Shown one piece after another: positions 1 to 34,726 of a stretch of DNA of 34,726 nucleotides. Source of the stretch: an uncultured Candidatus Saccharibacteria bacterium. Lineage in GTDB: Bacteria; Patescibacteriota; Minisyncoccia; Phycocordibacterales; UBA9973. Under the pieces are notes generated by a model that had not been told where the DNA came from, searched no databases, and saw only the letters and a program-made list of their open reading frames with translations. The DNA lies in NCBI GenBank assembly GCA_964469255.1, contig CAYYKS010000001.1:1-34726 (forward strand). Reading direction: 5' to 3'. The stretch's first letter is position 1; the number at the start of each line of letters is the position of its first letter. The position numbers and the translations under genes are program-made.

Positions 1-369
1 TTTACTGCAAAAATAAAAGAAGGAGATGCATTTATGATAGTTACTCCAGAATACAATCATGGAATCCCAGGGGTTTTAAAAAATGCCATTGATTGGGTTT
101 CGCAAGAATGGAACAACAAGCCAGTAGCATTTGTTAGTTATGGAACTGTCGGTGGTGCTAGATCAGTCGAGCATTTACGTTTGGTTGCTATTGAACTACA
201 AATGGCTCCGATTCGGGAATCTATAAATATAAACGGCGAACAATATTTTCCAGTGCTTTTTGGTAAAGCTACAGCGGAGGAACTTTTCCCAAATTATGTT
301 GATAAGGCAAAACTCATGAACACGCAACTATTGTGGTGGGCACATGCATTAAAGAAAGCGCGAGAGTAG
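1..369 (+). CDS. NAD(P)H-dependent FMN reductase-family protein, 5' end cut by window edge
   Basis: The frame of the listed 34..369 ORF stays open back to nt 1 (FTAKIKEGDAF precedes the listed Met). The motif IVTPEYNHGIPGVLKNAIDW is typical of the flavodoxin-like FMN_red fold. Confidence 0.75.
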   Translation, partial: FTAKIKEGDAFMIVTPEYNHGIPGVLKNAIDWVSQEWNNKPVAFVSYGTVGGARSVEHLRLVAIELQMAPIRESININGEQYFPVLFGKATAEELFPNYVDKAKLMNTQLLWWAHALKKARE

Positions 370-529
370 TGGTATGATGTATTTATGTATCGCATAAATA
401 AAACCCTAATATATTTTCTAATTATGACCATTGTTGGATCTTTTTTTGCTATTCATATCATTGTAAAAGCTTACGATGTTGCTTACGCTCCCTATTTAAT
501 TGAGTAAAAATTAATGCTATGGTGTAGAG

Positions 530-2656
530 ATGGCTGGCATCTTTAAATTACATAATCCATTCCAACCCGCGGGGGATCAGCCCGTGGCTATTTCTAAATT
601 AGTAGAGGGACTTAATAAAGGTATGAAAAAGCAGACTTTACTGGGGGCCACAGGCACAGGTAAGACTTTTACTATGGCGAACGTTATAGCACAGTATAAC
701 AAGCCAGCTTTGGTCATAGCCCATAATAAAACTCTAGCAGCCCAGCTCGCACAAGAATTTGAGAGTTTTTTTCCAGATGCTGCTGTGCACTACTTTGTTT
801 CCTATTACGACTACTATCAGCCAGAGGCCTATATGCCAGTGTCAGATACTTATATTGAGAAGGATGCCTCTATAAATAAAGAGATAGACATGCTTCGCCA
901 TGCGAGCACCCAAGCCTTACTGACCAGGCCTGATGTGATCATCGTGGCATCAGTATCTTGTATTTATGGTTTGGGTAGCCCAGAAGAATATGAAAAAGTA
1001 AATTTGAAACTTGAGGTGGGTATGAAGATGGACAGGTTGGCACTTATGAAACGTTTGATTGAAATTCATTTCGAGCGTACTAATGCCGACCTTACCCCAG
1101 GAACTTTTCGTTCGATTGGATCAAAGGTGGAGTTTATGCCTGTATCGGAAACAATCATGTATCAGGTAGAGATGAGTGGGGGAAAAATATCACAAATCAA
1201 TAAAGTAGACCCAGTCTCTGCGCATATTATAAAAGAAGAAGAAAATGTTTTCGTTTTTCCAGCTAAACACTTTATTACAGAAGACTCGAAAAAGAAATTA
1301 GCTCTAACCGCCATTAAAAAAGAATTACAAGCTCAGCTGAAACATTTTGATAAAGAAGGAAAGCTTTTGGAAGCCGAACGCATCAAGCGCCGAACCAATT
1401 ATGATTTGGCTATGATCAAAGAAGTCGGTTACTGTAGTGGTATTGAAAACTATTCTAGACATTTGTCGGGTAAGACTGAGGGGGAACCACCAGAAACTTT
1501 GCTCTCATATTTTCCAAAGTCGGGTTTCTTAACTATTATTGATGAGTCACATGTAACTCTGCCACAATTAAACGGAATGTATGCGGGGGATGCGTCACGT
1601 AAGAAAACCCTTATCGAATATGGCTTTCGTCTGCCTTCAGCTCGCGACAACCGACCGCTTAAATATCCGGAATTCGAAAAAAGAATTGGCCCTGTGGTTT
1701 ATACCAGTGCCACTCCTAGTGATGTGGAACGCGAAACTAGCGAGCAGATTGTGGAGCAAATAATTCGCCCTACAGGACTTGTTGATCCGGAAACTATTGT
1801 GCGACCAGTCAGTGAGAAGCCTGCCCGACCAGACGGTCGTTCGGGCGGGGGAAACTATAAAGGCCAGATATCAGACTTTATTTTTGAAGCAGAGAAAACT
1901 ATTAAAAGTGGTTTTCGAGTTTTAGCCACTACGCTTACAAAAAAAATGGCGGAAGACTTAACTACGTATTTGAAAGAAAAAAATATAAAAGCAGAATATT
2001 TACACTCAGATATTAAAACCCTAGATAGAATTCAAATTCTTACTAAGTTTAGAAAAGGGGAATATGATATTTTAGTTGGAGTAAACTTGCTCCGTGAAGG
2101 ATTGGATTTGCCCGAGGTGGCTCTTATTGGAATACTGGACGCTGACAAAGAAGGATTCTTGCGTTCAGATACAGCCTTGATTCAGACTATCGGGCGTGCA
2201 GCGCGTAATAGCGAGGGAAGGGTGATTTTATATGCAGATATTTTGACGGGCTCGATGGAAAGAGCGCTCGGCGAGACTAAGCGCCGACGTGATATTCAGT
2301 TAGCTTATAATAAAAAAAATGGTATCACCCCGAAAACTATTTTGAAAAAGATTCACGACATAACCGAAGCCATGGAAAGCGAGCATGGCAAAGCGGTGAA
2401 TGCCGAGCTGGCGCTTGATGTAGAAGTTTTCAAAAAAGCTTTTGCGAAAGATAAAAGTAATAAGGGAAAAACAGAAACAGAAACATTGCGTAACGTGGCA
2501 ATGTCGGATGAAGATAGAAATAAATTGGTTTACGAAAAAATAATTAAACTAAAAGAAAAAGAAATGAATAAGGCAGTAAAAGAGCTAGATTTTGAAACCG
2601 CTGCCATCCTTAGGGATGAAATATCTGTGCTCCGGGTACGGCTAGAAAAGGAGTAG
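530..2656 (+). CDS. uvrB: Excinuclease ABC subunit B
   Basis: 708 aa. Walker A GATGTGKT, helicase motifs ([18 protein letters not shown]) and a C-terminal UVR motif ([11 protein letters not shown]). Confidence 0.97.
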
Positions 2657-2721
2657 GAATTGTGGTATAGTGACAGTAAGTTAATATAGATACACACCCC
2701 CTAGGAATACGGTCGGGTGTC

Positions 2722-5337
2722 ATGTGCGTTATGACCAATAAAACCATGAAAAACGAAAAAAACATAGATACCATAAGGGTAAAAGGGGCACGTACCCATA
2801 ACCTTAAAAATATCAGTGTCGAGATGCCACGTAACAAAATGGTGGTTATTACTGGCGTGTCTGGGTCAGGAAAATCTTCCCTTGCCTTTGATACTATTTT
2901 TGCCGAAGGGCAGAGGCGGTATGTGGAGTCTTTGTCTTCTTATGCACGTCAATTCTTGAACCAAATGCCAAAGCCAGATGTGGACGAGATCACAGGTCTT
3001 TCTCCGGCTATTTCTATCGATCAAAAATCTAGGTCTAATAATCCGCGTTCGACTGTGGCTACGATTACAGAAATCTATGACTACCTGCGCGTGATGTATG
3101 CCCGCATAGGTCATCCACACTGTCCAGAATGTGGTGAAGAAATAAAAAAATTATCTAACGAAGAAATTTTGAATTTTATTTTAGAAAAAGTAAATGGTTT
3201 GAGTAAGAGTTCTAAAAATACTAGAAAGGTAATGGGAGTAGAATGGAATGAAACTGAAATAAAGATTTTTTCTCCAGTGGTGCGAGGCAGGAAAGGGGAA
3301 TACTATCAATTGCTTTATGATTTACTCAGTAAAGGTTTTTCCGAAGTACGGCTAGATGGGTCTATGAAAAAGCTTCGAGAAAAAATAATTCTTTCAAAAA
3401 ACAAAGCTCATAATATCGATGTTTTAGTAGATAGTTTTGCCGTTCATGAATTTACAGACAATAAAGAAGGAAGCCGAATGCGGCTAGCTGAAGCAGTGGA
3501 ACGAGCCTTGATTGAGTCTGATGGTTTAGTAACCGTAATCATTGATCAAGAAGAATTTATTGTATCTGCAAAGTTTGCTTGCAAGAATGATGGATTTTCT
3601 TTCCCAGAAATTGAACCCAGACTATTTTCTTTTAACTCTCCGTATGGAGCATGTCCAACATGTAACGGACTAGGTACGAAATATTTCGGAGGAGACGAAC
3701 CTTGCGATACTTGTAAGGGTGCACGTCTGCGGGTGGAGGCGCTGAATGTTTTTATAAGTACAGGAAATACCAGAAAAAATATTTTGGACTTGTCTTCGCT
3801 TTCAATTGCGGATGCGCACGAATTCTTTAAAGGTTTGAAGCTTACTGCAAATGAAAAAGAAATATCTGTGCCGGTGGTACGTGAAATTGAAGCGCGCCTA
3901 CAATTTATGCTCGATGTTGGTCTTGAATATTTACAACTTTCTCGTAAGGCCAATACTCTTTCTGGTGGGGAAGCACAACGTATCCGCCTGGCCTCACAGC
4001 TCGGCTCAAGGCTGGTAGGAGCCTTGTACGTACTGGATGAGCCGACTATTGGGCTACACCAACGGGACAATGACCGTTTAATAAAAACCTTGTTAAATCT
4101 ACGTGATTTGGGAAATACTATCCTTGTAGTGGAACATGATGAGGACACTATATATGCTTCCGACTATATTGTAGATATCGGCCCAAAAGCGGGCGTGCAT
4201 GGTGGAGAGGTGATTGCCGCTGGATACCTCGACGAACTTTTGACTGCCAAGAAAAATACAACTGGTTCTAGAACTCTAGGATATCTTCGAAGTGAAATAA
4301 AAATGGATATTCCAGATGAACGGAGAGAAAGTAAAGGTGTTCTTCGTATTGCCGGCGGAAAAGTTTTTAATATCAAAAATATGAATGTAGAAATCCCTCT
4401 CGGGGTGATGACTTCTATTACTGGTGTGTCTGGTTCTGGTAAGAGTTCGTTCATGTATGAGATAGTCTATAAAAATCTACAAGCTCGACTAGAACGAAAA
4501 TACCGAACCGCTCAAGTTTTCAACTGTGCTTCTTTTTCTGGTACAGAATATTTATCGCGAGTGGTACTGATCGATCAATCTCCAATCGGTAGAACCCCTC
4601 GCTCAAATATAGCTACATACACTGGATGCTTTACTCATATTCGGGATATGTTTGCGACAACCGAAGAAGCTCGTCTTCGTGGCTGGAAAGCGAATAGATT
4701 TTCTTTCAACGTAAAAGGCGGACGCTGTGAAGCCTGTGAGGGGAATGGTGAGATAGCGGTAGAGATGCATTTCTTGCCGACCGTGTATGTAACTTGTGAT
4801 GTATGTAATGGTAAACGATTTGATAAAGAAACTCTGACAGTAAAATACAAGAAGAAAAATGTTTACGAAGTTTTACGGATGACGGTAGAAGAAGGATTGG
4901 TATTCTTTAAAGATATTCCCGCTATATCTGACAGACTGCAAACTCTTTCTGATGTGGGGCTTGGTTATTTGGAGCTTGGACAATCAGCGACAACTCTGTC
5001 AGGAGGGGAAGCGCAACGTGTAAAAATCTCCAGTGAACTTTTCCGTCCGCATTATGAGAAAACTATATATCTTCTCGATGAGCCTACAGTAGGACTGCAC
5101 TATGATGATGTGGTCAAACTTCTAGAAGTGCTAAATAAGCTTGTAACCAAAGGGCACACTGTGGTTTTAATCGAGCACAATCTAGACGTGATTAAGAATT
5201 CTGATTACATAATCGATGTCGGCCCCGAGGGCGGAACAGGCGGCGGCAACCTAGTGGCCAAGGGTACGCCTGAAGACGTGGCCAATAATGCCAAGAGCTA
5301 TACAGGTAAATACTTAAAGAAAGCTCTACGTAGATAA
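2722..5337 (+). CDS. uvrA: Excinuclease ABC subunit A (compact form)
   Basis: 871 aa. GARTHNLKN, two ABC modules (GVSGSGKSS twice, LSGGEAQR twice) and zinc modules. The start is ambiguous among Met codons at 2722, 2731 and 2746. Confidence 0.95.
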
Positions 5338-5342
5338 AATAT

Positions 5343-6584
5343 ATGGACCTAAAATCTTTTTCAAAAACTAAACTTCCAGCCAAGCCAGGAGTATATTTTT
5401 TTCGAAAAGGGAAAAATATTCTTTATATTGGTAAGGCTACTGAGTTAAAAAGCAGAGTGCGAAGTTATTTCAGTAATGACCTGATTGTTACCCGTGGGCC
5501 ATTGCTAGTAGACATGGTGGTGCAAGCGGACAAGATTATTTTTAAGGAAACCGATAGTGTTCTTGAAGCACTAATCCTCGAAGCGAGTTTAATTAAACAG
5601 TATCAGCCTTATTACAACACCAAAGAAAAAGATGATAAGAGTTTTAGCTATGTTTGTATAACAAAAGAGGCTTTTCCTAAGGTGCTGGTTCTCAGGGGGC
5701 GAAACTTGAAGATGAATGTGTATGAAGAAGAGCATGGTATAAAATTCCAAGCCAAATACGGTCCATTTACAAATGGTCAACAGCTCCGTGAGGCCATGAA
5801 GATAATCCGCCGGATTTTTCCATACATAGATGTGCAGTCAGCGAAGAAAGACAATGCAGAGTTTTATCGGCAGATCGGCTTGTCGCCTAGTGTTGGAACT
5901 AAAGAAGCTAAAATTGCTTATGATAAAAATATCCAGAACCTGAAGCTATTCTTCCAAGGCAAAAAGAAGAGAGTTATTTCAAACTTTAAAAAAGAAATGC
6001 ATCTATATGCAAGGAATCGTGAGTTTGAAAGAGCAGGGGAAATCAAGAATAGAATTTTCGCCCTGATGCATATAAATGATATTGCGCTTCTTAAAACTGA
6101 AAATATTACTGCCAAGCCAGGAGATGTTATGCGCATTGAGGCTTACGACATAGCCCATATGAGTGGTAAAAATATGGTGGGCGTAATGACGGTAGTTGAG
6201 AATGGCACAGTCGCCAAAAGTGAATACAAAAAGTTTAAAATCCGGACCCAAACTGGATCGAATGATGTTGGGGCACTTTCTGAAGTTCTCTCTCGACGTC
6301 TAGCACATAGAGAATGGCAGTATCCAAACCTGATCGTGATGGACGGGAGTGCGCCGCAAATAAATGCAGCAAAAACGGCCTTACTTAAGGAAAGAGCCGA
6401 GATTCCCGTAGTGTCTGTGGTTAAGGATGACAGACACAAAGCCAAAGACATCCTGGGGGACAAGAGTTCCGCGTCAAAATATAAGAGAGAAATATTATTG
6501 GCAAATAGTGAAGCGCACAGATTCGCTATCGCTTACCACAAACAAATGCGCGGAAAAAACTTTTTGAACAACTTACCGAAATAA
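5343..6584 (+). CDS. uvrC: Excinuclease ABC subunit C (short, no C-terminal HhH)
   Basis: 413 aa. N-terminal GIY-YIG (PGVYFF...ILYIGKA), a UVR motif (REFERAGEIKNRIFAL) and a C-terminal endonuclease region (EAYDIAH...DGSAPQ). It lies 5 nt after uvrA. Confidence 0.9.
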   Translation: MDLKSFSKTKLPAKPGVYFFRKGKNILYIGKATELKSRVRSYFSNDLIVTRGPLLVDMVVQADKIIFKETDSVLEALILEASLIKQYQPYYNTKEKDDKSFSYVCITKEAFPKVLVLRGRNLKMNVYEEEHGIKFQAKYGPFTNGQQLREAMKIIRRIFPYIDVQSAKKDNAEFYRQIGLSPSVGTKEAKIAYDKNIQNLKLFFQGKKKRVISNFKKEMHLYARNREFERAGEIKNRIFALMHINDIALLKTENITAKPGDVMRIEAYDIAHMSGKNMVGVMTVVENGTVAKSEYKKFKIRTQTGSNDVGALSEVLSRRLAHREWQYPNLIVMDGSAPQINAAKTALLKERAEIPVVSVVKDDRHKAKDILGDKSSASKYKREILLANSEAHRFAIAYHKQMRGKNFLNNLPK

Positions 6585-6604
6585 GCTATGGCTTATTTGA
6601 AAAT

Positions 6605-7096
6605 ATGAAAAAAGAAAAACAAGTACAAGAGAACATTTTAATACTAAATGACATTCGCAGTGTTGAGAATGTTGGCGCTATGTTTCGCACCGCTGATGCT
6701 GTGGGAATACATAAAATTTATCTAGTGGGCTATACACCAGCACCGCTAGATAGATTTGGACGAAAGAGGGGAGACCTCGCAAAGTCTGCTCTCGGTGCTG
6801 AGGAATTTGTGGTATGGGAGCAAGTGAAAAATGTTTCTACTTTAATTACTAAACTAAAACGGGAAGGTTTTCAGATAATAGGTATAGAGCAAGACAAAAA
6901 ATCTGTAGATTATAAAAAGGTAAAACTCGCAAACCAAAATGCTTTTATTGTAGGGACTGAAGTGACTGGTATACCTCAAACTATCCTTAAAAAATGCGAT
7001 GTTATAGCCGAGATTCCTATGCGCGGCAAAAAAGAATCTCTCAATGTATCAGTAGCTTTTGGGGTGGCTATTTTTGGCATTTTGGACAGAAAATAG
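6605..7096 (+). CDS. SpoU/TrmH-family RNA 2'-O-methyltransferase
   Basis: 163 aa. The motifs NVGAMFRTADA, GTEVTGIP and IPMRGKKESLNVSVA are typical of SPOUT methyltransferases. Confidence 0.8.
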   Translation: MKKEKQVQENILILNDIRSVENVGAMFRTADAVGIHKIYLVGYTPAPLDRFGRKRGDLAKSALGAEEFVVWEQVKNVSTLITKLKREGFQIIGIEQDKKSVDYKKVKLANQNAFIVGTEVTGIPQTILKKCDVIAEIPMRGKKESLNVSVAFGVAIFGILDRK

Positions 7097-7967
7097 TAGT
7101 ACGTCCACCGACTACAGTTTTAGTTAAGGGTTTATTGCAATTTACGCATGGTTTTCCGCTTTTGCCATATACTTTGTGCTCCCGGGCATAATTGCCTTCG
7201 CTTTCATCTAGAAGTTTGTATGTAGCCACAGATGAGCCACCGACTTTTATGGCACGGGTGATGATGCGGACGATAGCTTTGTGAAGTTTTTGAATTTCTG
7301 GTTTGGACAGCGTTGCTGGACTTCGGTCTGGGCGGATTTTAGATTCGAATAAGCTTTCGTCAGCATAAATATTTCCGAGGCCAGTAACAATTTTTTGATC
7401 CATGAGTACTGTTTTTATTTTACCTTTTTTACCAAATAAGCCATGGCTTATTTGGTGGAGGGTGAATTCCCGGGATGTAGGTTCTACACCATATGAGCTG
7501 AAATGGTTTTGATCTTCGAAGGCTTCAGTGTTTGGGTAATATAGTAAGTAACCAAACATACGAGTGTCGTTGTAGTACAGCATACCCTTCTCTAATTCGA
7601 AGGTTACGTGGGTGTGCTTGTTTGGTAATTCGGTTTCTGAAAGTTCTATAGGATGCCCACCACTGACTTGCTTGCCTTTTTTAAAAGGTTTATACGAAAA
7701 CTGCCCAGACATTTTTAGATGAACAATAATTATTTTGTTGTGACTGAGTTTGAAAACTAGGTTTTTCGCGCGACGTTCTACAGCAAGAAATTTTTCACCA
7801 ATGAGTCCTTTTATAAATTCTAGTTTCTTTTTCTGGGAAGGGGAGCGTTTGGTTCCTTTCCCAGAAACTAGTTTTGGTTTTTCTACTTTTACACTCTTAA
7901 TTTTCTGCCCGACGATTACGCGTTCAAGCCCTAGTCTTAGATTTTCTACTTCGGGTAGTTCCGGCAT
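7068..7967 (-). CDS. mutM: Formamidopyrimidine-DNA glycosylase
   Basis: 299 aa. The N-terminus is MPELPEVE and the C-terminus carries a zinc finger, CVNCNKPL...CPKCQ. Its 3' end overlaps the convergent trmH-like gene by 29 nt. Confidence 0.9.
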   Translation of the reverse strand: MPELPEVENLRLGLERVIVGQKIKSVKVEKPKLVSGKGTKRSPSQKKKLEFIKGLIGEKFLAVERRAKNLVFKLSHNKIIIVHLKMSGQFSYKPFKKGKQVSGGHPIELSETELPNKHTHVTFELEKGMLYYNDTRMFGYLLYYPNTEAFEDQNHFSSYGVEPTSREFTLHQISHGLFGKKGKIKTVLMDQKIVTGLGNIYADESLFESKIRPDRSPATLSKPEIQKLHKAIVRIITRAIKVGGSSVATYKLLDESEGNYAREHKVYGKSGKPCVNCNKPLTKTVVGGRTTIFCPKCQK

Positions 7968-7981
7968 GCTACAATCATACT

Positions 7982-8806
7982 ATGAAGAAATATTTATTCA
8001 TACTCCTATTTATTTCAATTTTTACTCCAGTATTTAGAGTTCAGGCTCAAATGCCAATCAAGATTTTACTGGTTCCTGGGCATGATGATGAAGTTTGGGG
8101 TGCACAGTATGGCAACCTTAAAGAGGCGGATATGAACCTGAGTTTAGCTACAGAACTCTATAATATTTTAAAAAAGGATGGAAGATTGAAAGTTTATATA
8201 ACGCGAGACGAAGCAGGGTATACAAAAGAATTTGAAGACTATTTTGCCTCACACCAAGATGACATTTCAGACTTTATAGAAACTTCTAAGGCTAAGAGAG
8301 AAGAACAAATTGCCAATGGAGACTTTATTCAAAAAGAAAATACTCCACATATTAATGCAAGCGAAGAGGTGGCTCTCAAGCTTTATGGAATGAATAAGTG
8401 GGCGAATGAAAACCAAGTAGATGCAATGATACACATTCATTTTAACGATTATCCTAGACATTCTAAGTGGACACGGGGTAAGTACAAGGGTTTTGCTGTA
8501 TATATGCCTGAAGATCAAATGGTTAATTCTAGTTCAAGCCAAGAATTGGCGGAGAATATTTTCTTACAATTAAAGAAAAAATATATTACCAGCACTTATG
8601 AAGAGGAAAAAGGGGGACTAATCCAAGATCAAAACCTAATTGCTCTGGGTTCAAACAATACTTTGTTAGCCAGCGTACGTTCCGTGCTCATAGAATATGG
8701 ATATATTTATAGATTTAGAAACAAATCTTCTCGACTTCAGGCCTATGAGACTATGTCCAAACTCACAGCTCTTGGAATAAAAAATTACTTTCTAGAAGTG
8801 AAATAG
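7982..8806 (+). CDS. Secreted N-acetylmuramoyl-L-alanine amidase (Amidase_3-like)
   Basis: 274 aa. Signal peptide, then LLVPGHDDEVWGA...EADMNL...IHIHFND, which matches the zinc-amidase pattern. Confidence 0.7.
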   Translation: MKKYLFILLFISIFTPVFRVQAQMPIKILLVPGHDDEVWGAQYGNLKEADMNLSLATELYNILKKDGRLKVYITRDEAGYTKEFEDYFASHQDDISDFIETSKAKREEQIANGDFIQKENTPHINASEEVALKLYGMNKWANENQVDAMIHIHFNDYPRHSKWTRGKYKGFAVYMPEDQMVNSSSSQELAENIFLQLKKKYITSTYEEEKGGLIQDQNLIALGSNNTLLASVRSVLIEYGYIYRFRNKSSRLQAYETMSKLTALGIKNYFLEVK

Positions 8807-8810
8807 TAAT

Positions 8811-9377
8811 TTATTTCCCTCCTAAGATTTTCAGCGCTTCTTTTATCTTTGCATTAGTGCTCAAATCAGAGCCCACTGACTTTAGAGCTTCACGAGCTTC
8901 GTTTTGAGAATAGCCCAGGGACTTGAGTGCTTCAAGGGCATCCATTTCCTCGCGTAGAGAAGCGCCTTCGATATCTTTACCGAGTTTGTCTCGTAGTTCG
9001 ATGACTATTTTTTCGGCAGTCTTTCTACCAATACCAGATATTTTAGTGAGGTAGCCAGTGTCCCCAGTGCGTATCGCAGTTTGTAAGGTCTCGACTGTAG
9101 TAGTGCTTAGTATCCCGAGTGCTCCTTTTGGTCCGATGCCAGAAACACTGATCAGCATCTCAAAGAATTCAAGTTCCTGCCTTTCTATAAAACCATATAA
9201 ATCTAAAATATCTTCCCGGACATGGGTGTGAATCCAAAGCAATACTTCTTCATTTATTTTTTGAACCCGAGTCAATGTGTCAGGGGAGACGCTGACTTTA
9301 TAGCCCACGCCATTTGTCTCGACAATGAGAAATTTGTCTGTTTTTAATGTGATTTTGCCGCGAATACTACCGATCAT
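8811..9377 (-). CDS. ruvA: Holliday junction branch-migration complex subunit RuvA
   Basis: 188 aa. MIGSIRGKI...VETNGVGYKV followed by HhH repeats (VSGIGPK, ISGIGRKTAEKI). No ruvB is adjacent. Confidence 0.92.
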   Translation of the reverse strand: MIGSIRGKITLKTDKFLIVETNGVGYKVSVSPDTLTRVQKINEEVLLWIHTHVREDILDLYGFIERQELEFFEMLISVSGIGPKGALGILSTTTVETLQTAIRTGDTGYLTKISGIGRKTAEKIVIELRDKLGKDIEGASLREEMDALEALKSLGYSQNEAREALKSVGSDLSTNAKIKEALKILGGK

Positions 9378-9452
9378 AGGCTTATCATAGCATATTCAGT
9401 AAAGTGTGGTGAAATTTGCGTTTTTACTGCTTTTCTGTTAAATTATCTATAT

Positions 9453-9704
9453 ATGCCAATAACAAAATCAGCTAAAAAGGCCATCAGGGGTTCACTTCGC
9501 AAGAAGGCTTTCAATGACCAAAAGAAGCGCGTAATGAAGGAAATAATCAAGAAACTAGAGAAGATCGCCAAGACCGACAAGGCTGAGGCTCTTAAACTTC
9601 TTTCTTCTGCTTTCCAAACTATTGATAAGGCCGCTAAGGGTGGAGTAATCAAGAAGAACAACGCTGCTCGCAAGAAATCTCGCCTTTCTAAATTAGTTAA
9701 ATAA
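9453..9704 (+). CDS. rpsT: 30S ribosomal protein S20
   Basis: 83 aa, strongly basic. MPITKSAKKAIR...KKNNAARKKSRL is the S20 pattern. Confidence 0.9.
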   Translation: MPITKSAKKAIRGSLRKKAFNDQKKRVMKEIIKKLEKIAKTDKAEALKLLSSAFQTIDKAAKGGVIKKNNAARKKSRLSKLVK

Positions 9705-9706
9705 TA

Positions 9707-9994
9707 ATGTCACACCTACTAGAATTTTACGGCACTGAATGTCCTCATTGCGAGGATATGCATGCGCTTGTAGAGCGTCTAGAAAAAGAAGAAGGTGTAA
9801 AAGTAGAAGCGCTAGAAGTATGGCACAACAAGGAAAATGAAAAACTTCTAGAAGAAATACCTTGTTTTAAGCAGTGCGGGGGAGTCCCATTTTTCTACAA
9901 TCAACAAACTGAAAAATTTATTTGTGGAGAAACTAATTATGAAACTCTAAAGGCTTGGGCGAAAGGGGAATCATTTGTTCAAGAAGACATGTAA
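9707..9994 (+). CDS. Thioredoxin-fold CxxC protein
   Basis: 95 aa. Has FYGTECPHCEDM (CxxC) and starts 3 nt after rpsT. Confidence 0.6.
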   Translation: MSHLLEFYGTECPHCEDMHALVERLEKEEGVKVEALEVWHNKENEKLLEEIPCFKQCGGVPFFYNQQTEKFICGETNYETLKAWAKGESFVQEDM

Positions 9995-10001
9995 TCACTG
10001 A

Positions 10002-10029
10002 AAGGAAAAACAAAAAAACCACCCGAAGG
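10002..10029. terminator. Bidirectional rho-independent terminator between convergent genes
   Basis: aaaaaaaccacc-cgaa-ggtggttttttt is a perfect stem flanked by an A-run and a T-run. Confidence 0.75.
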
Positions 10030-10053
10030 TGGTTTTTTTGTTTGGTTTAAATA

Positions 10054-10251
10054 TTACGCACGTTGTACGTTTGTAGCATTCAATCCCTTTGGTGATTCTT
10101 CTGTCTCGAAAGAAAGAGTATCACCTTCTTTTAGCTCATCAAAAGATACGCCTACTAGTGAGTTACTGTGGAAGAATAAATCCTTCGCAAGTCCCTCAGC
10201 TGTAATGAAGCCGAAACCTTTATCAGTGAGTCTTTTTATTGTACCAGTCAT
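10054..10251 (-). CDS. Cold-shock domain protein
   Basis: 65 aa. Carries RNP1/RNP2-like motifs (KGFGFI, LFFH). Confidence 0.9.
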   Translation of the reverse strand: MTGTIKRLTDKGFGFITAEGLAKDLFFHSNSLVGVSFDELKEGDTLSFETEESPKGLNATNVQRA

Positions 10252-10336
10252 TGATTTTATATTTTAAGTTACTAATTACAAATGTGTTCTAAGAAATCGA
10301 CTTTACTTTACTCTTTGTGCACCTCTTTGTCTTTTA

Positions 10337-10366
10337 AGTATAGCATACTCGCACCTAATTTGTCAA
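10337..10366 (-). promoter_or_regulatory. Candidate sigma70-type promoter of the cold-shock gene
   Basis: On the minus strand: TTGACA, 18 nt, TATACT. This would leave a long (~80 nt) leader, as is common for csp genes. Confidence 0.4.
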
Positions 10367-10392
10367 GTATGCCGTCCGTAAACTATGTGGGA

Positions 10393-13065
10393 TTAGTGAG
10401 TTACTACCACTTGTCTAGAAGGCTGATTGAATATGTATTTCATCAACACTACAAGCACAAGGATAAGGATCAGAAGCAGTAACCATTCAAACAAACTTCC
10501 TGGGAAGAAACCTGAGCCGATAACACTTGCGCCAAGTACTCTTCCGTCATAGTTAGCATCGTAGTTTGTATTGGTATTGATTATTGTTGTATCACCCCAA
10601 ACGATTGCAGAAGTGTTTGCACTTACTGATTGAGGGTATCCAGAAGGGTCGTTGTAAGTAAGAGTAGCAGGGAAGTTTAGAACTGTTCCAGCTCGGGCAT
10701 CGGTTCTTAGGCGTACTCGTACTGATACTGTACCTGAAGCACCTGCCTTCAATGTTCCCAGACTCCAGATCAATGTTTGACCATTTCGAGTAGGGTTATT
10801 TGGAGTTGAATACATGTAGTCAACTTCGTAAGGTAATTCTAATCGTAGAACTAGGTTTGTAGCTGAAGCGTTACCAACGTTTTGGTATTTAAGTGTGTAG
10901 TTGATTTCATCTCCTGGGTGAGGTCGTGTGTTATCAAGTGATGCGACAATAGCTTGATGACGGTCTACTTCAGTAGATAGAAGTATCAATGCGTTTCCTG
11001 TTGGTCGGTAAGTTGTAGTACCTTGTACTTGTCCTACGATTATAGTTACAGAATCACTTGTAGTTCCACCTGGACCTGAACATGTGATTGAGAAAGTTCG
11101 AGATGAAGTCATGTTACCAGTGTAGAAACTTCCTGTACCTACATTTTTATTTCCAGCCCAGCCGAGTGATCCACCACTAGCGTAACAAGATGTTGCGTTT
11201 GTAGAGTACCATCGTACTGTTGTAGCTTGGTTGTAAGATAGGCTAGTTCGATCCGCTGTTAGGACTACTGTTGGGCGAGTATTTGGAATTTCAGGGAATA
11301 TATAATCATCGCCAGTATAGAAAGAAAGGATTTGACCTTCAACTCGGTCTTCATCATTTTCAGCTACTGCGCGGAAGTAATAAGTAGTGTTTGCTCGTAG
11401 TCCTGTAATTTGGTCGTCATAAGAAGTTGATCCAGATCCATAACCTTCGTCGCGAGTTTCGTCATTTAAGTTATTTCGAGAAGTTCCATATTCGAACCAT
11501 GCGTCTACAGAAGAACCATTACCATCTACTCGTCCGTTTAGAGTTGCTCGGTTAGAAGTAACACCTGTTGCTGGGCGAGTAGTAACATCTGGAGCTTCGT
11601 CGTTGTTGTTATCATCATCTTCATCTACACGGACAGTCACAGAATCAGTATCTGATAGTCCAGCGTTGTTGAAACAAGTGATAGTGTAAGTAACATCAGA
11701 AGATAGGGAACTAGTGTAGAAAGATCTGTTGTTTCCAACTTCTCTTGATCCAGCCCAGCCATTTCGTCCGTTAGTTCCAGTACATGAAGTAGCATTTGTA
11801 GAAGTCCAGCGTACAGTTGTACTATCGCCTTCATCAATATTTGTGTCATCAGCAGATATGGTTACGTTAGGTTGATTGTTTGGGTACTGACATGGAAGAG
11901 AGCCTCCGTAGTTTGTAGCAAGTGGGTCTGTACAAGTGTTATTGTTTCCTACCGTCACAGTTGTAGATTGAACAGTTGATGCGCCGGCACTATTGAAACA
12001 TTGGATACTGTAAGTAGTAGTATTTTGTAGTTGTCCTGTAGGGAAAGATCCTGAAGTGCTTCTACTTCCAGACCATCCGTTTGAACCACCAGTAGCTGTA
12101 CATGAAGTTGCATTGTTAGAACCCCAAGTAACTGTACTTGATCCATTATAGTTTACGTTTGATGGGTTAGCAGAGATTGTTGCAGTAGGTAGAGTTGGTG
12201 TAACATTGCCACAGTTTGTGGTTACTTCGTTTGAAGGAACGGTTGGAGCGTATTTGATTCGGTATTTATATGAAGTTCCTGGTATCACATCGTAGTCAAC
12301 ATATGAACGGTCTCCCATGGATGTGTTTCCGATAAATGCCCAGAATCCGTTTGGATCGTTTGGATAAGAATCTCCTTTTTCTATACCATTAGAATTTGCG
12401 TTTTGTCCGCTTGTCCAATTTAATTGAACACGAGTCGGATTTGAAAGACATTGGTAAGTCAAATTACCAGGAGTTATGTTTGGATTAGGGTTGCTGTATT
12501 GACATGGCGCAGGTCCGTTATAGTTTGTTGCACTTGGGTCTGTACATTTTGGTGGATTAGCAGGAGGATCTCTTTCGTCGTCATCTCCTGGATCTGTACA
12601 GAAATAATCTGCCATATCTATTTGTCCATCATTGTCATTATCTATACCATCAGAACATTGAGTTTTAGGTATAGGGTTAGAACATTGACCAGTTTGGAAA
12701 GTGTTCATACTTCCTCGTGCTGTACCGTCCTGATCTCTTGCTACTGCTTGGTAGTAGTAAGTAGTATGTTCTTTTAGAGGATTCAATTCTTGCTGGTAGC
12801 TAGAATCTGAAGTAAAAGTTTGGTGTGGTGTCTGCCAAGGAAGGGAAGAATCGTCACCCCATTCGAACCAAGCTTCAGTAGAGTTACCATTATTAGGGTA
12901 AACTGTACCAAATAGTGTAGCGCTCCAAACTGCATTGTTACATGTAGTTGTAGCTGATGCAGCTAGTGCGCCTTTGTCGACAATAGAAAACAAGCCACCA
13001 AATAAGGCTGAAACAGCTAGGGCGGCCAGGACGAACTTCTTTGTTTTTGTATTCATATATTTCAT
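10393..13065 (-). CDS. Large repeat-rich cell-surface protein (signal peptide, FN3-like and Ig-like repeats, DUF11-like domain, C-terminal TM anchor)
   Basis: The likely start is the Met at 13065 or 13056, giving KKFVLAALAVSALFGG as signal peptide. There are two FN3-like units (EAWFEWG / DAWFEYG ...TTYY[YF].AVA). There are three ~80-aa units with conserved Cys (TV.W.S.NATSC...GW.G...Y.I.C). A DUF11-like block (GDEINYTLKYQNVGNA) and a hydrophobic C-terminal tail follow. Confidence 0.8.
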   Translation of the reverse strand: MKYMNTKTKKFVLAALAVSALFGGLFSIVDKGALAASATTTCNNAVWSATLFGTVYPNNGNSTEAWFEWGDDSSLPWQTPHQTFTSDSSYQQELNPLKEHTTYYYQAVARDQDGTARGSMNTFQTGQCSNPIPKTQCSDGIDNDNDGQIDMADYFCTDPGDDDERDPPANPPKCTDPSATNYNGPAPCQYSNPNPNITPGNLTYQCLSNPTRVQLNWTSGQNANSNGIEKGDSYPNDPNGFWAFIGNTSMGDRSYVDYDVIPGTSYKYRIKYAPTVPSNEVTTNCGNVTPTLPTATISANPSNVNYNGSSTVTWGSNNATSCTATGGSNGWSGSRSTSGSFPTGQLQNTTTYSIQCFNSAGASTVQSTTVTVGNNNTCTDPLATNYGGSLPCQYPNNQPNVTISADDTNIDEGDSTTVRWTSTNATSCTGTNGRNGWAGSREVGNNRSFYTSSLSSDVTYTITCFNNAGLSDTDSVTVRVDEDDDNNNDEAPDVTTRPATGVTSNRATLNGRVDGNGSSVDAWFEYGTSRNNLNDETRDEGYGSGSTSYDDQITGLRANTTYYFRAVAENDEDRVEGQILSFYTGDDYIFPEIPNTRPTVVLTADRTSLSYNQATTVRWYSTNATSCYASGGSLGWAGNKNVGTGSFYTGNMTSSRTFSITCSGPGGTTSDSVTIIVGQVQGTTTYRPTGNALILLSTEVDRHQAIVASLDNTRPHPGDEINYTLKYQNVGNASATNLVLRLELPYEVDYMYSTPNNPTRNGQTLIWSLGTLKAGASGTVSVRVRLRTDARAGTVLNFPATLTYNDPSGYPQSVSANTSAIVWGDTTIINTNTNYDANYDGRVLGASVIGSGFFPGSLFEWLLLLILILVLVVLMKYIFNQPSRQVVVTH

Positions 13066-13140
13066 ACTTATTTTAATAACTTGATTTATTACTTCTAATA
13101 TACTTTGGCCCAAAAGTCAATACCTTATTTATACCTATAT

Positions 13141-13169
13141 AGTATATCATACTATATGTAAAAAGTCAA
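13141..13169 (-). promoter_or_regulatory. Candidate promoter of the surface-protein gene
   Basis: On the minus strand: GGTATTGACTTTT (-35 TTGACT), 17 nt, TATACT. The same GGTATTGACTTTT string recurs at 13111-13123. Confidence 0.45.
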
Positions 13170-13192
13170 TACCCGGTTGTTTTTCTTGGATA

Positions 13193-13243
13193 CTCACTCT
13201 ATAAAATCATCAATTTTTAACATTAATAACTTTATAGAGTGAG
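13193..13243. terminator. 13-bp perfect hairpin at the downstream edge of the high-GC gene
   Basis: ctcactctataaa, 25 nt, tttatagagtgag. It sits 60 nt past the stop of the 13303..14118 gene. The loop is large, so a terminator role is uncertain. Confidence 0.3.
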
Positions 13244-13302
13244 GAAAGCGTGGGGCAATCCTGCACCCTAACCTTCCTCGCTAGATTGTTGATTGTAGAT
13301 GA

Positions 13303-14118
13303 TCAGCGTGCGAAATTCTGCTGACCGTTTCTGTTCTTGTTCCCGAGAACGAAGAGAACGCTGAACTCCTTCTTCTTCGCGTTGAACCCGACGTTGACGA
13401 AGTTTTGCGCCGATGCCACGCTCGATGCGCCAACACCGGGGCCGCTCTTCGGACACGTGTTGGGGTCCTTCGTGGCGGTGCACTTCACCTTGTCACCTTC
13501 AGTGTCGACGCGAAGCTTGTCTTCTTTGAGGACAAGGTAAGTTGCGACACCAATCACCACTCCGGTAGCAATCCACGACTTGGTTCCCCAATGGAACCCG
13601 TCATCGTCGAGATTTGGCGATGCGACCCGTCGTTCTGACTGCGGAAGCACGTTCACCGTGATGATGTTCGTGTTCATGTTGGCGCCAACACCTTCGGGAA
13701 CGTTCGTGCCAGCCGCGATGCGCTCGCCTGCCTCGCGGATCGTTTCCGGATTGCGGGGCATTGTGGTACCCGTCAGCCATCCTTTGGTCACGGGGTTCTT
13801 GCAGAGGACGATCACTTGCTGCTTGCCGTTCGGTGAATTCGCGGCGATGTGGCCCGCGGGCATCACGCAAGTGTGCTCACGTCCATCGCCAGCCAGCTGA
13901 GTTATGAGCTGGGGGCTGTCCGTCTTGATGAGCGTCCAGTCGGCGGGCGGGACCCACTTAAAGGTCCTGTCCACCGGGTCGGCGCCGACGTTACAGATGG
14001 GTGCCCCACCGGTATTGATCGTCTGCTCTTCGCAGCCAATCGGGGAACTTCCGGCGAAGGCGGGTACGAAGGTTACGAGGACGAGCAGAGCGGCGAGGAC
14101 GAACTTGAGTTGGGTCAT
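13303..14118 (-). CDS. High-GC foreign gene: secreted/membrane-anchored hypothetical protein
   Basis: 271 aa. The ORF spans exactly the GC-rich block. There is a strong G/C preference at third codon positions. It has a signal peptide (LAALLVLVTFVPAFAG), one internal TM segment (WIATGVVIGVATYLVL) and scattered Cys. I recognise no family. Confidence 0.75.
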   Translation of the reverse strand: MTQLKFVLAALLVLVTFVPAFAGSSPIGCEEQTINTGGAPICNVGADPVDRTFKWVPPADWTLIKTDSPQLITQLAGDGREHTCVMPAGHIAANSPNGKQQVIVLCKNPVTKGWLTGTTMPRNPETIREAGERIAAGTNVPEGVGANMNTNIITVNVLPQSERRVASPNLDDDGFHWGTKSWIATGVVIGVATYLVLKEDKLRVDTEGDKVKCTATKDPNTCPKSGPGVGASSVASAQNFVNVGFNAKKKEFSVLFVLGNKNRNGQQNFAR

Positions 14119-14229
14119 GGTGTCTCCAGTGGGTTAATTGTGATGAGCGAATGGTGGGGAGCGTCATTGCCCCCACCACCGCAAGTCTGCGAAGTGAGAG
14201 CTGGGGCGCACGCCCTACCTCTAGGTATT

Positions 14230-14258
14230 CTTATATCACAGTATGGGCAAAAAGTCAA
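14230..14258 (-). promoter_or_regulatory. Candidate promoter of the high-GC gene
   Basis: On the minus strand: TTGACT, 17 nt, TGaTATAAG (extended -10), in AT-rich host-like DNA. This leaves a ~110-nt GC-rich leader. Confidence 0.45.
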
Positions 14259-14345
14259 GCCCATACCAAGATAAAAGAGTACGATTCTCCCACTAAGCCG
14301 TTAGTTAGGAATAGGTTATTACAAACAAAATATCACTGCGGTCGA

Positions 14346-14393
14346 CACATAAATACAAAAAGCCAGAGCAGTCTGGCTTTTTGTATTTATGTG
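14346..14393. terminator. 22-bp perfect hairpin abutting the tRNA 3' end
   Basis: cacataaatacaaaaagccaga-gcag-tctggctttttgtatttatgtg. It overlaps the last 2 nt of the tRNA and has T-tracts within both arms. Confidence 0.6.
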
Positions 14394-14463
14394 TCCCCGC
14401 GTGGAATCGAACCACGATCTCAAACTCCGCAAGCTTGAATTCTATCCGTTAAACTACGGGGAC
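14392..14463 (-). tRNA. tRNA-Arg, anticodon GCG by hand folding; CCA not encoded
   Basis: Hand-folded cloverleaf: acceptor GUCCCCG/CGGGGAC, D-arm GUUU-AACGGAUA-GAAU, anticodon arm CAAGC-UUGCGGA-GUUUG, 4-nt variable region, T-arm CGUGG-UUCGAUU-CCACG, discriminator A. Confidence 0.8.
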
Positions 14464-14512
14464 ATTATTTAATTATTTTAAAACCATAGCAATTTTTTCT
14501 ACTAAAGTAAAA

Positions 14513-14986
14513 CTAGAAACCAAGTGACTCCATGATCTTGTCGGACGGGTGCTCCTTCATCTCCTCTTCTGGAATATTTTTCGAAAGCATTATGTCTTGT
14601 ATCTCTTCTGCTATCGAAGGTATTATGGGTACAGATATGACTGGCATATAAAACCTTTCTGACTTTATGAAAAATAAATCTTTTACTGCAGAATCTTCTG
14701 GGTGAGATAATTGTATCCAATAAGACTTTATGTTTTCGTAAGGATATAACCTACTGTGTATTTTCAGCCCTTTAGAATTTAGCTCATAATTTACTAGGTC
14801 GGGTTTTTTCTTGGCAAAAAATCCAAGCAAGAACCCAGCGATAATTATAAGCGCCGCAAAAAAATAATTACTATAAATGATAGCGGCTAGAGAGCTTGTC
14901 ACTACAATAATTCCAAGAGCCCAGAACCAATCAGGGTCACGATACTTTTCTTCGTATTCGAGAGCGGTCCACTCGAGCTTTTCCAT
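14513..14986 (-). CDS. Hypothetical two-TM membrane protein
   Basis: The likely start is MEKLEWTALEYEE at 14986. Two adjacent hydrophobic helices are followed by a soluble domain. No family is recognised with confidence. Confidence 0.65.
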   Translation of the reverse strand: MEKLEWTALEYEEKYRDPDWFWALGIIVVTSSLAAIIYSNYFFAALIIIAGFLLGFFAKKKPDLVNYELNSKGLKIHSRLYPYENIKSYWIQLSHPEDSAVKDLFFIKSERFYMPVISVPIIPSIAEEIQDIMLSKNIPEEEMKEHPSDKIMESLGF

Positions 14987-15150
14987 ATGTATATTGTAAC
15001 ACCCGGTAGTAGATTTTAGCAAAGTAAATTTTAGAAAATTTACGCACTTTATGTATTATGTATTGCCAAAATTCGCTATTCGGGAACAAAGTATTTATTT
15101 ACCCCTCCAATTAGTTTATGCGTGTTATAATTGCTATTATCTAAAATTAT

Positions 15151-15819
15151 ATGTCTATATTGGTTATTGAAGATGAAAAAAAGCTTGTGGACATATTGAA
15201 GCGTGCCCTCAAAAGGGAGCGCTATTCTGTAGACGTAGCTTACGACGGAGAAGAAGGTTTAGAAAAAGCCCTTAAGGGTAACTACAGCCTAATTCTTTTA
15301 GACATAATGTTACCGAAAAAAGATGGTATTGCTGTATGCAAAGAATTGCGTGCTAGCAATGTGCATACACCCATAATCATGGTTACTGCCCGGGGTGGTA
15401 TAGAAGATATAGTGTGTGGACTCGATGCAGGAGCAGATGATTATATGATTAAGCCCATAGATATGATCGAATTGTTTGCTCGAATTCGAGCAGTACTTCG
15501 CCGTCCAAAAAATATCGAGTCCGATATTGTGAAGTTTGCGGATTTGATAATGGATAAAAAGAAGCACGAGGTTACACGAGCGGGGAAAGTAGTTACACTT
15601 ACTCCAAAAGAATATAAACTTTTAGACATACTTCTTTCCAATCAGGGGGAAGCTATGAATAGACGAAAACTTATTGATCATGCTTGGGGTCCGGATTTTA
15701 AAGAAACAAACAATGAACTCAATGTACATATTCGCTATCTTCGCACTAAAATTGATGAAGGAAAAAATAAAGCTCTAATACATACCATGCGGGGAGTTGG
15801 GTTTGTGCTAAAAGAATAA
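15151..15819 (+). CDS. OmpR/PhoB-family response regulator (no kinase adjacent)
   Basis: 222 aa. Receiver domain (ILVIEDE, LILLDIMLPKKDG, KP) plus a winged-helix output (LTPKEYKLL...RGVGF). Confidence 0.9.
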   Translation: MSILVIEDEKKLVDILKRALKRERYSVDVAYDGEEGLEKALKGNYSLILLDIMLPKKDGIAVCKELRASNVHTPIIMVTARGGIEDIVCGLDAGADDYMIKPIDMIELFARIRAVLRRPKNIESDIVKFADLIMDKKKHEVTRAGKVVTLTPKEYKLLDILLSNQGEAMNRRKLIDHAWGPDFKETNNELNVHIRYLRTKIDEGKNKALIHTMRGVGFVLKE

Positions 15820-15879
15820 ATTTAATTACTTACGGTAAAGTAGATAGCATGGGTTTTTGTTTTAGTGTAAAATCCTACT

Positions 15880-17133
15880 ATGCCTAAGGATAATCCTTTA
15901 ACTATAGTTATATTTGGAGCCACTGGTGATTTGTATGGAGACAAGCTGGCAAAAGCGCTTTTCATATTATTTAAAGAGGGGAAATTGCCGACTGATTTCA
16001 AAATTATTGCTTTTGCCCGTAGAGATTTTATTCACCATACTTTTCGTTCGCATACCAGCGAGAAAATAACTAAAAGAGATAACATTGATCATTCTAACCT
16101 CGATAAATTTTTGGAACATATAGAATATTTCAAAGGAGATTTTTTCAATCAAGCTGATTATCATAGACTCTATGATGAACTTTCTTTACAAAAAGATCGA
16201 TCAATAATATTCCATATAGCTACTCCGTATTTTGCGTACAAGGATATATTTCAGCATATAAAGGATGCACGCCTAAACCTAATGAACAAACCTCCAAAAA
16301 TTCTTATCGAGAAGCCTTTTGGAGAAAGTGAACAAGATGCTAAATCTTTACATGGCCTCCTGCATTCTATTTTTGATGAAAATAATGTTTTTCATGTAGA
16401 CCATTATTTAGCAAAAGAAAATTCTAGAGGTATTCTAGAATATCGCCATAAAGACACCGCGCTTCAGAATATTTGGAATGGTGACCATATAGAAAAAATC
16501 AAAATCGCTTTTCATGAGAGCAATTTAGTCGGTACTCGTGGGGCTTCTTATGATAAGGTTGGCGCATTTCGCGATGTGGGGGAGAATCATATGTTACAGC
16601 TTCTCGCTCTTGTGGCTATGAAAATTCCTCGGGAATTAAATCCAAATGATATTCGTCTATCTAGAACAAATGCACTTTCGGATTTATACATTGATGATCG
16701 AGGCAAGATAACTAAAGGACAATATGAAGGGTATAAATCGGAGCCTGGAGTTTCTTCGGAGTCCAATACCGAAACCTTTTTTAGAGTTTTTCTAAAATCA
16801 AAAGACCCTAATTTTTCAAATGTATCTATTGAGCTTGAGGGAGGAAAAGGGCTCATAGATATGAAATCAAGCATAACCAGCACCACGGTATCTGTATGGG
16901 TTTATTTTAAAGATGGAACTACTAAAGAATTTAAAATTCAGCCAGTGGTAGGCACAGAATACAATTCATATACTCAGGTGTATGTGGATGCAATAAGGGG
17001 GGACCAGTCTTTGTTTGTGACGATAGATGAAATTATTGTAGAATTGAAGCTGGCGAGAGAACTTTTCCTGAAATGGACAGATGTTCCTTTGATTATTTAC
17101 AATAAGGGCACGAAGCCAGAAGACATAACATAG
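15880..17133 (+). CDS. zwf: Glucose-6-phosphate dehydrogenase (short form)
   Basis: 417 aa. GATGDL nucleotide motif, EKPFG, and HVDHYLAKE (the RIDHYLGKE-type active-site motif). Confidence 0.85.
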   Translation: MPKDNPLTIVIFGATGDLYGDKLAKALFILFKEGKLPTDFKIIAFARRDFIHHTFRSHTSEKITKRDNIDHSNLDKFLEHIEYFKGDFFNQADYHRLYDELSLQKDRSIIFHIATPYFAYKDIFQHIKDARLNLMNKPPKILIEKPFGESEQDAKSLHGLLHSIFDENNVFHVDHYLAKENSRGILEYRHKDTALQNIWNGDHIEKIKIAFHESNLVGTRGASYDKVGAFRDVGENHMLQLLALVAMKIPRELNPNDIRLSRTNALSDLYIDDRGKITKGQYEGYKSEPGVSSESNTETFFRVFLKSKDPNFSNVSIELEGGKGLIDMKSSITSTTVSVWVYFKDGTTKEFKIQPVVGTEYNSYTQVYVDAIRGDQSLFVTIDEIIVELKLARELFLKWTDVPLIIYNKGTKPEDIT

Positions 17134-17146
17134 AATATAAAATAAT

Positions 17147-18079
17147 ATGAAAAAAGAACTTGGATATATCGGACTAGGTAAGATGGGTAAGAATATGGTT
17201 TTTCGGATGCTCGACCATGGATGGAAGATAGTGGCATATAACCGCACACAAGACGTAGTGAAAGAAGTGGAAAGAGAAGGTGCAGTACCGGCTACAGATT
17301 TGAAGGATTTGGTTTCTAAATTATCTACTCCTAGAACTGTATGGGTGATGGTGTCCCACTCCGCCGTAGATGAAGTTTTGAATGACTTGCTGCCACATCT
17401 CGAAAAAGGCGACACTGTAATAGATGGAGGAAATTCTCCTTACCAAGAGACCATCCGCCGTGCAAAAGAAGTAGAAGCTAAGGGGGTCAAGTTTATGGAT
17501 ATAGGAGTGTCTGGTGGGCCTGGTGGGTCACTCAATGGGGCTTGTATGATGGTGGGCGGGAACAAGGATCAATACAATGAGCTAGAAGCTGTAGGATTCT
17601 TCAAAGATACTTGTGTGGACCATGGATTCGGCTATATGGGTCCGCACGGGGCGGGACATTTTGTAAAAATGATTCACAACGGCATCGAGTATGGCATGAT
17701 GCAGTCTATAGCTGAAGGGTATGACTTGCTTCGCCACTCCAAGGAATACAATTTGGATTTGGAGCGTGTTACTGATGTGTACGCTCATGGTAGCGTCATC
17801 ACTTCCAGGTTAGTTTCCTGGTTACAGGATGGAATTAAAAAATATGGACCAGACCTCAATGATATTTCTGGGCGCGCTTCAGCTTCCGGAGAAGGAAAGT
17901 GGACAGTGGAAGCAGGCACAAGAGAGGGCATCAGTATGCCAGCTATCCAAGCAGCGCTTGATTTACGAAAAGCTTCCCAGGAAACTCCTTCTTATCAAGG
18001 AAAAGTTACATCTACTATGCGCGGAGAATTTGGTCAGCATCCAGTAAAAAGAGGGGAAGACGAACCCGAGGTGCTATAG
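17147..18079 (+). CDS. gnd: 6-phosphogluconate dehydrogenase, short (YqeC/Gnd-like) type
   Basis: 310 aa. GYIGLGKMGKNM Rossmann motif, GVSGG, GAGHFVKMIHNGIEYG. Confidence 0.85.
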   Translation: MKKELGYIGLGKMGKNMVFRMLDHGWKIVAYNRTQDVVKEVEREGAVPATDLKDLVSKLSTPRTVWVMVSHSAVDEVLNDLLPHLEKGDTVIDGGNSPYQETIRRAKEVEAKGVKFMDIGVSGGPGGSLNGACMMVGGNKDQYNELEAVGFFKDTCVDHGFGYMGPHGAGHFVKMIHNGIEYGMMQSIAEGYDLLRHSKEYNLDLERVTDVYAHGSVITSRLVSWLQDGIKKYGPDLNDISGRASASGEGKWTVEAGTREGISMPAIQAALDLRKASQETPSYQGKVTSTMRGEFGQHPVKRGEDEPEVL

Positions 18080-18090
18080 ATTTTGTAAAT

Positions 18091-18819
18091 ATGAGTAATA
18101 TCAATATTGTAAATTGCGCAGATGCTGGCGATGCAGTACTAAAAGCATCAGAAAAATTAAATTCGATTTTAAAAAATCTACACGATCAAGATGTGCCAGT
18201 ACTTCTGTGTATGTCTGGCGGATCAGCTTTAAAAATCGCAGATCAGATAGATAAAAATTATATTCCTAAAAAATTCACTCTAACAGTTTTAGATGACAGG
18301 TACAGCAAAGATGAAAAGGTAAATAATTTTTCCTTACTCATGAATACACCGTTGTACAAAGACGCACTCTCACTTGGTGCGAATTTTATCGACACCAGAA
18401 TTAAAAACGACGAAAGTATTTCTGAAATATCAGCCATAGCTGATATGGGAATAAAGAAGTGGATTGAGGGTAATCCAGATGGAAAAATAATTATTACTCA
18501 AGGTATAGGCCCAGATGGGCACACCTCAGGTATGATGCCGTATCCGGAAGACCAAGAAAAATTTGATAAACTATTTGTAGACACCGATAAATTTTCAGTG
18601 GGGTATAACAATGAAGGGAAAAATGAATACCATCTACGCATAACCTCAACAATGAAATTTTTGATAGATCATGTCGATGAGTCAGTGTTACTCATGACAG
18701 GCAAAGAAAAATCCCAAGCATTTCATAATACTTGGGACTCTTCAAAAACTTTGGCGCAAACTCCGGGTAGGGTGATTCACCAAATGAAAAAGGTGAACTT
18801 GTTTACTGATATACAGTAG
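18091..18819 (+). CDS. pgl: 6-phosphogluconolactonase / NagB-fold protein
   Basis: 242 aa. SGGS motif, GIGPDGHT[SA] motif, and a position directly after zwf-gnd. Confidence 0.7.
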   Translation: MSNINIVNCADAGDAVLKASEKLNSILKNLHDQDVPVLLCMSGGSALKIADQIDKNYIPKKFTLTVLDDRYSKDEKVNNFSLLMNTPLYKDALSLGANFIDTRIKNDESISEISAIADMGIKKWIEGNPDGKIIITQGIGPDGHTSGMMPYPEDQEKFDKLFVDTDKFSVGYNNEGKNEYHLRITSTMKFLIDHVDESVLLMTGKEKSQAFHNTWDSSKTLAQTPGRVIHQMKKVNLFTDIQ

Positions 18820-18821
18820 AC

Positions 18822-19193
18822 TTACCTCAGTTTTACGTAGTATTCTTCACTACCGTACAGAGTATAAGTACCATCAGCTTTCTTTTCTGCGTAGACTTCA
18901 AAGATATCTCCTTTGTGAGTTTCCAAATCTCCAAAACTTCCGACTCCAATAATTGAACCAACTGTTGCTTGAGTCCAGCCCATAATTACAGTGACGTGCT
19001 TTTTATCTATGACCACATAGCATTCACCGTCCGCAAAGCATCCGGTATTTACTTCTTCCAGTTTTCCTGAAAAAGTAGAGCCTGAGTTCGTATTTTCGAC
19101 TACGTTTTCTTTATTTCCTTTTTTGTATAAATATACGCCACCGACAATAAGTCCTAGAACTATTACCCAGCTTAAAATATTTTTTTTATCCAT
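18822..19193 (-). CDS. Hypothetical N-terminally anchored protein
   Basis: 123 aa. One N-terminal TM helix, no recognised domain. Confidence 0.55.
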   Translation of the reverse strand: MDKKNILSWVIVLGLIVGGVYLYKKGNKENVVENTNSGSTFSGKLEEVNTGCFADGECYVVIDKKHVTVIMGWTQATVGSIIGVGSFGDLETHKGDIFEVYAEKKADGTYTLYGSEEYYVKLR

Positions 19194-19201
19194 ATATTTA
19201 C

Positions 19202-19615
19202 TTAGACTAGATTATTTTGATTTCTGTGTGCCCACATTTCATCAGCACTCCAATACCCAGGTCCGTATGCGGCTAGGAATAGGAAGATGAAACATAGTAA
19301 TACTGCGGGTTGACCTTGGTTCATAAGGGGAACAAAAAAGTGCCCTGACGTAGCCACATGCCCTATAAAGTAAGCTACTGCCATTTGACCTGATAGCACA
19401 AAAGCAACTGGGCGAGTAAACAGTCCAAGGAGTATAGCTATACCTCCGACAAACTCTAGGATACCCGCTACTAGGATAATACCTGTAGCTTCATATCCTG
19501 CTGGCATACCACCAAACCATCCGAAGAGCTTTAATCCTCCGTTTTGTATAAAAATAATTCCCGCTACCACTCTCAACAGAAACACTGCAATTCCTACCAT
19601 TTTGTCTTTACTCAT
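19202..19615 (-). CDS. DoxX-family membrane protein
   Basis: 137 aa, four hydrophobic helices. The GGLKLFG and GLFTRP patterns are typical of DoxX. Confidence 0.8.
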   Translation of the reverse strand: MSKDKMVGIAVFLLRVVAGIIFIQNGGLKLFGWFGGMPAGYEATGIILVAGILEFVGGIAILLGLFTRPVAFVLSGQMAVAYFIGHVATSGHFFVPLMNQGQPAVLLCFIFLFLAAYGPGYWSADEMWAHRNQNNLV

Positions 19616-19663
19616 AAATTTTTTAAATTACTGATTTAATAATAAGTTTATTATAATACATAT

Positions 19664-20167
19664 ATGCATAAAAAAGTATTAGTGAATGACACGATGCAAA
19701 AAGGTTATAGTTATCTGCTTACTGAAAAAGCGGGTAAAAACTTTGATCCTAGATTTCACCCAGACCTGAGTCCAAAGGAAATGCTCGAGCTTGGAGTGTT
19801 TGGCGGTAGATATTTGAATGATTGCCAAAGAGAATTCCCTAAAGATTGGTTCAAAAAAGCCAAACTTAGTCCGGAAAAATACGATAAAGATTTAAACTTT
19901 TTTAAAATTAAAGCCAGTCAGTCACTGGCCGAGTGGCAGAAAAAAGGATGGATACATAAAGATGATCCGAGGGGATGGTTTCAATGGTACGCTCGGTACT
20001 ATATGGGGCGAAGACACAAAGATGACGAAAGGCAGATAAAGAGATGGGTAAATATGAAGCGCCACATCAGCTGGCTACAGGGCGCGTGTAGAGTTGGGGA
20101 TGTGTTTTGCCGACCTCGTCAAAGACAAGCCCTGCTCCACTGGGCCTATGATAGCAGGGGGTTATAA
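19664..20167 (+). CDS. Conserved hypothetical protein whose 3' end is duplicated at 21384
   Basis: 167 aa, soluble, Trp/Arg-rich (WFQWYARYYMGRR). It ends ...HWAYDSRGL-stop. Confidence 0.7.
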   Translation: MHKKVLVNDTMQKGYSYLLTEKAGKNFDPRFHPDLSPKEMLELGVFGGRYLNDCQREFPKDWFKKAKLSPEKYDKDLNFFKIKASQSLAEWQKKGWIHKDDPRGWFQWYARYYMGRRHKDDERQIKRWVNMKRHISWLQGACRVGDVFCRPRQRQALLHWAYDSRGL

Positions 20168-20169
20168 TT
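20137..20169 (+). repeat. Direct repeat copy 1 (functional 3' end of the 19664..20167 gene); attL-like
   Basis: ccactgggcctatgatagcagggggttataatt. The first 18 nt are identical to 21384-21401. Confidence 0.85.
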
Positions 20170-20380
20170 TTTTTACCACCTGTTTTATCTTCAAAAATTT
20201 GAATATTTTTTTTCCTAAAATATCTTTTAAAAAATGTGAAGTTTTATATTTACCTATTAACCACACAAAACCTAGTATAATCAATAAAGTAGTACCTGGA
20301 ACTGGGGTCAGCCAAAAAATTACTCCAGTAATGATAAAAAGTAAACCTAATATTTTATGAAAATTTTCTAATTTTTTCAT
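20162..20380 (-). CDS. Small two-TM membrane protein
   Basis: The likely start is MKKLENFHK at 20380. Contains LTPVPGTTLLIILG (a PGPGW-like pattern, low certainty). Its stop overlaps the stop of the convergent 19664..20167 gene. Confidence 0.5.
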   Translation of the reverse strand: MKKLENFHKILGLLFIITGVIFWLTPVPGTTLLIILGFVWLIGKYKTSHFLKDILGKKIFKFLKIKQVVKKL

Positions 20381-21176
20381 GATGTGTTTTATAATCCCAT
20401 TTGAAATTTTCTCCTCCCTCAATGCATGCCAGTAAGCGTTGAATGTGCTCACGCGGAATTCTGGTTTTAAAATAGCTTTTGGTTAAATCCTTTGGGTAAT
20501 GATCAATAGGCTCTGAAGCAATATGAAGCTCGTGCAAATTCTTTATAAAAATCTCTACAGTTTTATCAAAATTTATAGTAGTATCTGCGAAATTCCCTAC
20601 TAAAAAGTGCGGTAGGCTGTGGAATTTTGGATTTTTATTGTAGGCCATAAGCATTCCAGTGACTGTAAAAAATGTCCGGGAATCTATATGCTTAATAATT
20701 GTATCTATTCTTTCTATAGGGTATCCAGATTCTTCTTGTAAGAACTTACTAAACCAATTTGACCCCCATATCATTTTTTCTACGTGGAGAGCGTGCACCA
20801 ATTTTAGTACTGCTGAAATAATTATATAGCCCATCTTTTTCCAAACAGTCATATTTAAACATTCGTTATTTATAAATGGCTCCATGGCTAGTATAGCCTT
20901 ACATCTCTTGTCCAACTTGGCGTTGTTTATAACCAAGAAACCAAAAGAAACCCCGCCTACGATGTATTCATCGACATTTAATTCTGCAATTTTTTGATCA
21001 AAATAATTAGAAAATTTTTTAAAACTTATTTCCCCTTTTAAGGGTGGACTATTTTTGTGAAAACCAGGAAGGTCAATAAAGTGTACTGTGAAGAAATCAG
21101 CTAAAAATTCTTCCAAACCGTGAAGCAATAAACTATTTGTCGGAAACGAATGCACTAATATTAAATGTGGTTTCAT
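20355..21176 (-). CDS. Alpha/beta-fold hydrolase
   Basis: 273 aa. ILVHSFP oxyanion region and the nucleophile elbow GGVSFG (GxSxG). Confidence 0.8.
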   Translation of the reverse strand: MKPHLILVHSFPTNSLLLHGLEEFLADFFTVHFIDLPGFHKNSPPLKGEISFKKFSNYFDQKIAELNVDEYIVGGVSFGFLVINNAKLDKRCKAILAMEPFINNECLNMTVWKKMGYIIISAVLKLVHALHVEKMIWGSNWFSKFLQEESGYPIERIDTIIKHIDSRTFFTVTGMLMAYNKNPKFHSLPHFLVGNFADTTINFDKTVEIFIKNLHELHIASEPIDHYPKDLTKSYFKTRIPREHIQRLLACIEGGENFKWDYKTHHEKIRKFS

Positions 21177-21186
21177 AAATTATTTA

Positions 21187-21220
21187 CAAAAACAGTATAC
21201 CACGAGGGGGTACTGTTTTT
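21187..21220. terminator. Terminator-like hairpin flanked by A-run and T-run, just upstream of the hydrolase start
   Basis: caaaaacagtatacc-acgag-ggggtactgtttttg, an imperfect stem. It could insulate the cassette in either direction. Confidence 0.3.
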
Positions 21221-21279
21221 GTTCAAGTGGAAAGCGGTGAGATTCGCTGATATTACTGGGGGCTGTAGATTGCTTATCG

Positions 21280-21383
21280 CACCAAAATCCAGGCGGTTTT
21301 TGGGTGATTGCCACCTTTTTGTTGGATTTATGGGCTTTTTCACTGCGTTACAAACTGAGCTCGCAAGTTAAAGTTTTTCGAAC
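21280..21383 (+). repeat. GC-rich structured repeat family, copy A (short form)
   Basis: It shares these blocks, in order, with copy B: an A-tract palindrome (caccaaaatcc-aggc-ggtttttgggtg), attgcc, gatttatgg, ctgcgttacaaactg and tttcgaacc. Confidence 0.65.
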
Positions 21384-21416
21384 CCACTGGGCCTATGATA
21401 GTAGGGGACTATAGTT
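21384..21416 (+). repeat. Direct repeat copy 2: orphan relic of the 19664..20167 gene 3' end; attR-like
   Basis: cac tgg gcc tat gat agt agg gga cta tag translates to HWAYDSRGL-stop. That is identical to the real gene end, and all four nucleotide differences are synonymous. Confidence 0.85.
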
Positions 21417-21437
21417 ATCCACTTGACTTTAAATAAG

Positions 21438-21458
21438 ATACCCTATACCATAGGGTAT
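21438..21458. promoter_or_regulatory. Candidate CsoR operator (perfect 9-3-9 palindrome) overlapping a TTGACT promoter
   Basis: ATACCCTAT-acc-ATAGGGTAT ends immediately before the csoR ATG. TTGACT lies at 21423-21428. CsoR operators are TACCC...GGGTA-type palindromes (recalled). Confidence 0.55.
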
Positions 21459-21737
21459 ATGGTCAAAGAAAACATACACAAGCATGGAGAACCCAATGCT
21501 CGGGCGAAAAAAATTATCAATATGGCCGTAGGTAGTATGGCCAGGATTCCTGGTATGGTCGACGGTGGACGATATTGTCCCGAGATTATTCAACAGATAG
21601 ATAGTATCGTAGGTCTTTTGCATAGTGCACGAAAAGAATTATTGAAGGGTCACCTCGAGTCTTGTTTAGTGGAAAGACTAAAGACTGATAAAGAGGGGTC
21701 AATCAATGAGTTATTAAAAATCTACAACATGAAGTAG
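21459..21737 (+). CDS. csoR: CsoR/RcnR-family metal-sensing repressor
   Basis: I prefer the ATG at 21459 to the listed TTG at 21423. The RYCPEIIQQ...H...C pattern gives the Cys-His-Cys ligand set of copper-sensing CsoR. Confidence 0.85.
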   Translation: MVKENIHKHGEPNARAKKIINMAVGSMARIPGMVDGGRYCPEIIQQIDSIVGLLHSARKELLKGHLESCLVERLKTDKEGSINELLKIYNMK

Positions 21738-21775
21738 TTTTTTTGGTGTTTTATTAATAACTTTATATAAAAAAT

Positions 21776-22339
21776 ATGTCTAAAATTTCAACCGCATTAG
21801 CGATTTCTCTTATGATAGTCACCGGTGTTATCGGCTGGGTTGTTGGATATGCCAGCACTCCTGATTATAAAGCGAGTATGTTTGATAAAACCGCGATGGA
21901 CTTGGGTGTTGCCGATCGAAAACTAGATTTGCGTTATATTAATGCAATGATTGCTCACCACAGGGGAGCAATGCTTTTGGCTACAGAAGCTAGTATTCAA
22001 ACACAAAGAAAAGAAATGCAAGATTTATCCGCAATGATCTTGAAAGATGAGCCAAAAGCAATCGCTGAACTTTATAATTGGAAAAAAGAATGGTACGGAG
22101 ACACAAAGGAGGTGAAGGATCCAATAGTTTCTAATCTCGGAAGTTATGACGAAAAATTCGACTTACGTTTTCTTAATGCTCTCATTGCGCATCATGAAGC
22201 AGGTTTAATGATGACAAAAGAAGTAAAAACAAAATCAAGCAGAACTGAGATTTTAAACAATGCAGATGCGGTCGATACTTTTCTGACCACAACCTTAAAA
22301 CTTTTCGAGGACTGGAGAACACAATGGTATAACATTTAA
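21776..22339 (+). CDS. DUF305-family protein (membrane-anchored)
   Basis: 187 aa. Two copies of the FL..MI.HH..A..M motif ([28 protein letters not shown]). Confidence 0.85.
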
Positions 22340-22350
22340 TAAATCACCCT

Positions 22351-24621
22351 ATGACTAATAAAACATTAAAAATTAAAGGGATGCATTGTGCTAGTTGTTC
22401 AACTATTATCACCAACAAGGTTTCTAAGTTGGCGGGTATAGATGATATAAACGTTAATTTTGCCACAGAAAAAGCAACAGTTTCTTTTGATGGAAATGCT
22501 GTCTCTGTAAAACAAATGAACGATGAGATTGAAAAACTCGGGTATACATTTATTGATGAAGATGCACCTAAGGCAGGGGAAGACCACAGTATGCATACTG
22601 GAATGAACCAATCTAAAGAAGAAAAAACAAAAGAATTACTTGTCTTGCAAGACAAGACTCAGTTTGTACTACCTATTGCTCTGCTCGTATTCGCGCTTAT
22701 GATGTGGGACATAGGTGCCAAAATATTTTCTTCAATACCAAATCTGGCTTTGCCGATGTCTATTTTTAACACTGTTTCTATGATACTGGCCAGTGTTGTA
22801 TTCTTTTGGATAGGACAACCTTTTTTGCAAGGAGTAGTAAGGTTTGCTAAATACCGTGTCGCCAATATGGATACCCTGATTGGTATCGGAACCCTCGTTG
22901 CATATCTATACAGTATTATTATTACACTTTTCCCTCAAGTGAGACTTGCTTTAAGTTTACCTGAAACTACTTATTTTGATGTGACTATTGTGGTTATCGG
23001 TTTTGTGGTGTTAGGCAAATATCTCGAAGCACGATCAAAACTTCGTACTGGTGAAGCCATAGAAAAACTTCTTGGTCTGCAGGCAAAAACAGCCTTGCTG
23101 TGGCGCAATGGCTCCGAAGTAGAAGTTCCTGTAAGTGAAGTACAGATCGGAGACATACTTATTGTAAAACCAGGATCAAAAATCCCTGTCGATGGAGAAA
23201 TCGTTGAAGGGTATTCATCTATCGATGAATCCATGATCACAGGTGAATCGGTTCCTGTGGATAAAAAGATTGGTGATATTGTTGTAGGTGCAACAATAAA
23301 CAAGCAAGGTAATTTTAAATTTAAAGCTACAAAAATTGGATCTGATACAGTGCTCGCTCAGATTATAAAAATGGTTGAGGATGCCCAAGGATCAAAAGCC
23401 CCAATCCAGGCATTGGCCGATAAAATTTCTAGTGTCTTTGTACCAACAGTGTTGGTCATAGCTATCGTGACATTGATTCTGTGGCTTACGGTTGGCGCAT
23501 CAGCTATTGGTTTTTCTACCGCTCTTTCTTATGGAATTTTCTCTTTTGTTGGGGTACTTGTTATCGCATGTCCTTGTGCATTGGGTTTGGCTACTCCGAC
23601 TGCAATCATCGTCGGTGTTGGTAAGGGGGCAGAGCATGGTATTCTCATTCGAAACGCTGAAGCCTTAGAAAAACTTAGTCATGTAGATACTGTTGTTCTC
23701 GACAAGACGGGAACCATTACCAAAGGAAAACCAGAAGTGACTGATATTATTTCTTTTGGCGGAGAGTGGACAGAGAAAGACATACTTCGCATCAGTGCGA
23801 GCGTAGAAAAACTTTCTGAACATCCACTAGCAGATGCTGTTGTAGTGAAAGCTGACGAACAAAAAATACTTCTCGATAACGTTGTAAATTTTCAAGCTCT
23901 AGAAGGCGTTGGAGTGGAAGGGTTGATTGGTGCTAAAAATGTATCGATTCACAAACCACTAAAAGATGGATCAAATGCGGATAAAATAAAAGAGTTACAA
24001 GAGCAGGGCAAAACAGTTGTTGTTGTCGAAGTTGATAAAAAACAAATTGGACTTATTGCGCTCGCTGATACCTTGAAAGAAGAATCAAAAGAGGCTGTGG
24101 CTAAACTGCGAGCTAGAAATATTAAAGTGATAATGCTCACCGGGGATAATCATTTAGCGGCCAGCTATATAGCCAAACTCGCGGGTATTGATGATGTAAT
24201 CTCCGAAGTCATACCTGCAGAAAAGAGAGGTAAAATAAAAGAATTGCAAGATGGCGGGGCAACCGTAGCGATGGTTGGGGATGGAATAAACGATGCTCCA
24301 GCTCTAGTCCAAGCAGATGTCGGTATCGCCATGGGAACAGGTACTGATGTGGCTATCGAATCTGCGGGGATAACACTTCTAGGTGGTGATGTTTCAAAAA
24401 TTGCTCAAGCAATAAAATTGTCACACATAACCATGAGGGGAATAAAACAAAATCTTTTCTGGGCTTTTATATTTAATGTTGTTGGTATACCTGTGGCCGC
24501 AGGACTTTTCTATCCATTATTTGGATGGTTACTAAATCCAGCTTTTGCCGGACTGGCTATGGCATTTTCTAGTGTTTCTGTGGTATCGAATTCATTACGA
24601 ATTAAGGCAAAGAAATTATAA
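22351..24621 (+). CDS. copA: Copper-translocating P1B-type ATPase
   Basis: 756 aa. N-terminal HMA (GMHCASCS), TGES, CPC ([11 protein letters not shown]), [15 protein letters not shown]. Confidence 0.95.
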
Positions 24622-24673
24622 ATGTTAAAATAGAATACTAGAGAAAATAGGTGAAATCTTGCAAATAGAATTT

Positions 24674-25285
24674 ATGAACTTAAAACATATAAAATTATTC
24701 ATAGGCTTACTAGCACTTCTTGCTTACATTGGCATAGGGGTGTTTGGCTTGTTTCAATTGGGGCACATAAGTGAGATGCCTACGGCTAATTGCTCATATT
24801 CAGTGAATAACTTCTCGATATGTGAGAATAGTATTAGGCATATTGATCATTGGCATCAATTCTCAAATATAACACTGGCATCCCTATTTATTTTTTCGGT
24901 TTTTATGCTTGGAATAGTTTTGTATTTTTTAAGTTATCACAAGTTTTTAAACCAGAATCAATATTTTTATAGGTGGAAATATTATATTGATTACCAAAAA
25001 TCCTTAAATTATCTACATAAAATAATCACATGGTTATCACGTTTCGAGAATAGTCCTCCTGTGCATAGAGCTTTTATTATTATTTCTAATTTTAAAAAAC
25101 TATGCAAACAAAAAAAACTAAGAATAATGCAAAATATAAATTCATTGACCCAGAAATGGCAATCGATCTTGTGTGCGGAATGGAGCTCAATGCAGAGAAT
25201 ATTAAGGCAAACACAGACTACAAAGATAAAACCTACTACTTTTGCGCTATCCACTGCAAAAATCACTTTGCAGCCGATCCTGTAA
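24674..25285 (+). CDS. Hypothetical membrane protein; 3' end uncertain
   Basis: Two hydrophobic helices and Cys/His-containing loops in the first ~135 aa. The last 184 nt overlap the better-supported YHS gene in another frame, and their translation looks non-protein-like. Confidence 0.4.
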   Translation: MNLKHIKLFIGLLALLAYIGIGVFGLFQLGHISEMPTANCSYSVNNFSICENSIRHIDHWHQFSNITLASLFIFSVFMLGIVLYFLSYHKFLNQNQYFYRWKYYIDYQKSLNYLHKIITWLSRFENSPPVHRAFIIISNFKKLCKQKKLRIMQNINSLTQKWQSILCAEWSSMQRILRQTQTTKIKPTTFALSTAKITLQPIL

Positions 25286-25302
25286 AATATGTAGGAGAAT
25301 AA
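25102..25302 (+). CDS. YHS/TRASH-domain metal-binding protein
   Basis: 66 aa. DLVCGMEL...YYFCAIHCKNHFAADPVKY is the YHS pattern. Confidence 0.8.
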   Translation: MQTKKTKNNAKYKFIDPEMAIDLVCGMELNAENIKANTDYKDKTYYFCAIHCKNHFAADPVKYVGE

Positions 25303-25325
25303 ATTATTAAACTAACTATAAAAAT

Positions 25326-25955
25326 ATGAACAATAATCAAAACAATAAAATAGGATTTGGCATAGGATGGATTGCTGTTGGTCTAATTCTAGGTATGTTT
25401 ATTATTCCAATGATGCGTAGTAATTCAGTTGTTTCAAACAATATTCAAAATACAAGTTCAAAGACTGTAAATGTAGGTGGGGTTGATCAGCACTTCATAG
25501 AGCAGATGATACCTCACCACGATGGAGCTATCGCGATGGCAAACATGGCGTTTGTAAAGTCTAATCGCACAGAAGTTAAAACCCTCGCTAAAGAAATCAT
25601 AGACGCTCAAGAAAGAGAGATAAAAGATATGCAAGGTTGGTATAAAAATTGGTTTGGAAAAGATGTGAATACTCAAAATACATTTTCTATGATGAATGGC
25701 GGAGGAATGATGTCGGGAGGAGGGATGCACATGGGTGGAAAGGAAGATGTCACAGCGCTAGAAAATGCAGCGGATTTCGATAAGGCATTTATTGAGGGAA
25801 TGATTCCACATCATCAATTGGCTATTATGATGGCTCAAATGTTGAAATCTGGTACCAATAGACCCGAGATGCTTACTCTTGCTAACAATATTATTGAATC
25901 ACAGTCAGAAGAGATAACCAAAATGCAAGGTTGGTATAAGAGTTGGTATAAATAA
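25326..25955 (+). CDS. DUF305-family protein with Met/Gly-rich insert
   Basis: 209 aa. Two MIPHH motifs plus MMNGGGMMSGGGMHMGG between them, a methionine-rich stretch of the kind seen in Cu(I)-binding proteins. Confidence 0.85.
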   Translation: MNNNQNNKIGFGIGWIAVGLILGMFIIPMMRSNSVVSNNIQNTSSKTVNVGGVDQHFIEQMIPHHDGAIAMANMAFVKSNRTEVKTLAKEIIDAQEREIKDMQGWYKNWFGKDVNTQNTFSMMNGGGMMSGGGMHMGGKEDVTALENAADFDKAFIEGMIPHHQLAIMMAQMLKSGTNRPEMLTLANNIIESQSEEITKMQGWYKSWYK

Positions 25956-25963
25956 AATTATAT

Positions 25964-26497
25964 ATGAAAATCGAGCATAGATTTTTAATAGGTACGGTAT
26001 TGGTGACTGGTGTTATTGTAGTCATGTTGTCTTTGTCTAGTGAAAAAGACGAGATAAAAGAAGTGGATAGATTCAGTAAAGCCCCATTGGGAGAAAAGAT
26101 AAGTGAAATGAAATCACCACATGTGAAATTAGGGGCTTCTCATGAACCATATAATTCTAACCCTCCTACTTCGGGGCCACATACAGGTAATGATGTAGCA
26201 GGAGCAGGTATTAAAGAAAAACCTGTCGTAGATGAAATCGTTGTGCACAGTTTAGAGCATGGCGCTGTGGTCCTCTGGTACAGAGATGACTTAAAATCTG
26301 AAGATATAAATATGCTGAAAAATATCTTTAATGAAGCCTCTGGGAAAAAAATTATGATGCCACGTTCAAATATGGATACACCCATAGCGCTTACATCATG
26401 GACTTATCTTATGAAATTAGATAAGGTTGACGCTGAAAAAATAAAAGAATTTATCGAAATTAATAATGATAGAGGCCCTGAGAAAGCTTCAATATAA
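25964..26497 (+). CDS. DUF3105-like membrane-anchored protein
   Basis: 177 aa. PPTSGPH and HSLEHGAVVLWY patterns. Confidence 0.7.
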   Translation: MKIEHRFLIGTVLVTGVIVVMLSLSSEKDEIKEVDRFSKAPLGEKISEMKSPHVKLGASHEPYNSNPPTSGPHTGNDVAGAGIKEKPVVDEIVVHSLEHGAVVLWYRDDLKSEDINMLKNIFNEASGKKIMMPRSNMDTPIALTSWTYLMKLDKVDAEKIKEFIEINNDRGPEKASI

Positions 26498-26501
26498 ATA
26501 T

Positions 26502-27509
26502 ATGAATAAATACACATTTCATGTTTCGGGTACTCATTGTGCGTCGTGTAAGATCTTGATTGAAGATGTTTTAACTGAGCAAGATTTTATTAAAAATTCA
26601 AAAGTAGATTTAAATAATGAAACAGTAGAAATCGAAACTGATAGCGAACAGAGTGCGGAAGAAATTGCCACCTTGATTACCAGTAAAATAAAACCAAATG
26701 GATATGCGCTCTCAGTTGAGAGAATGGCGGAAGTTAGAGAGGGTGATGACGTTATTTGGAAAGCTATACCCCTTGGACTTTTATTCTTGGCCTTATTTTT
26801 TGTATTGCAAAAATCTGGGATTTTAAATCTAGGTATCGGTGGTAATACTACTCCAACCACAAGTTTTGTTATTGGGCTCATAGCTTCGGTTTCTTCATGT
26901 CTCGCTATAGTCGGGGGATTGGTTTTGTCGCTCTCTGCAAAAATATCAGAAGACAATACGAGCGATACTAAAACTTTTTTACTTTTTCACATTGGCCGGT
27001 TGGTTAGCTTTGCGGTACTCGGAGGGGTGCTGGGAGTGATAGGTAATGTTGTTGGAATTAATTTTACTTTCACCGCGATGCTCGGGATTATAGCATCCTT
27101 GGTGATGCTCATACTTGGTTTAAATTTGGTTGGAGTATTTGCTAACAATAAACTTACTTTAAACTCAGGAGTTTTTAATTTTTTTAGAAGAATAGAGCAC
27201 AAGACCTTTACTCCACTTATCATTGGTTTTGGAACATTTTTCCTGCCTTGTGGCTTTACTCAGTCTATGCAAGTTTCGGCTATTTCTAGTGGTTCATTTG
27301 TGTCTGGAATGCTCATCATGTTTGCTTTTGCTTTAGGTACATTGCCCATGCTCGCCCTGCTTTCATTTGGGTCAGCATCTTTTGCTCAAAGTAAATATGC
27401 ACCTTTGTTCTTTAAATCTGCGGGGGTTGTGGTTATAGGTCTAGGTATATTTGCACTACTTTCAGGGCTCGCGGGGCTCGGTATTATAAATCCCTTATTT
27501 AGTATTTAA
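26502..27509 (+). CDS. HMA-domain fused to a multi-pass TauE/SafE- or DsbD-like membrane domain
   Basis: I prefer the ATG at 26502 (the previous gene stops at 26497). N-terminal GTHCASCK HMA domain, then about 6 TM helices with a conserved PCG. Confidence 0.8.
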   Translation: MNKYTFHVSGTHCASCKILIEDVLTEQDFIKNSKVDLNNETVEIETDSEQSAEEIATLITSKIKPNGYALSVERMAEVREGDDVIWKAIPLGLLFLALFFVLQKSGILNLGIGGNTTPTTSFVIGLIASVSSCLAIVGGLVLSLSAKISEDNTSDTKTFLLFHIGRLVSFAVLGGVLGVIGNVVGINFTFTAMLGIIASLVMLILGLNLVGVFANNKLTLNSGVFNFFRRIEHKTFTPLIIGFGTFFLPCGFTQSMQVSAISSGSFVSGMLIMFAFALGTLPMLALLSFGSASFAQSKYAPLFFKSAGVVVIGLGIFALLSGLAGLGIINPLFSI

Positions 27510-27536
27510 TTTGGTATAATTCGAATATAAAATTGT

Positions 27537-27923
27537 ATGAATAAAACAGTTTCAATTATTATAACTCTCAGTCTTATCCTTGCCGTAGGGATTATTTTTT
27601 CAGACTCAGGAACGAAAGGCACAGATCAAGCTGTGCAAAATAGTGTCATAAAAGATGGGGTACAATACATTACAATCGAGGCTAAGGGGGGATATTCACC
27701 ACAGACTAGTAATGCCAAAGCTGGAATTCCAACAAAACTAATCGTAAAAACAAGCGGGACGTATGACTGCTCGGCTTCTTTGGTTATCAAATCAATTGGT
27801 TTTCAAAAAATATTATCTCAGAACGGAGAAGAAATAATTGACCTAGGTACTCCAAAGGCAGGGGATAAATTCCAAGGAGTGTGCGGAATGGGTATGTATA
27901 GTTTTATAGTTAACTTTAGTTAA
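27537..27923 (+). CDS. Small secreted cupredoxin-like protein
   Basis: 128 aa. Signal anchor, beta-rich, C...C.MGM-type ending (GVCGMGMY). It is the last gene of the metal island. Confidence 0.55.
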   Translation: MNKTVSIIITLSLILAVGIIFSDSGTKGTDQAVQNSVIKDGVQYITIEAKGGYSPQTSNAKAGIPTKLIVKTSGTYDCSASLVIKSIGFQKILSQNGEEIIDLGTPKAGDKFQGVCGMGMYSFIVNFS

Positions 27924-27968
27924 AGAATAGACGCCCTTGGTTTCTATTCTTATGGCCGTAGAGTACCT

Positions 27969-28198
27969 ATTCCATCAAAACCAAGGCGGTTTTGATGGAA
28001 TTGCCTAGTTTTACTAGATTTATGGCTGCGTTACAAACTGCGGAAGCGGTGACCTGCCTACCGGCAGGCAGGGATTCGCCGATACTGCGGCGGGTGCTTT
28101 TCCATCTCACTACGTTCGCAGGGAAAAGCCTTTCGAACCTCACACGCGAGCAAAGCAGTTTGCTCGCTCGCTCCGCAGTTTTTCACTGCGTTTTAAAC
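27969..28198 (+). repeat. GC-rich structured repeat family, copy B (long form), contiguous with the left 191-bp inverted repeat
   Basis: It opens with a perfect 14-5-14 palindrome, attccatcaaaacc-aaggc-ggttttgatggaat (27969-28001). Next come attgcc, gatttatgg, ctgcgttacaaactgcgg, several perfect 6-9 bp hairpins, tttcgaacc, and a second ctgcgttttaaactgcgg. Confidence 0.65.
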
Positions 28199-28389
28199 TG
28201 CGGTGTATCTTGGACAAAGTTCGAAATTACTTCGAGCTAAATCCAAACGATTAAATTACTAAAAATGGACTCGGCAGGGCGAAACAATATTTTTGGGGAT
28301 ATGGGTTCGCCCTGCCTCGGCTAAATGTTTTTGAAATTCGGCGAGATTCAGAACTCTGCCCGCAGGAGGGGTTTGGGGAGGAATGCGGG
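28199..28389 (+). repeat. Left copy of a perfect 191-bp inverted repeat
   Basis: Checked base by base in 10-nt blocks: the reverse complement of 28199-28389 equals 33311-33501 with no mismatch. Confidence 0.95.
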
Positions 28390-28470
28390 AAAACCAAAAT
28401 TCAAAATGCTCGGTGCCTACGGTCATCATAACATATTGTGTTCACGCAAAAGGGGTGCACCCTCGGCATC

Positions 28471-28783
28471 CGCCTCGGGCATTTCCGCTAGGGCTACGAG
28501 TGCCTAGATGCCTATGAGCGAGCAAACAAAAAGACAAACGGCTCAAATACCAGGAAATGAGCCGTTTGGAAATTGCTCGCCCTTCTTGGGGAGAGGAAGT
28601 TTCCTCTCCCCGGGTCGGGACTACACTCTCGGATTACCGAGAGTGTTCCGCCCTCGCCATCCCCACTCTACGTTTTTCAATATTATGTTTGGTGTGTAGC
28701 TTTCGCTTTCGATTTCTGGATTGCAATTCGGGTCAGGCACTCGTCCTTTAGCCGTGGACACCCTAGCGGAAATGCCCGAGGCG
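28471..28783. other. Non-coding, hairpin-dense element closed by a 23-bp (+9-bp) inverted repeat; a structured RNA or a MITE-like relic
   Basis: cgcctcgggcatttccgctaggg (28471-28493) is the exact reverse complement of 28761-28783, and acgagtgcc (28496-28504) pairs with ggcactcgt (28737-28745). Inside lie perfect hairpins at 28536-28567 (10 bp), 28588-28611 (10 bp) and 28624-28645 (9 bp). No credible ORF. Confidence 0.5.
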
Positions 28784-28882
28784 CAAATACATCGTGCTTG
28801 CCCCAGAGTTTTTGTGATTACACAAAAACTCTACCCCACCCGTGCGTGCACGCGAAAATCACTCCCTGAAAATTTTAAATAT

Positions 28883-29482
28883 TTAAATTCGAGAATACGA
28901 AACTCCTTTCCCAGTTTTTCCGCTTTGTTTTATTTTTCCTTCTTTCTCAAGTTGTGAGAGATACCGAGTTGCTGTGGCATCAGACACGTGCAAATACTTT
29001 TCTACTTCGTCGTTTGTGATTTTGGAATGCTGAAGAAACAAACTCATAACTCGATCGAGTTTCTTGCGTTTCCTAAATTGAATTGCGTTTCGAGCTGTGA
29101 TTAGAAGTTCGCGGGCGAGAGATTTTTTAGATACTTCACGAACAGGCTTCGCCTGTTCGCTTTGAGAAATTTCCTGTTCCTCTAACGGCTCATTTACTGG
29201 TATTTGAGCCGTTTCGGGTTTAGAAGTCCGATTCTCCTCAATTTCAGGGCTAGTTTCTGGTTCTGGCTTTATGGCTTCAGGCTCGTTTTGGGGTGAATTA
29301 TCATTATTGACCGGAATGGCACTATCTGCGTTCCCAGGGCTTTCTAGGGCCTCTGGAGGCAGGTCGGGACTAGTGGAAACAGGGGTAATTTCAGGTGCTT
29401 GCTCGGTAGGCTCTTGGGGGCTTGGTGGAATAGAGTTTTCTGTGGAAGTTGGGTTTTGGGCTATATTTTCCTCGTCGGGCAT
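28883..29482 (-). CDS. Winged-helix DNA-binding protein with a Pro/Glu-rich disordered N-terminus
   Basis: I prefer the ATG at 29482, 7 nt after the ATPase stop. The C-terminal ITNDEVEKYLHVSDATATRYLSQLEKEGKIKQSGKTGKGVSY is a wHTH pattern. Confidence 0.7.
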   Translation of the reverse strand: MPDEENIAQNPTSTENSIPPSPQEPTEQAPEITPVSTSPDLPPEALESPGNADSAIPVNNDNSPQNEPEAIKPEPETSPEIEENRTSKPETAQIPVNEPLEEQEISQSEQAKPVREVSKKSLARELLITARNAIQFRKRKKLDRVMSLFLQHSKITNDEVEKYLHVSDATATRYLSQLEKEGKIKQSGKTGKGVSYSRI

Positions 29483-29489
29483 AAATATA

Positions 29490-31994
29490 TTATACACCTC
29501 TAAAGATTCTGTAATAGACGAGTTTAGAAAACTCTATTGTTGCAAAATAAACTATAACCATTAGTAAAATTATTCCCAAAGATTCGTAGGAAGGTTTAAC
29601 AAATTTTAAAAATCTTTCTCCCCAATAAGTGAATGGCAAAATAATTGCAAGACCCGCTGGAATAATGCAAAGAAGTGAAACAACTACTGACGGCTTAGTT
29701 CCTTGCCAAAATAATTTTTTAGTTCTAATGGAAAAAATAAGCAAGAGTTCAATAAGCGTTGAACCGATAAATAAATTTGTCTGCAATATCGCTGAACCAT
29801 TTTTCTTAAATAGAAGAAAAAATATAAAAACAAATACAGCATTGATAATACCAAACACAAGCGATGTCAAAACAATTTCGTTAACATTGTATGCTCTAGG
29901 TTTTTTTAATTCTAATTTATCAACTTTATCAAAAGATATGGCTATCATCGGTGTATCGGTTAGTAAATTAAGAAGCAACACTTGCACTGGCAACATCGGC
30001 AAAAATGGTGAAAAAATCATGGCGACAGCAACAGCATAAAAATTTCCAAAGTTAGATATAAGGGTGGTTTTTAGATACTTCACCATGTTAGCAAATATCT
30101 CACGCCCTCCTTTTATTCCGTCAATAATAACTGACAAGCTAGAATTTAACAGAACTATATCAGAAGCACTTCGGGCAATATCTGACGCAGTATTAACTGC
30201 TAAAGCTACACTCGCAAGTTTAAGTGCGGGAGCATCATTTATTCCATCTCCAAGAAACCCCACTTCGTATTTCTTTTCCAAAAGTTCAATAACCCGATAT
30301 TTTTGTTCAGGCGATACACGAGCAAAGACATGCACATTTTCAACTGCAATTATTTGATCGGCCTCCGATAATTTCTCAAATTCTTCTCCGTTCATAACTT
30401 CACTTTCGTTTTTGATAATGCCAGTTTTTCTAGCAACAGCAATAGCAACATTTTTACTATCGCCAGTTAGAATTTTTATTCTTACTCCCAACTCCTCGGC
30501 TTGCAGTATTGCGGGGATAGCAGATTCTTTGATCGGGTCGCTAAAAGAAATAGCCCCAATATAATCAAGATTTTTTTCTGCTGTTGCATCATACGCAGAA
30601 CCACCAGTCCAATTTTTCATAGCAAGTGCGATAACTCTTTCTCCTAACATTTCACGCTCGGCAATCCAAATCGAAATTTCTTTTTTTCTTTCTTCGGAAA
30701 TGTTTGAACACAAACTAACAATAATTTCGGGAGCACCACGAACAATCAACTTATTTTCATTTTTTAATTCCACAAGAACACTATTTCTTTTTCTTTCAGG
30801 GTCAAACGGTAGTTCATTGATTTTTTGTGATTGATTGAGTTCTTTGTCTGTGCCAAGTTTTGCAAGAAGTGCAATATCAAATGAACTACTACCTTGCTCT
30901 GACGAAGAACAGAGCGCGCCACTCAAAAGGCAAAAACTTTCATTTTCGGCATGAAAAGCACTGACCGACATTTTATTTTCTGTGATTGTTCCTGTCTTGT
31001 CTACACACAAAACTTCAATGCTCCCCAAGTCCTCAACAGCCGAGAGTCGTTTTACAACTACATGCTTTTTAGCGAGATTAAGCGATCCTTTGGAAAAAGA
31101 AAGTGCCGCAACTACTGGCAAGGTTTCAGGAATTACACTAACCGCAAGTGCAATCGAGAAAAGAATTACATCTGCAAAACTTGTCCTGTTGTCTGCTTTT
31201 TTTACTAAGAAATTTATAATTAAAACAAGCGCGAGGGTCGCAAGAATGATTTTTAAAATCCATTTACTTAATTTTGATATTCCTTTTTCAAATGTGCTTA
31301 CTCCCTCGCTTTCGGCAGTTAATTTTGTTATAGAACCTATTTCTGTATTTTTCCCCGTAGCTACAACAATTCCCGCGCCCTTACCCTGCATAATTGTTGT
31401 GCCAGAAAATCCCATATTTCTTGCATCATGTATTCCAGAAATATTTTTTTGATTCAAAACCAGAGAAGTTTTCAAAACTGACATTGATTCTCCAGTTAAG
31501 ATAGATTCATCAACGAGTAAATTGTCTGCTCGAATGAAACGAACATCAGCAGGCAAAATATTGCCTGGTTCAAGCACACAAATATCGCCCAATACTATCT
31601 CCTCACTTTTTATAACAACTTCAACTGCACCCCTTAAAACTCTGCAATGATTCACTAATATTTTCTTTAGTAATTCAACAGATTTTTGCGAATTGTATTC
31701 TTGAACAAATCCCAAAATCGCGCCTATCAAAACAAACGAGGCGATAAAAATACTATCTATTGTTTCTCCAAGATACAAAGCAAGAAGCGATGCAAAAATT
31801 AAAATATAAACAAATGGCGAAGCAAATTGTTGGAGTAATACCTGCCACCATTTTGTTTCTTTGACCAGAATTTTATTCTGTCCGTATTTTTTTAAATTTT
31901 CCTTTGTTTTTGTTTCAGTTAAGCCGTTGGCACTACTGCCAAATTCCAAATAGATGTCCGAAATATCTTTTTCAGCAAAAGATTGATAGGACAT
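29490..31994 (-). CDS. Cation-transporting P-type ATPase (P2/P3-like; Mg2+/Ca2+-type, ion not assignable)
   Basis: I prefer the ATG at 31994 (the listed start at 32009 is a TTG). Motifs: [34 protein letters not shown], about 10 TM helices. No HMA domain and no CPC motif. Confidence 0.9.
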   Translation of the reverse strand: MSYQSFAEKDISDIYLEFGSSANGLTETKTKENLKKYGQNKILVKETKWWQVLLQQFASPFVYILIFASLLALYLGETIDSIFIASFVLIGAILGFVQEYNSQKSVELLKKILVNHCRVLRGAVEVVIKSEEIVLGDICVLEPGNILPADVRFIRADNLLVDESILTGESMSVLKTSLVLNQKNISGIHDARNMGFSGTTIMQGKGAGIVVATGKNTEIGSITKLTAESEGVSTFEKGISKLSKWILKIILATLALVLIINFLVKKADNRTSFADVILFSIALAVSVIPETLPVVAALSFSKGSLNLAKKHVVVKRLSAVEDLGSIEVLCVDKTGTITENKMSVSAFHAENESFCLLSGALCSSSEQGSSSFDIALLAKLGTDKELNQSQKINELPFDPERKRNSVLVELKNENKLIVRGAPEIIVSLCSNISEERKKEISIWIAEREMLGERVIALAMKNWTGGSAYDATAEKNLDYIGAISFSDPIKESAIPAILQAEELGVRIKILTGDSKNVAIAVARKTGIIKNESEVMNGEEFEKLSEADQIIAVENVHVFARVSPEQKYRVIELLEKKYEVGFLGDGINDAPALKLASVALAVNTASDIARSASDIVLLNSSLSVIIDGIKGGREIFANMVKYLKTTLISNFGNFYAVAVAMIFSPFLPMLPVQVLLLNLLTDTPMIAISFDKVDKLELKKPRAYNVNEIVLTSLVFGIINAVFVFIFFLLFKKNGSAILQTNLFIGSTLIELLLIFSIRTKKLFWQGTKPSVVVSLLCIIPAGLAIILPFTYWGERFLKFVKPSYESLGIILLMVIVYFATIEFSKLVYYRIFRGV

Positions 31995-32001
31995 AAAAGT
32001 T

Positions 32002-32886
32002 TTAAGCAACCTTTTTTACTCCAGCCAGTTCTTTATCTCTTTTAGCTTCTAAATCTGATAAATCTTTTTGTGCCTTTGTGGAGCGTTCTTTTACATATAC
32101 TTCACCTTTTTCGGATTCGGCGGCTGCGTTTAACCAGAAATTTGTTTTTTCTAACATCTGATTAAATAAATCTCTCAATTTTAACACTTTTCCTCTATCG
32201 CTTATGTCTGATGTCATTTCAAGCATTCTTTTGTATTCTGGCTGATTAACTAATTTTCCAATAGTCATACCTATTTTGTATTTATCTTCCGATTTCAAAC
32301 TAGGGTCATAAGAAATCAAGACCACTTCTCCCGTATCGGGCGTTTTAGCATAGCTAAAATCAAGATCAAGATAAGGGGCTAATTGATTTTCTAATGTTGC
32401 GATATTTCCTTTAAAATTCCTCACTTCCTTCACGCCTTCAGGATTTTTTACAAAACCATGAGCTTGCCCATACATATCTTTTTGAGTTAAAAGGTTATTC
32501 CACTCATCGCGATATTTATCATAAATTCCCTTACTTTCTGCATCAAGCGCAACAGCTCCCGCTTCTGTTATGCTTTTTCCTTTAACTTCTGCAATTCTAC
32601 TTTCCGTGTCCGTTTTCACGGCATCAATTTGTGCATCAACTACTTCCGTTCTTTTTCCAATTTCGTCAGCAGAACCACCCATACCCTCAACTTGGGTAAT
32701 TTGAGCAGGTGGTGTTGTTTCAACAGCTTGAGCTTTCGCTAAAACAGCTTCAAGTTTTTTTCTCGCTAACTCAACAACATCCTCGTGGCCTCCCATAGCT
32801 TCCGCATCATCAATCAAACTTTCAATTTCTTCTTTACTTTCTGCTTTCCCTAAATCTCGCTTTAATAAATCTTTTTCTGAATCCAT
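32002..32886 (-). CDS. Hypothetical soluble protein, coiled-coil-rich
   Basis: 294 aa, no recognised domain. It is tightly packed in the operon, stopping 7 nt before the ATPase start. Confidence 0.65.
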   Translation of the reverse strand: MDSEKDLLKRDLGKAESKEEIESLIDDAEAMGGHEDVVELARKKLEAVLAKAQAVETTPPAQITQVEGMGGSADEIGKRTEVVDAQIDAVKTDTESRIAEVKGKSITEAGAVALDAESKGIYDKYRDEWNNLLTQKDMYGQAHGFVKNPEGVKEVRNFKGNIATLENQLAPYLDLDFSYAKTPDTGEVVLISYDPSLKSEDKYKIGMTIGKLVNQPEYKRMLEMTSDISDRGKVLKLRDLFNQMLEKTNFWLNAAAESEKGEVYVKERSTKAQKDLSDLEAKRDKELAGVKKVA

Positions 32887-32903
32887 AAAATTATCCTACT
32901 TAT

Positions 32904-33065
32904 TTATAATCCTAGTGATGCCCGAATCGCATCAACTTTTTGAGCTTCAAGCTCTTTTATATAACCGCGAATAATTTCTTTACGCTCACCGCCAAGCTTT
33001 TCAAGTTTTTGCATAGCTTCGCTATATATTTCTTCAATCTTTTTTGCTTGTTCTTCTGGTGTCAT
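32904..33065 (-). CDS. Small 53-aa helical protein (below the ORF-track cutoff)
   Basis: MTPEEQAKKIEEIYSEAMQKLEKLGGERKEIIRGYIKELEAQKVDAIRASLGL. It is found by translating the minus strand. It stops 17 nt before the 294-aa gene, and an AGGA lies in that gap. Confidence 0.45.
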   Translation of the reverse strand: MTPEEQAKKIEEIYSEAMQKLEKLGGERKEIIRGYIKELEAQKVDAIRASLGL

Positions 33066-33271
33066 AAAATAAAAAAACTGGCAATGAGCCAGCTAAGACG
33101 CAAAAAGCTCCTAGCCAGCGATAGCTCAAAGAGCTACCCATATCCCTTTCGGGATATGACACAACCAGTGTGAACTCTGACTAGGAGTTCTTTATACTGG
33201 TTGTGTTTTTCGACCATGCCCCTGTTGCCAAAGGTTTAGGTCTTCTTATTAAGTTGTATTTTTATATATTA
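33066..33271 (-). promoter_or_regulatory. Candidate promoter plus ~190-nt structured leader with a terminator-like hairpin
   Basis: All on the minus strand. Promoter: TGGATA, 17 nt, TGtTAATAT (-10 at 33266-33271). Then an 11-bp stem acacaaccagt/actggttgtgt enclosing gaactc/gagttc. Then catatccc-gaaa-gggatatg, then ggtagctc/gagctatc. Finally ctggc-tcatt-gccag followed by a T7 run, 8 nt before the ATG. Confidence 0.4.
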
Positions 33272-33310
33272 ACACTCTCTATATTTTTTATCCACAGCCC
33301 AAAACCCCCG

Positions 33311-33501
33311 CCCGCATTCCTCCCCAAACCCCTCCTGCGGGCAGAGTTCTGAATCTCGCCGAATTTCAAAAACATTTAGCCGAGGCAGGGCGAACCCATA
33401 TCCCCAAAAATATTGTTTCGCCCTGCCGAGTCCATTTTTAGTAATTTAATCGTTTGGATTTAGCTCGAAGTAATTTCGAACTTTGTCCAAGATACACCGC
33501 A
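33311..33501 (-). repeat. Right copy of the perfect 191-bp inverted repeat
   Basis: Exact reverse complement of 28199-28389. Confidence 0.95.
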
Positions 33502-33613
33502 CGAATTTGAAATCAATACCCCCGCGAAAAAATGCGCCCGCGCGAAGCGCGGGTGATGTGGGCGAATCTGAATTAAACCCAAACCCCGCCAGGATTTTCC
33601 ACGCTCCGCGTGG
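33502..33613 (-). repeat. GC-rich structured repeat family, copy C (inverted relative to A and B), contiguous with the right inverted repeat
   Basis: The reverse complement reads ggaaaatcctggcggggtttgggt...gattcgcc, which aligns with the copy A opening caccaaaatccaggcggtttttgggtgattgcc. Contains hairpins cccgcgc-gaa-gcgcggg and ccacgc-tcc-gcgtgg. Confidence 0.5.
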
Positions 33614-33782
33614 CTCTTCGTTGCCAATGCAAAAACAAATATGGTAATATTGACTGGTAACCAACCCAACAGCTTCGCTTTTTATTTTGCAATTTTTTAA
33701 TTGTGAATCTTAAAGGGCATCTCTGTCAGTTTAGCGAAAGCTGGATTGGTTACACAGAGTTGCCCTTTTGGGTTTTTATACC

Positions 33783-34726
33783 ATGAACCAAACCAAAAAG
33801 TTTTTCATATATACTCGCAAGTCCACGGATGACAAAGACCGTCAGGTTAGAAGTATTTCCGATCAACTTTCTGAATTGAAAGAATTGGCGATAAAAGAAA
33901 GTTTGGAAATAGTCGATGTCTTTGTCGAAAAGCAGACCGCCAAAATACCAGGTCGTTCCGTATTTAATGAAATGATGTTGAGAATGGAGGCGGGCGAAGC
34001 ATCTGGTATTTTGGCGTGGCACCCCGATCGACTTGCGAGAAATTCCGTTGACGGAGGGAAAATAATATATTTGGTTGATACTGGAGTTATCAAGGACTTG
34101 AAATTTTCAACTTTTTGGTTTGATCCGACACCGCAAGGAAAGTTCATGTTGAGTATCGCTTTTTCTCAATCCAAATATTATGTGGACAATCTAAGTGAAA
34201 ATATTAAGCGCGGACATAGAAACAAAGTGAAGGATGGAATATGGCCTCAAATGTCTCCGCTTGGGTATGTGAATGTAAAAGGTAAAGGCATTGTTCCCGA
34301 CATTCTAAACGCTTCACTTATTAAAAAGACATTTGAGGCATATGCAACTGGAAATTTCACTTTGAGACAAGTCCGCGAAAAGTTTAATGAGCTTGGATTG
34401 AAAAGAAAAAGCGGAAAAGAACTTGCGGTGTCAAACTATCAGCAAATCCTCAAAAATCCCATTTATACAGGACTAATGAAATATAATGGGGAGATTTTTG
34501 AGGGAAAGCACGAGCCGATTATTTCAAAGAAACTTTTTGACCAAGCGCAAGAAGTGATGAGCCGAAAATCCAAACCGCATAGTAAAGGACTGCACCCATA
34601 TATTTATCGAGGATTTTTCCGTTGCGGAGAATGTGGATGTTTCATTACTACCGAACAACAAAAAGGACATCACTACCTGCGTTGCACCAAACGAAAAAAT
34701 CCCTGCACTCAACCTTATATGCGTGA
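33783..34726 (+). CDS. Large serine recombinase, 3' end cut by window edge (not in the supplied ORF track)
   Basis: Manual translation from the ATG at 33783 stays open to the window end (314 codons). The sequence runs MNQTKKFFIYTRKSTDDKDRQVRSISDQ (catalytic Ser context), GILAWHPDRLARN and KFMLSIAFSQSKYYVDNLSENIKRG. A recombinase domain (IWPQMSPLGY...PIYTGL) and the start of a zinc ribbon (FRCGECGC...LRCTK) follow. Confidence 0.9.
   Translation, partial: MNQTKKFFIYTRKSTDDKDRQVRSISDQLSELKELAIKESLEIVDVFVEKQTAKIPGRSVFNEMMLRMEAGEASGILAWHPDRLARNSVDGGKIIYLVDTGVIKDLKFSTFWFDPTPQGKFMLSIAFSQSKYYVDNLSENIKRGHRNKVKDGIWPQMSPLGYVNVKGKGIVPDILNASLIKKTFEAYATGNFTLRQVREKFNELGLKRKSGKELAVSNYQQILKNPIYTGLMKYNGEIFEGKHEPIISKKLFDQAQEVMSRKSKPHSKGLHPYIYRGFFRCGECGCFITTEQQKGHHYLRCTKRKNPCTQPYMR

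Follow-up and report, generated by a model that had tools for sequence, protein, structure and literature searches.

The right-hand part of this contig raises the question of how an alpha/beta hydrolase, a set of CsoR-CopA copper genes, and a P-type ATPase operon came to lie in succession beside the gene for a large serine recombinase (LSR). An earlier note on the window (the whole stretch of 34,726 nt from an uncultured Candidatus Saccharibacteria bacterium that was analyzed here) described these gene blocks correctly and proposed that they form an integron-like array, in which three copies of one repeat family (A, B, and C) delimit exchangeable cassettes. We find that its observation is partly confirmed and its interpretation partly supported: a small mobile element, and not an integron-like cassette array, makes up the right-hand third of the region.

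Comparison with close relatives places an insertion boundary at a tRNA-Ser gene

The segment 27500-28203 recurs in ten contigs of close relatives (nine at 100% identity, one at 99.9%), all of which lack the element at this position. In each of the ten, the equivalent of position 28203 is followed by tRNA-Ser(TGA) and by the genes for DUF5652, RuvX, and PilM. Since identity with the relatives stops at 28203 and tRNA-Ser(TGA) comes next in them, the DNA that begins at 28204 was inserted at the 3' end of this tRNA gene. In line with this boundary, a contig of another assembly (L001) stops exactly at 28199, where the inverted repeat described below has its outer edge. Identity to the empty site ends on a GCGG core at the left junction (S1; 28200-28203, + strand), and a TGCGG/GCGG core is common to attL, the internal attP, and the empty site. 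Relative to the empty attB, the insertion is precise, with only this short core shared, as in LSR elements; its position at a tRNA 3' end is that of tRNA-targeted genomic islands. A displaced tRNA 3' fragment, looked for as a direct repeat at the far end of the LSR element, was not found there, GCGG alone being common.

The recombinase gene recognized in the earlier note starts at 33783 (+ strand) and runs off the window after 314 residues (33783-34726). Pfam assigns it the Resolvase (PF00239, 63.9 bits against a cutoff of 23.3), Recombinase (PF07508, 64.8), and Zn_ribbon_recom domains (PF13408, 22.3, this domain being clipped by the window end); full-length relatives, of about 500 aa, carry all three. 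The catalytic serine, read from the N-terminal motif YTRKS, is residue 14. Phage integrases are 25-28% identical to the enzyme, and the nearest solved structure is SprA/YokA (E=8e-9). Homologues number 7822 across Patescibacteria, of which the best 120 are 83-91% identical over the 314 aa. In 54 loci, tRNA-Ser lies about 1490 nt past the LSR start codon; the gene and the element of this copy are therefore predicted to end near 35270, at tRNA-Ser(TGA). For this copy, both the right junction and the 3' end of the LSR gene fall beyond the window, and the attR is predicted from those 54 loci; the contig reached through RuvX homologues ends 83 nt short of it. Altogether, it is probable (roughly 0.8) that the sequence from 28204 to the window end, continuing to about 35270, is a ~7-kb integrative element that its own LSR inserted at the 3' end of tRNA-Ser(TGA).

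The element follows a plan that is fixed across a widespread family

The same plan was found in 80 related genomic loci: a P' arm of about 200 nt, variable cargo, an inverted P' arm, the GCGG core, an inverted 120-nt copy of the LSR 3' end, the LSR gene, GCGG, and tRNA-Ser. In 54 of the 80, the LSR 3' end adjoins a tRNA-Ser gene, whatever its anticodon. The 120-nt inverted repeat surrounds the LSR gene in about 59 loci, with its copies 97-100% identical in most, and the ~200-nt inverted repeat surrounds 1.5-6.4 kb of cargo in about 25. Dozens of independent assemblies show the nested architecture, among them contigs of 0.4-0.95 Mb and the complete chromosome OZ246398.1. The family is very widespread in Patescibacteria, and it is apparently undescribed.

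In our copy, the distal P' arm (28199-28389, + strand; profile E=2.9e-34) and the proximal P' arm (33311-33501, - strand; E=5.9e-37) form the 191-nt inverted repeat that had been noticed earlier, and they are indeed 100% complementary. The distal arm holds an orphan LSR tail, CILDKVRNYFELNPND* (28204-28254, + strand), a TTCGAA motif (28220-28225), a hairpin with compensatory changes (28273-28316), and a conserved 32-nt inner block (28358-28389). Repeat C (33497-33616, - strand) duplicates the final ~120 nt of the LSR gene (the P arm) in inverted orientation and reads on the minus strand ...EEPRGAWKILAGFGF...GIDFKFVR|CILDKVRNYFELNPND*. A profile of 48 LSR 3' ends matches C at E=2.6e-13 and leaves A and B at E>10. 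Together, C and the proximal P' arm make up a complete inverted attP-type site of about 320 nt.

Between the arms lies the cargo module (28390-33310, - strand), which encodes a wHTH protein (28883-29497), the P-type ATPase (29490-32009), a 294-aa protein (32002-32886), and a 53-aa protein (32904-33065), all on the minus strand. It also holds a LOOT RNA leader (Rfam RF03000; 33120-33242, - strand), which scores 87.2 bits over the full model (1-121) against a gathering threshold of 46.4, and a GC-rich structured noncoding stretch of 490 nt. The orientation of the module, as assembled in a short-read contig between perfect 191-nt repeats, is tentative. The earlier suggestions of a functional tie between the recombinase and the ATPase block, and of cassette-like content between long inverted repeats, both hold. 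The ATPase operon is a recombinase-linked, repeat-bounded cargo module, and it is what this particular copy of the element carries. Across the family, cargo is hypervariable: 24 elements hold 83 ORFs, of which almost all are singletons. Among the 72 ORFs scanned with Pfam, there are XRE regulators, restriction-modification genes, and others. No small conserved gene accompanies the LSR among the cargo ORFs of related elements, apart from occasional XRE regulators.

In being small, cargo-carrying, variable in content, and inserted at tRNA genes by a site-specific integrase, the element resembles the tycheposons (bioRxiv 10.1101/2020.12.28.424599). In tycheposons, however, the recombinase is of the tyrosine type in 910 of 937 cases, and replication genes are frequent (bioRxiv 10.1101/2020.12.28.424599), whereas the enzyme here is always an LSR and no replication genes were seen. 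The LSR element also leaves no tRNA fragment, sharing a 4-5-nt core alone, and a nested inverted att duplication is not described for tycheposons (bioRxiv 10.1101/2020.12.28.424599).

Half-site geometry and alternative LSR tails point to the recombination sites

Recombination junctions do lie where B ends on the right (28200-28203) and where C begins on the left (33497-33500), as the earlier note had supposed. The sites themselves are not the repeats A, B, and C, but GCGG-centered attL and attP-type junctions, built from the 191-nt arms (P') and the copy of the LSR's own 3' end (P, i.e., C). Across the family, the junction sequences have GCGG in common and their outer host flanks are unrelated. 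We propose that S1 is attL, with host flank B joined to a P' arm; that S2 (33497-33500) is a complete, inverted attP, with a P' arm joined to C; and that S3, predicted beyond the window, is attR, where the P arm, at the LSR 3' end, meets the tRNA. The 191-nt repeat would then represent the P' half-site plus two hairpins, present once at attL and once at S2, and C would be an inverted duplicate of the P half-site.

The spacing of the TTCGAA motif is consistent with this assignment. Measured from GCGG, TTCGAA is at +17 in every P' arm (22/22), and TTYGAA is at +12 in every tRNA-Ser arm (54/54). This 5-bp offset is the one described for serine integrases, in which the zinc-ribbon motif is 5 bp further inward in attB than in attP (PMC3783163). 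Crossover would fall within the GCGG core, overlapping the tRNA discriminator base and the last acceptor bases.

The LSR reading frame spans the crossover site, and two endings of the ORF occur: ...FWR|R.RDSN.R, which is antisense tRNA, and ...FWR|(C/Y)LLDKVR..FE.NP. Both are found inside one protein cluster at 90% identity. The attP site is located inside the LSR frame, near its 3' end. Joined as attP, the frame closes with the conserved tail (C/Y)(I/L)LDKVRx(Y/F)FExNP; joined to the tRNA, it runs into antisense tRNA. In 10 loci, a tRNA-Ser on the + strand ends about 140 nt upstream of the LSR, and two of these (L090 and L095) have the native LSR tail, i.e., the flipped state. We infer that an intact inverted attP at S2 permits integration in either orientation, or flipping of the LSR or cargo segments, and recombination of S2 with a second tRNA-Ser site would separate cargo from integrase. 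Judged from sequence, the LSR would be the enzyme that catalyzes these joins.

The element shares the three-domain enzyme (Resolvase, Recombinase, Zn ribbon), the short att sites that have a small core and lack a long duplication, and the 5-bp inward shift in attB with the phage and prophage LSRs (phiC31, Bxb1, A118/LI, and SPbeta SprA). It differs from them in that its attP is inside the integrase ORF, so that integration alters the C-terminus; in that it keeps a complete inverted attP copy (about 320 nt) upstream of the gene; in that no phage genes and no recognizable recombination directionality factor (RDF) were identified; and in that its target is the 3' end of any tRNA-Ser. Among the points against the main reading is that conservative serine recombination can neither make nor homogenize the inverted attP duplicate.

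Other readings of the nested repeats

A more elaborate version of the integrative-element reading, which we regard as possible but doubtful, is a two-module system. It would consist of an LSR unit between inverted P half-sites and a cargo unit between inverted P' half-sites, with self-flipping of the integrase, cargo swapping, and A and B as landing pads or relics. If this were true, the integrase could use the inverted attP that the element retains to flip its own gene, toggling its C-terminal tail between the conserved peptide and antisense-tRNA read-through, which would amount to a built-in, RDF-free directionality control. Through this site, the integrase could also shed cargo units or exchange them between tRNA sites, as a natural recombinase-mediated cassette exchange, and A and B, the tRNA-linked mini-elements, would be relics of this machinery or landing pads for it. 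In architecture only, the predicted circular form recalls the yeast 2-micron plasmid (Flp/FRT): two unique segments split by two long perfect inverted repeats, with a recombination site central in each repeat and the recombinase in one segment. The yeast system differs in that Flp is a tyrosine recombinase and the plasmid replicates, no replication function having been seen here.

It is improbable that the main role of the structure is a programmed inversion switch, with the LSR flipping the ATPase segment between the 191-nt repeats in Hin/Gin-like phase variation and not mobilizing it. Perfect 191-nt inverted repeats do bound a segment beside a serine recombinase gene, each of the two arms has a recombination core at its outer edge, and the same layout recurs in the ~25 loci with a repeat-bounded cargo. 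The Hin, Gin, Cin, and Pin systems likewise have a serine recombinase gene beside or inside a segment bounded by inverted repeats, and here the LSR gene lies between 120-nt inverted repeats and occurs in nature in both orientations. Those systems, however, use small serine recombinases with a C-terminal HTH and inverted sites of ~26 bp, and switch a fixed gene with the involvement of an enhancer; the present element is mobile, with a ~500-aa LSR, repeats of 120 and ~200 nt, and varying cargo. Cargo that differs in nearly every element leaves no common switched gene. Comparison with the empty site demonstrates that the element is an insertion, and the arms are its att half-sites. The left site is of attL type and the right of attP type, a pairing that serine integrases do not normally recombine (PMC3783163). 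Moreover, close relatives carry a homologous cargo module at another locus (L106), near tRNA-Met and tRNA-Asp, with its own perfect 195-nt inverted repeat and no adjacent LSR.

This LSR-free module could also suggest that the ATPase block moved on its own, as a transposon with the 191-nt arms for terminal inverted repeats, and landed next to an unrelated recombinase. We consider this very unlikely: the block holds no transposase, neither locus has a target-site duplication, and the outer 50 nt of the repeat start at the GCGG core and code for the C-terminal tail conserved in the LSR family. At L106, one arm abuts the tRNA-Asp trailer, as expected of an LSR attL.

Repeats A and B are linked to tRNA genes and not to the recombinase

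Harder still to sustain is the integron-like array itself, in which A, B, and C would delimit cassettes and the LSR would excise the copper island (A x B) and invert the ATPase operon (B x C). In its favor, A and B are homologous and in direct orientation, the right end of B and the left end of C touch recombination cores, and cargo varies across the family. The claim of a single repeat family stands for A and B, which are ~70% identical (21261-21357 and 27954-28040; local score 51, against a maximum of 27 in 1000 shuffles), but not for C, which belongs to the LSR 3' end. B and C align no better than shuffles, and A and C have one common stretch only (19/22 nt identical). An A/B profile has no match in the 80 other LSR loci, and B is unchanged in strains that lack both element and recombinase at this locus. 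Nor do the repeats mark the seams precisely. Comparison with the closest relatives shows variation in 20170-21383, in ~21742-26491, and from 28204 to the end of the window. A is inside a separate insertion, B is wholly on the conserved host side, and C is inside the inserted element.

The copper genes (21423-27923, + strand, from Pfam and synteny: csoR, DUF305, copA, a 208-aa gene, DUF305, DUF3105, HMA-DsbD_2, and cupredoxin) are a syntenic host copper-resistance operon and not a cassette between A and B. Identity to relatives is 91% for csoR, 69-75% for copA, 97-98% over the last 1.7 kb, and 100% over the final 704 nt (27500-28203). Only the core, ~21742-26491, is a divergent, longer allele, and it is bounded by neither A nor B. 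Relatives have the operon without A; for this block, the same gene order without the repeats, which the earlier note had named as evidence against itself, is what related genomes show. Integrons likewise place a recombinase beside exchangeable cargo. In contrast to them, the sole recombinase here is a serine enzyme and not an IntI-type tyrosine integrase; attI, attC-type sites, and a promoterless cassette array are lacking; and the cargo brings its own regulators. Instead of an array, there is one cargo module per element, one integrase, and one tRNA target.

A (21229-21357, - strand) is a detached tRNA-linked mini-element, with a tRNA-Ser 3' fragment (GGAAAGCGGTGAGATTCG + CTGAT) at its start and TTTTTCACTGCGTTACAAACTG at its end. 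B (27954-28203, - strand) is host DNA from the cupredoxin gene to the tRNA-Ser site, with two tandem mini-element relics, a pseudo-attB, CTGCGTTACAAAC-TGCGG-AAGCGGTGA (28026-28052), and a conserved mini-element end (28172-28203). Homologues of B elsewhere adjoin tRNA-Ser, tRNA-Trp, and tRNA-Gln, and A, B, and their relatives have displaced tRNA fragments as 15-20-nt repeats. Partial tRNA snippets also pile up beside the target of tycheposons (bioRxiv 10.1101/2020.12.28.424599). A and B are relics of ~130-160-nt mini-elements at tRNA 3' ends and not sites of the LSR element; B is the native host flank of the target tRNA, and A is carried by the separate insertion.

The least probable account is that the join between B and the inverted repeat, or the repeat structure itself, is an assembly artefact: short-read assemblies do break at these repeats (one contig from another assembly stops exactly at 28199, the outer repeat edge, and many begin in the P' or P arms or stop near LSR residue 314, like the window), but the independent assemblies noted above share the architecture and the junction grammar is consistent to the base.

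The separate insertion is 1.2 kb long (20170-21383, - strand) and holds a 72-aa membrane protein, the alpha/beta hydrolase (20355-21176), and repeat A; no recombinase was found within it. It is absent from relatives (L014-L019) in which a 167-aa gene is directly followed by csoR. A 33-nt direct repeat, 88% identical with all differences synonymous, flanks it: the 167-aa gene now ends in copy 1 (20137-20169, + strand; HWAYDSRGL*), and copy 2 (21384-21416, + strand) is its ancestral 3' end, which the insertion displaced. The single copy in relatives resembles copy 2 and not copy 1, and copy 1 was brought in by the inserted hydrolase block. In another locus (L078), a homologue of the hydrolase (72% nucleotide identity) is the cargo of an LSR element.

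Insertion of an LSR element at the tRNA-Ser(TGA) 3′ end

The genes under study are, in order, a 167-aa gene preceding the hydrolase block, an alpha/beta hydrolase gene on the minus strand (20355-21176), a copper operon (csoR, DUF305, copA, a 208-aa gene, DUF305, DUF3105, HMA-DsbD_2, and cupredoxin; 21423-27923), a GC-rich noncoding interval of ~950 nt, an operon on the minus strand (wHTH protein, P-type ATPase, 294-aa protein, and 53-aa protein), and the gene of a large serine recombinase (LSR), which starts at 33783 and extends beyond the window end. A look-up of contigs encoding the window's cupredoxin protein yielded ten, all from close relatives. Positions 27500-28203, comprising the cupredoxin gene and the whole of repeat copy B (27969-28198), are 100% identical in nine of these contigs and 99.9% identical in the tenth. 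Past the equivalent of 28203, the relatives run directly into tRNA-Ser(TGA) on the minus strand, followed by DUF5652, ruvX, and pilM, and no tRNA-Ser was found within the window. Since the relatives pass from B straight into a tRNA that the window lacks, the DNA from 28204 onward is an insertion at the 3′ end of tRNA-Ser(TGA), which shows that the LSR element was inserted at tRNA-Ser. B, which the relatives keep unchanged next to this tRNA, is therefore host flank. In another assembly, one contig stops precisely at 28199, where the edge of the repeat would be expected to make an assembly graph branch.

The right junction was not recovered through RuvX homologues, the sole contig from the same population ending 83 nt upstream of ruvX, and the full-length LSR of this strain was absent from the protein collection searched (best match, 91% identical). 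We predict that the LSR open reading frame (ORF) would close with 33497-33616 in inverted form, and that GCGG-AAGCGGTGAGATTCGAAC (tRNA-Ser TGA), DUF5652, and ruvX would come next.

The element family has a conserved plan with attP inside the integrase gene

The LSR fragment has 7822 homologues, all from Patescibacteria wherever the source gives a name; the best 120 of these are 83-91% identical across the first 314 residues. Identity to phage integrases is merely 25-28%, and the nearest solved relative is SPbeta SprA. The anatomy of the family was read from 80 fetched genomic loci. From the left, the plan consists of a distal P′ arm of ~200 nt, 1.5-6.4 kb of cargo, an inverted P′ arm, the core GCGG, an inverted repeat of the LSR 3′ end (the P arm, 120 nt), ~25 nt, the LSR ORF with P as its final 120 nt, a second GCGG, and a tRNA-Ser gene, of any anticodon, met at its 3′ end. 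Inside most loci, the two copies of each repeat pair are 97-100% identical, but across loci identity is just 70-88%.

The 191-nt inverted repeat claimed in the earlier note is real, with a perfect match between 28199-28389 and 33311-33501, and a profile from 21 P′ arms matches both of its copies (E about 1e-34 to 1e-37). A profile from 48 P arms matches repeat copy C (33502-33613, inverted) with E=2.6e-13. The P′ arm contains an 11-bp hairpin in which 8 pairs carry double compensatory changes (15 sequences), and the P arm contains two hairpins inside coding sequence, in one of which four pairs change on both sides. Given these arm hairpins, the description of the GC-rich repeats as folded holds for C and the 191-nt repeat.

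Each P′ arm codes, in its outer 51 nt, for a conserved peptide (CILDKVRNYFELNPND* in the window, 28204-28254), and the LSR itself has two alternative tails. In about 55 of the 80 loci, a tail of the form ...FWR|R.RDSN.R runs across the core into the antisense tRNA, and three loci (L054, L090, and L095) have ...FWR|Y(L/V)LDKVR.FFE.NPD, of which L069 has a more divergent version. Both tail types occur within one 90%-identity protein cluster. In ten loci, a tRNA-Ser on the plus strand ends ~140 nt upstream of the LSR, and in L090 and L095, where the tRNA-Ser is upstream, the LSR has its native tail. These configurations show that the LSR unit occurs in both orientations in nature. Three loci (L050, L056, and L073) have a tRNA-Ser on either side of the LSR.

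In attB sites of serine integrases, the zinc-ribbon motif sits 5 bp nearer the centre than in attP (Rutherford et al., PMC3783163). In all P′ arms examined (22/22), TTCGAA is spaced 17 nt from GCGG, and in all tRNA arms (54/54) TTYGAA, the tRNA T-loop, is spaced 12 nt from it, an exact fit to this 5-bp rule. On the strength of this motif spacing, the shift argues that the GCGG junctions are genuine serine-integrase att sites. Altogether, the loci show a junction grammar in which attL is host|P′, the internal attP is P|P′ (inverted), and attR is P|tRNA.

The LSR would catalyze attP x attB recombination, with GCGG as the core. Because an inverted attP is retained, the element could integrate via either of the two copies, or its LSR and cargo segments could invert. 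If the retained attP recombined with another tRNA-Ser site, an LSR between two tRNAs and an integrase-less cargo unit would result; both of these are observed configurations. Serine recombination cannot explain the origin of the attP duplicate or the continued identity of its copies.

Several features of individual loci were also noted. The P-arm copy is separated from the start codon of the LSR by ~142 nt in the window (33641-33782), including a long hairpin (gggcatctctgt...acagagttgccc), compared with ~25 nt in most relatives; the spacing in L028 is likewise long. In L043, L065, L099, L064, L069, L074, L031, and L092, another LSR gene, more divergent (37-85% identical), is found a few kb or less from the first, and in the first three of these loci additional nested inverted-repeat pairs surround it. 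The second unit of L043 adjoins tRNA-Ala, which suggests sister LSR lineages with other tRNA targets. ARAGORN reported tRNA-Ser genes with the unusual anticodon ACT beside LSRs or mini-elements (short units linked to tRNA 3′ ends) in L029, L050, L055, L056, L060, L081, L092, L093, and L173. These genes often adjoin a tRNA-Ser(GCT) and may be duplicated or decaying copies made by element activity.

The cargo is a discrete and hypervariable module

In 24 elements, 83 cargo ORFs fell into 72 clusters, nearly all singletons. Pfam matches among the 72 cargo ORFs scanned include XRE regulators, several restriction-modification systems, AAA_13, Ltp, Ddl, and transporters. The window's cargo also occurs in element-free relatives, at another locus (L106) near tRNA-Met and tRNA-Asp, where it is bounded by its own perfect 195-nt inverted repeat with no LSR adjoining. 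The outer end of this repeat begins with TGCGG and codes for an LSR-tail-like peptide, and one arm adjoins the tRNA-Asp trailer. Because of this LSR-less copy, we consider the cargo unit between inverted P′ arms to be a discrete module separable from the integrase. Contigs of other assemblies examined for the alternative cargo orientation reach only to the repeats or less.

A LOOT RNA (RF03000; 33120-33242, minus strand) scores 87 bits in Rfam against a gathering score of 46. It lies 55 nt upstream of the operon for the 53-aa protein, the 294-aa protein, and the P-type ATPase, is positioned like a cis-regulatory leader of that operon, and is kept together with it in L106. None was detected in 9 other LSR loci; therefore, we rejected the LOOT RNA as part of the LSR element and assign it to this cargo.

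Downstream of the wHTH gene, a 490-nt noncoding stretch (28390-28882) has 46-49% GC, relative to ~38% in the window, and is rich in stable hairpins, among them a perfect long-range pair of 23 nt (28471-28493 / 28761-28783). Jointly with B, it folds with a z-score of -9.7, and it is ~75% conserved in L106. A permissive Rfam search of 27900-29000 returned no match, so B and the GC-rich stretch do not belong to a described RNA family. A 31-nt palindromic element occurs twice, at 28536-28566 in the noncoding stretch and at 29184-29214 inside the wHTH coding region, and is kept in L106 (7551-7581 / 8193-8223). The wHTH protein may use this element as its operator.

A and B are relics of tRNA-linked mini-elements

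The earlier note had grouped A (21280-21383), B, and C as one repeat family. A and B are indeed related, with ~70% identity over 97 nt and a local alignment score of 51 (shuffle maximum, 27). C has no demonstrable kinship to them: its similarity to B is at chance level in a shuffle comparison, and it has only one 22-nt stretch in common with A. Neither the P nor the P′ profile matches A or B, which speaks against their being decayed arms; that stretch and a similar terminal motif are the only hints that they may be kin to the arms. The same note had linked the repeats to the recombinase. An A/B profile found no copy in the 80 LSR loci; A and B thus do not belong to the LSR element and are not recombinase-linked sites.

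Pieces of the attB region at tRNA-Ser lie at 28026-28052 (27 nt, crossing the core), 21232-21246 (15 nt from the 3′ end of the tRNA), and 21336-21349. Homologues of the second half of B, obtained by a metagenome scan and then profile filtering, are found at the 3′ ends of tRNA-Ser (L173, L177, and L200), tRNA-Trp (L170), and tRNA-Gln (L221). The mini-elements that are whole on their contigs (L170, L173, and L177) measure ~140-160 nt each. One end is a conserved 27-nt GCAGTTTTCACTGCGTTTCAAACTGCGG adjoining the intact tRNA, as also in L200 and L221, and the far side is a 15-20-nt direct repeat of the same tRNA's 3′ end. These three contain a conserved hairpin (GAGCAAAGCAGTTTGCTC) and acceptor/T-arm-like ("top-half") pieces that co-vary with the neighboring tRNA. 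In L159 and in the window, the conserved end adjoins a P′ arm, not a tRNA. None of these six mini-elements matched an Rfam family. By this anatomy, A (21229-21357) is a complete but detached mini-element copy, and B is two tandem mini-element relics. Three origins are conceivable for the mini-elements: att relics that integrative elements left behind, duplicated pseudo-tRNAs, or real tRNA-like RNAs.

A syntenic copper operon and a separately inserted hydrolase block

Excision of the copper island by recombination between A and B was rejected because the island is syntenic in relatives. Its core (~21742-26491) is a divergent, longer allele, with 69-75% identity compared with 91% and 97-98% at the ends, and its boundaries coincide with neither A nor B. 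The island is thus not the excisable cassette bounded by A and B that had been proposed.

The hydrolase block (20170-21383), which has no recombinase, is missing in relatives and is flanked by a 33-nt direct repeat (20137-20169 / 21384-21416). Both copies code for HWAYDSRGL*, with all differences synonymous, and the relatives have a single copy matching the downstream one. Consequently, we regard the block as a separate insertion, bearing the signature of a site-specific event that gave the 167-aa gene a new 3′ end. The direct repeat is the att-like mark of an insertion, 1.2 kb long, into a protein gene at its 3′ end. A homologous hydrolase is LSR-element cargo in L078. CsoR-operator-type palindromes (GTATACC..GGGGGTAC / ATACCCTATACCATAGGGTAT) lie at 21186-21222 and 21437-21465, one upstream of the hydrolase gene and the other upstream of csoR; judged from this palindrome, the inserted hydrolase may be copper-regulated.

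Relation to known systems and significance

The integron-like reading of the array is not supported. Among known systems, phage serine integrases and tRNA-targeted cargo islands such as tycheposons come closest. In an anatomy unusual for serine integrases, the present family has attP in the integrase gene, two alternative C-termini, and a perfectly maintained inverted attP duplicate; our literature search found no description of this element family or of attP within an integrase gene. Patescibacteria (CPR) have tiny genomes, and to our knowledge few mobile elements have been described in them. Here, a single integrase lineage, always targeting tRNA-Ser, occurs thousands of times across many CPR classes, with hypervariable cargo that includes restriction-modification genes, transporters, and regulators; the family is therefore likely a major route of gene flow in CPR. 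Its anatomy offers a natural, testable case of directionality control or cassette exchange, and genome engineering has a practical interest in serine integrases whose tRNA targets are well defined and conserved.

For annotation, the P/P′ repeats break CPR assemblies at predictable places. In many independent assemblies (L024-L103) the break falls either inside these repeats, 100-350 nt before the LSR start, or at LSR residue ~314, exactly the window's end point; assembly graphs tangle at the LSR because its N-terminal two-thirds are so conserved between co-occurring species. Elsewhere in the window, a GC-rich island (13000-14500; 51-54% GC) includes an ORF of 271 aa for which no Pfam hit is recorded, and a perfect palindrome with 24-nt arms (14344-14395) adjoins tRNA-Arg(GCG) (14391-14463) on its 3′ side.

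Follow-up and report, generated by a model that had tools for sequence, protein, structure and literature searches.

How did the end of a conserved gene come to lie twice in the same stretch of DNA? In the window, i.e., the whole stretch of 34,726 nucleotides that was analysed, an open reading frame at positions 19664-20167 of the forward strand, gene X, encodes a conserved protein of 167 amino acids and forms the left anchor of a variable region. Gene X has more than 8000 homologues; searches of Pfam, NCBIfam, PHROG and PDB gave no match. The end of this gene (20137-20169, CCACTGGGCCTATGATAGCAGGGGGTTATAATT) recurs downstream as an orphan (21384-21416, CCACTGGGCCTATGATAGTAGGGGACTATAGTT). A sequence-only reading had attributed this direct repeat to site-specific integration of a 1.25-kb cassette into the 3' end of the gene; the cassette was thought to lack a recombinase and hence to be mobilised in trans.

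The repeat is a true recombination scar. The start points of both copies are 1247 nt apart, 29 of 33 bases are identical, and so are all of the first 18 nt. With up to 3 mismatches allowed, the window still contains no more than two matches to this 18-nt core, a result obtained in 0 of 100 shuffles. Both copies lie on the forward strand and are in frame, reading HWAYDSRGL-stop. The tail of the gene-attached copy, C1, is agc agg ggg tta taa, and that of the orphan copy, C2, which runs on into the csoR promoter, is agt agg gga cta tag. None of the four changes (agc/agt, ggg/gga, tta/cta, taa/tag) alters the translation, and they look like the divergence between two functional gene ends. The spacing and the synonymous nature of the changes were described correctly before. 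A longer, degraded paralogue of gene X that would end with the orphan can be rejected, as a tblastn search with gene X against positions 20168-21500 retrieved only those 9 residues.

The supposed cassette between the two copies is a composite. It begins with a gene pair on the reverse strand coding for a small membrane protein of 72 amino acids (TM, 20162-20380) and an alpha/beta hydrolase of 273 amino acids (20355-21176; Pfam PF00561, E = 1.4e-8). The stop of the membrane gene is indeed embedded in the tail of gene X: its stop codon is the reverse complement of the last Leu codon of gene X, and the stop and last codon of TM share the palindrome TTATAA with the last codon and stop of gene X. 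The gene pair is followed by a terminator-like hairpin, T (21188-21220, reverse strand), with a folding energy of -19.1 kcal/mol and z = -5.0; its counterpart in the related loci L011 and L098 is located immediately downstream of a complete tRNA-Ser(UGA). Next comes R' (21228-21246, reverse strand), where the final 19 nt of tRNA-Ser(UGA) recur at a displaced position, with 16 of 19 positions identical. Blastn aligned the terminator together with this tRNA 3' fragment (21180-21246) to L011 2009-2074 with 85% and to L098 3637-3702 with 82% identity, and R' with the following start of the U unit matches the R-U junction of L011 with a score of 44 (0 of 2000 shuffles). A degenerate third copy of the gene end, considered at 21243-21265, was not significant (726 of 2000 shuffles); this stretch is the R'-U junction (0 of 2000).

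The remainder of the insert is a truncated arm-R-U unit on the forward strand. It consists of arm A2 (21261-21357), a homologue of arm B1 (27954-28040) that is 92% identical to L098 1063-1187, and of X (21360-21384, compare 28115-28139), the 3' part of a U unit, which ends with ttcgaacc and continues into the orphan through an illegitimate junction. Such an "arm-U" unit, of which the insert contains a copy of 124 nt, is otherwise located next to tRNA-Ser, on the right-hand edge of the copper island. Earlier, only the membrane protein, the hydrolase and repeat copy A had been assigned to the insert; all three are present, but the list was incomplete, as the tRNA-Ser 3'-end fragment and its terminator hairpin belong to it as well. 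The insert is devoid of a recombinase, as had been stated, and domain searches of the open reading frames between the repeats revealed no relic of one. For structured RNA or tRNA in 21177-21416, no Rfam match at E ≤ 1, no ARAGORN gene and no convincing covariation were obtained.

The copper island starts to the right of the orphan. Its left end is the csoR region (21423-21737, forward strand) with the promoter-like sequence TTGACT-17-TACCAT, a predicted palindromic operator at 21438-21458, and csoR itself. At the right edge of the island lies unit B (27954-28139, forward strand), a paralogue of unit A, composed of arm B1, the tRNA-Ser fragment R'' and the U unit up to X; within R'' (28040-28078), a palindrome of about 20 nt is inserted. 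Alignment showed that unit A (21261-21384) equals unit B minus an internal segment of 72 nt and that A ends in the middle of the U unit, exactly at the start of the orphan. The arm-type sequence ends with CTGCGTTACAAACTG, followed by the tRNA-Ser 3' end. A decayed gene-end copy in front of arm B1 was also considered and found not to be significant (about 1800 of 2000 shuffles). The region of unit B is 100% identical to L001 10563-10839. Synteny with L001 breaks at the last 4 nt of the tRNA-Ser 3' end (28200-28203, reverse strand): here, the tRNA-Ser of the window is cut at 28203 by a further element with 191-nt inverted repeats. This element, inserted into tRNA-Ser, also includes the only recombinase of the window, a large serine recombinase with Resolvase, Recombinase and Zn_ribbon_recom domains (33783-34726, forward strand) that runs off the window end; it is not part of the 1.25-kb segment.

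Gene X and tRNA-Ser are convergent neighbours in the relatives, and the gap between them is hypervariable. A tRNA-Ser(UGA) on the reverse strand is found downstream of gene X in L001, L011, L098, L099 and L018, the gene being complete in the first four, and in L019 a tRNA-Ser (called with the anticodon ACT) abuts the gene X stop. The gap contains the copper island in L001, a SOUL gene in L011, sortase and ice-binding genes in L098, and DUF305 and other genes in L099. Copies of the 19-nt tRNA 3' end occur as direct repeats in the window (21228 and 28040), L001 (10679), L011 (1893) and L098 (3521). Apparently, this region is a tRNA-targeted island array with a complete tRNA at one end and partial 3'-end direct repeats. 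Direct repeats of 19 nt are more typical of tyrosine integrases; in the loci examined, no tyrosine integrase was seen, and the large serine recombinase at the window edge is the only candidate for an integrase adjacent to an att site. The scar marks the left border of this genomic-island hotspot, whose anchors, gene X and tRNA-Ser(UGA), are two conserved genes in convergent orientation.

Close relatives contain the empty site predicted by the sequence-only reading, a gene end followed by csoR. In L001-L006, gene X with a single, C2-type end leads directly into the csoR promoter, and the orphan of the window differs from this end at one position. L001 and the window are nearly identical over some 150 nt to the left and to the right of the indel, which also fits a fairly recent precise excision or insertion. 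The adjacent csoR of the empty haplotype is 9% diverged from that of the window; hence, the empty site does not demonstrate a recent excision or insertion. Both repeat copies are spanned in L007, L008 and L102, which are independent assemblies, and L009 and L010 cover C1 together with the left portion of the insert. All filled loci have a 100% identical insert and the same right flank. A genome-contig search with gene X yielded only relatives with at most 78% identity, hence no close empty or filled sites came from it, and a second gene-end copy was found in none of the 91 other gene-X loci.

A third state of the locus was found in L098, whose gene X has 86% DNA identity to that of the window. 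Here, the hydrolase genes are absent, and no more than 114 nt of arm lie between the repeat copies, with an unchanged junction. The gene end has the C1-type tail and is directly followed by the arm instead of the TM gene, and a remnant of a cupredoxin gene is located behind the orphan. The difference from the window is a block of roughly 1.09 kb, which comprises TM, the hydrolase, T, R' and the start of U; its ends are the gene X stop codon and the left edge of the arm, not the repeat. Hence, the repeat does not delimit the part that varies. That the divergent L098 has this junction as well indicates that the junction is old and points to a single event.

Furthermore, gene X is a recombination mosaic of exchanged tracts. 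The flanks of L001 are 98.3-98.7% identical to the window, whereas identity drops to 94% in gene X, 91% in csoR and 70-75% in copA. L102 differs from the window by 69 mismatches, all left of the core, and the 3' part of its gene X is L011-like; in L011, 300 nt inside gene X are 100% identical to the window. Together with the divergence of csoR, these tracts indicate that homologous replacement explains the presence or absence of the insert without an att system.

The hydrolase-TM unit (window 20162-21185) was also found at other loci. In L104 and L105 the same gene pair occurs with 76% DNA identity, 34 nt downstream of a tRNA-Ser, and the homology extends exactly from the stop-codon overlap with gene X to the tRNA terminator. 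These bounds and this position fit resident genes displaced from a tRNA. The neighbouring tRNA-Ser is a different isoacceptor (CGA) in one other lineage, and this is the sole outside support for a hydrolase downstream of tRNA-Ser; direct repeats of the tRNA-Ser(CGA) end around the pair were not present in the sequence available. Hydrolase homologues with 75-83% identity are located in unrelated contexts next to ClpP/CPSase, UvrB/UvrA or LepA/PemK. Among them, no other lineage was found in which the hydrolase would be an ancestral gene X neighbour.

From these results, we favour, with a probability of roughly one half, that the repeat is the scar of one old illegitimate recombination in which the hydrolase genes were resident and the copper island brought the gene X end. 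The sequences joined at the junction are unrelated and share a few nucleotides of microhomology, next to an anchor that bears exchange tracts: the X-C2 junction reads ttcgaacc followed by cactggg, unit B continues from ttcgaacc with tcacac, and gene X reads ctgctcc followed by actggg. The hydrolase-TM pair would have been the resident filling between gene X and tRNA-Ser, and elements integrating at the tRNA 3' end would have displaced it, with R' left behind. The copper (csoR/copA) island may then have arrived with the last 31 nt of its former neighbour gene X from an L001-type genome, joined to the middle of a U unit via 1-2 nt of microhomology. This join could stem from an aberrant excision that was followed by re-integration at the tRNA att region, or from homology-facilitated illegitimate recombination. 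In this history, C1 would be the resident gene end and the orphan C2 a hitchhiker. Later, homologous exchange in gene X and deletions between short repeats, for which the 18-nt core and GGGGGTTATA/GGGGGCTGTA are candidates, would have produced the empty (L001), mini (L098) and full (window) forms.

The anatomy of the insert, the empty site, the common junction and the mosaicism can be read directly from the loci; the direction and order of events we infer from the sequences. The final arrangement is topologically identical whether the hydrolase or the copper segment was inserted. A genome with gene X, TM, hydrolase, terminator and intact tRNA-Ser but without the orphan was not found.

Integration of a recombinase-less cassette, resembling a cis-mobilisable element (CIME) and moved in trans, into the gene X 3' end of an L001-type chromosome is unlikely. 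Its attP would consist of the arm, the 18-nt core and the replacement end, and L098 would be an internally deleted mini version. Several features suit this explanation: the direct repeat with its identical core and synonymous tail changes, the precise empty site in relatives with a backbone that is 98.7% identical, and the match between the orphan and the empty-site tail. A perfect 18-nt core, a synonymous tail and a precise empty site are also products of site-specific integration. The arm on the orphan side is homologous to the arm beside the tRNA-Ser att copies and could be an integrase-binding arm. CIMEs with attL and attR but without an integrase are a class described in PMC5704250.

Against the cassette, neither an integrase nor a relic or a cognate relative with the same att was detected, and the serine recombinase lies 12 kb off at a different junction. 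A recurrence as an attP-like unit, proposed as a check of the sequence-only reading, was not found in the 91 other gene-X loci, IMG/VR or JGI metagenomes, and L098 has the arm and core at the same junction; with the core pattern, IMG/VR yielded no match and the JGI metagenomes a single chance match. No match was obtained for the R-U junction pattern, and for the Y-box pattern only chance matches of 16-20 nt in IMG/VR. Evidence of independent insertions is missing, since all filled loci represent one insert with one right flank. The tRNA-Ser att relic and the truncated end of the U unit resemble a chromosomal patchwork rather than an element terminus, the block that distinguishes the window from L098 has other limits than the repeat, and the empty haplotype is diverged in the neighbouring csoR. 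Of the proposed site-specific integration, the scar, the empty site and the fit of the orphan to the empty-site tail thus hold; the discrete cassette does not, given the composite insert, the bracket in L098, and the lack of a recombinase and of recurrence.

A smaller version of this idea appears rather improbable: the 145-nt module of L098 (gene-X tail, arm and X) would be a minimal recombinase-less integrative module for which a near-universal conserved gene provides its 3' end as attB, able to carry cargo such as hydrolase-TM and moved in trans by a relative of the integrases that target the neighbouring tRNA-Ser.

A tandem duplication is similarly doubtful. By this explanation, the beginning of the gene X tail and the middle of U took part in an unequal illegitimate exchange, which duplicated the segment composed of gene end, copper island and arm-R-U. 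The first copy then decayed: in L098, a deletion spared only the arm, and in the lineage of the window hydrolase-TM-T-R' took its place. Units A and B are in fact paralogous, lie in direct orientation and flank the orphan and copper island; moreover, the arm of L098 starts exactly at the gene X stop (TAG), as a deletion at TAG/GTAG microhomology predicts. However, the identity of A to B is no more than about 75% (85 of 114 aligned positions), as compared to 92% for A of the window and A of L098. The duplication would therefore have to predate the separation of these two by far, unless one copy was replaced, and the presence of T-R' and the hydrolase pair inside the first copy is left unexplained. 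Chance similarity or an assembly artefact can practically be dismissed as the source of the repeat, because shuffles predict 0 matches and the identical structure is present in at least four independent assemblies, with a variant form in L098.

The locus is a well-resolved example of accessory-gene shuffling in a small-genome bacterium of the candidate phyla radiation (Candidatus Paceibacterota). Genes for copper resistance, the hydrolase, SOUL, sortase and ice-binding proteins are shuffled in one hotspot reaching from gene X to tRNA-Ser, and tRNA-targeted integration, illegitimate joins and homologous exchange are mixed. A duplicated gene end with synonymous changes and a matching empty site is in itself insufficient to call a site-specific cassette. 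If the trans-mobilised cassette were real, it would be a cis-mobilisable cassette system in Patescibacteria, whose integrative elements are little characterised.

Genomic islands are known to form tandem arrays at tRNA or tmRNA 3' ends, with the ssrA-specific islands of Dehalococcoides as an example (PMC3146451). As in such arrays, short 3'-end direct repeats (here the 19-nt R', R'' and R) separate islands and decayed mini-islands. Such arrays likewise have a conserved RNA gene as anchor and a content that varies between close relatives. Unlike in these arrays, the repeat studied here derives from a protein-coding gene, whose end it represents, and lies on the other side of the hotspot, and the loci examined contain no tyrosine integrase.

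CIMEs and site-specific accretion are described for the ICESt1/ICESt3 family in the 3' end of fda (PMC5704250; Pavlovic 2004 and Bellanger 2011 cited there). The segment resembles CIMEs in that it has no recombination genes, is flanked by direct repeats of a gene end, restores this gene end and lies in tandem with another island. It differs from them by the lack of a cognate integrase, of decayed mobility genes and of recurrence, and by variable-part boundaries that lie off the repeat.

Aberrant excision with flanking host DNA is known from specialised transduction by lambda gal/bio. Similarly, the island here carries a short piece of a former flanking gene; a phage or excisionase was, in contrast to lambda, not identified. 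Homology-facilitated illegitimate recombination was reportedly described in natural transformation by de Vries and Wackernagel in 2002. The term is used in PMC8116780 and PMC6382021. At this locus, the process is suggested by sequence features: a single homologous anchor, which may be gene X to the left or tRNA-Ser/RuvX to the right, is combined with a junction of 1-2 nt microhomology between unrelated sequences, and the mosaic tracts end at the homology boundary, as in that type of recombination.

A 33-nt direct repeat was found at positions 20137-20169 (copy C1) and 21384-21416 (copy C2). The copies share 29 of 33 bases, including all of the first 18, and this 18-nt core has exactly two matches in 34.7 kb with ≤3 mismatches (0 in 100 shuffles). 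C1 is the 3' end of gene X (19664-20167, 167 aa), C2 is an orphan, and both translate in frame to HWAYDSRGL-stop. Upstream of C2, no more gene X similarity was found. The duplicated gene end described in the sequence-only reading, with its coordinates, 18-nt identity and shared translation, was confirmed. The stop codon of a membrane-protein ORF (TM; 72 aa, 20162-20380, minus strand), claimed there to be embedded in the gene X tail, indeed overlaps the last gene X codon. TM lies between the repeat copies together with an alpha/beta hydrolase gene (273 aa, 20355-21176, minus strand, PF00561); family matches 3' of C2 comprise a CsoR-family repressor, DUF305, CopA and more genes of the copper (cop) island. 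A duplicated gene end was absent from all 91 gene-X loci that were examined besides these.

The window was compared with contigs retrieved from relatives as encoding the closest gene X homologues, out of thousands. In six of them (L001-L006), DoxX and gene X (96% identical) are followed by csoR 20 nt on. These loci contain one gene end only (...agt agg gga tta tag ttatccacttgac...), which is one base off the window orphan plus right flank, and represent the predicted empty site, gene end followed by csoR. Since this single gene end runs into csoR, the orphan is the copy continuous with csoR. The filled structure of the window type is also present in L007-L009 and L102; the L010 contig stops within the insert. 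Three further loci (L011, L100 and L103) harbor different genes 3' of gene X, and their gene X tail differs too, being the family-typical ...SRKL. A 123-aa ORF without family match (18822-19193), located between a 6-phosphogluconolactonase-like gene and DoxX, occurs in the window and L007-L009 and is missing from L001-L006. Furthermore, a 906-aa ORF (10393-13113, minus strand) contains internal diverged direct repeats of 60-74 nt, 65-72% identical, at 11152-12546 and is probably a repeat-domain surface protein.

Another relative, L098, carries the scar without the hydrolase. Its DNA is 86% identical to the window over DoxX and gene X and ~74% identical to L001 over the tRNA-Ser/RuvX/PilM side. 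Its gene X ends in a C1-type tail (agc agg ggg tta tag), after which come 114 nt homologous (92%) to A (the arm copy left of the orphan in the window), then the orphan (cccattgggcctatgatagcagggga...) and the final 70 nt of a cupredoxin gene. The cop island must formerly have been present behind the orphan in L098. The junction of A with the orphan is identical in L098 and the window, which argues for a single origin predating the separation of, or exchange between, both lineages. Window and L098 differ by a ~1.09-kb block comprising TM, hydrolase, a terminator hairpin (T), a displaced tRNA-Ser 3'-end piece (R') and the start of the unit beside the tRNA (U). The limits of this block are the stop codon of gene X and the left boundary of the arm; its flanking sequences are GGGGGTTATA and GGGGGCTGTA rather than the 33-nt repeat.

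The non-coding 207 nt of the insert were also analyzed. Positions 21180-21246 are 82-85% identical to the terminator and tRNA-Ser 3' end of L011 and L098, where a strong terminator hairpin lies directly 3' of the complete tRNA-Ser; the ~20 nt after 21246 match sequence trailing displaced tRNA fragments in L011 (0/2000 shuffles). Arm A (21261-21384) aligns end to end with B (27954-28139), the paralogous arm-R''-U unit that borders the cop island on its right, with 85 of 114 aligned positions identical, except for a 72-nt internal gap that takes out the tRNA fragment (R'') of B. After ...ttcgaacc, B goes on with tcacac and A goes into the orphan (cactggg...); microhomology of this junction with gene X (...ctcc/actggg) amounts to just 1-2 nt. 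Because A ends mid-unit at the orphan, and in view of the terminator and tRNA-end matches, the sequence left of the orphan is a truncated tRNA-proximal att patchwork with no recognisable element terminus. The SRGL tail is rare, and its C1 and C2 types both go with loci in which the arm or the cop island is, or once was, present; SRKL is retained in other close relatives. The terminator hairpin, which lies immediately ahead of where the hydrolase gene starts, has a loop (21196-21212) of sequence tataccacgagggggta that resembles a CsoR-type operator, TACCC-N-GGGGGTA. The homologous hairpins of L011 and L098 have loops differing from this one; the hydrolase may be subject to copper-dependent control, or the similarity may be due to chance.

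Gene X and tRNA-Ser are convergent genes, and the space between them is a hotspot for genomic islands. A tRNA-Ser(UGA) on the minus strand was located right of gene X, directly ahead of DUF5652/RuvX, in L001, L011, L098, L099 and L018; in L019, a tRNA-Ser (anticodon called ACT) directly abuts the gene X stop codon. The content in between varies by lineage: the cop island in L001, SOUL in L011, a sortase and an ice-binding protein in L098, DUF305 and two other genes in L099, and the hydrolase pair, cop island and more in the window. In L001, L011 and L098, the terminal 19 nt of the tRNA recur as a direct repeat ~160 nt away from the complete gene; the window copies are located at 21228-21246 and from 28040. 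A ~20-nt palindromic insertion (cctgcctaccggcaggcagg) within R'' (28053-28072) is shared with L001. Synteny between window and L001 ends at 28203, within the tRNA 3' end, where another element starts. The left arm of a perfect 191-nt inverted repeat (28199-28389 and 33311-33501) begins precisely at this break. The repeats enclose 4.9 kb with a P-type cation ATPase (29490-32009, minus strand), a 294-aa ORF without family match and a LOOT RNA (RF03000, 33120-33242, minus strand, 87 bits); the block could be an invertible segment, element ends or an assembly artefact. A large serine recombinase (Resolvase, Recombinase and Zn-ribbon domains), encoded just past the second repeat from 33783 to the window end at 34726, where it runs off, is presumably part of the element interrupting tRNA-Ser in this strain.

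The nearest hydrolase homologues outside the lineage (75-83%) occur in unrelated contexts without TM. The pair is conserved as a unit in L104 (3755-4895) and L105 (220-1360), contigs of another Paceibacterota lineage, with 76% DNA homology spanning exactly window 20162-21185. These limits are the TTATAA common to the last codon and stop of gene X, and the start of the terminator module, 9 nt upstream from the ATG of the hydrolase gene. In both contigs the pair lies 34 nt 3' of a tRNA-Ser(CGA), on the same strand and without intervening terminator, and no repeat of this tRNA end was found downstream of the pair. In the window, it lies directly 3' of the tRNA-Ser(UGA) relic and terminator. This arrangement would fit a former resident downstream flank of the tRNA, split off by insertions into the tRNA 3' end.

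Additionally, sequence identity varied strongly along the locus. L001 and the window are 98.7% identical over 13319-18813 and 98.3% over 26492-28203, 94% over DoxX and gene X, 91% over orphan and csoR and 70-75% over copA; several window genes are missing in L001. Of the 31 differences between L007 and the window, 30 lie inside 19484-19927; all 69 differences of L102 fall inside 19418-20134, with none in 20135-21456, and the 3' part of its gene X most resembles the L011/L103 type. L011 is 100% identical to the window over 19674-19973 and otherwise 66-92% along the stretch. Hence, gene X is mosaic, composed of exchanged tracts, and homology between haplotypes with unlike downstream content ends at the 18-nt core. 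Judged from these alignments, homologous exchange appears to dominate polymorphism at the locus. The cop island interior (21741-26492) is strongly diverged from L001 and contains extra genes (two DUF305, a 208-aa ORF and DUF3105), and its right end (HMA/DsbD_2, cupredoxin) is 98.3% identical, which points to a replacement of the interior by homologous exchange. Gene X has >8000 homologues and no Pfam, NCBIfam, PHROG or PDB match; it is 62-78% identical across MAGs labelled Patescibacteria, Proteobacteria, Acidobacteriota, Planctomycetes and even archaea, with a nearly invariant C-terminus LLHWAYDSRKL. This very high cross-phylum identity, together with the strain-level mosaicism, suggests frequent horizontal exchange of gene X.

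The final order is gene X-C1, followed by TM-hydrolase-T-R'-U'-A, followed by C2-cop island-B. Insertion of the TM-to-A segment at C, insertion of the C2-to-B segment at A/B, and unequal exchange all yield this product, so the direction is not provable. We favor, with a probability of roughly 0.5, a scenario in which the cop island, together with the orphan, came in or was rearranged, because the tRNA-proximal T-R' and A are now severed from the tRNA by the cop island, the paralogous A and B flank this island, the hydrolase pair exactly fills the gap from gene X stop to terminator and adjoins tRNA-Ser elsewhere, and the join of A to C2 is illegitimate. In that case, the empty form of L001 would be the donor-type arrangement, retained or brought back through homologous replacement; alternatively, it could have arisen by deletion between both repeat copies. 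The sequence-only reading, a CIME-like cassette mobilised in trans (PMC5704250), agrees with the repeat and the empty site, but it is unlikely, as tests for a recombinase, recurrence, independent insertions and boundaries coinciding with the repeats all gave negative results. Origin by tandem duplication, the third option, seems more doubtful still.

The locus is best classified as a scar, within a hotspot, of illegitimate or homology-facilitated recombination, and adds an example of known processes from a phylum that has received little study. Its tRNA-Ser side behaves as classical tRNA/tmRNA-anchored island arrays do, and the gene X side resembles in form gene-3'-end integration scars and CIME accretion.

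Follow-up and report, generated by a model that had tools for sequence, protein, structure and literature searches.

Introduction

Elements that depend on a large serine recombinase (LSR) include the phiC31, Bxb1, A118/LI and SPbeta (SprA) prophages, SCCmec with its Ccr proteins and fdxN with XisF. Their recombinases combine the Resolvase, Recombinase and zinc-ribbon domains that are also found at the locus described here, and the elements share with it a defined chromosomal site, a short common core, occupied and empty alleles, and accessory cargo. The known elements carry one attP, and their attL and attR flanks stand in direct orientation. To our knowledge, the characterised LSRs act on the pairs attP–attB and attL–attR, and never on attP with attL or attR.

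Several other systems are related in part. Hin, Gin, Cin and Pin are serine recombinases encoded in or beside a segment bounded by inverted sites, and the tail-fibre inversions of Mu and P1 alter the 3′ coding end of a gene; these enzymes are small invertases that use 26–34-bp sites and a Fis-bound enhancer. In R64-type shufflons, adjacent segments with sites in alternating orientation swap C-terminal coding ends; the swap is made by the tyrosine recombinase Rci at 19-bp sfx sites, in the service of pilV. The repeat copies of the yeast 2-micron plasmid (FLP/FRT) and of plastids evolve in concert; FLP is a tyrosine recombinase acting on identical sites, whereas the identity of the plastid inverted repeats is kept by homologous recombination alone. 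Finally, in SSV1- and Mx8-type systems attP lies within the int gene, the frame of which spans its own core, and integration alters the 3′ end of the gene; these are tyrosine integrases and lack a second, inverted site through which inversion might restore the gene.

We analysed 34,726 nucleotides of DNA from an uncultured Candidatus Saccharibacteria bacterium (the window). In contrast to the known LSR elements, the insert found there uses the extreme 3′ end of tRNA-Ser genes as target and contains a second intact P-core-P′ site in inverted orientation, with two pairs of long, near-perfect inverted repeats. It differs from the Hin family by its LSR of about 500–550 aa, by arms of 120 and about 200 bp, and by orientations that are known from relatives, and from shufflons by having two segments, a serine recombinase and the context of a mobile element. 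The gene with an exchangeable 3′ end would be that of the recombinase itself. A putative excised circle, with two identical inverted repeats carrying the target and two unique segments, would resemble the 2-micron plasmid, albeit with a serine recombinase.

Results

A perfect inverted repeat is found in independent assemblies

The two arms are 191 nt long, 100% complementary and 4921 nt apart (Table 1); the exact reverse complementarity of 28199–28389 and 33311–33501 given in the original prediction was thereby borne out. A perfect repeat of this length is far beyond chance in 34.7 kb. The contig L001 (GCA_020049755.1) spans 33126 to 28199, its end coinciding with the outer edge of the left arm, while L007 (GCA_020047435.1) runs from 33765 to 31833 through the right arm in the arrangement of the window. 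When the 294-aa, 199-aa, cupredoxin and 53-aa proteins were used as queries, L007 was the sole same-strain contig returned that crosses an arm, in the window orientation, and neither flipped junctions nor a crossing of the left arm were found among these same-strain contigs. Besides the window, no contig was found to span the junction between the flank B and P′, at which L001 ends.

Using a 25-mer of the arm, 14 loci were retrieved from metagenome_contigs; their P′ copies always begin at (T)GCGG and border on a P arm or else on unrelated host DNA. An exact 40-mer of the arm had no match in viral_contigs and genome_contigs. Rfam, searched at a permissive E-value over 27800–34000, returned nothing for the arms or for the tract S, LOOT being the only match.

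Table 1. Features of the locus, in window coordinates.
Feature	Coordinates	Strand	Basis
B: host intergenic DNA downstream of the tRNA-Ser(UGA) target, hairpin-rich	27924..28198	.	100% identical to island-free L008-L017
Core O (TGCGG), left junction, attL-type site Z = B/core/P′	28199..28203	+	equals last bases of the tRNA-Ser gene, opposite strand
P′ arm, copy 1 (left arm)	28199..28389	+	exact repeat; homologous P′ arms start at (T)GCGG in L020-L033
17 codons and stop (RCILDKVRNYFELNPND, then stop) in P′, extending the recombinase ORF when the gene faces the P′ arm	28201..28254	+	peptide pattern conserved, DNA diverges
Conserved P′ hairpin with T-run, terminator-like	28270..28332	+	compensatory changes; folds
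Second P′ hairpin (CCCGCA / TGCGGG), G-rich loop GGAGGGGTTTGGGGAGGAA	28359..28389	+	also kept in the L117 P′ variant
S: structured, conserved non-coding tract between P′ and winged-helix gene	28390..28882	.	z = -11.3 / -8.9
204-aa protein, C-terminal winged helix-turn-helix	28883..29497	-	weak Pfam HTH matches
839-aa type III P-type cation ATPase (MgtA-like / proton-pump-like)	29490..32009	-	Pfam E1-E2_ATPase and others
294-aa protein	32002..32886	-	matches no family
53-aa ORF, first gene of the operon	32904..33065	-	identical protein in L117-L125
Terminator-like hairpin between LOOT RNA and 53-aa ORF	33076..33094	-	–
LOOT RNA (RF03000), leader-like position	33120..33242	-	87.2 bits, gathering score 46.4
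P′ arm, copy 2 (right arm), part of intact site M = P/core/P′	33311..33501	-	exact repeat; spanned by L007
Core (CCGCA, 33497-33501) and proximal P arm	33497..33616	+	homology to L023, L029, L036
Unique region upstream of the LSR gene, one promoter-like match (33621-33650)	33621..33782	+	86% identical in L036
LSR gene, first 314 codons, runs off the window	33783..34726	+	Pfam Resolvase, Recombinase, Zn_ribbon_recom

The left arm starts at the 3′ end of a tRNA-Ser gene

Ten contigs without the island (L008–L017) are 99.9–100% identical to the window up to position 28203, nine of them at 100%. Beyond this point, nine of the ten carry tRNA-Ser(UGA) in reverse complement, located at 10664–10749 in L008, and L011 diverges into a different sequence after TGCGG. 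Since island-free strains match the window to 28203 and then continue into tRNA-Ser(UGA), the insertion junction lies at the outer edge of the left arm, with its core TGCGG. This short core is exactly where occupied and empty alleles part, and GCGG is common to all three sites in 15 complete elements. The right junction of the element lies beyond the window.

The flank B contains an older copy of the tRNA 3′ end at 28040–28053 (TGCGGAAGCGGTGA). The outward continuations of the arms, B and C, had been taken for related, diverged sequences. Local alignment of B (27924–28198) with C (33502–33782) gives a score of 17, which is the level of shuffled sequences (mean 17.2 ± 2.3), and we rejected the view that they are diverged copies: B is host DNA, and C is the P arm of the attachment site of the element.

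The right arm belongs to an intact second site next to the recombinase gene

The YTRKST and DRLAR motifs are visible in the translation of 33783–34724. The N-terminal resolvase catalytic domain PF00239 is matched by residues 8 to 153 (E 2.3e-17), and PF07508 and PF13408 are both present. Full-length homologues measure 494–550 aa. The relatives in the PDB, the SPbeta and A118 integrases, are distant (E about 1e-9). At E <= 1e-30 there are 7781 homologues, from genomes labelled as many different candidate phyla; the best 120 of the 7781 are 83–91% identical.

The repeat is functionally tied to this recombinase, beside which the original prediction had placed it. The right arm forms part of an intact second site, P-core-P′, inverted and located just upstream of the LSR gene, and such a site stands between cargo and LSR gene both in the window (33311–33616) and in 15 complete elements, so that the rule of a single attP per LSR integrative element does not hold here. 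Because of this second site, the insert has two back-to-back pairs of inverted repeats, of about 200 nt around the cargo and of 120 nt around the LSR gene. In the relatives, the proximal P is a 120-nt arm whose inverted twin beyond the LSR gene encodes about 40 C-terminal residues, and the LSR ORF runs across the distal P arm and the core. The 20–25 nt of P that adjoin the core differ from element to element, an unusual feature in the half-site of a recombinase.

The two-repeat architecture recurs in ultra-small bacteria

Complete relatives consist of tRNA-Ser, the 120-nt inverted repeat around the LSR gene, the inverted repeat of about 200 nt around 1.5–6.4 kb of cargo, and host DNA. The complete element L034 has a P′ pair of 202 nt at 100%, a P pair of 120 nt at 100%, and tRNA-Ser. 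At least 22 further GTDB genomes, among them the complete Saccharibacteria chromosome OZ246398.1 (L092), have a near-perfect P′ pair beside a P pair, with tRNA-Ser abutting the distal P arm in most. Among 83 LSR loci, 120-nt arms surround the LSR gene in 68, and tRNA-Ser lies on its 3′ side in roughly 58 and on its 5′ side in 10. Many LSR contigs are 1.5–2.3 kb long. The design is thus recurrent in many ultra-small (CPR/Patescibacteria) bacteria. No description of the two-repeat layout was found in searches of the literature on CPR/Patescibacteria serine recombinases, tRNA-Ser and inverted repeats, and it has apparently not been described before.

By comparison, the window can be read as B, core TGCGG, P′ (attL-type), S with the LOOT/P-type ATPase operon, P′ inverted, core, P and LSR gene. 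The window ends inside this gene; the complete relatives suggest that the end of the gene, P inverted, the core and tRNA-Ser would follow, the distal P arm and the tRNA-Ser of this copy being taken from them.

The arms encode a recombinase tail and two hairpins, and evolve in concert

The start of P′ comprises the last 17–19 codons of the LSR and a stop, followed by a terminator-like hairpin, and the recombinase frame continues through the first 56 nt of each arm. The stems of this hairpin lie at 28270–28283 and 28306–28320 and its T-run at 28328–28332; compensatory changes were seen in the alignment of the window with L024, L025, L028 and L029. The content of the 191 bp is limited to the 17 LSR-tail codons and two hairpins, with no transposase. 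The idea that P′ is a degenerate half of a tRNA was dropped: neither ARAGORN nor Rfam detects a tRNA there, and its similarity to tRNA-Ser is the core alone.

Within elements, arm identity is 94–100% (16 of 25 by gapped score), L029 standing at about 93–94%, while the median between elements is 66%. In all 25 elements the partner arm is closer than any arm of another element, which indicates concerted evolution; this supports the original reading of the absence of divergence as ongoing exchange and not as an old duplication. Homogenisation is not universal, as judged from the arms of L029 and from the P arms of L036 (84% identical), and the 100% identity in the window could stem partly from recent insertion. 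Homologous exchange between the arms, by gene conversion with occasional inversion, would keep them identical. We credit the identity to this process because a site-specific crossover at the core swaps the flanks and cannot erase mismatches within the arm.

The cargo is an ATPase operon with a leader-like RNA

The enclosed segment had been described as carrying its own leader and four co-oriented genes, and the LOOT RNA and four minus-strand ORFs fit this description. The LOOT match is full-length (model positions 1–121 of 121). Rfam classes LOOT (RF03000) as an sRNA, while in the window and in the related locus L117 it sits like a cis leader, in the order promoter region, LOOT, terminator hairpin and P-type ATPase operon. 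The ATPase scores 553 bits against TIGR01524, under the cut-off. The hairpin-dense tract noted at 28390–28882 (S) is strongly structured; in five sequences it shows 85 consensus pairs, nine of them with compensatory changes. The winged-helix gene adjoins S in L024, L025, L028, L032 and L117. Both are absent from the 83 LSR loci (80 from GTDB genomes) and are therefore specific to this cargo. Other elements carry restriction-modification systems or a nucleotidyltransferase.

Both orientations exist among relatives

A search for either orientation in relatives had been suggested as a check. In L024 and L028 the intact site adjoins S, and in the window it adjoins the LOOT end; its neighbours in L024, L028 and L033 differ from those in the window and L023. 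A complete flipped isomer is found in L108. The LSR proteins fall into two tail classes, one read from the tRNA (...FWRRGRDSNPR) and one read from P′ (...FWRCVLDKVRxxFELNPDD, then stop). All six sampled clusters of 90% protein identity contain both classes, with cross-class pairs 93–97% identical, and thus both orientations of the LSR segment. As judged from these sequences, the LSR segment flips on an evolutionary scale among close relatives. A flip of the cargo would leave its leader and promoter region internal and its ends identical, while a flip of the LSR segment would switch the ORF tail between P′-encoded and tRNA-antisense-encoded.

Discussion

The 191-bp arms are very probably the two P′ halves of the attachment site of an LSR mobile element inserted at the 3′ end of tRNA-Ser(UGA). 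In an LSR integrative element, excision to a circle and re-integration by the LSR, with a directionality factor, would be expected; neither a contig with a circular junction nor such a factor was found. The LSR frame takes its 3′ end from the distal P arm together with the opening 56 nt of P′, after which comes the terminator-like hairpin. Flipping of the LSR segment would give the recombinase either its native C-terminus or a tail encoded antisense to the tRNA, and the conserved arms would permit the exchange of cargo cassettes in either orientation. The differing cargo of the elements and the sister copy described below are in keeping with this account.

It is rather doubtful that the segment 28199–33501 is instead the mobile cassette itself, moved by the LSR in trans or swapped by homologous recombination through the arms. 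A sister copy of the cargo (L117–L125), 75–92% identical, does lie at a tRNA-Asp hotspot without LSR and within its own 195-nt repeat at 100%; LSR cassettes devoid of cargo and with tRNA-Ser on both sides occur in L063, L069 and L086; and the cargo between the conserved arms is highly variable. However, the L117 arms depart from those of the window over their outer 115 nt, and no clean empty site was found for the L117-type cargo, L126 lacking the cargo but being rearranged so that no boundary is definable. Furthermore, no target-site duplication is seen, the arms encode no transposase, and the facts also fit secondary recombination between the internal site and another target on the chromosome.

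The original prediction offered three readings of the repeat: a large inverton, a composite-transposon-like unit or a shufflon-like switch. A programmed inverton or shufflon, in which the LSR would frequently invert both its own gene and the 4.9-kb segment by recombining the TGCGG cores, rendering the ATPase operon and/or the recombinase phase-variable, appears improbable. Inverted repeats do surround a segment next to a site-specific recombinase gene, the three sites share a core in alternating orientation, the LSR segment occurs in both orientations in every sampled cluster, the intact site has alternative neighbours, and a flip would alter the C-terminus of the LSR. A simple inverton or promoter switch is nevertheless not supported: the operon leader is internal, and with identical ends a flip of the cargo alters nothing within 191 bp. 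In addition, the recombinase-less sister copy has a single orientation in nine of nine contigs, crossover at the core is unable to homogenise the arms, no LSR is known to us to pair attP with attL or attR, and a small invertase or an enhancer is absent. An Rci-type shufflon is at odds with a recombinase of the serine type. Inversion catalysed by the LSR would be one candidate route.

The composite transposon was discarded, as the arms lack a transposase and the flanks (...TTAAAC/TGCGG... and ...CCGCA/CGAATT...) show no target duplication, the 5-nt cores belonging to the inverted repeat. A folded single-strand model, with annealed inverted sites as in CTX phage, was likewise rejected; under this model B would be present as inverted copies to either side of the cargo, and such copies are not seen. 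An assembly artefact, whether through collapse or duplication of a repeat or through a chimeric join where a short sequence is shared, is very improbable: although assemblies often break at these repeats and only the window spans the B–P′ junction, the independent assemblies L001 and L007 between them hold both arms, the junction lies exactly at the core of the tRNA 3′ end, and the double-repeat layout is found in at least 25 elements from different projects, one closed chromosome among them.

Returning to the insertion of an LSR element at tRNA-Ser, we tentatively propose, at less confidence than for the origin of the arms, that the locus may represent an undescribed and widespread CPR/Patescibacteria element. 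Its LSR gene would span its own core, and the second inverted site would make both the LSR gene and the cargo invertible. Toggling of the tail might then act as a built-in switch of mobility, and the arms of about 200 nt as a platform for the exchange of defence and transport cassettes at tRNA-Ser.

If this architecture works as inferred, it would be a new build of serine-recombinase element, with two inverted full sites, cargo that can be interchanged and a recombinase gene lying across its own site. The mobile elements of CPR bacteria are poorly known, and among these bacteria the architecture is very common; its design accounts for the shattering of short-read assemblies at these loci. The sites A, M and Z, together with the tRNA-Ser 3′ end, constitute a set of substrates for LSR inversion versus integration, which bears on recombinase engineering. 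The element also shows the shuttling of restriction-modification, toxin-like and ion-pump genes between reduced genomes.

Results

The inverted repeat predicted from the sequence was borne out exactly: its two arms of 191 nt are 100% complementary and lie 4921 nt apart (see the table). The outer flanks B and C had been thought related but diverged; their alignment score (17, against 17.2 ± 2.3 for shuffles) revealed no similarity. Both arms are backed by independent assemblies, GCA_020049755.1 (L001) and GCA_020047435.1 (L007). L001 ends precisely at 28199, the point at which a branch caused by the repeat is expected, and L007 reads from C across the right arm and on into the operon. The repeat is real and no artefact.

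Features of the element and its surroundings in the window
Feature	Position	Strand	Remarks
GC-rich patch	13001-14500		GC content 0.51-0.54, about 0.39 elsewhere
Copper-handling cluster	22351-27923		CopA-type ATPase, DUF305, DUF3105, HMA-DsbD_2 protein, cupredoxin
B	27924-28198		left outer flank
Extra tRNA-Ser 3′ end	28040-28053		TGCGGAAGCGGTGA
Left arm	28199-28389		191 nt
P′-encoded recombinase tail	28201-28254		RCILDKVRNYFELNPND, then stop
Hairpin after the tail	28270-28320
S	28390-28882		structured tract, 493 nt, between last gene and left arm
Conserved part of S	28440-28800		23-bp closing stem, 28471-28493 / 28761-28783
Hairpin in S	28536-28566		31 nt
Matching hairpin	29184-29214		in winged-helix coding sequence
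Four ORFs		minus	53 aa; 294 aa; 839-aa type III P-type ATPase (MgtA-like); 204-aa winged-helix protein
Terminator-like hairpin	33094-33076	minus	between LOOT RNA and ORFs
LOOT RNA (RF03000)	33242-33120	minus	full-length, 87 bits; gathering score 46.4
Right arm	33311-33501		191 nt
C	33502-33782		right outer flank
Recombinase (LSR) gene	start 33783		right of repeat, extends past window end; Resolvase, Recombinase, zinc ribbon
Inverted repeat in LSR coding sequence	33938-33958 / 33996-34016		two AAATACCAG copies; also in L033

The order of LOOT RNA, terminator hairpin and MgtA-like P-type ATPase operon (33076-33242) recurs in L117, another cargo-bearing contig. LOOT, whose Rfam class is sRNA, looks like a cis-acting leader, possibly ion-sensing.

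The tract S folds far better than shuffled sequences (z = −11.3 and −8.9, one value per strand). Its conserved multi-helix part comprises 85 consensus pairs, nine of them with compensatory changes; no match was found in Rfam. In L024, L025, L028, L029, L032 and L117, S is found beside P′ and the winged-helix gene. It may be an RNA gene, an element of a 3′ UTR or an origin-like DNA structure. One hairpin of S is 97% complementary to a segment of the winged-helix coding sequence, with the same stems and complementary 12-nt loops. Both partners persist in L117 (7551-7581 / 8193-8223), L024, L025, L028 and L032, where the proteins are just 41-89% identical; they may be paired operators or kissing hairpins. 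The motif AAATACCAG, identical to the loop of the S hairpin, occurs five times in the window against 0.42 expected (28545, 29197, 33943, 34003 and 3765), four times within the element.

The integration junction was located with ten contigs of closely related strains, found by look-up with the cupredoxin protein encoded directly left of the repeat. All ten match the window at 99.9-100% as far as base 28203 and diverge beyond it. In nine, the sequence beyond is the reverse complement of an intact tRNA-Ser(UGA) (TGCGGAAGCGGTGAGATTCGAAC...; 10664-10749 in L008), followed by the genes for DUF5652, RuvX and PilM. Because the shared match ends at 28203, TGCGG, the five outermost bases of the arm, is the common core. 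The DNA to the right of TGCGG is inserted and B is host DNA; these junctions show integration at the core in the 3′ end of tRNA-Ser.

The remaining contig, L011 (10668-11005), carries the window backbone and then a different, unassigned sequence directly after the TGCGG core; the tRNA-Ser site thus hosts more than one element, different ones in different strains. B also holds an additional tRNA-Ser 3′ end, after which come about 145 nt of GC-rich hairpins. This region (28040-28198) is common to the island-free strains (L008-L017) and was probably left behind by an earlier insertion at this tRNA. Immediately upstream of the integration site is the copper-handling cluster; relatives have a shorter one, without the DUF305 and DUF3105 genes. 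Elsewhere in the window, the GC-rich patch covers a 271-aa ORF adjoining tRNA-Arg(GCG).

With a 25-mer taken from the arm's outer end, homologues of the arm, hereafter P′, were retrieved in 14 groundwater loci. P′ starts with (T)GCGG in all of them, and its outward neighbour is either unrelated host DNA or a homologue of the C region, which contains the other attachment-site half, P. What probably follows the window's end is seen in locus L023, which reads tRNA-Ser(CGA) / P / LSR gene / P inverted / TGCGG / P′, the LSR gene being bracketed by a 120-nt inverted repeat (100%). The 148-kb contig L034, from a metagenome-assembled genome, holds the entire layout in one piece: a 202-nt P′ pair (100%) enclosing about 2 kb of cargo, then a 120-nt P pair (100%) around the LSR gene, then tRNA-Ser. 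From these two loci, the window order is B / core / P′ / cargo / P′ inverted / core / P / LSR. In terms of recombinase sites, the left arm corresponds to an attL-type junction, and the right arm makes up one half of an attP-like site that is intact and inverted. The three sites have only (TG)GCGG in common in 15 complete elements, which display a three-site, two-segment layout.

The arms also contain recombinase coding sequence. The LSR reading frame has no stop before the distal P arm and continues across arm and core, and database LSR proteins fall into two tail classes. The first (...FWRRGRDSNPR...) is the tRNA read backwards; the second (...FWRC(V/I)LDKVRxxFE(L/Q)NPDD, then stop) is the first ~56 nt of P′. 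The peptide of the P′-encoded tail is kept although the DNA has diverged, and the stop is always at its end. Over 14 loci the outer 57 nt of the arm are conserved at 93-95% and the remainder at about 77%, a difference that the coding tail explains. The hairpin that follows is maintained through compensatory changes in the window's close relatives (L024, L087, L106), and in the window a T-run lies 3′ of it; more distant P′ arms fold otherwise. Locus L108 is a complete other isomer with the native tail: tRNA-Ser / P / LSR / P / core / P′.

In 25 elements with both arms, the P′ arms are 94-100% identical within an element (100% in 16; gapped score), while the median between elements is 66%. The nearest relative of an arm was its own partner in 25 of 25 elements, a pattern showing concerted evolution. 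In the island-free strains, a sister cargo that is 75-92% identical to that of the window adjoins a tRNA-Asp hotspot, without an LSR; its own perfect 195-nt repeat has an outer part unlike the window's. A site-specific crossover at the core swaps flanks only and cannot remove differences within arms, so the identity argues for homologous exchange between arms or, in some elements, a recent origin. Decay does occur, as the P′ arms of L029 (about 93-94%) and the P arms of L036 (84%) indicate. The original prediction that the repeat is linked to the recombinase and kept identical by exchange was right at its core.

The tRNA-Asp hotspot (L117 2343-2778 and 8544-8778; L126 5613-6806) has direct repeats of ~197 nt, each ending in a copy of the tRNA-Asp 3′ end. 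The orientation of a segment with a 162-aa gene differs between strains, and L126 has a 328-aa gene in place of the ATPase cargo.

Both tail classes were present in all six LSR clusters examined (90% identity), with cross-class pairs up to 93-97% identical; on an evolutionary scale, the LSR segment has therefore switched orientation many times in the recent past. In the window the intact site borders the LOOT end; in L024 and L028 it borders S, and in L023 and L033 other cargo. Sequence comparison shows natural isomers. The sole contig crossing an arm in this strain has the orientation of the window, and nine of nine L117-type cargo contigs share one orientation.

LSR homologues numbered 7781 at E ≤ 1e-30, the best 120 of these being 83-91% identical; the named ones spread over many CPR candidate phyla. 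Contigs of just 1.5-2.3 kb carry many of the homologues, as expected if repeats break assemblies. We surveyed 83 LSR loci, 80 of them from GTDB genomes. An inverted repeat surrounds the LSR gene in 68, mostly of 120 nt at 97-100%. A tRNA-Ser (anticodons GCU, GGA, UGA, CGA) touches the arm on the LSR 3′ side in roughly 58, and ten have one on the 5′ side, three of these on both. At least 22, including the complete chromosome OZ246398.1, have a second repeat pair (190-273 nt, 97-100%) that has the core in common with the proximal P arm and encloses 1.5-6.4 kb just upstream. Unlike the ATPase operon of the window, the cargo is a DpnII-type restriction-modification system with an AAA_13 protein in L092, a type III restriction-modification system in L056, and a nucleotidyltransferase with an HTH protein in L034.

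Two or more complete tandem units, each with its own LSR and inverted-repeat pairs, occur in L056 (10626-13988), L078 (2523-10503) and L112. Their LSRs are 46-68% identical to one another, which suggests arrays of elements at one tRNA-Ser. Decayed derivatives were also seen (L027 838-1012, L030 183-337, L028 8915-9010). In the first two, a spacer of 85 or 41 nt separates tRNA-Ser from TGCGG-P′, the short distance implying deletion of the LSR segment; in L028 the LSR gene is cut off after about 15 codons. In L063, L069 and L086, a cargo-less LSR cassette lies between two tRNA-Ser genes in inverted orientation.

Discussion

The specific models first proposed for this repeat, namely a large inverton, a composite-transposon-like unit or a shufflon-like switch, were not borne out; defining features of composite transposons, Hin-type invertons and shufflons are lacking here. 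Shufflons use a tyrosine recombinase, whereas this enzyme is a bona fide large serine recombinase; Hin-type invertons have a small invertase and short sites; and the arms carry no transposase and produce no target duplication, as composite transposons would. The SPbeta and A118 integrases, Ccr and XisF are distant relatives of the enzyme, and the left junction behaves like an attL. The single attP that defines classical LSR elements is, however, not what we find. In its workings the element most resembles a cross between three systems: an LSR island, a circle with two repeats like that of the 2-micron plasmid, and an invertible segment in which a coding 3′ end is exchanged. No description of the double-repeat layout was found in the open-access literature, an absence of evidence that is no proof of novelty.

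An excised form would likely be a circle in which two inverted attachment sites separate cargo from LSR; either site could integrate, and this by itself would give two of the isomers. Arm identity is likely kept by RecA-type gene conversion, with occasional inversion as an outcome. More speculatively, inversion of the LSR segment might restore or remove the native C-terminus and so tune mobility, and the conserved arms might offer a platform, by homology or recombination, on which cassettes are exchanged in either orientation. The internal site may also capture a second tRNA-Ser gene, which would explain the LSR cassettes between two tRNA-Ser genes and, in L117, cargo between two host sequences. 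Such cassettes are what recombination of the internal site with a second tRNA-Ser would be expected to leave, and might imply element-driven chromosomal inversion. The repeat in the window makes visible one half of a double-repeat architecture that is conserved in a very common CPR mobile element.
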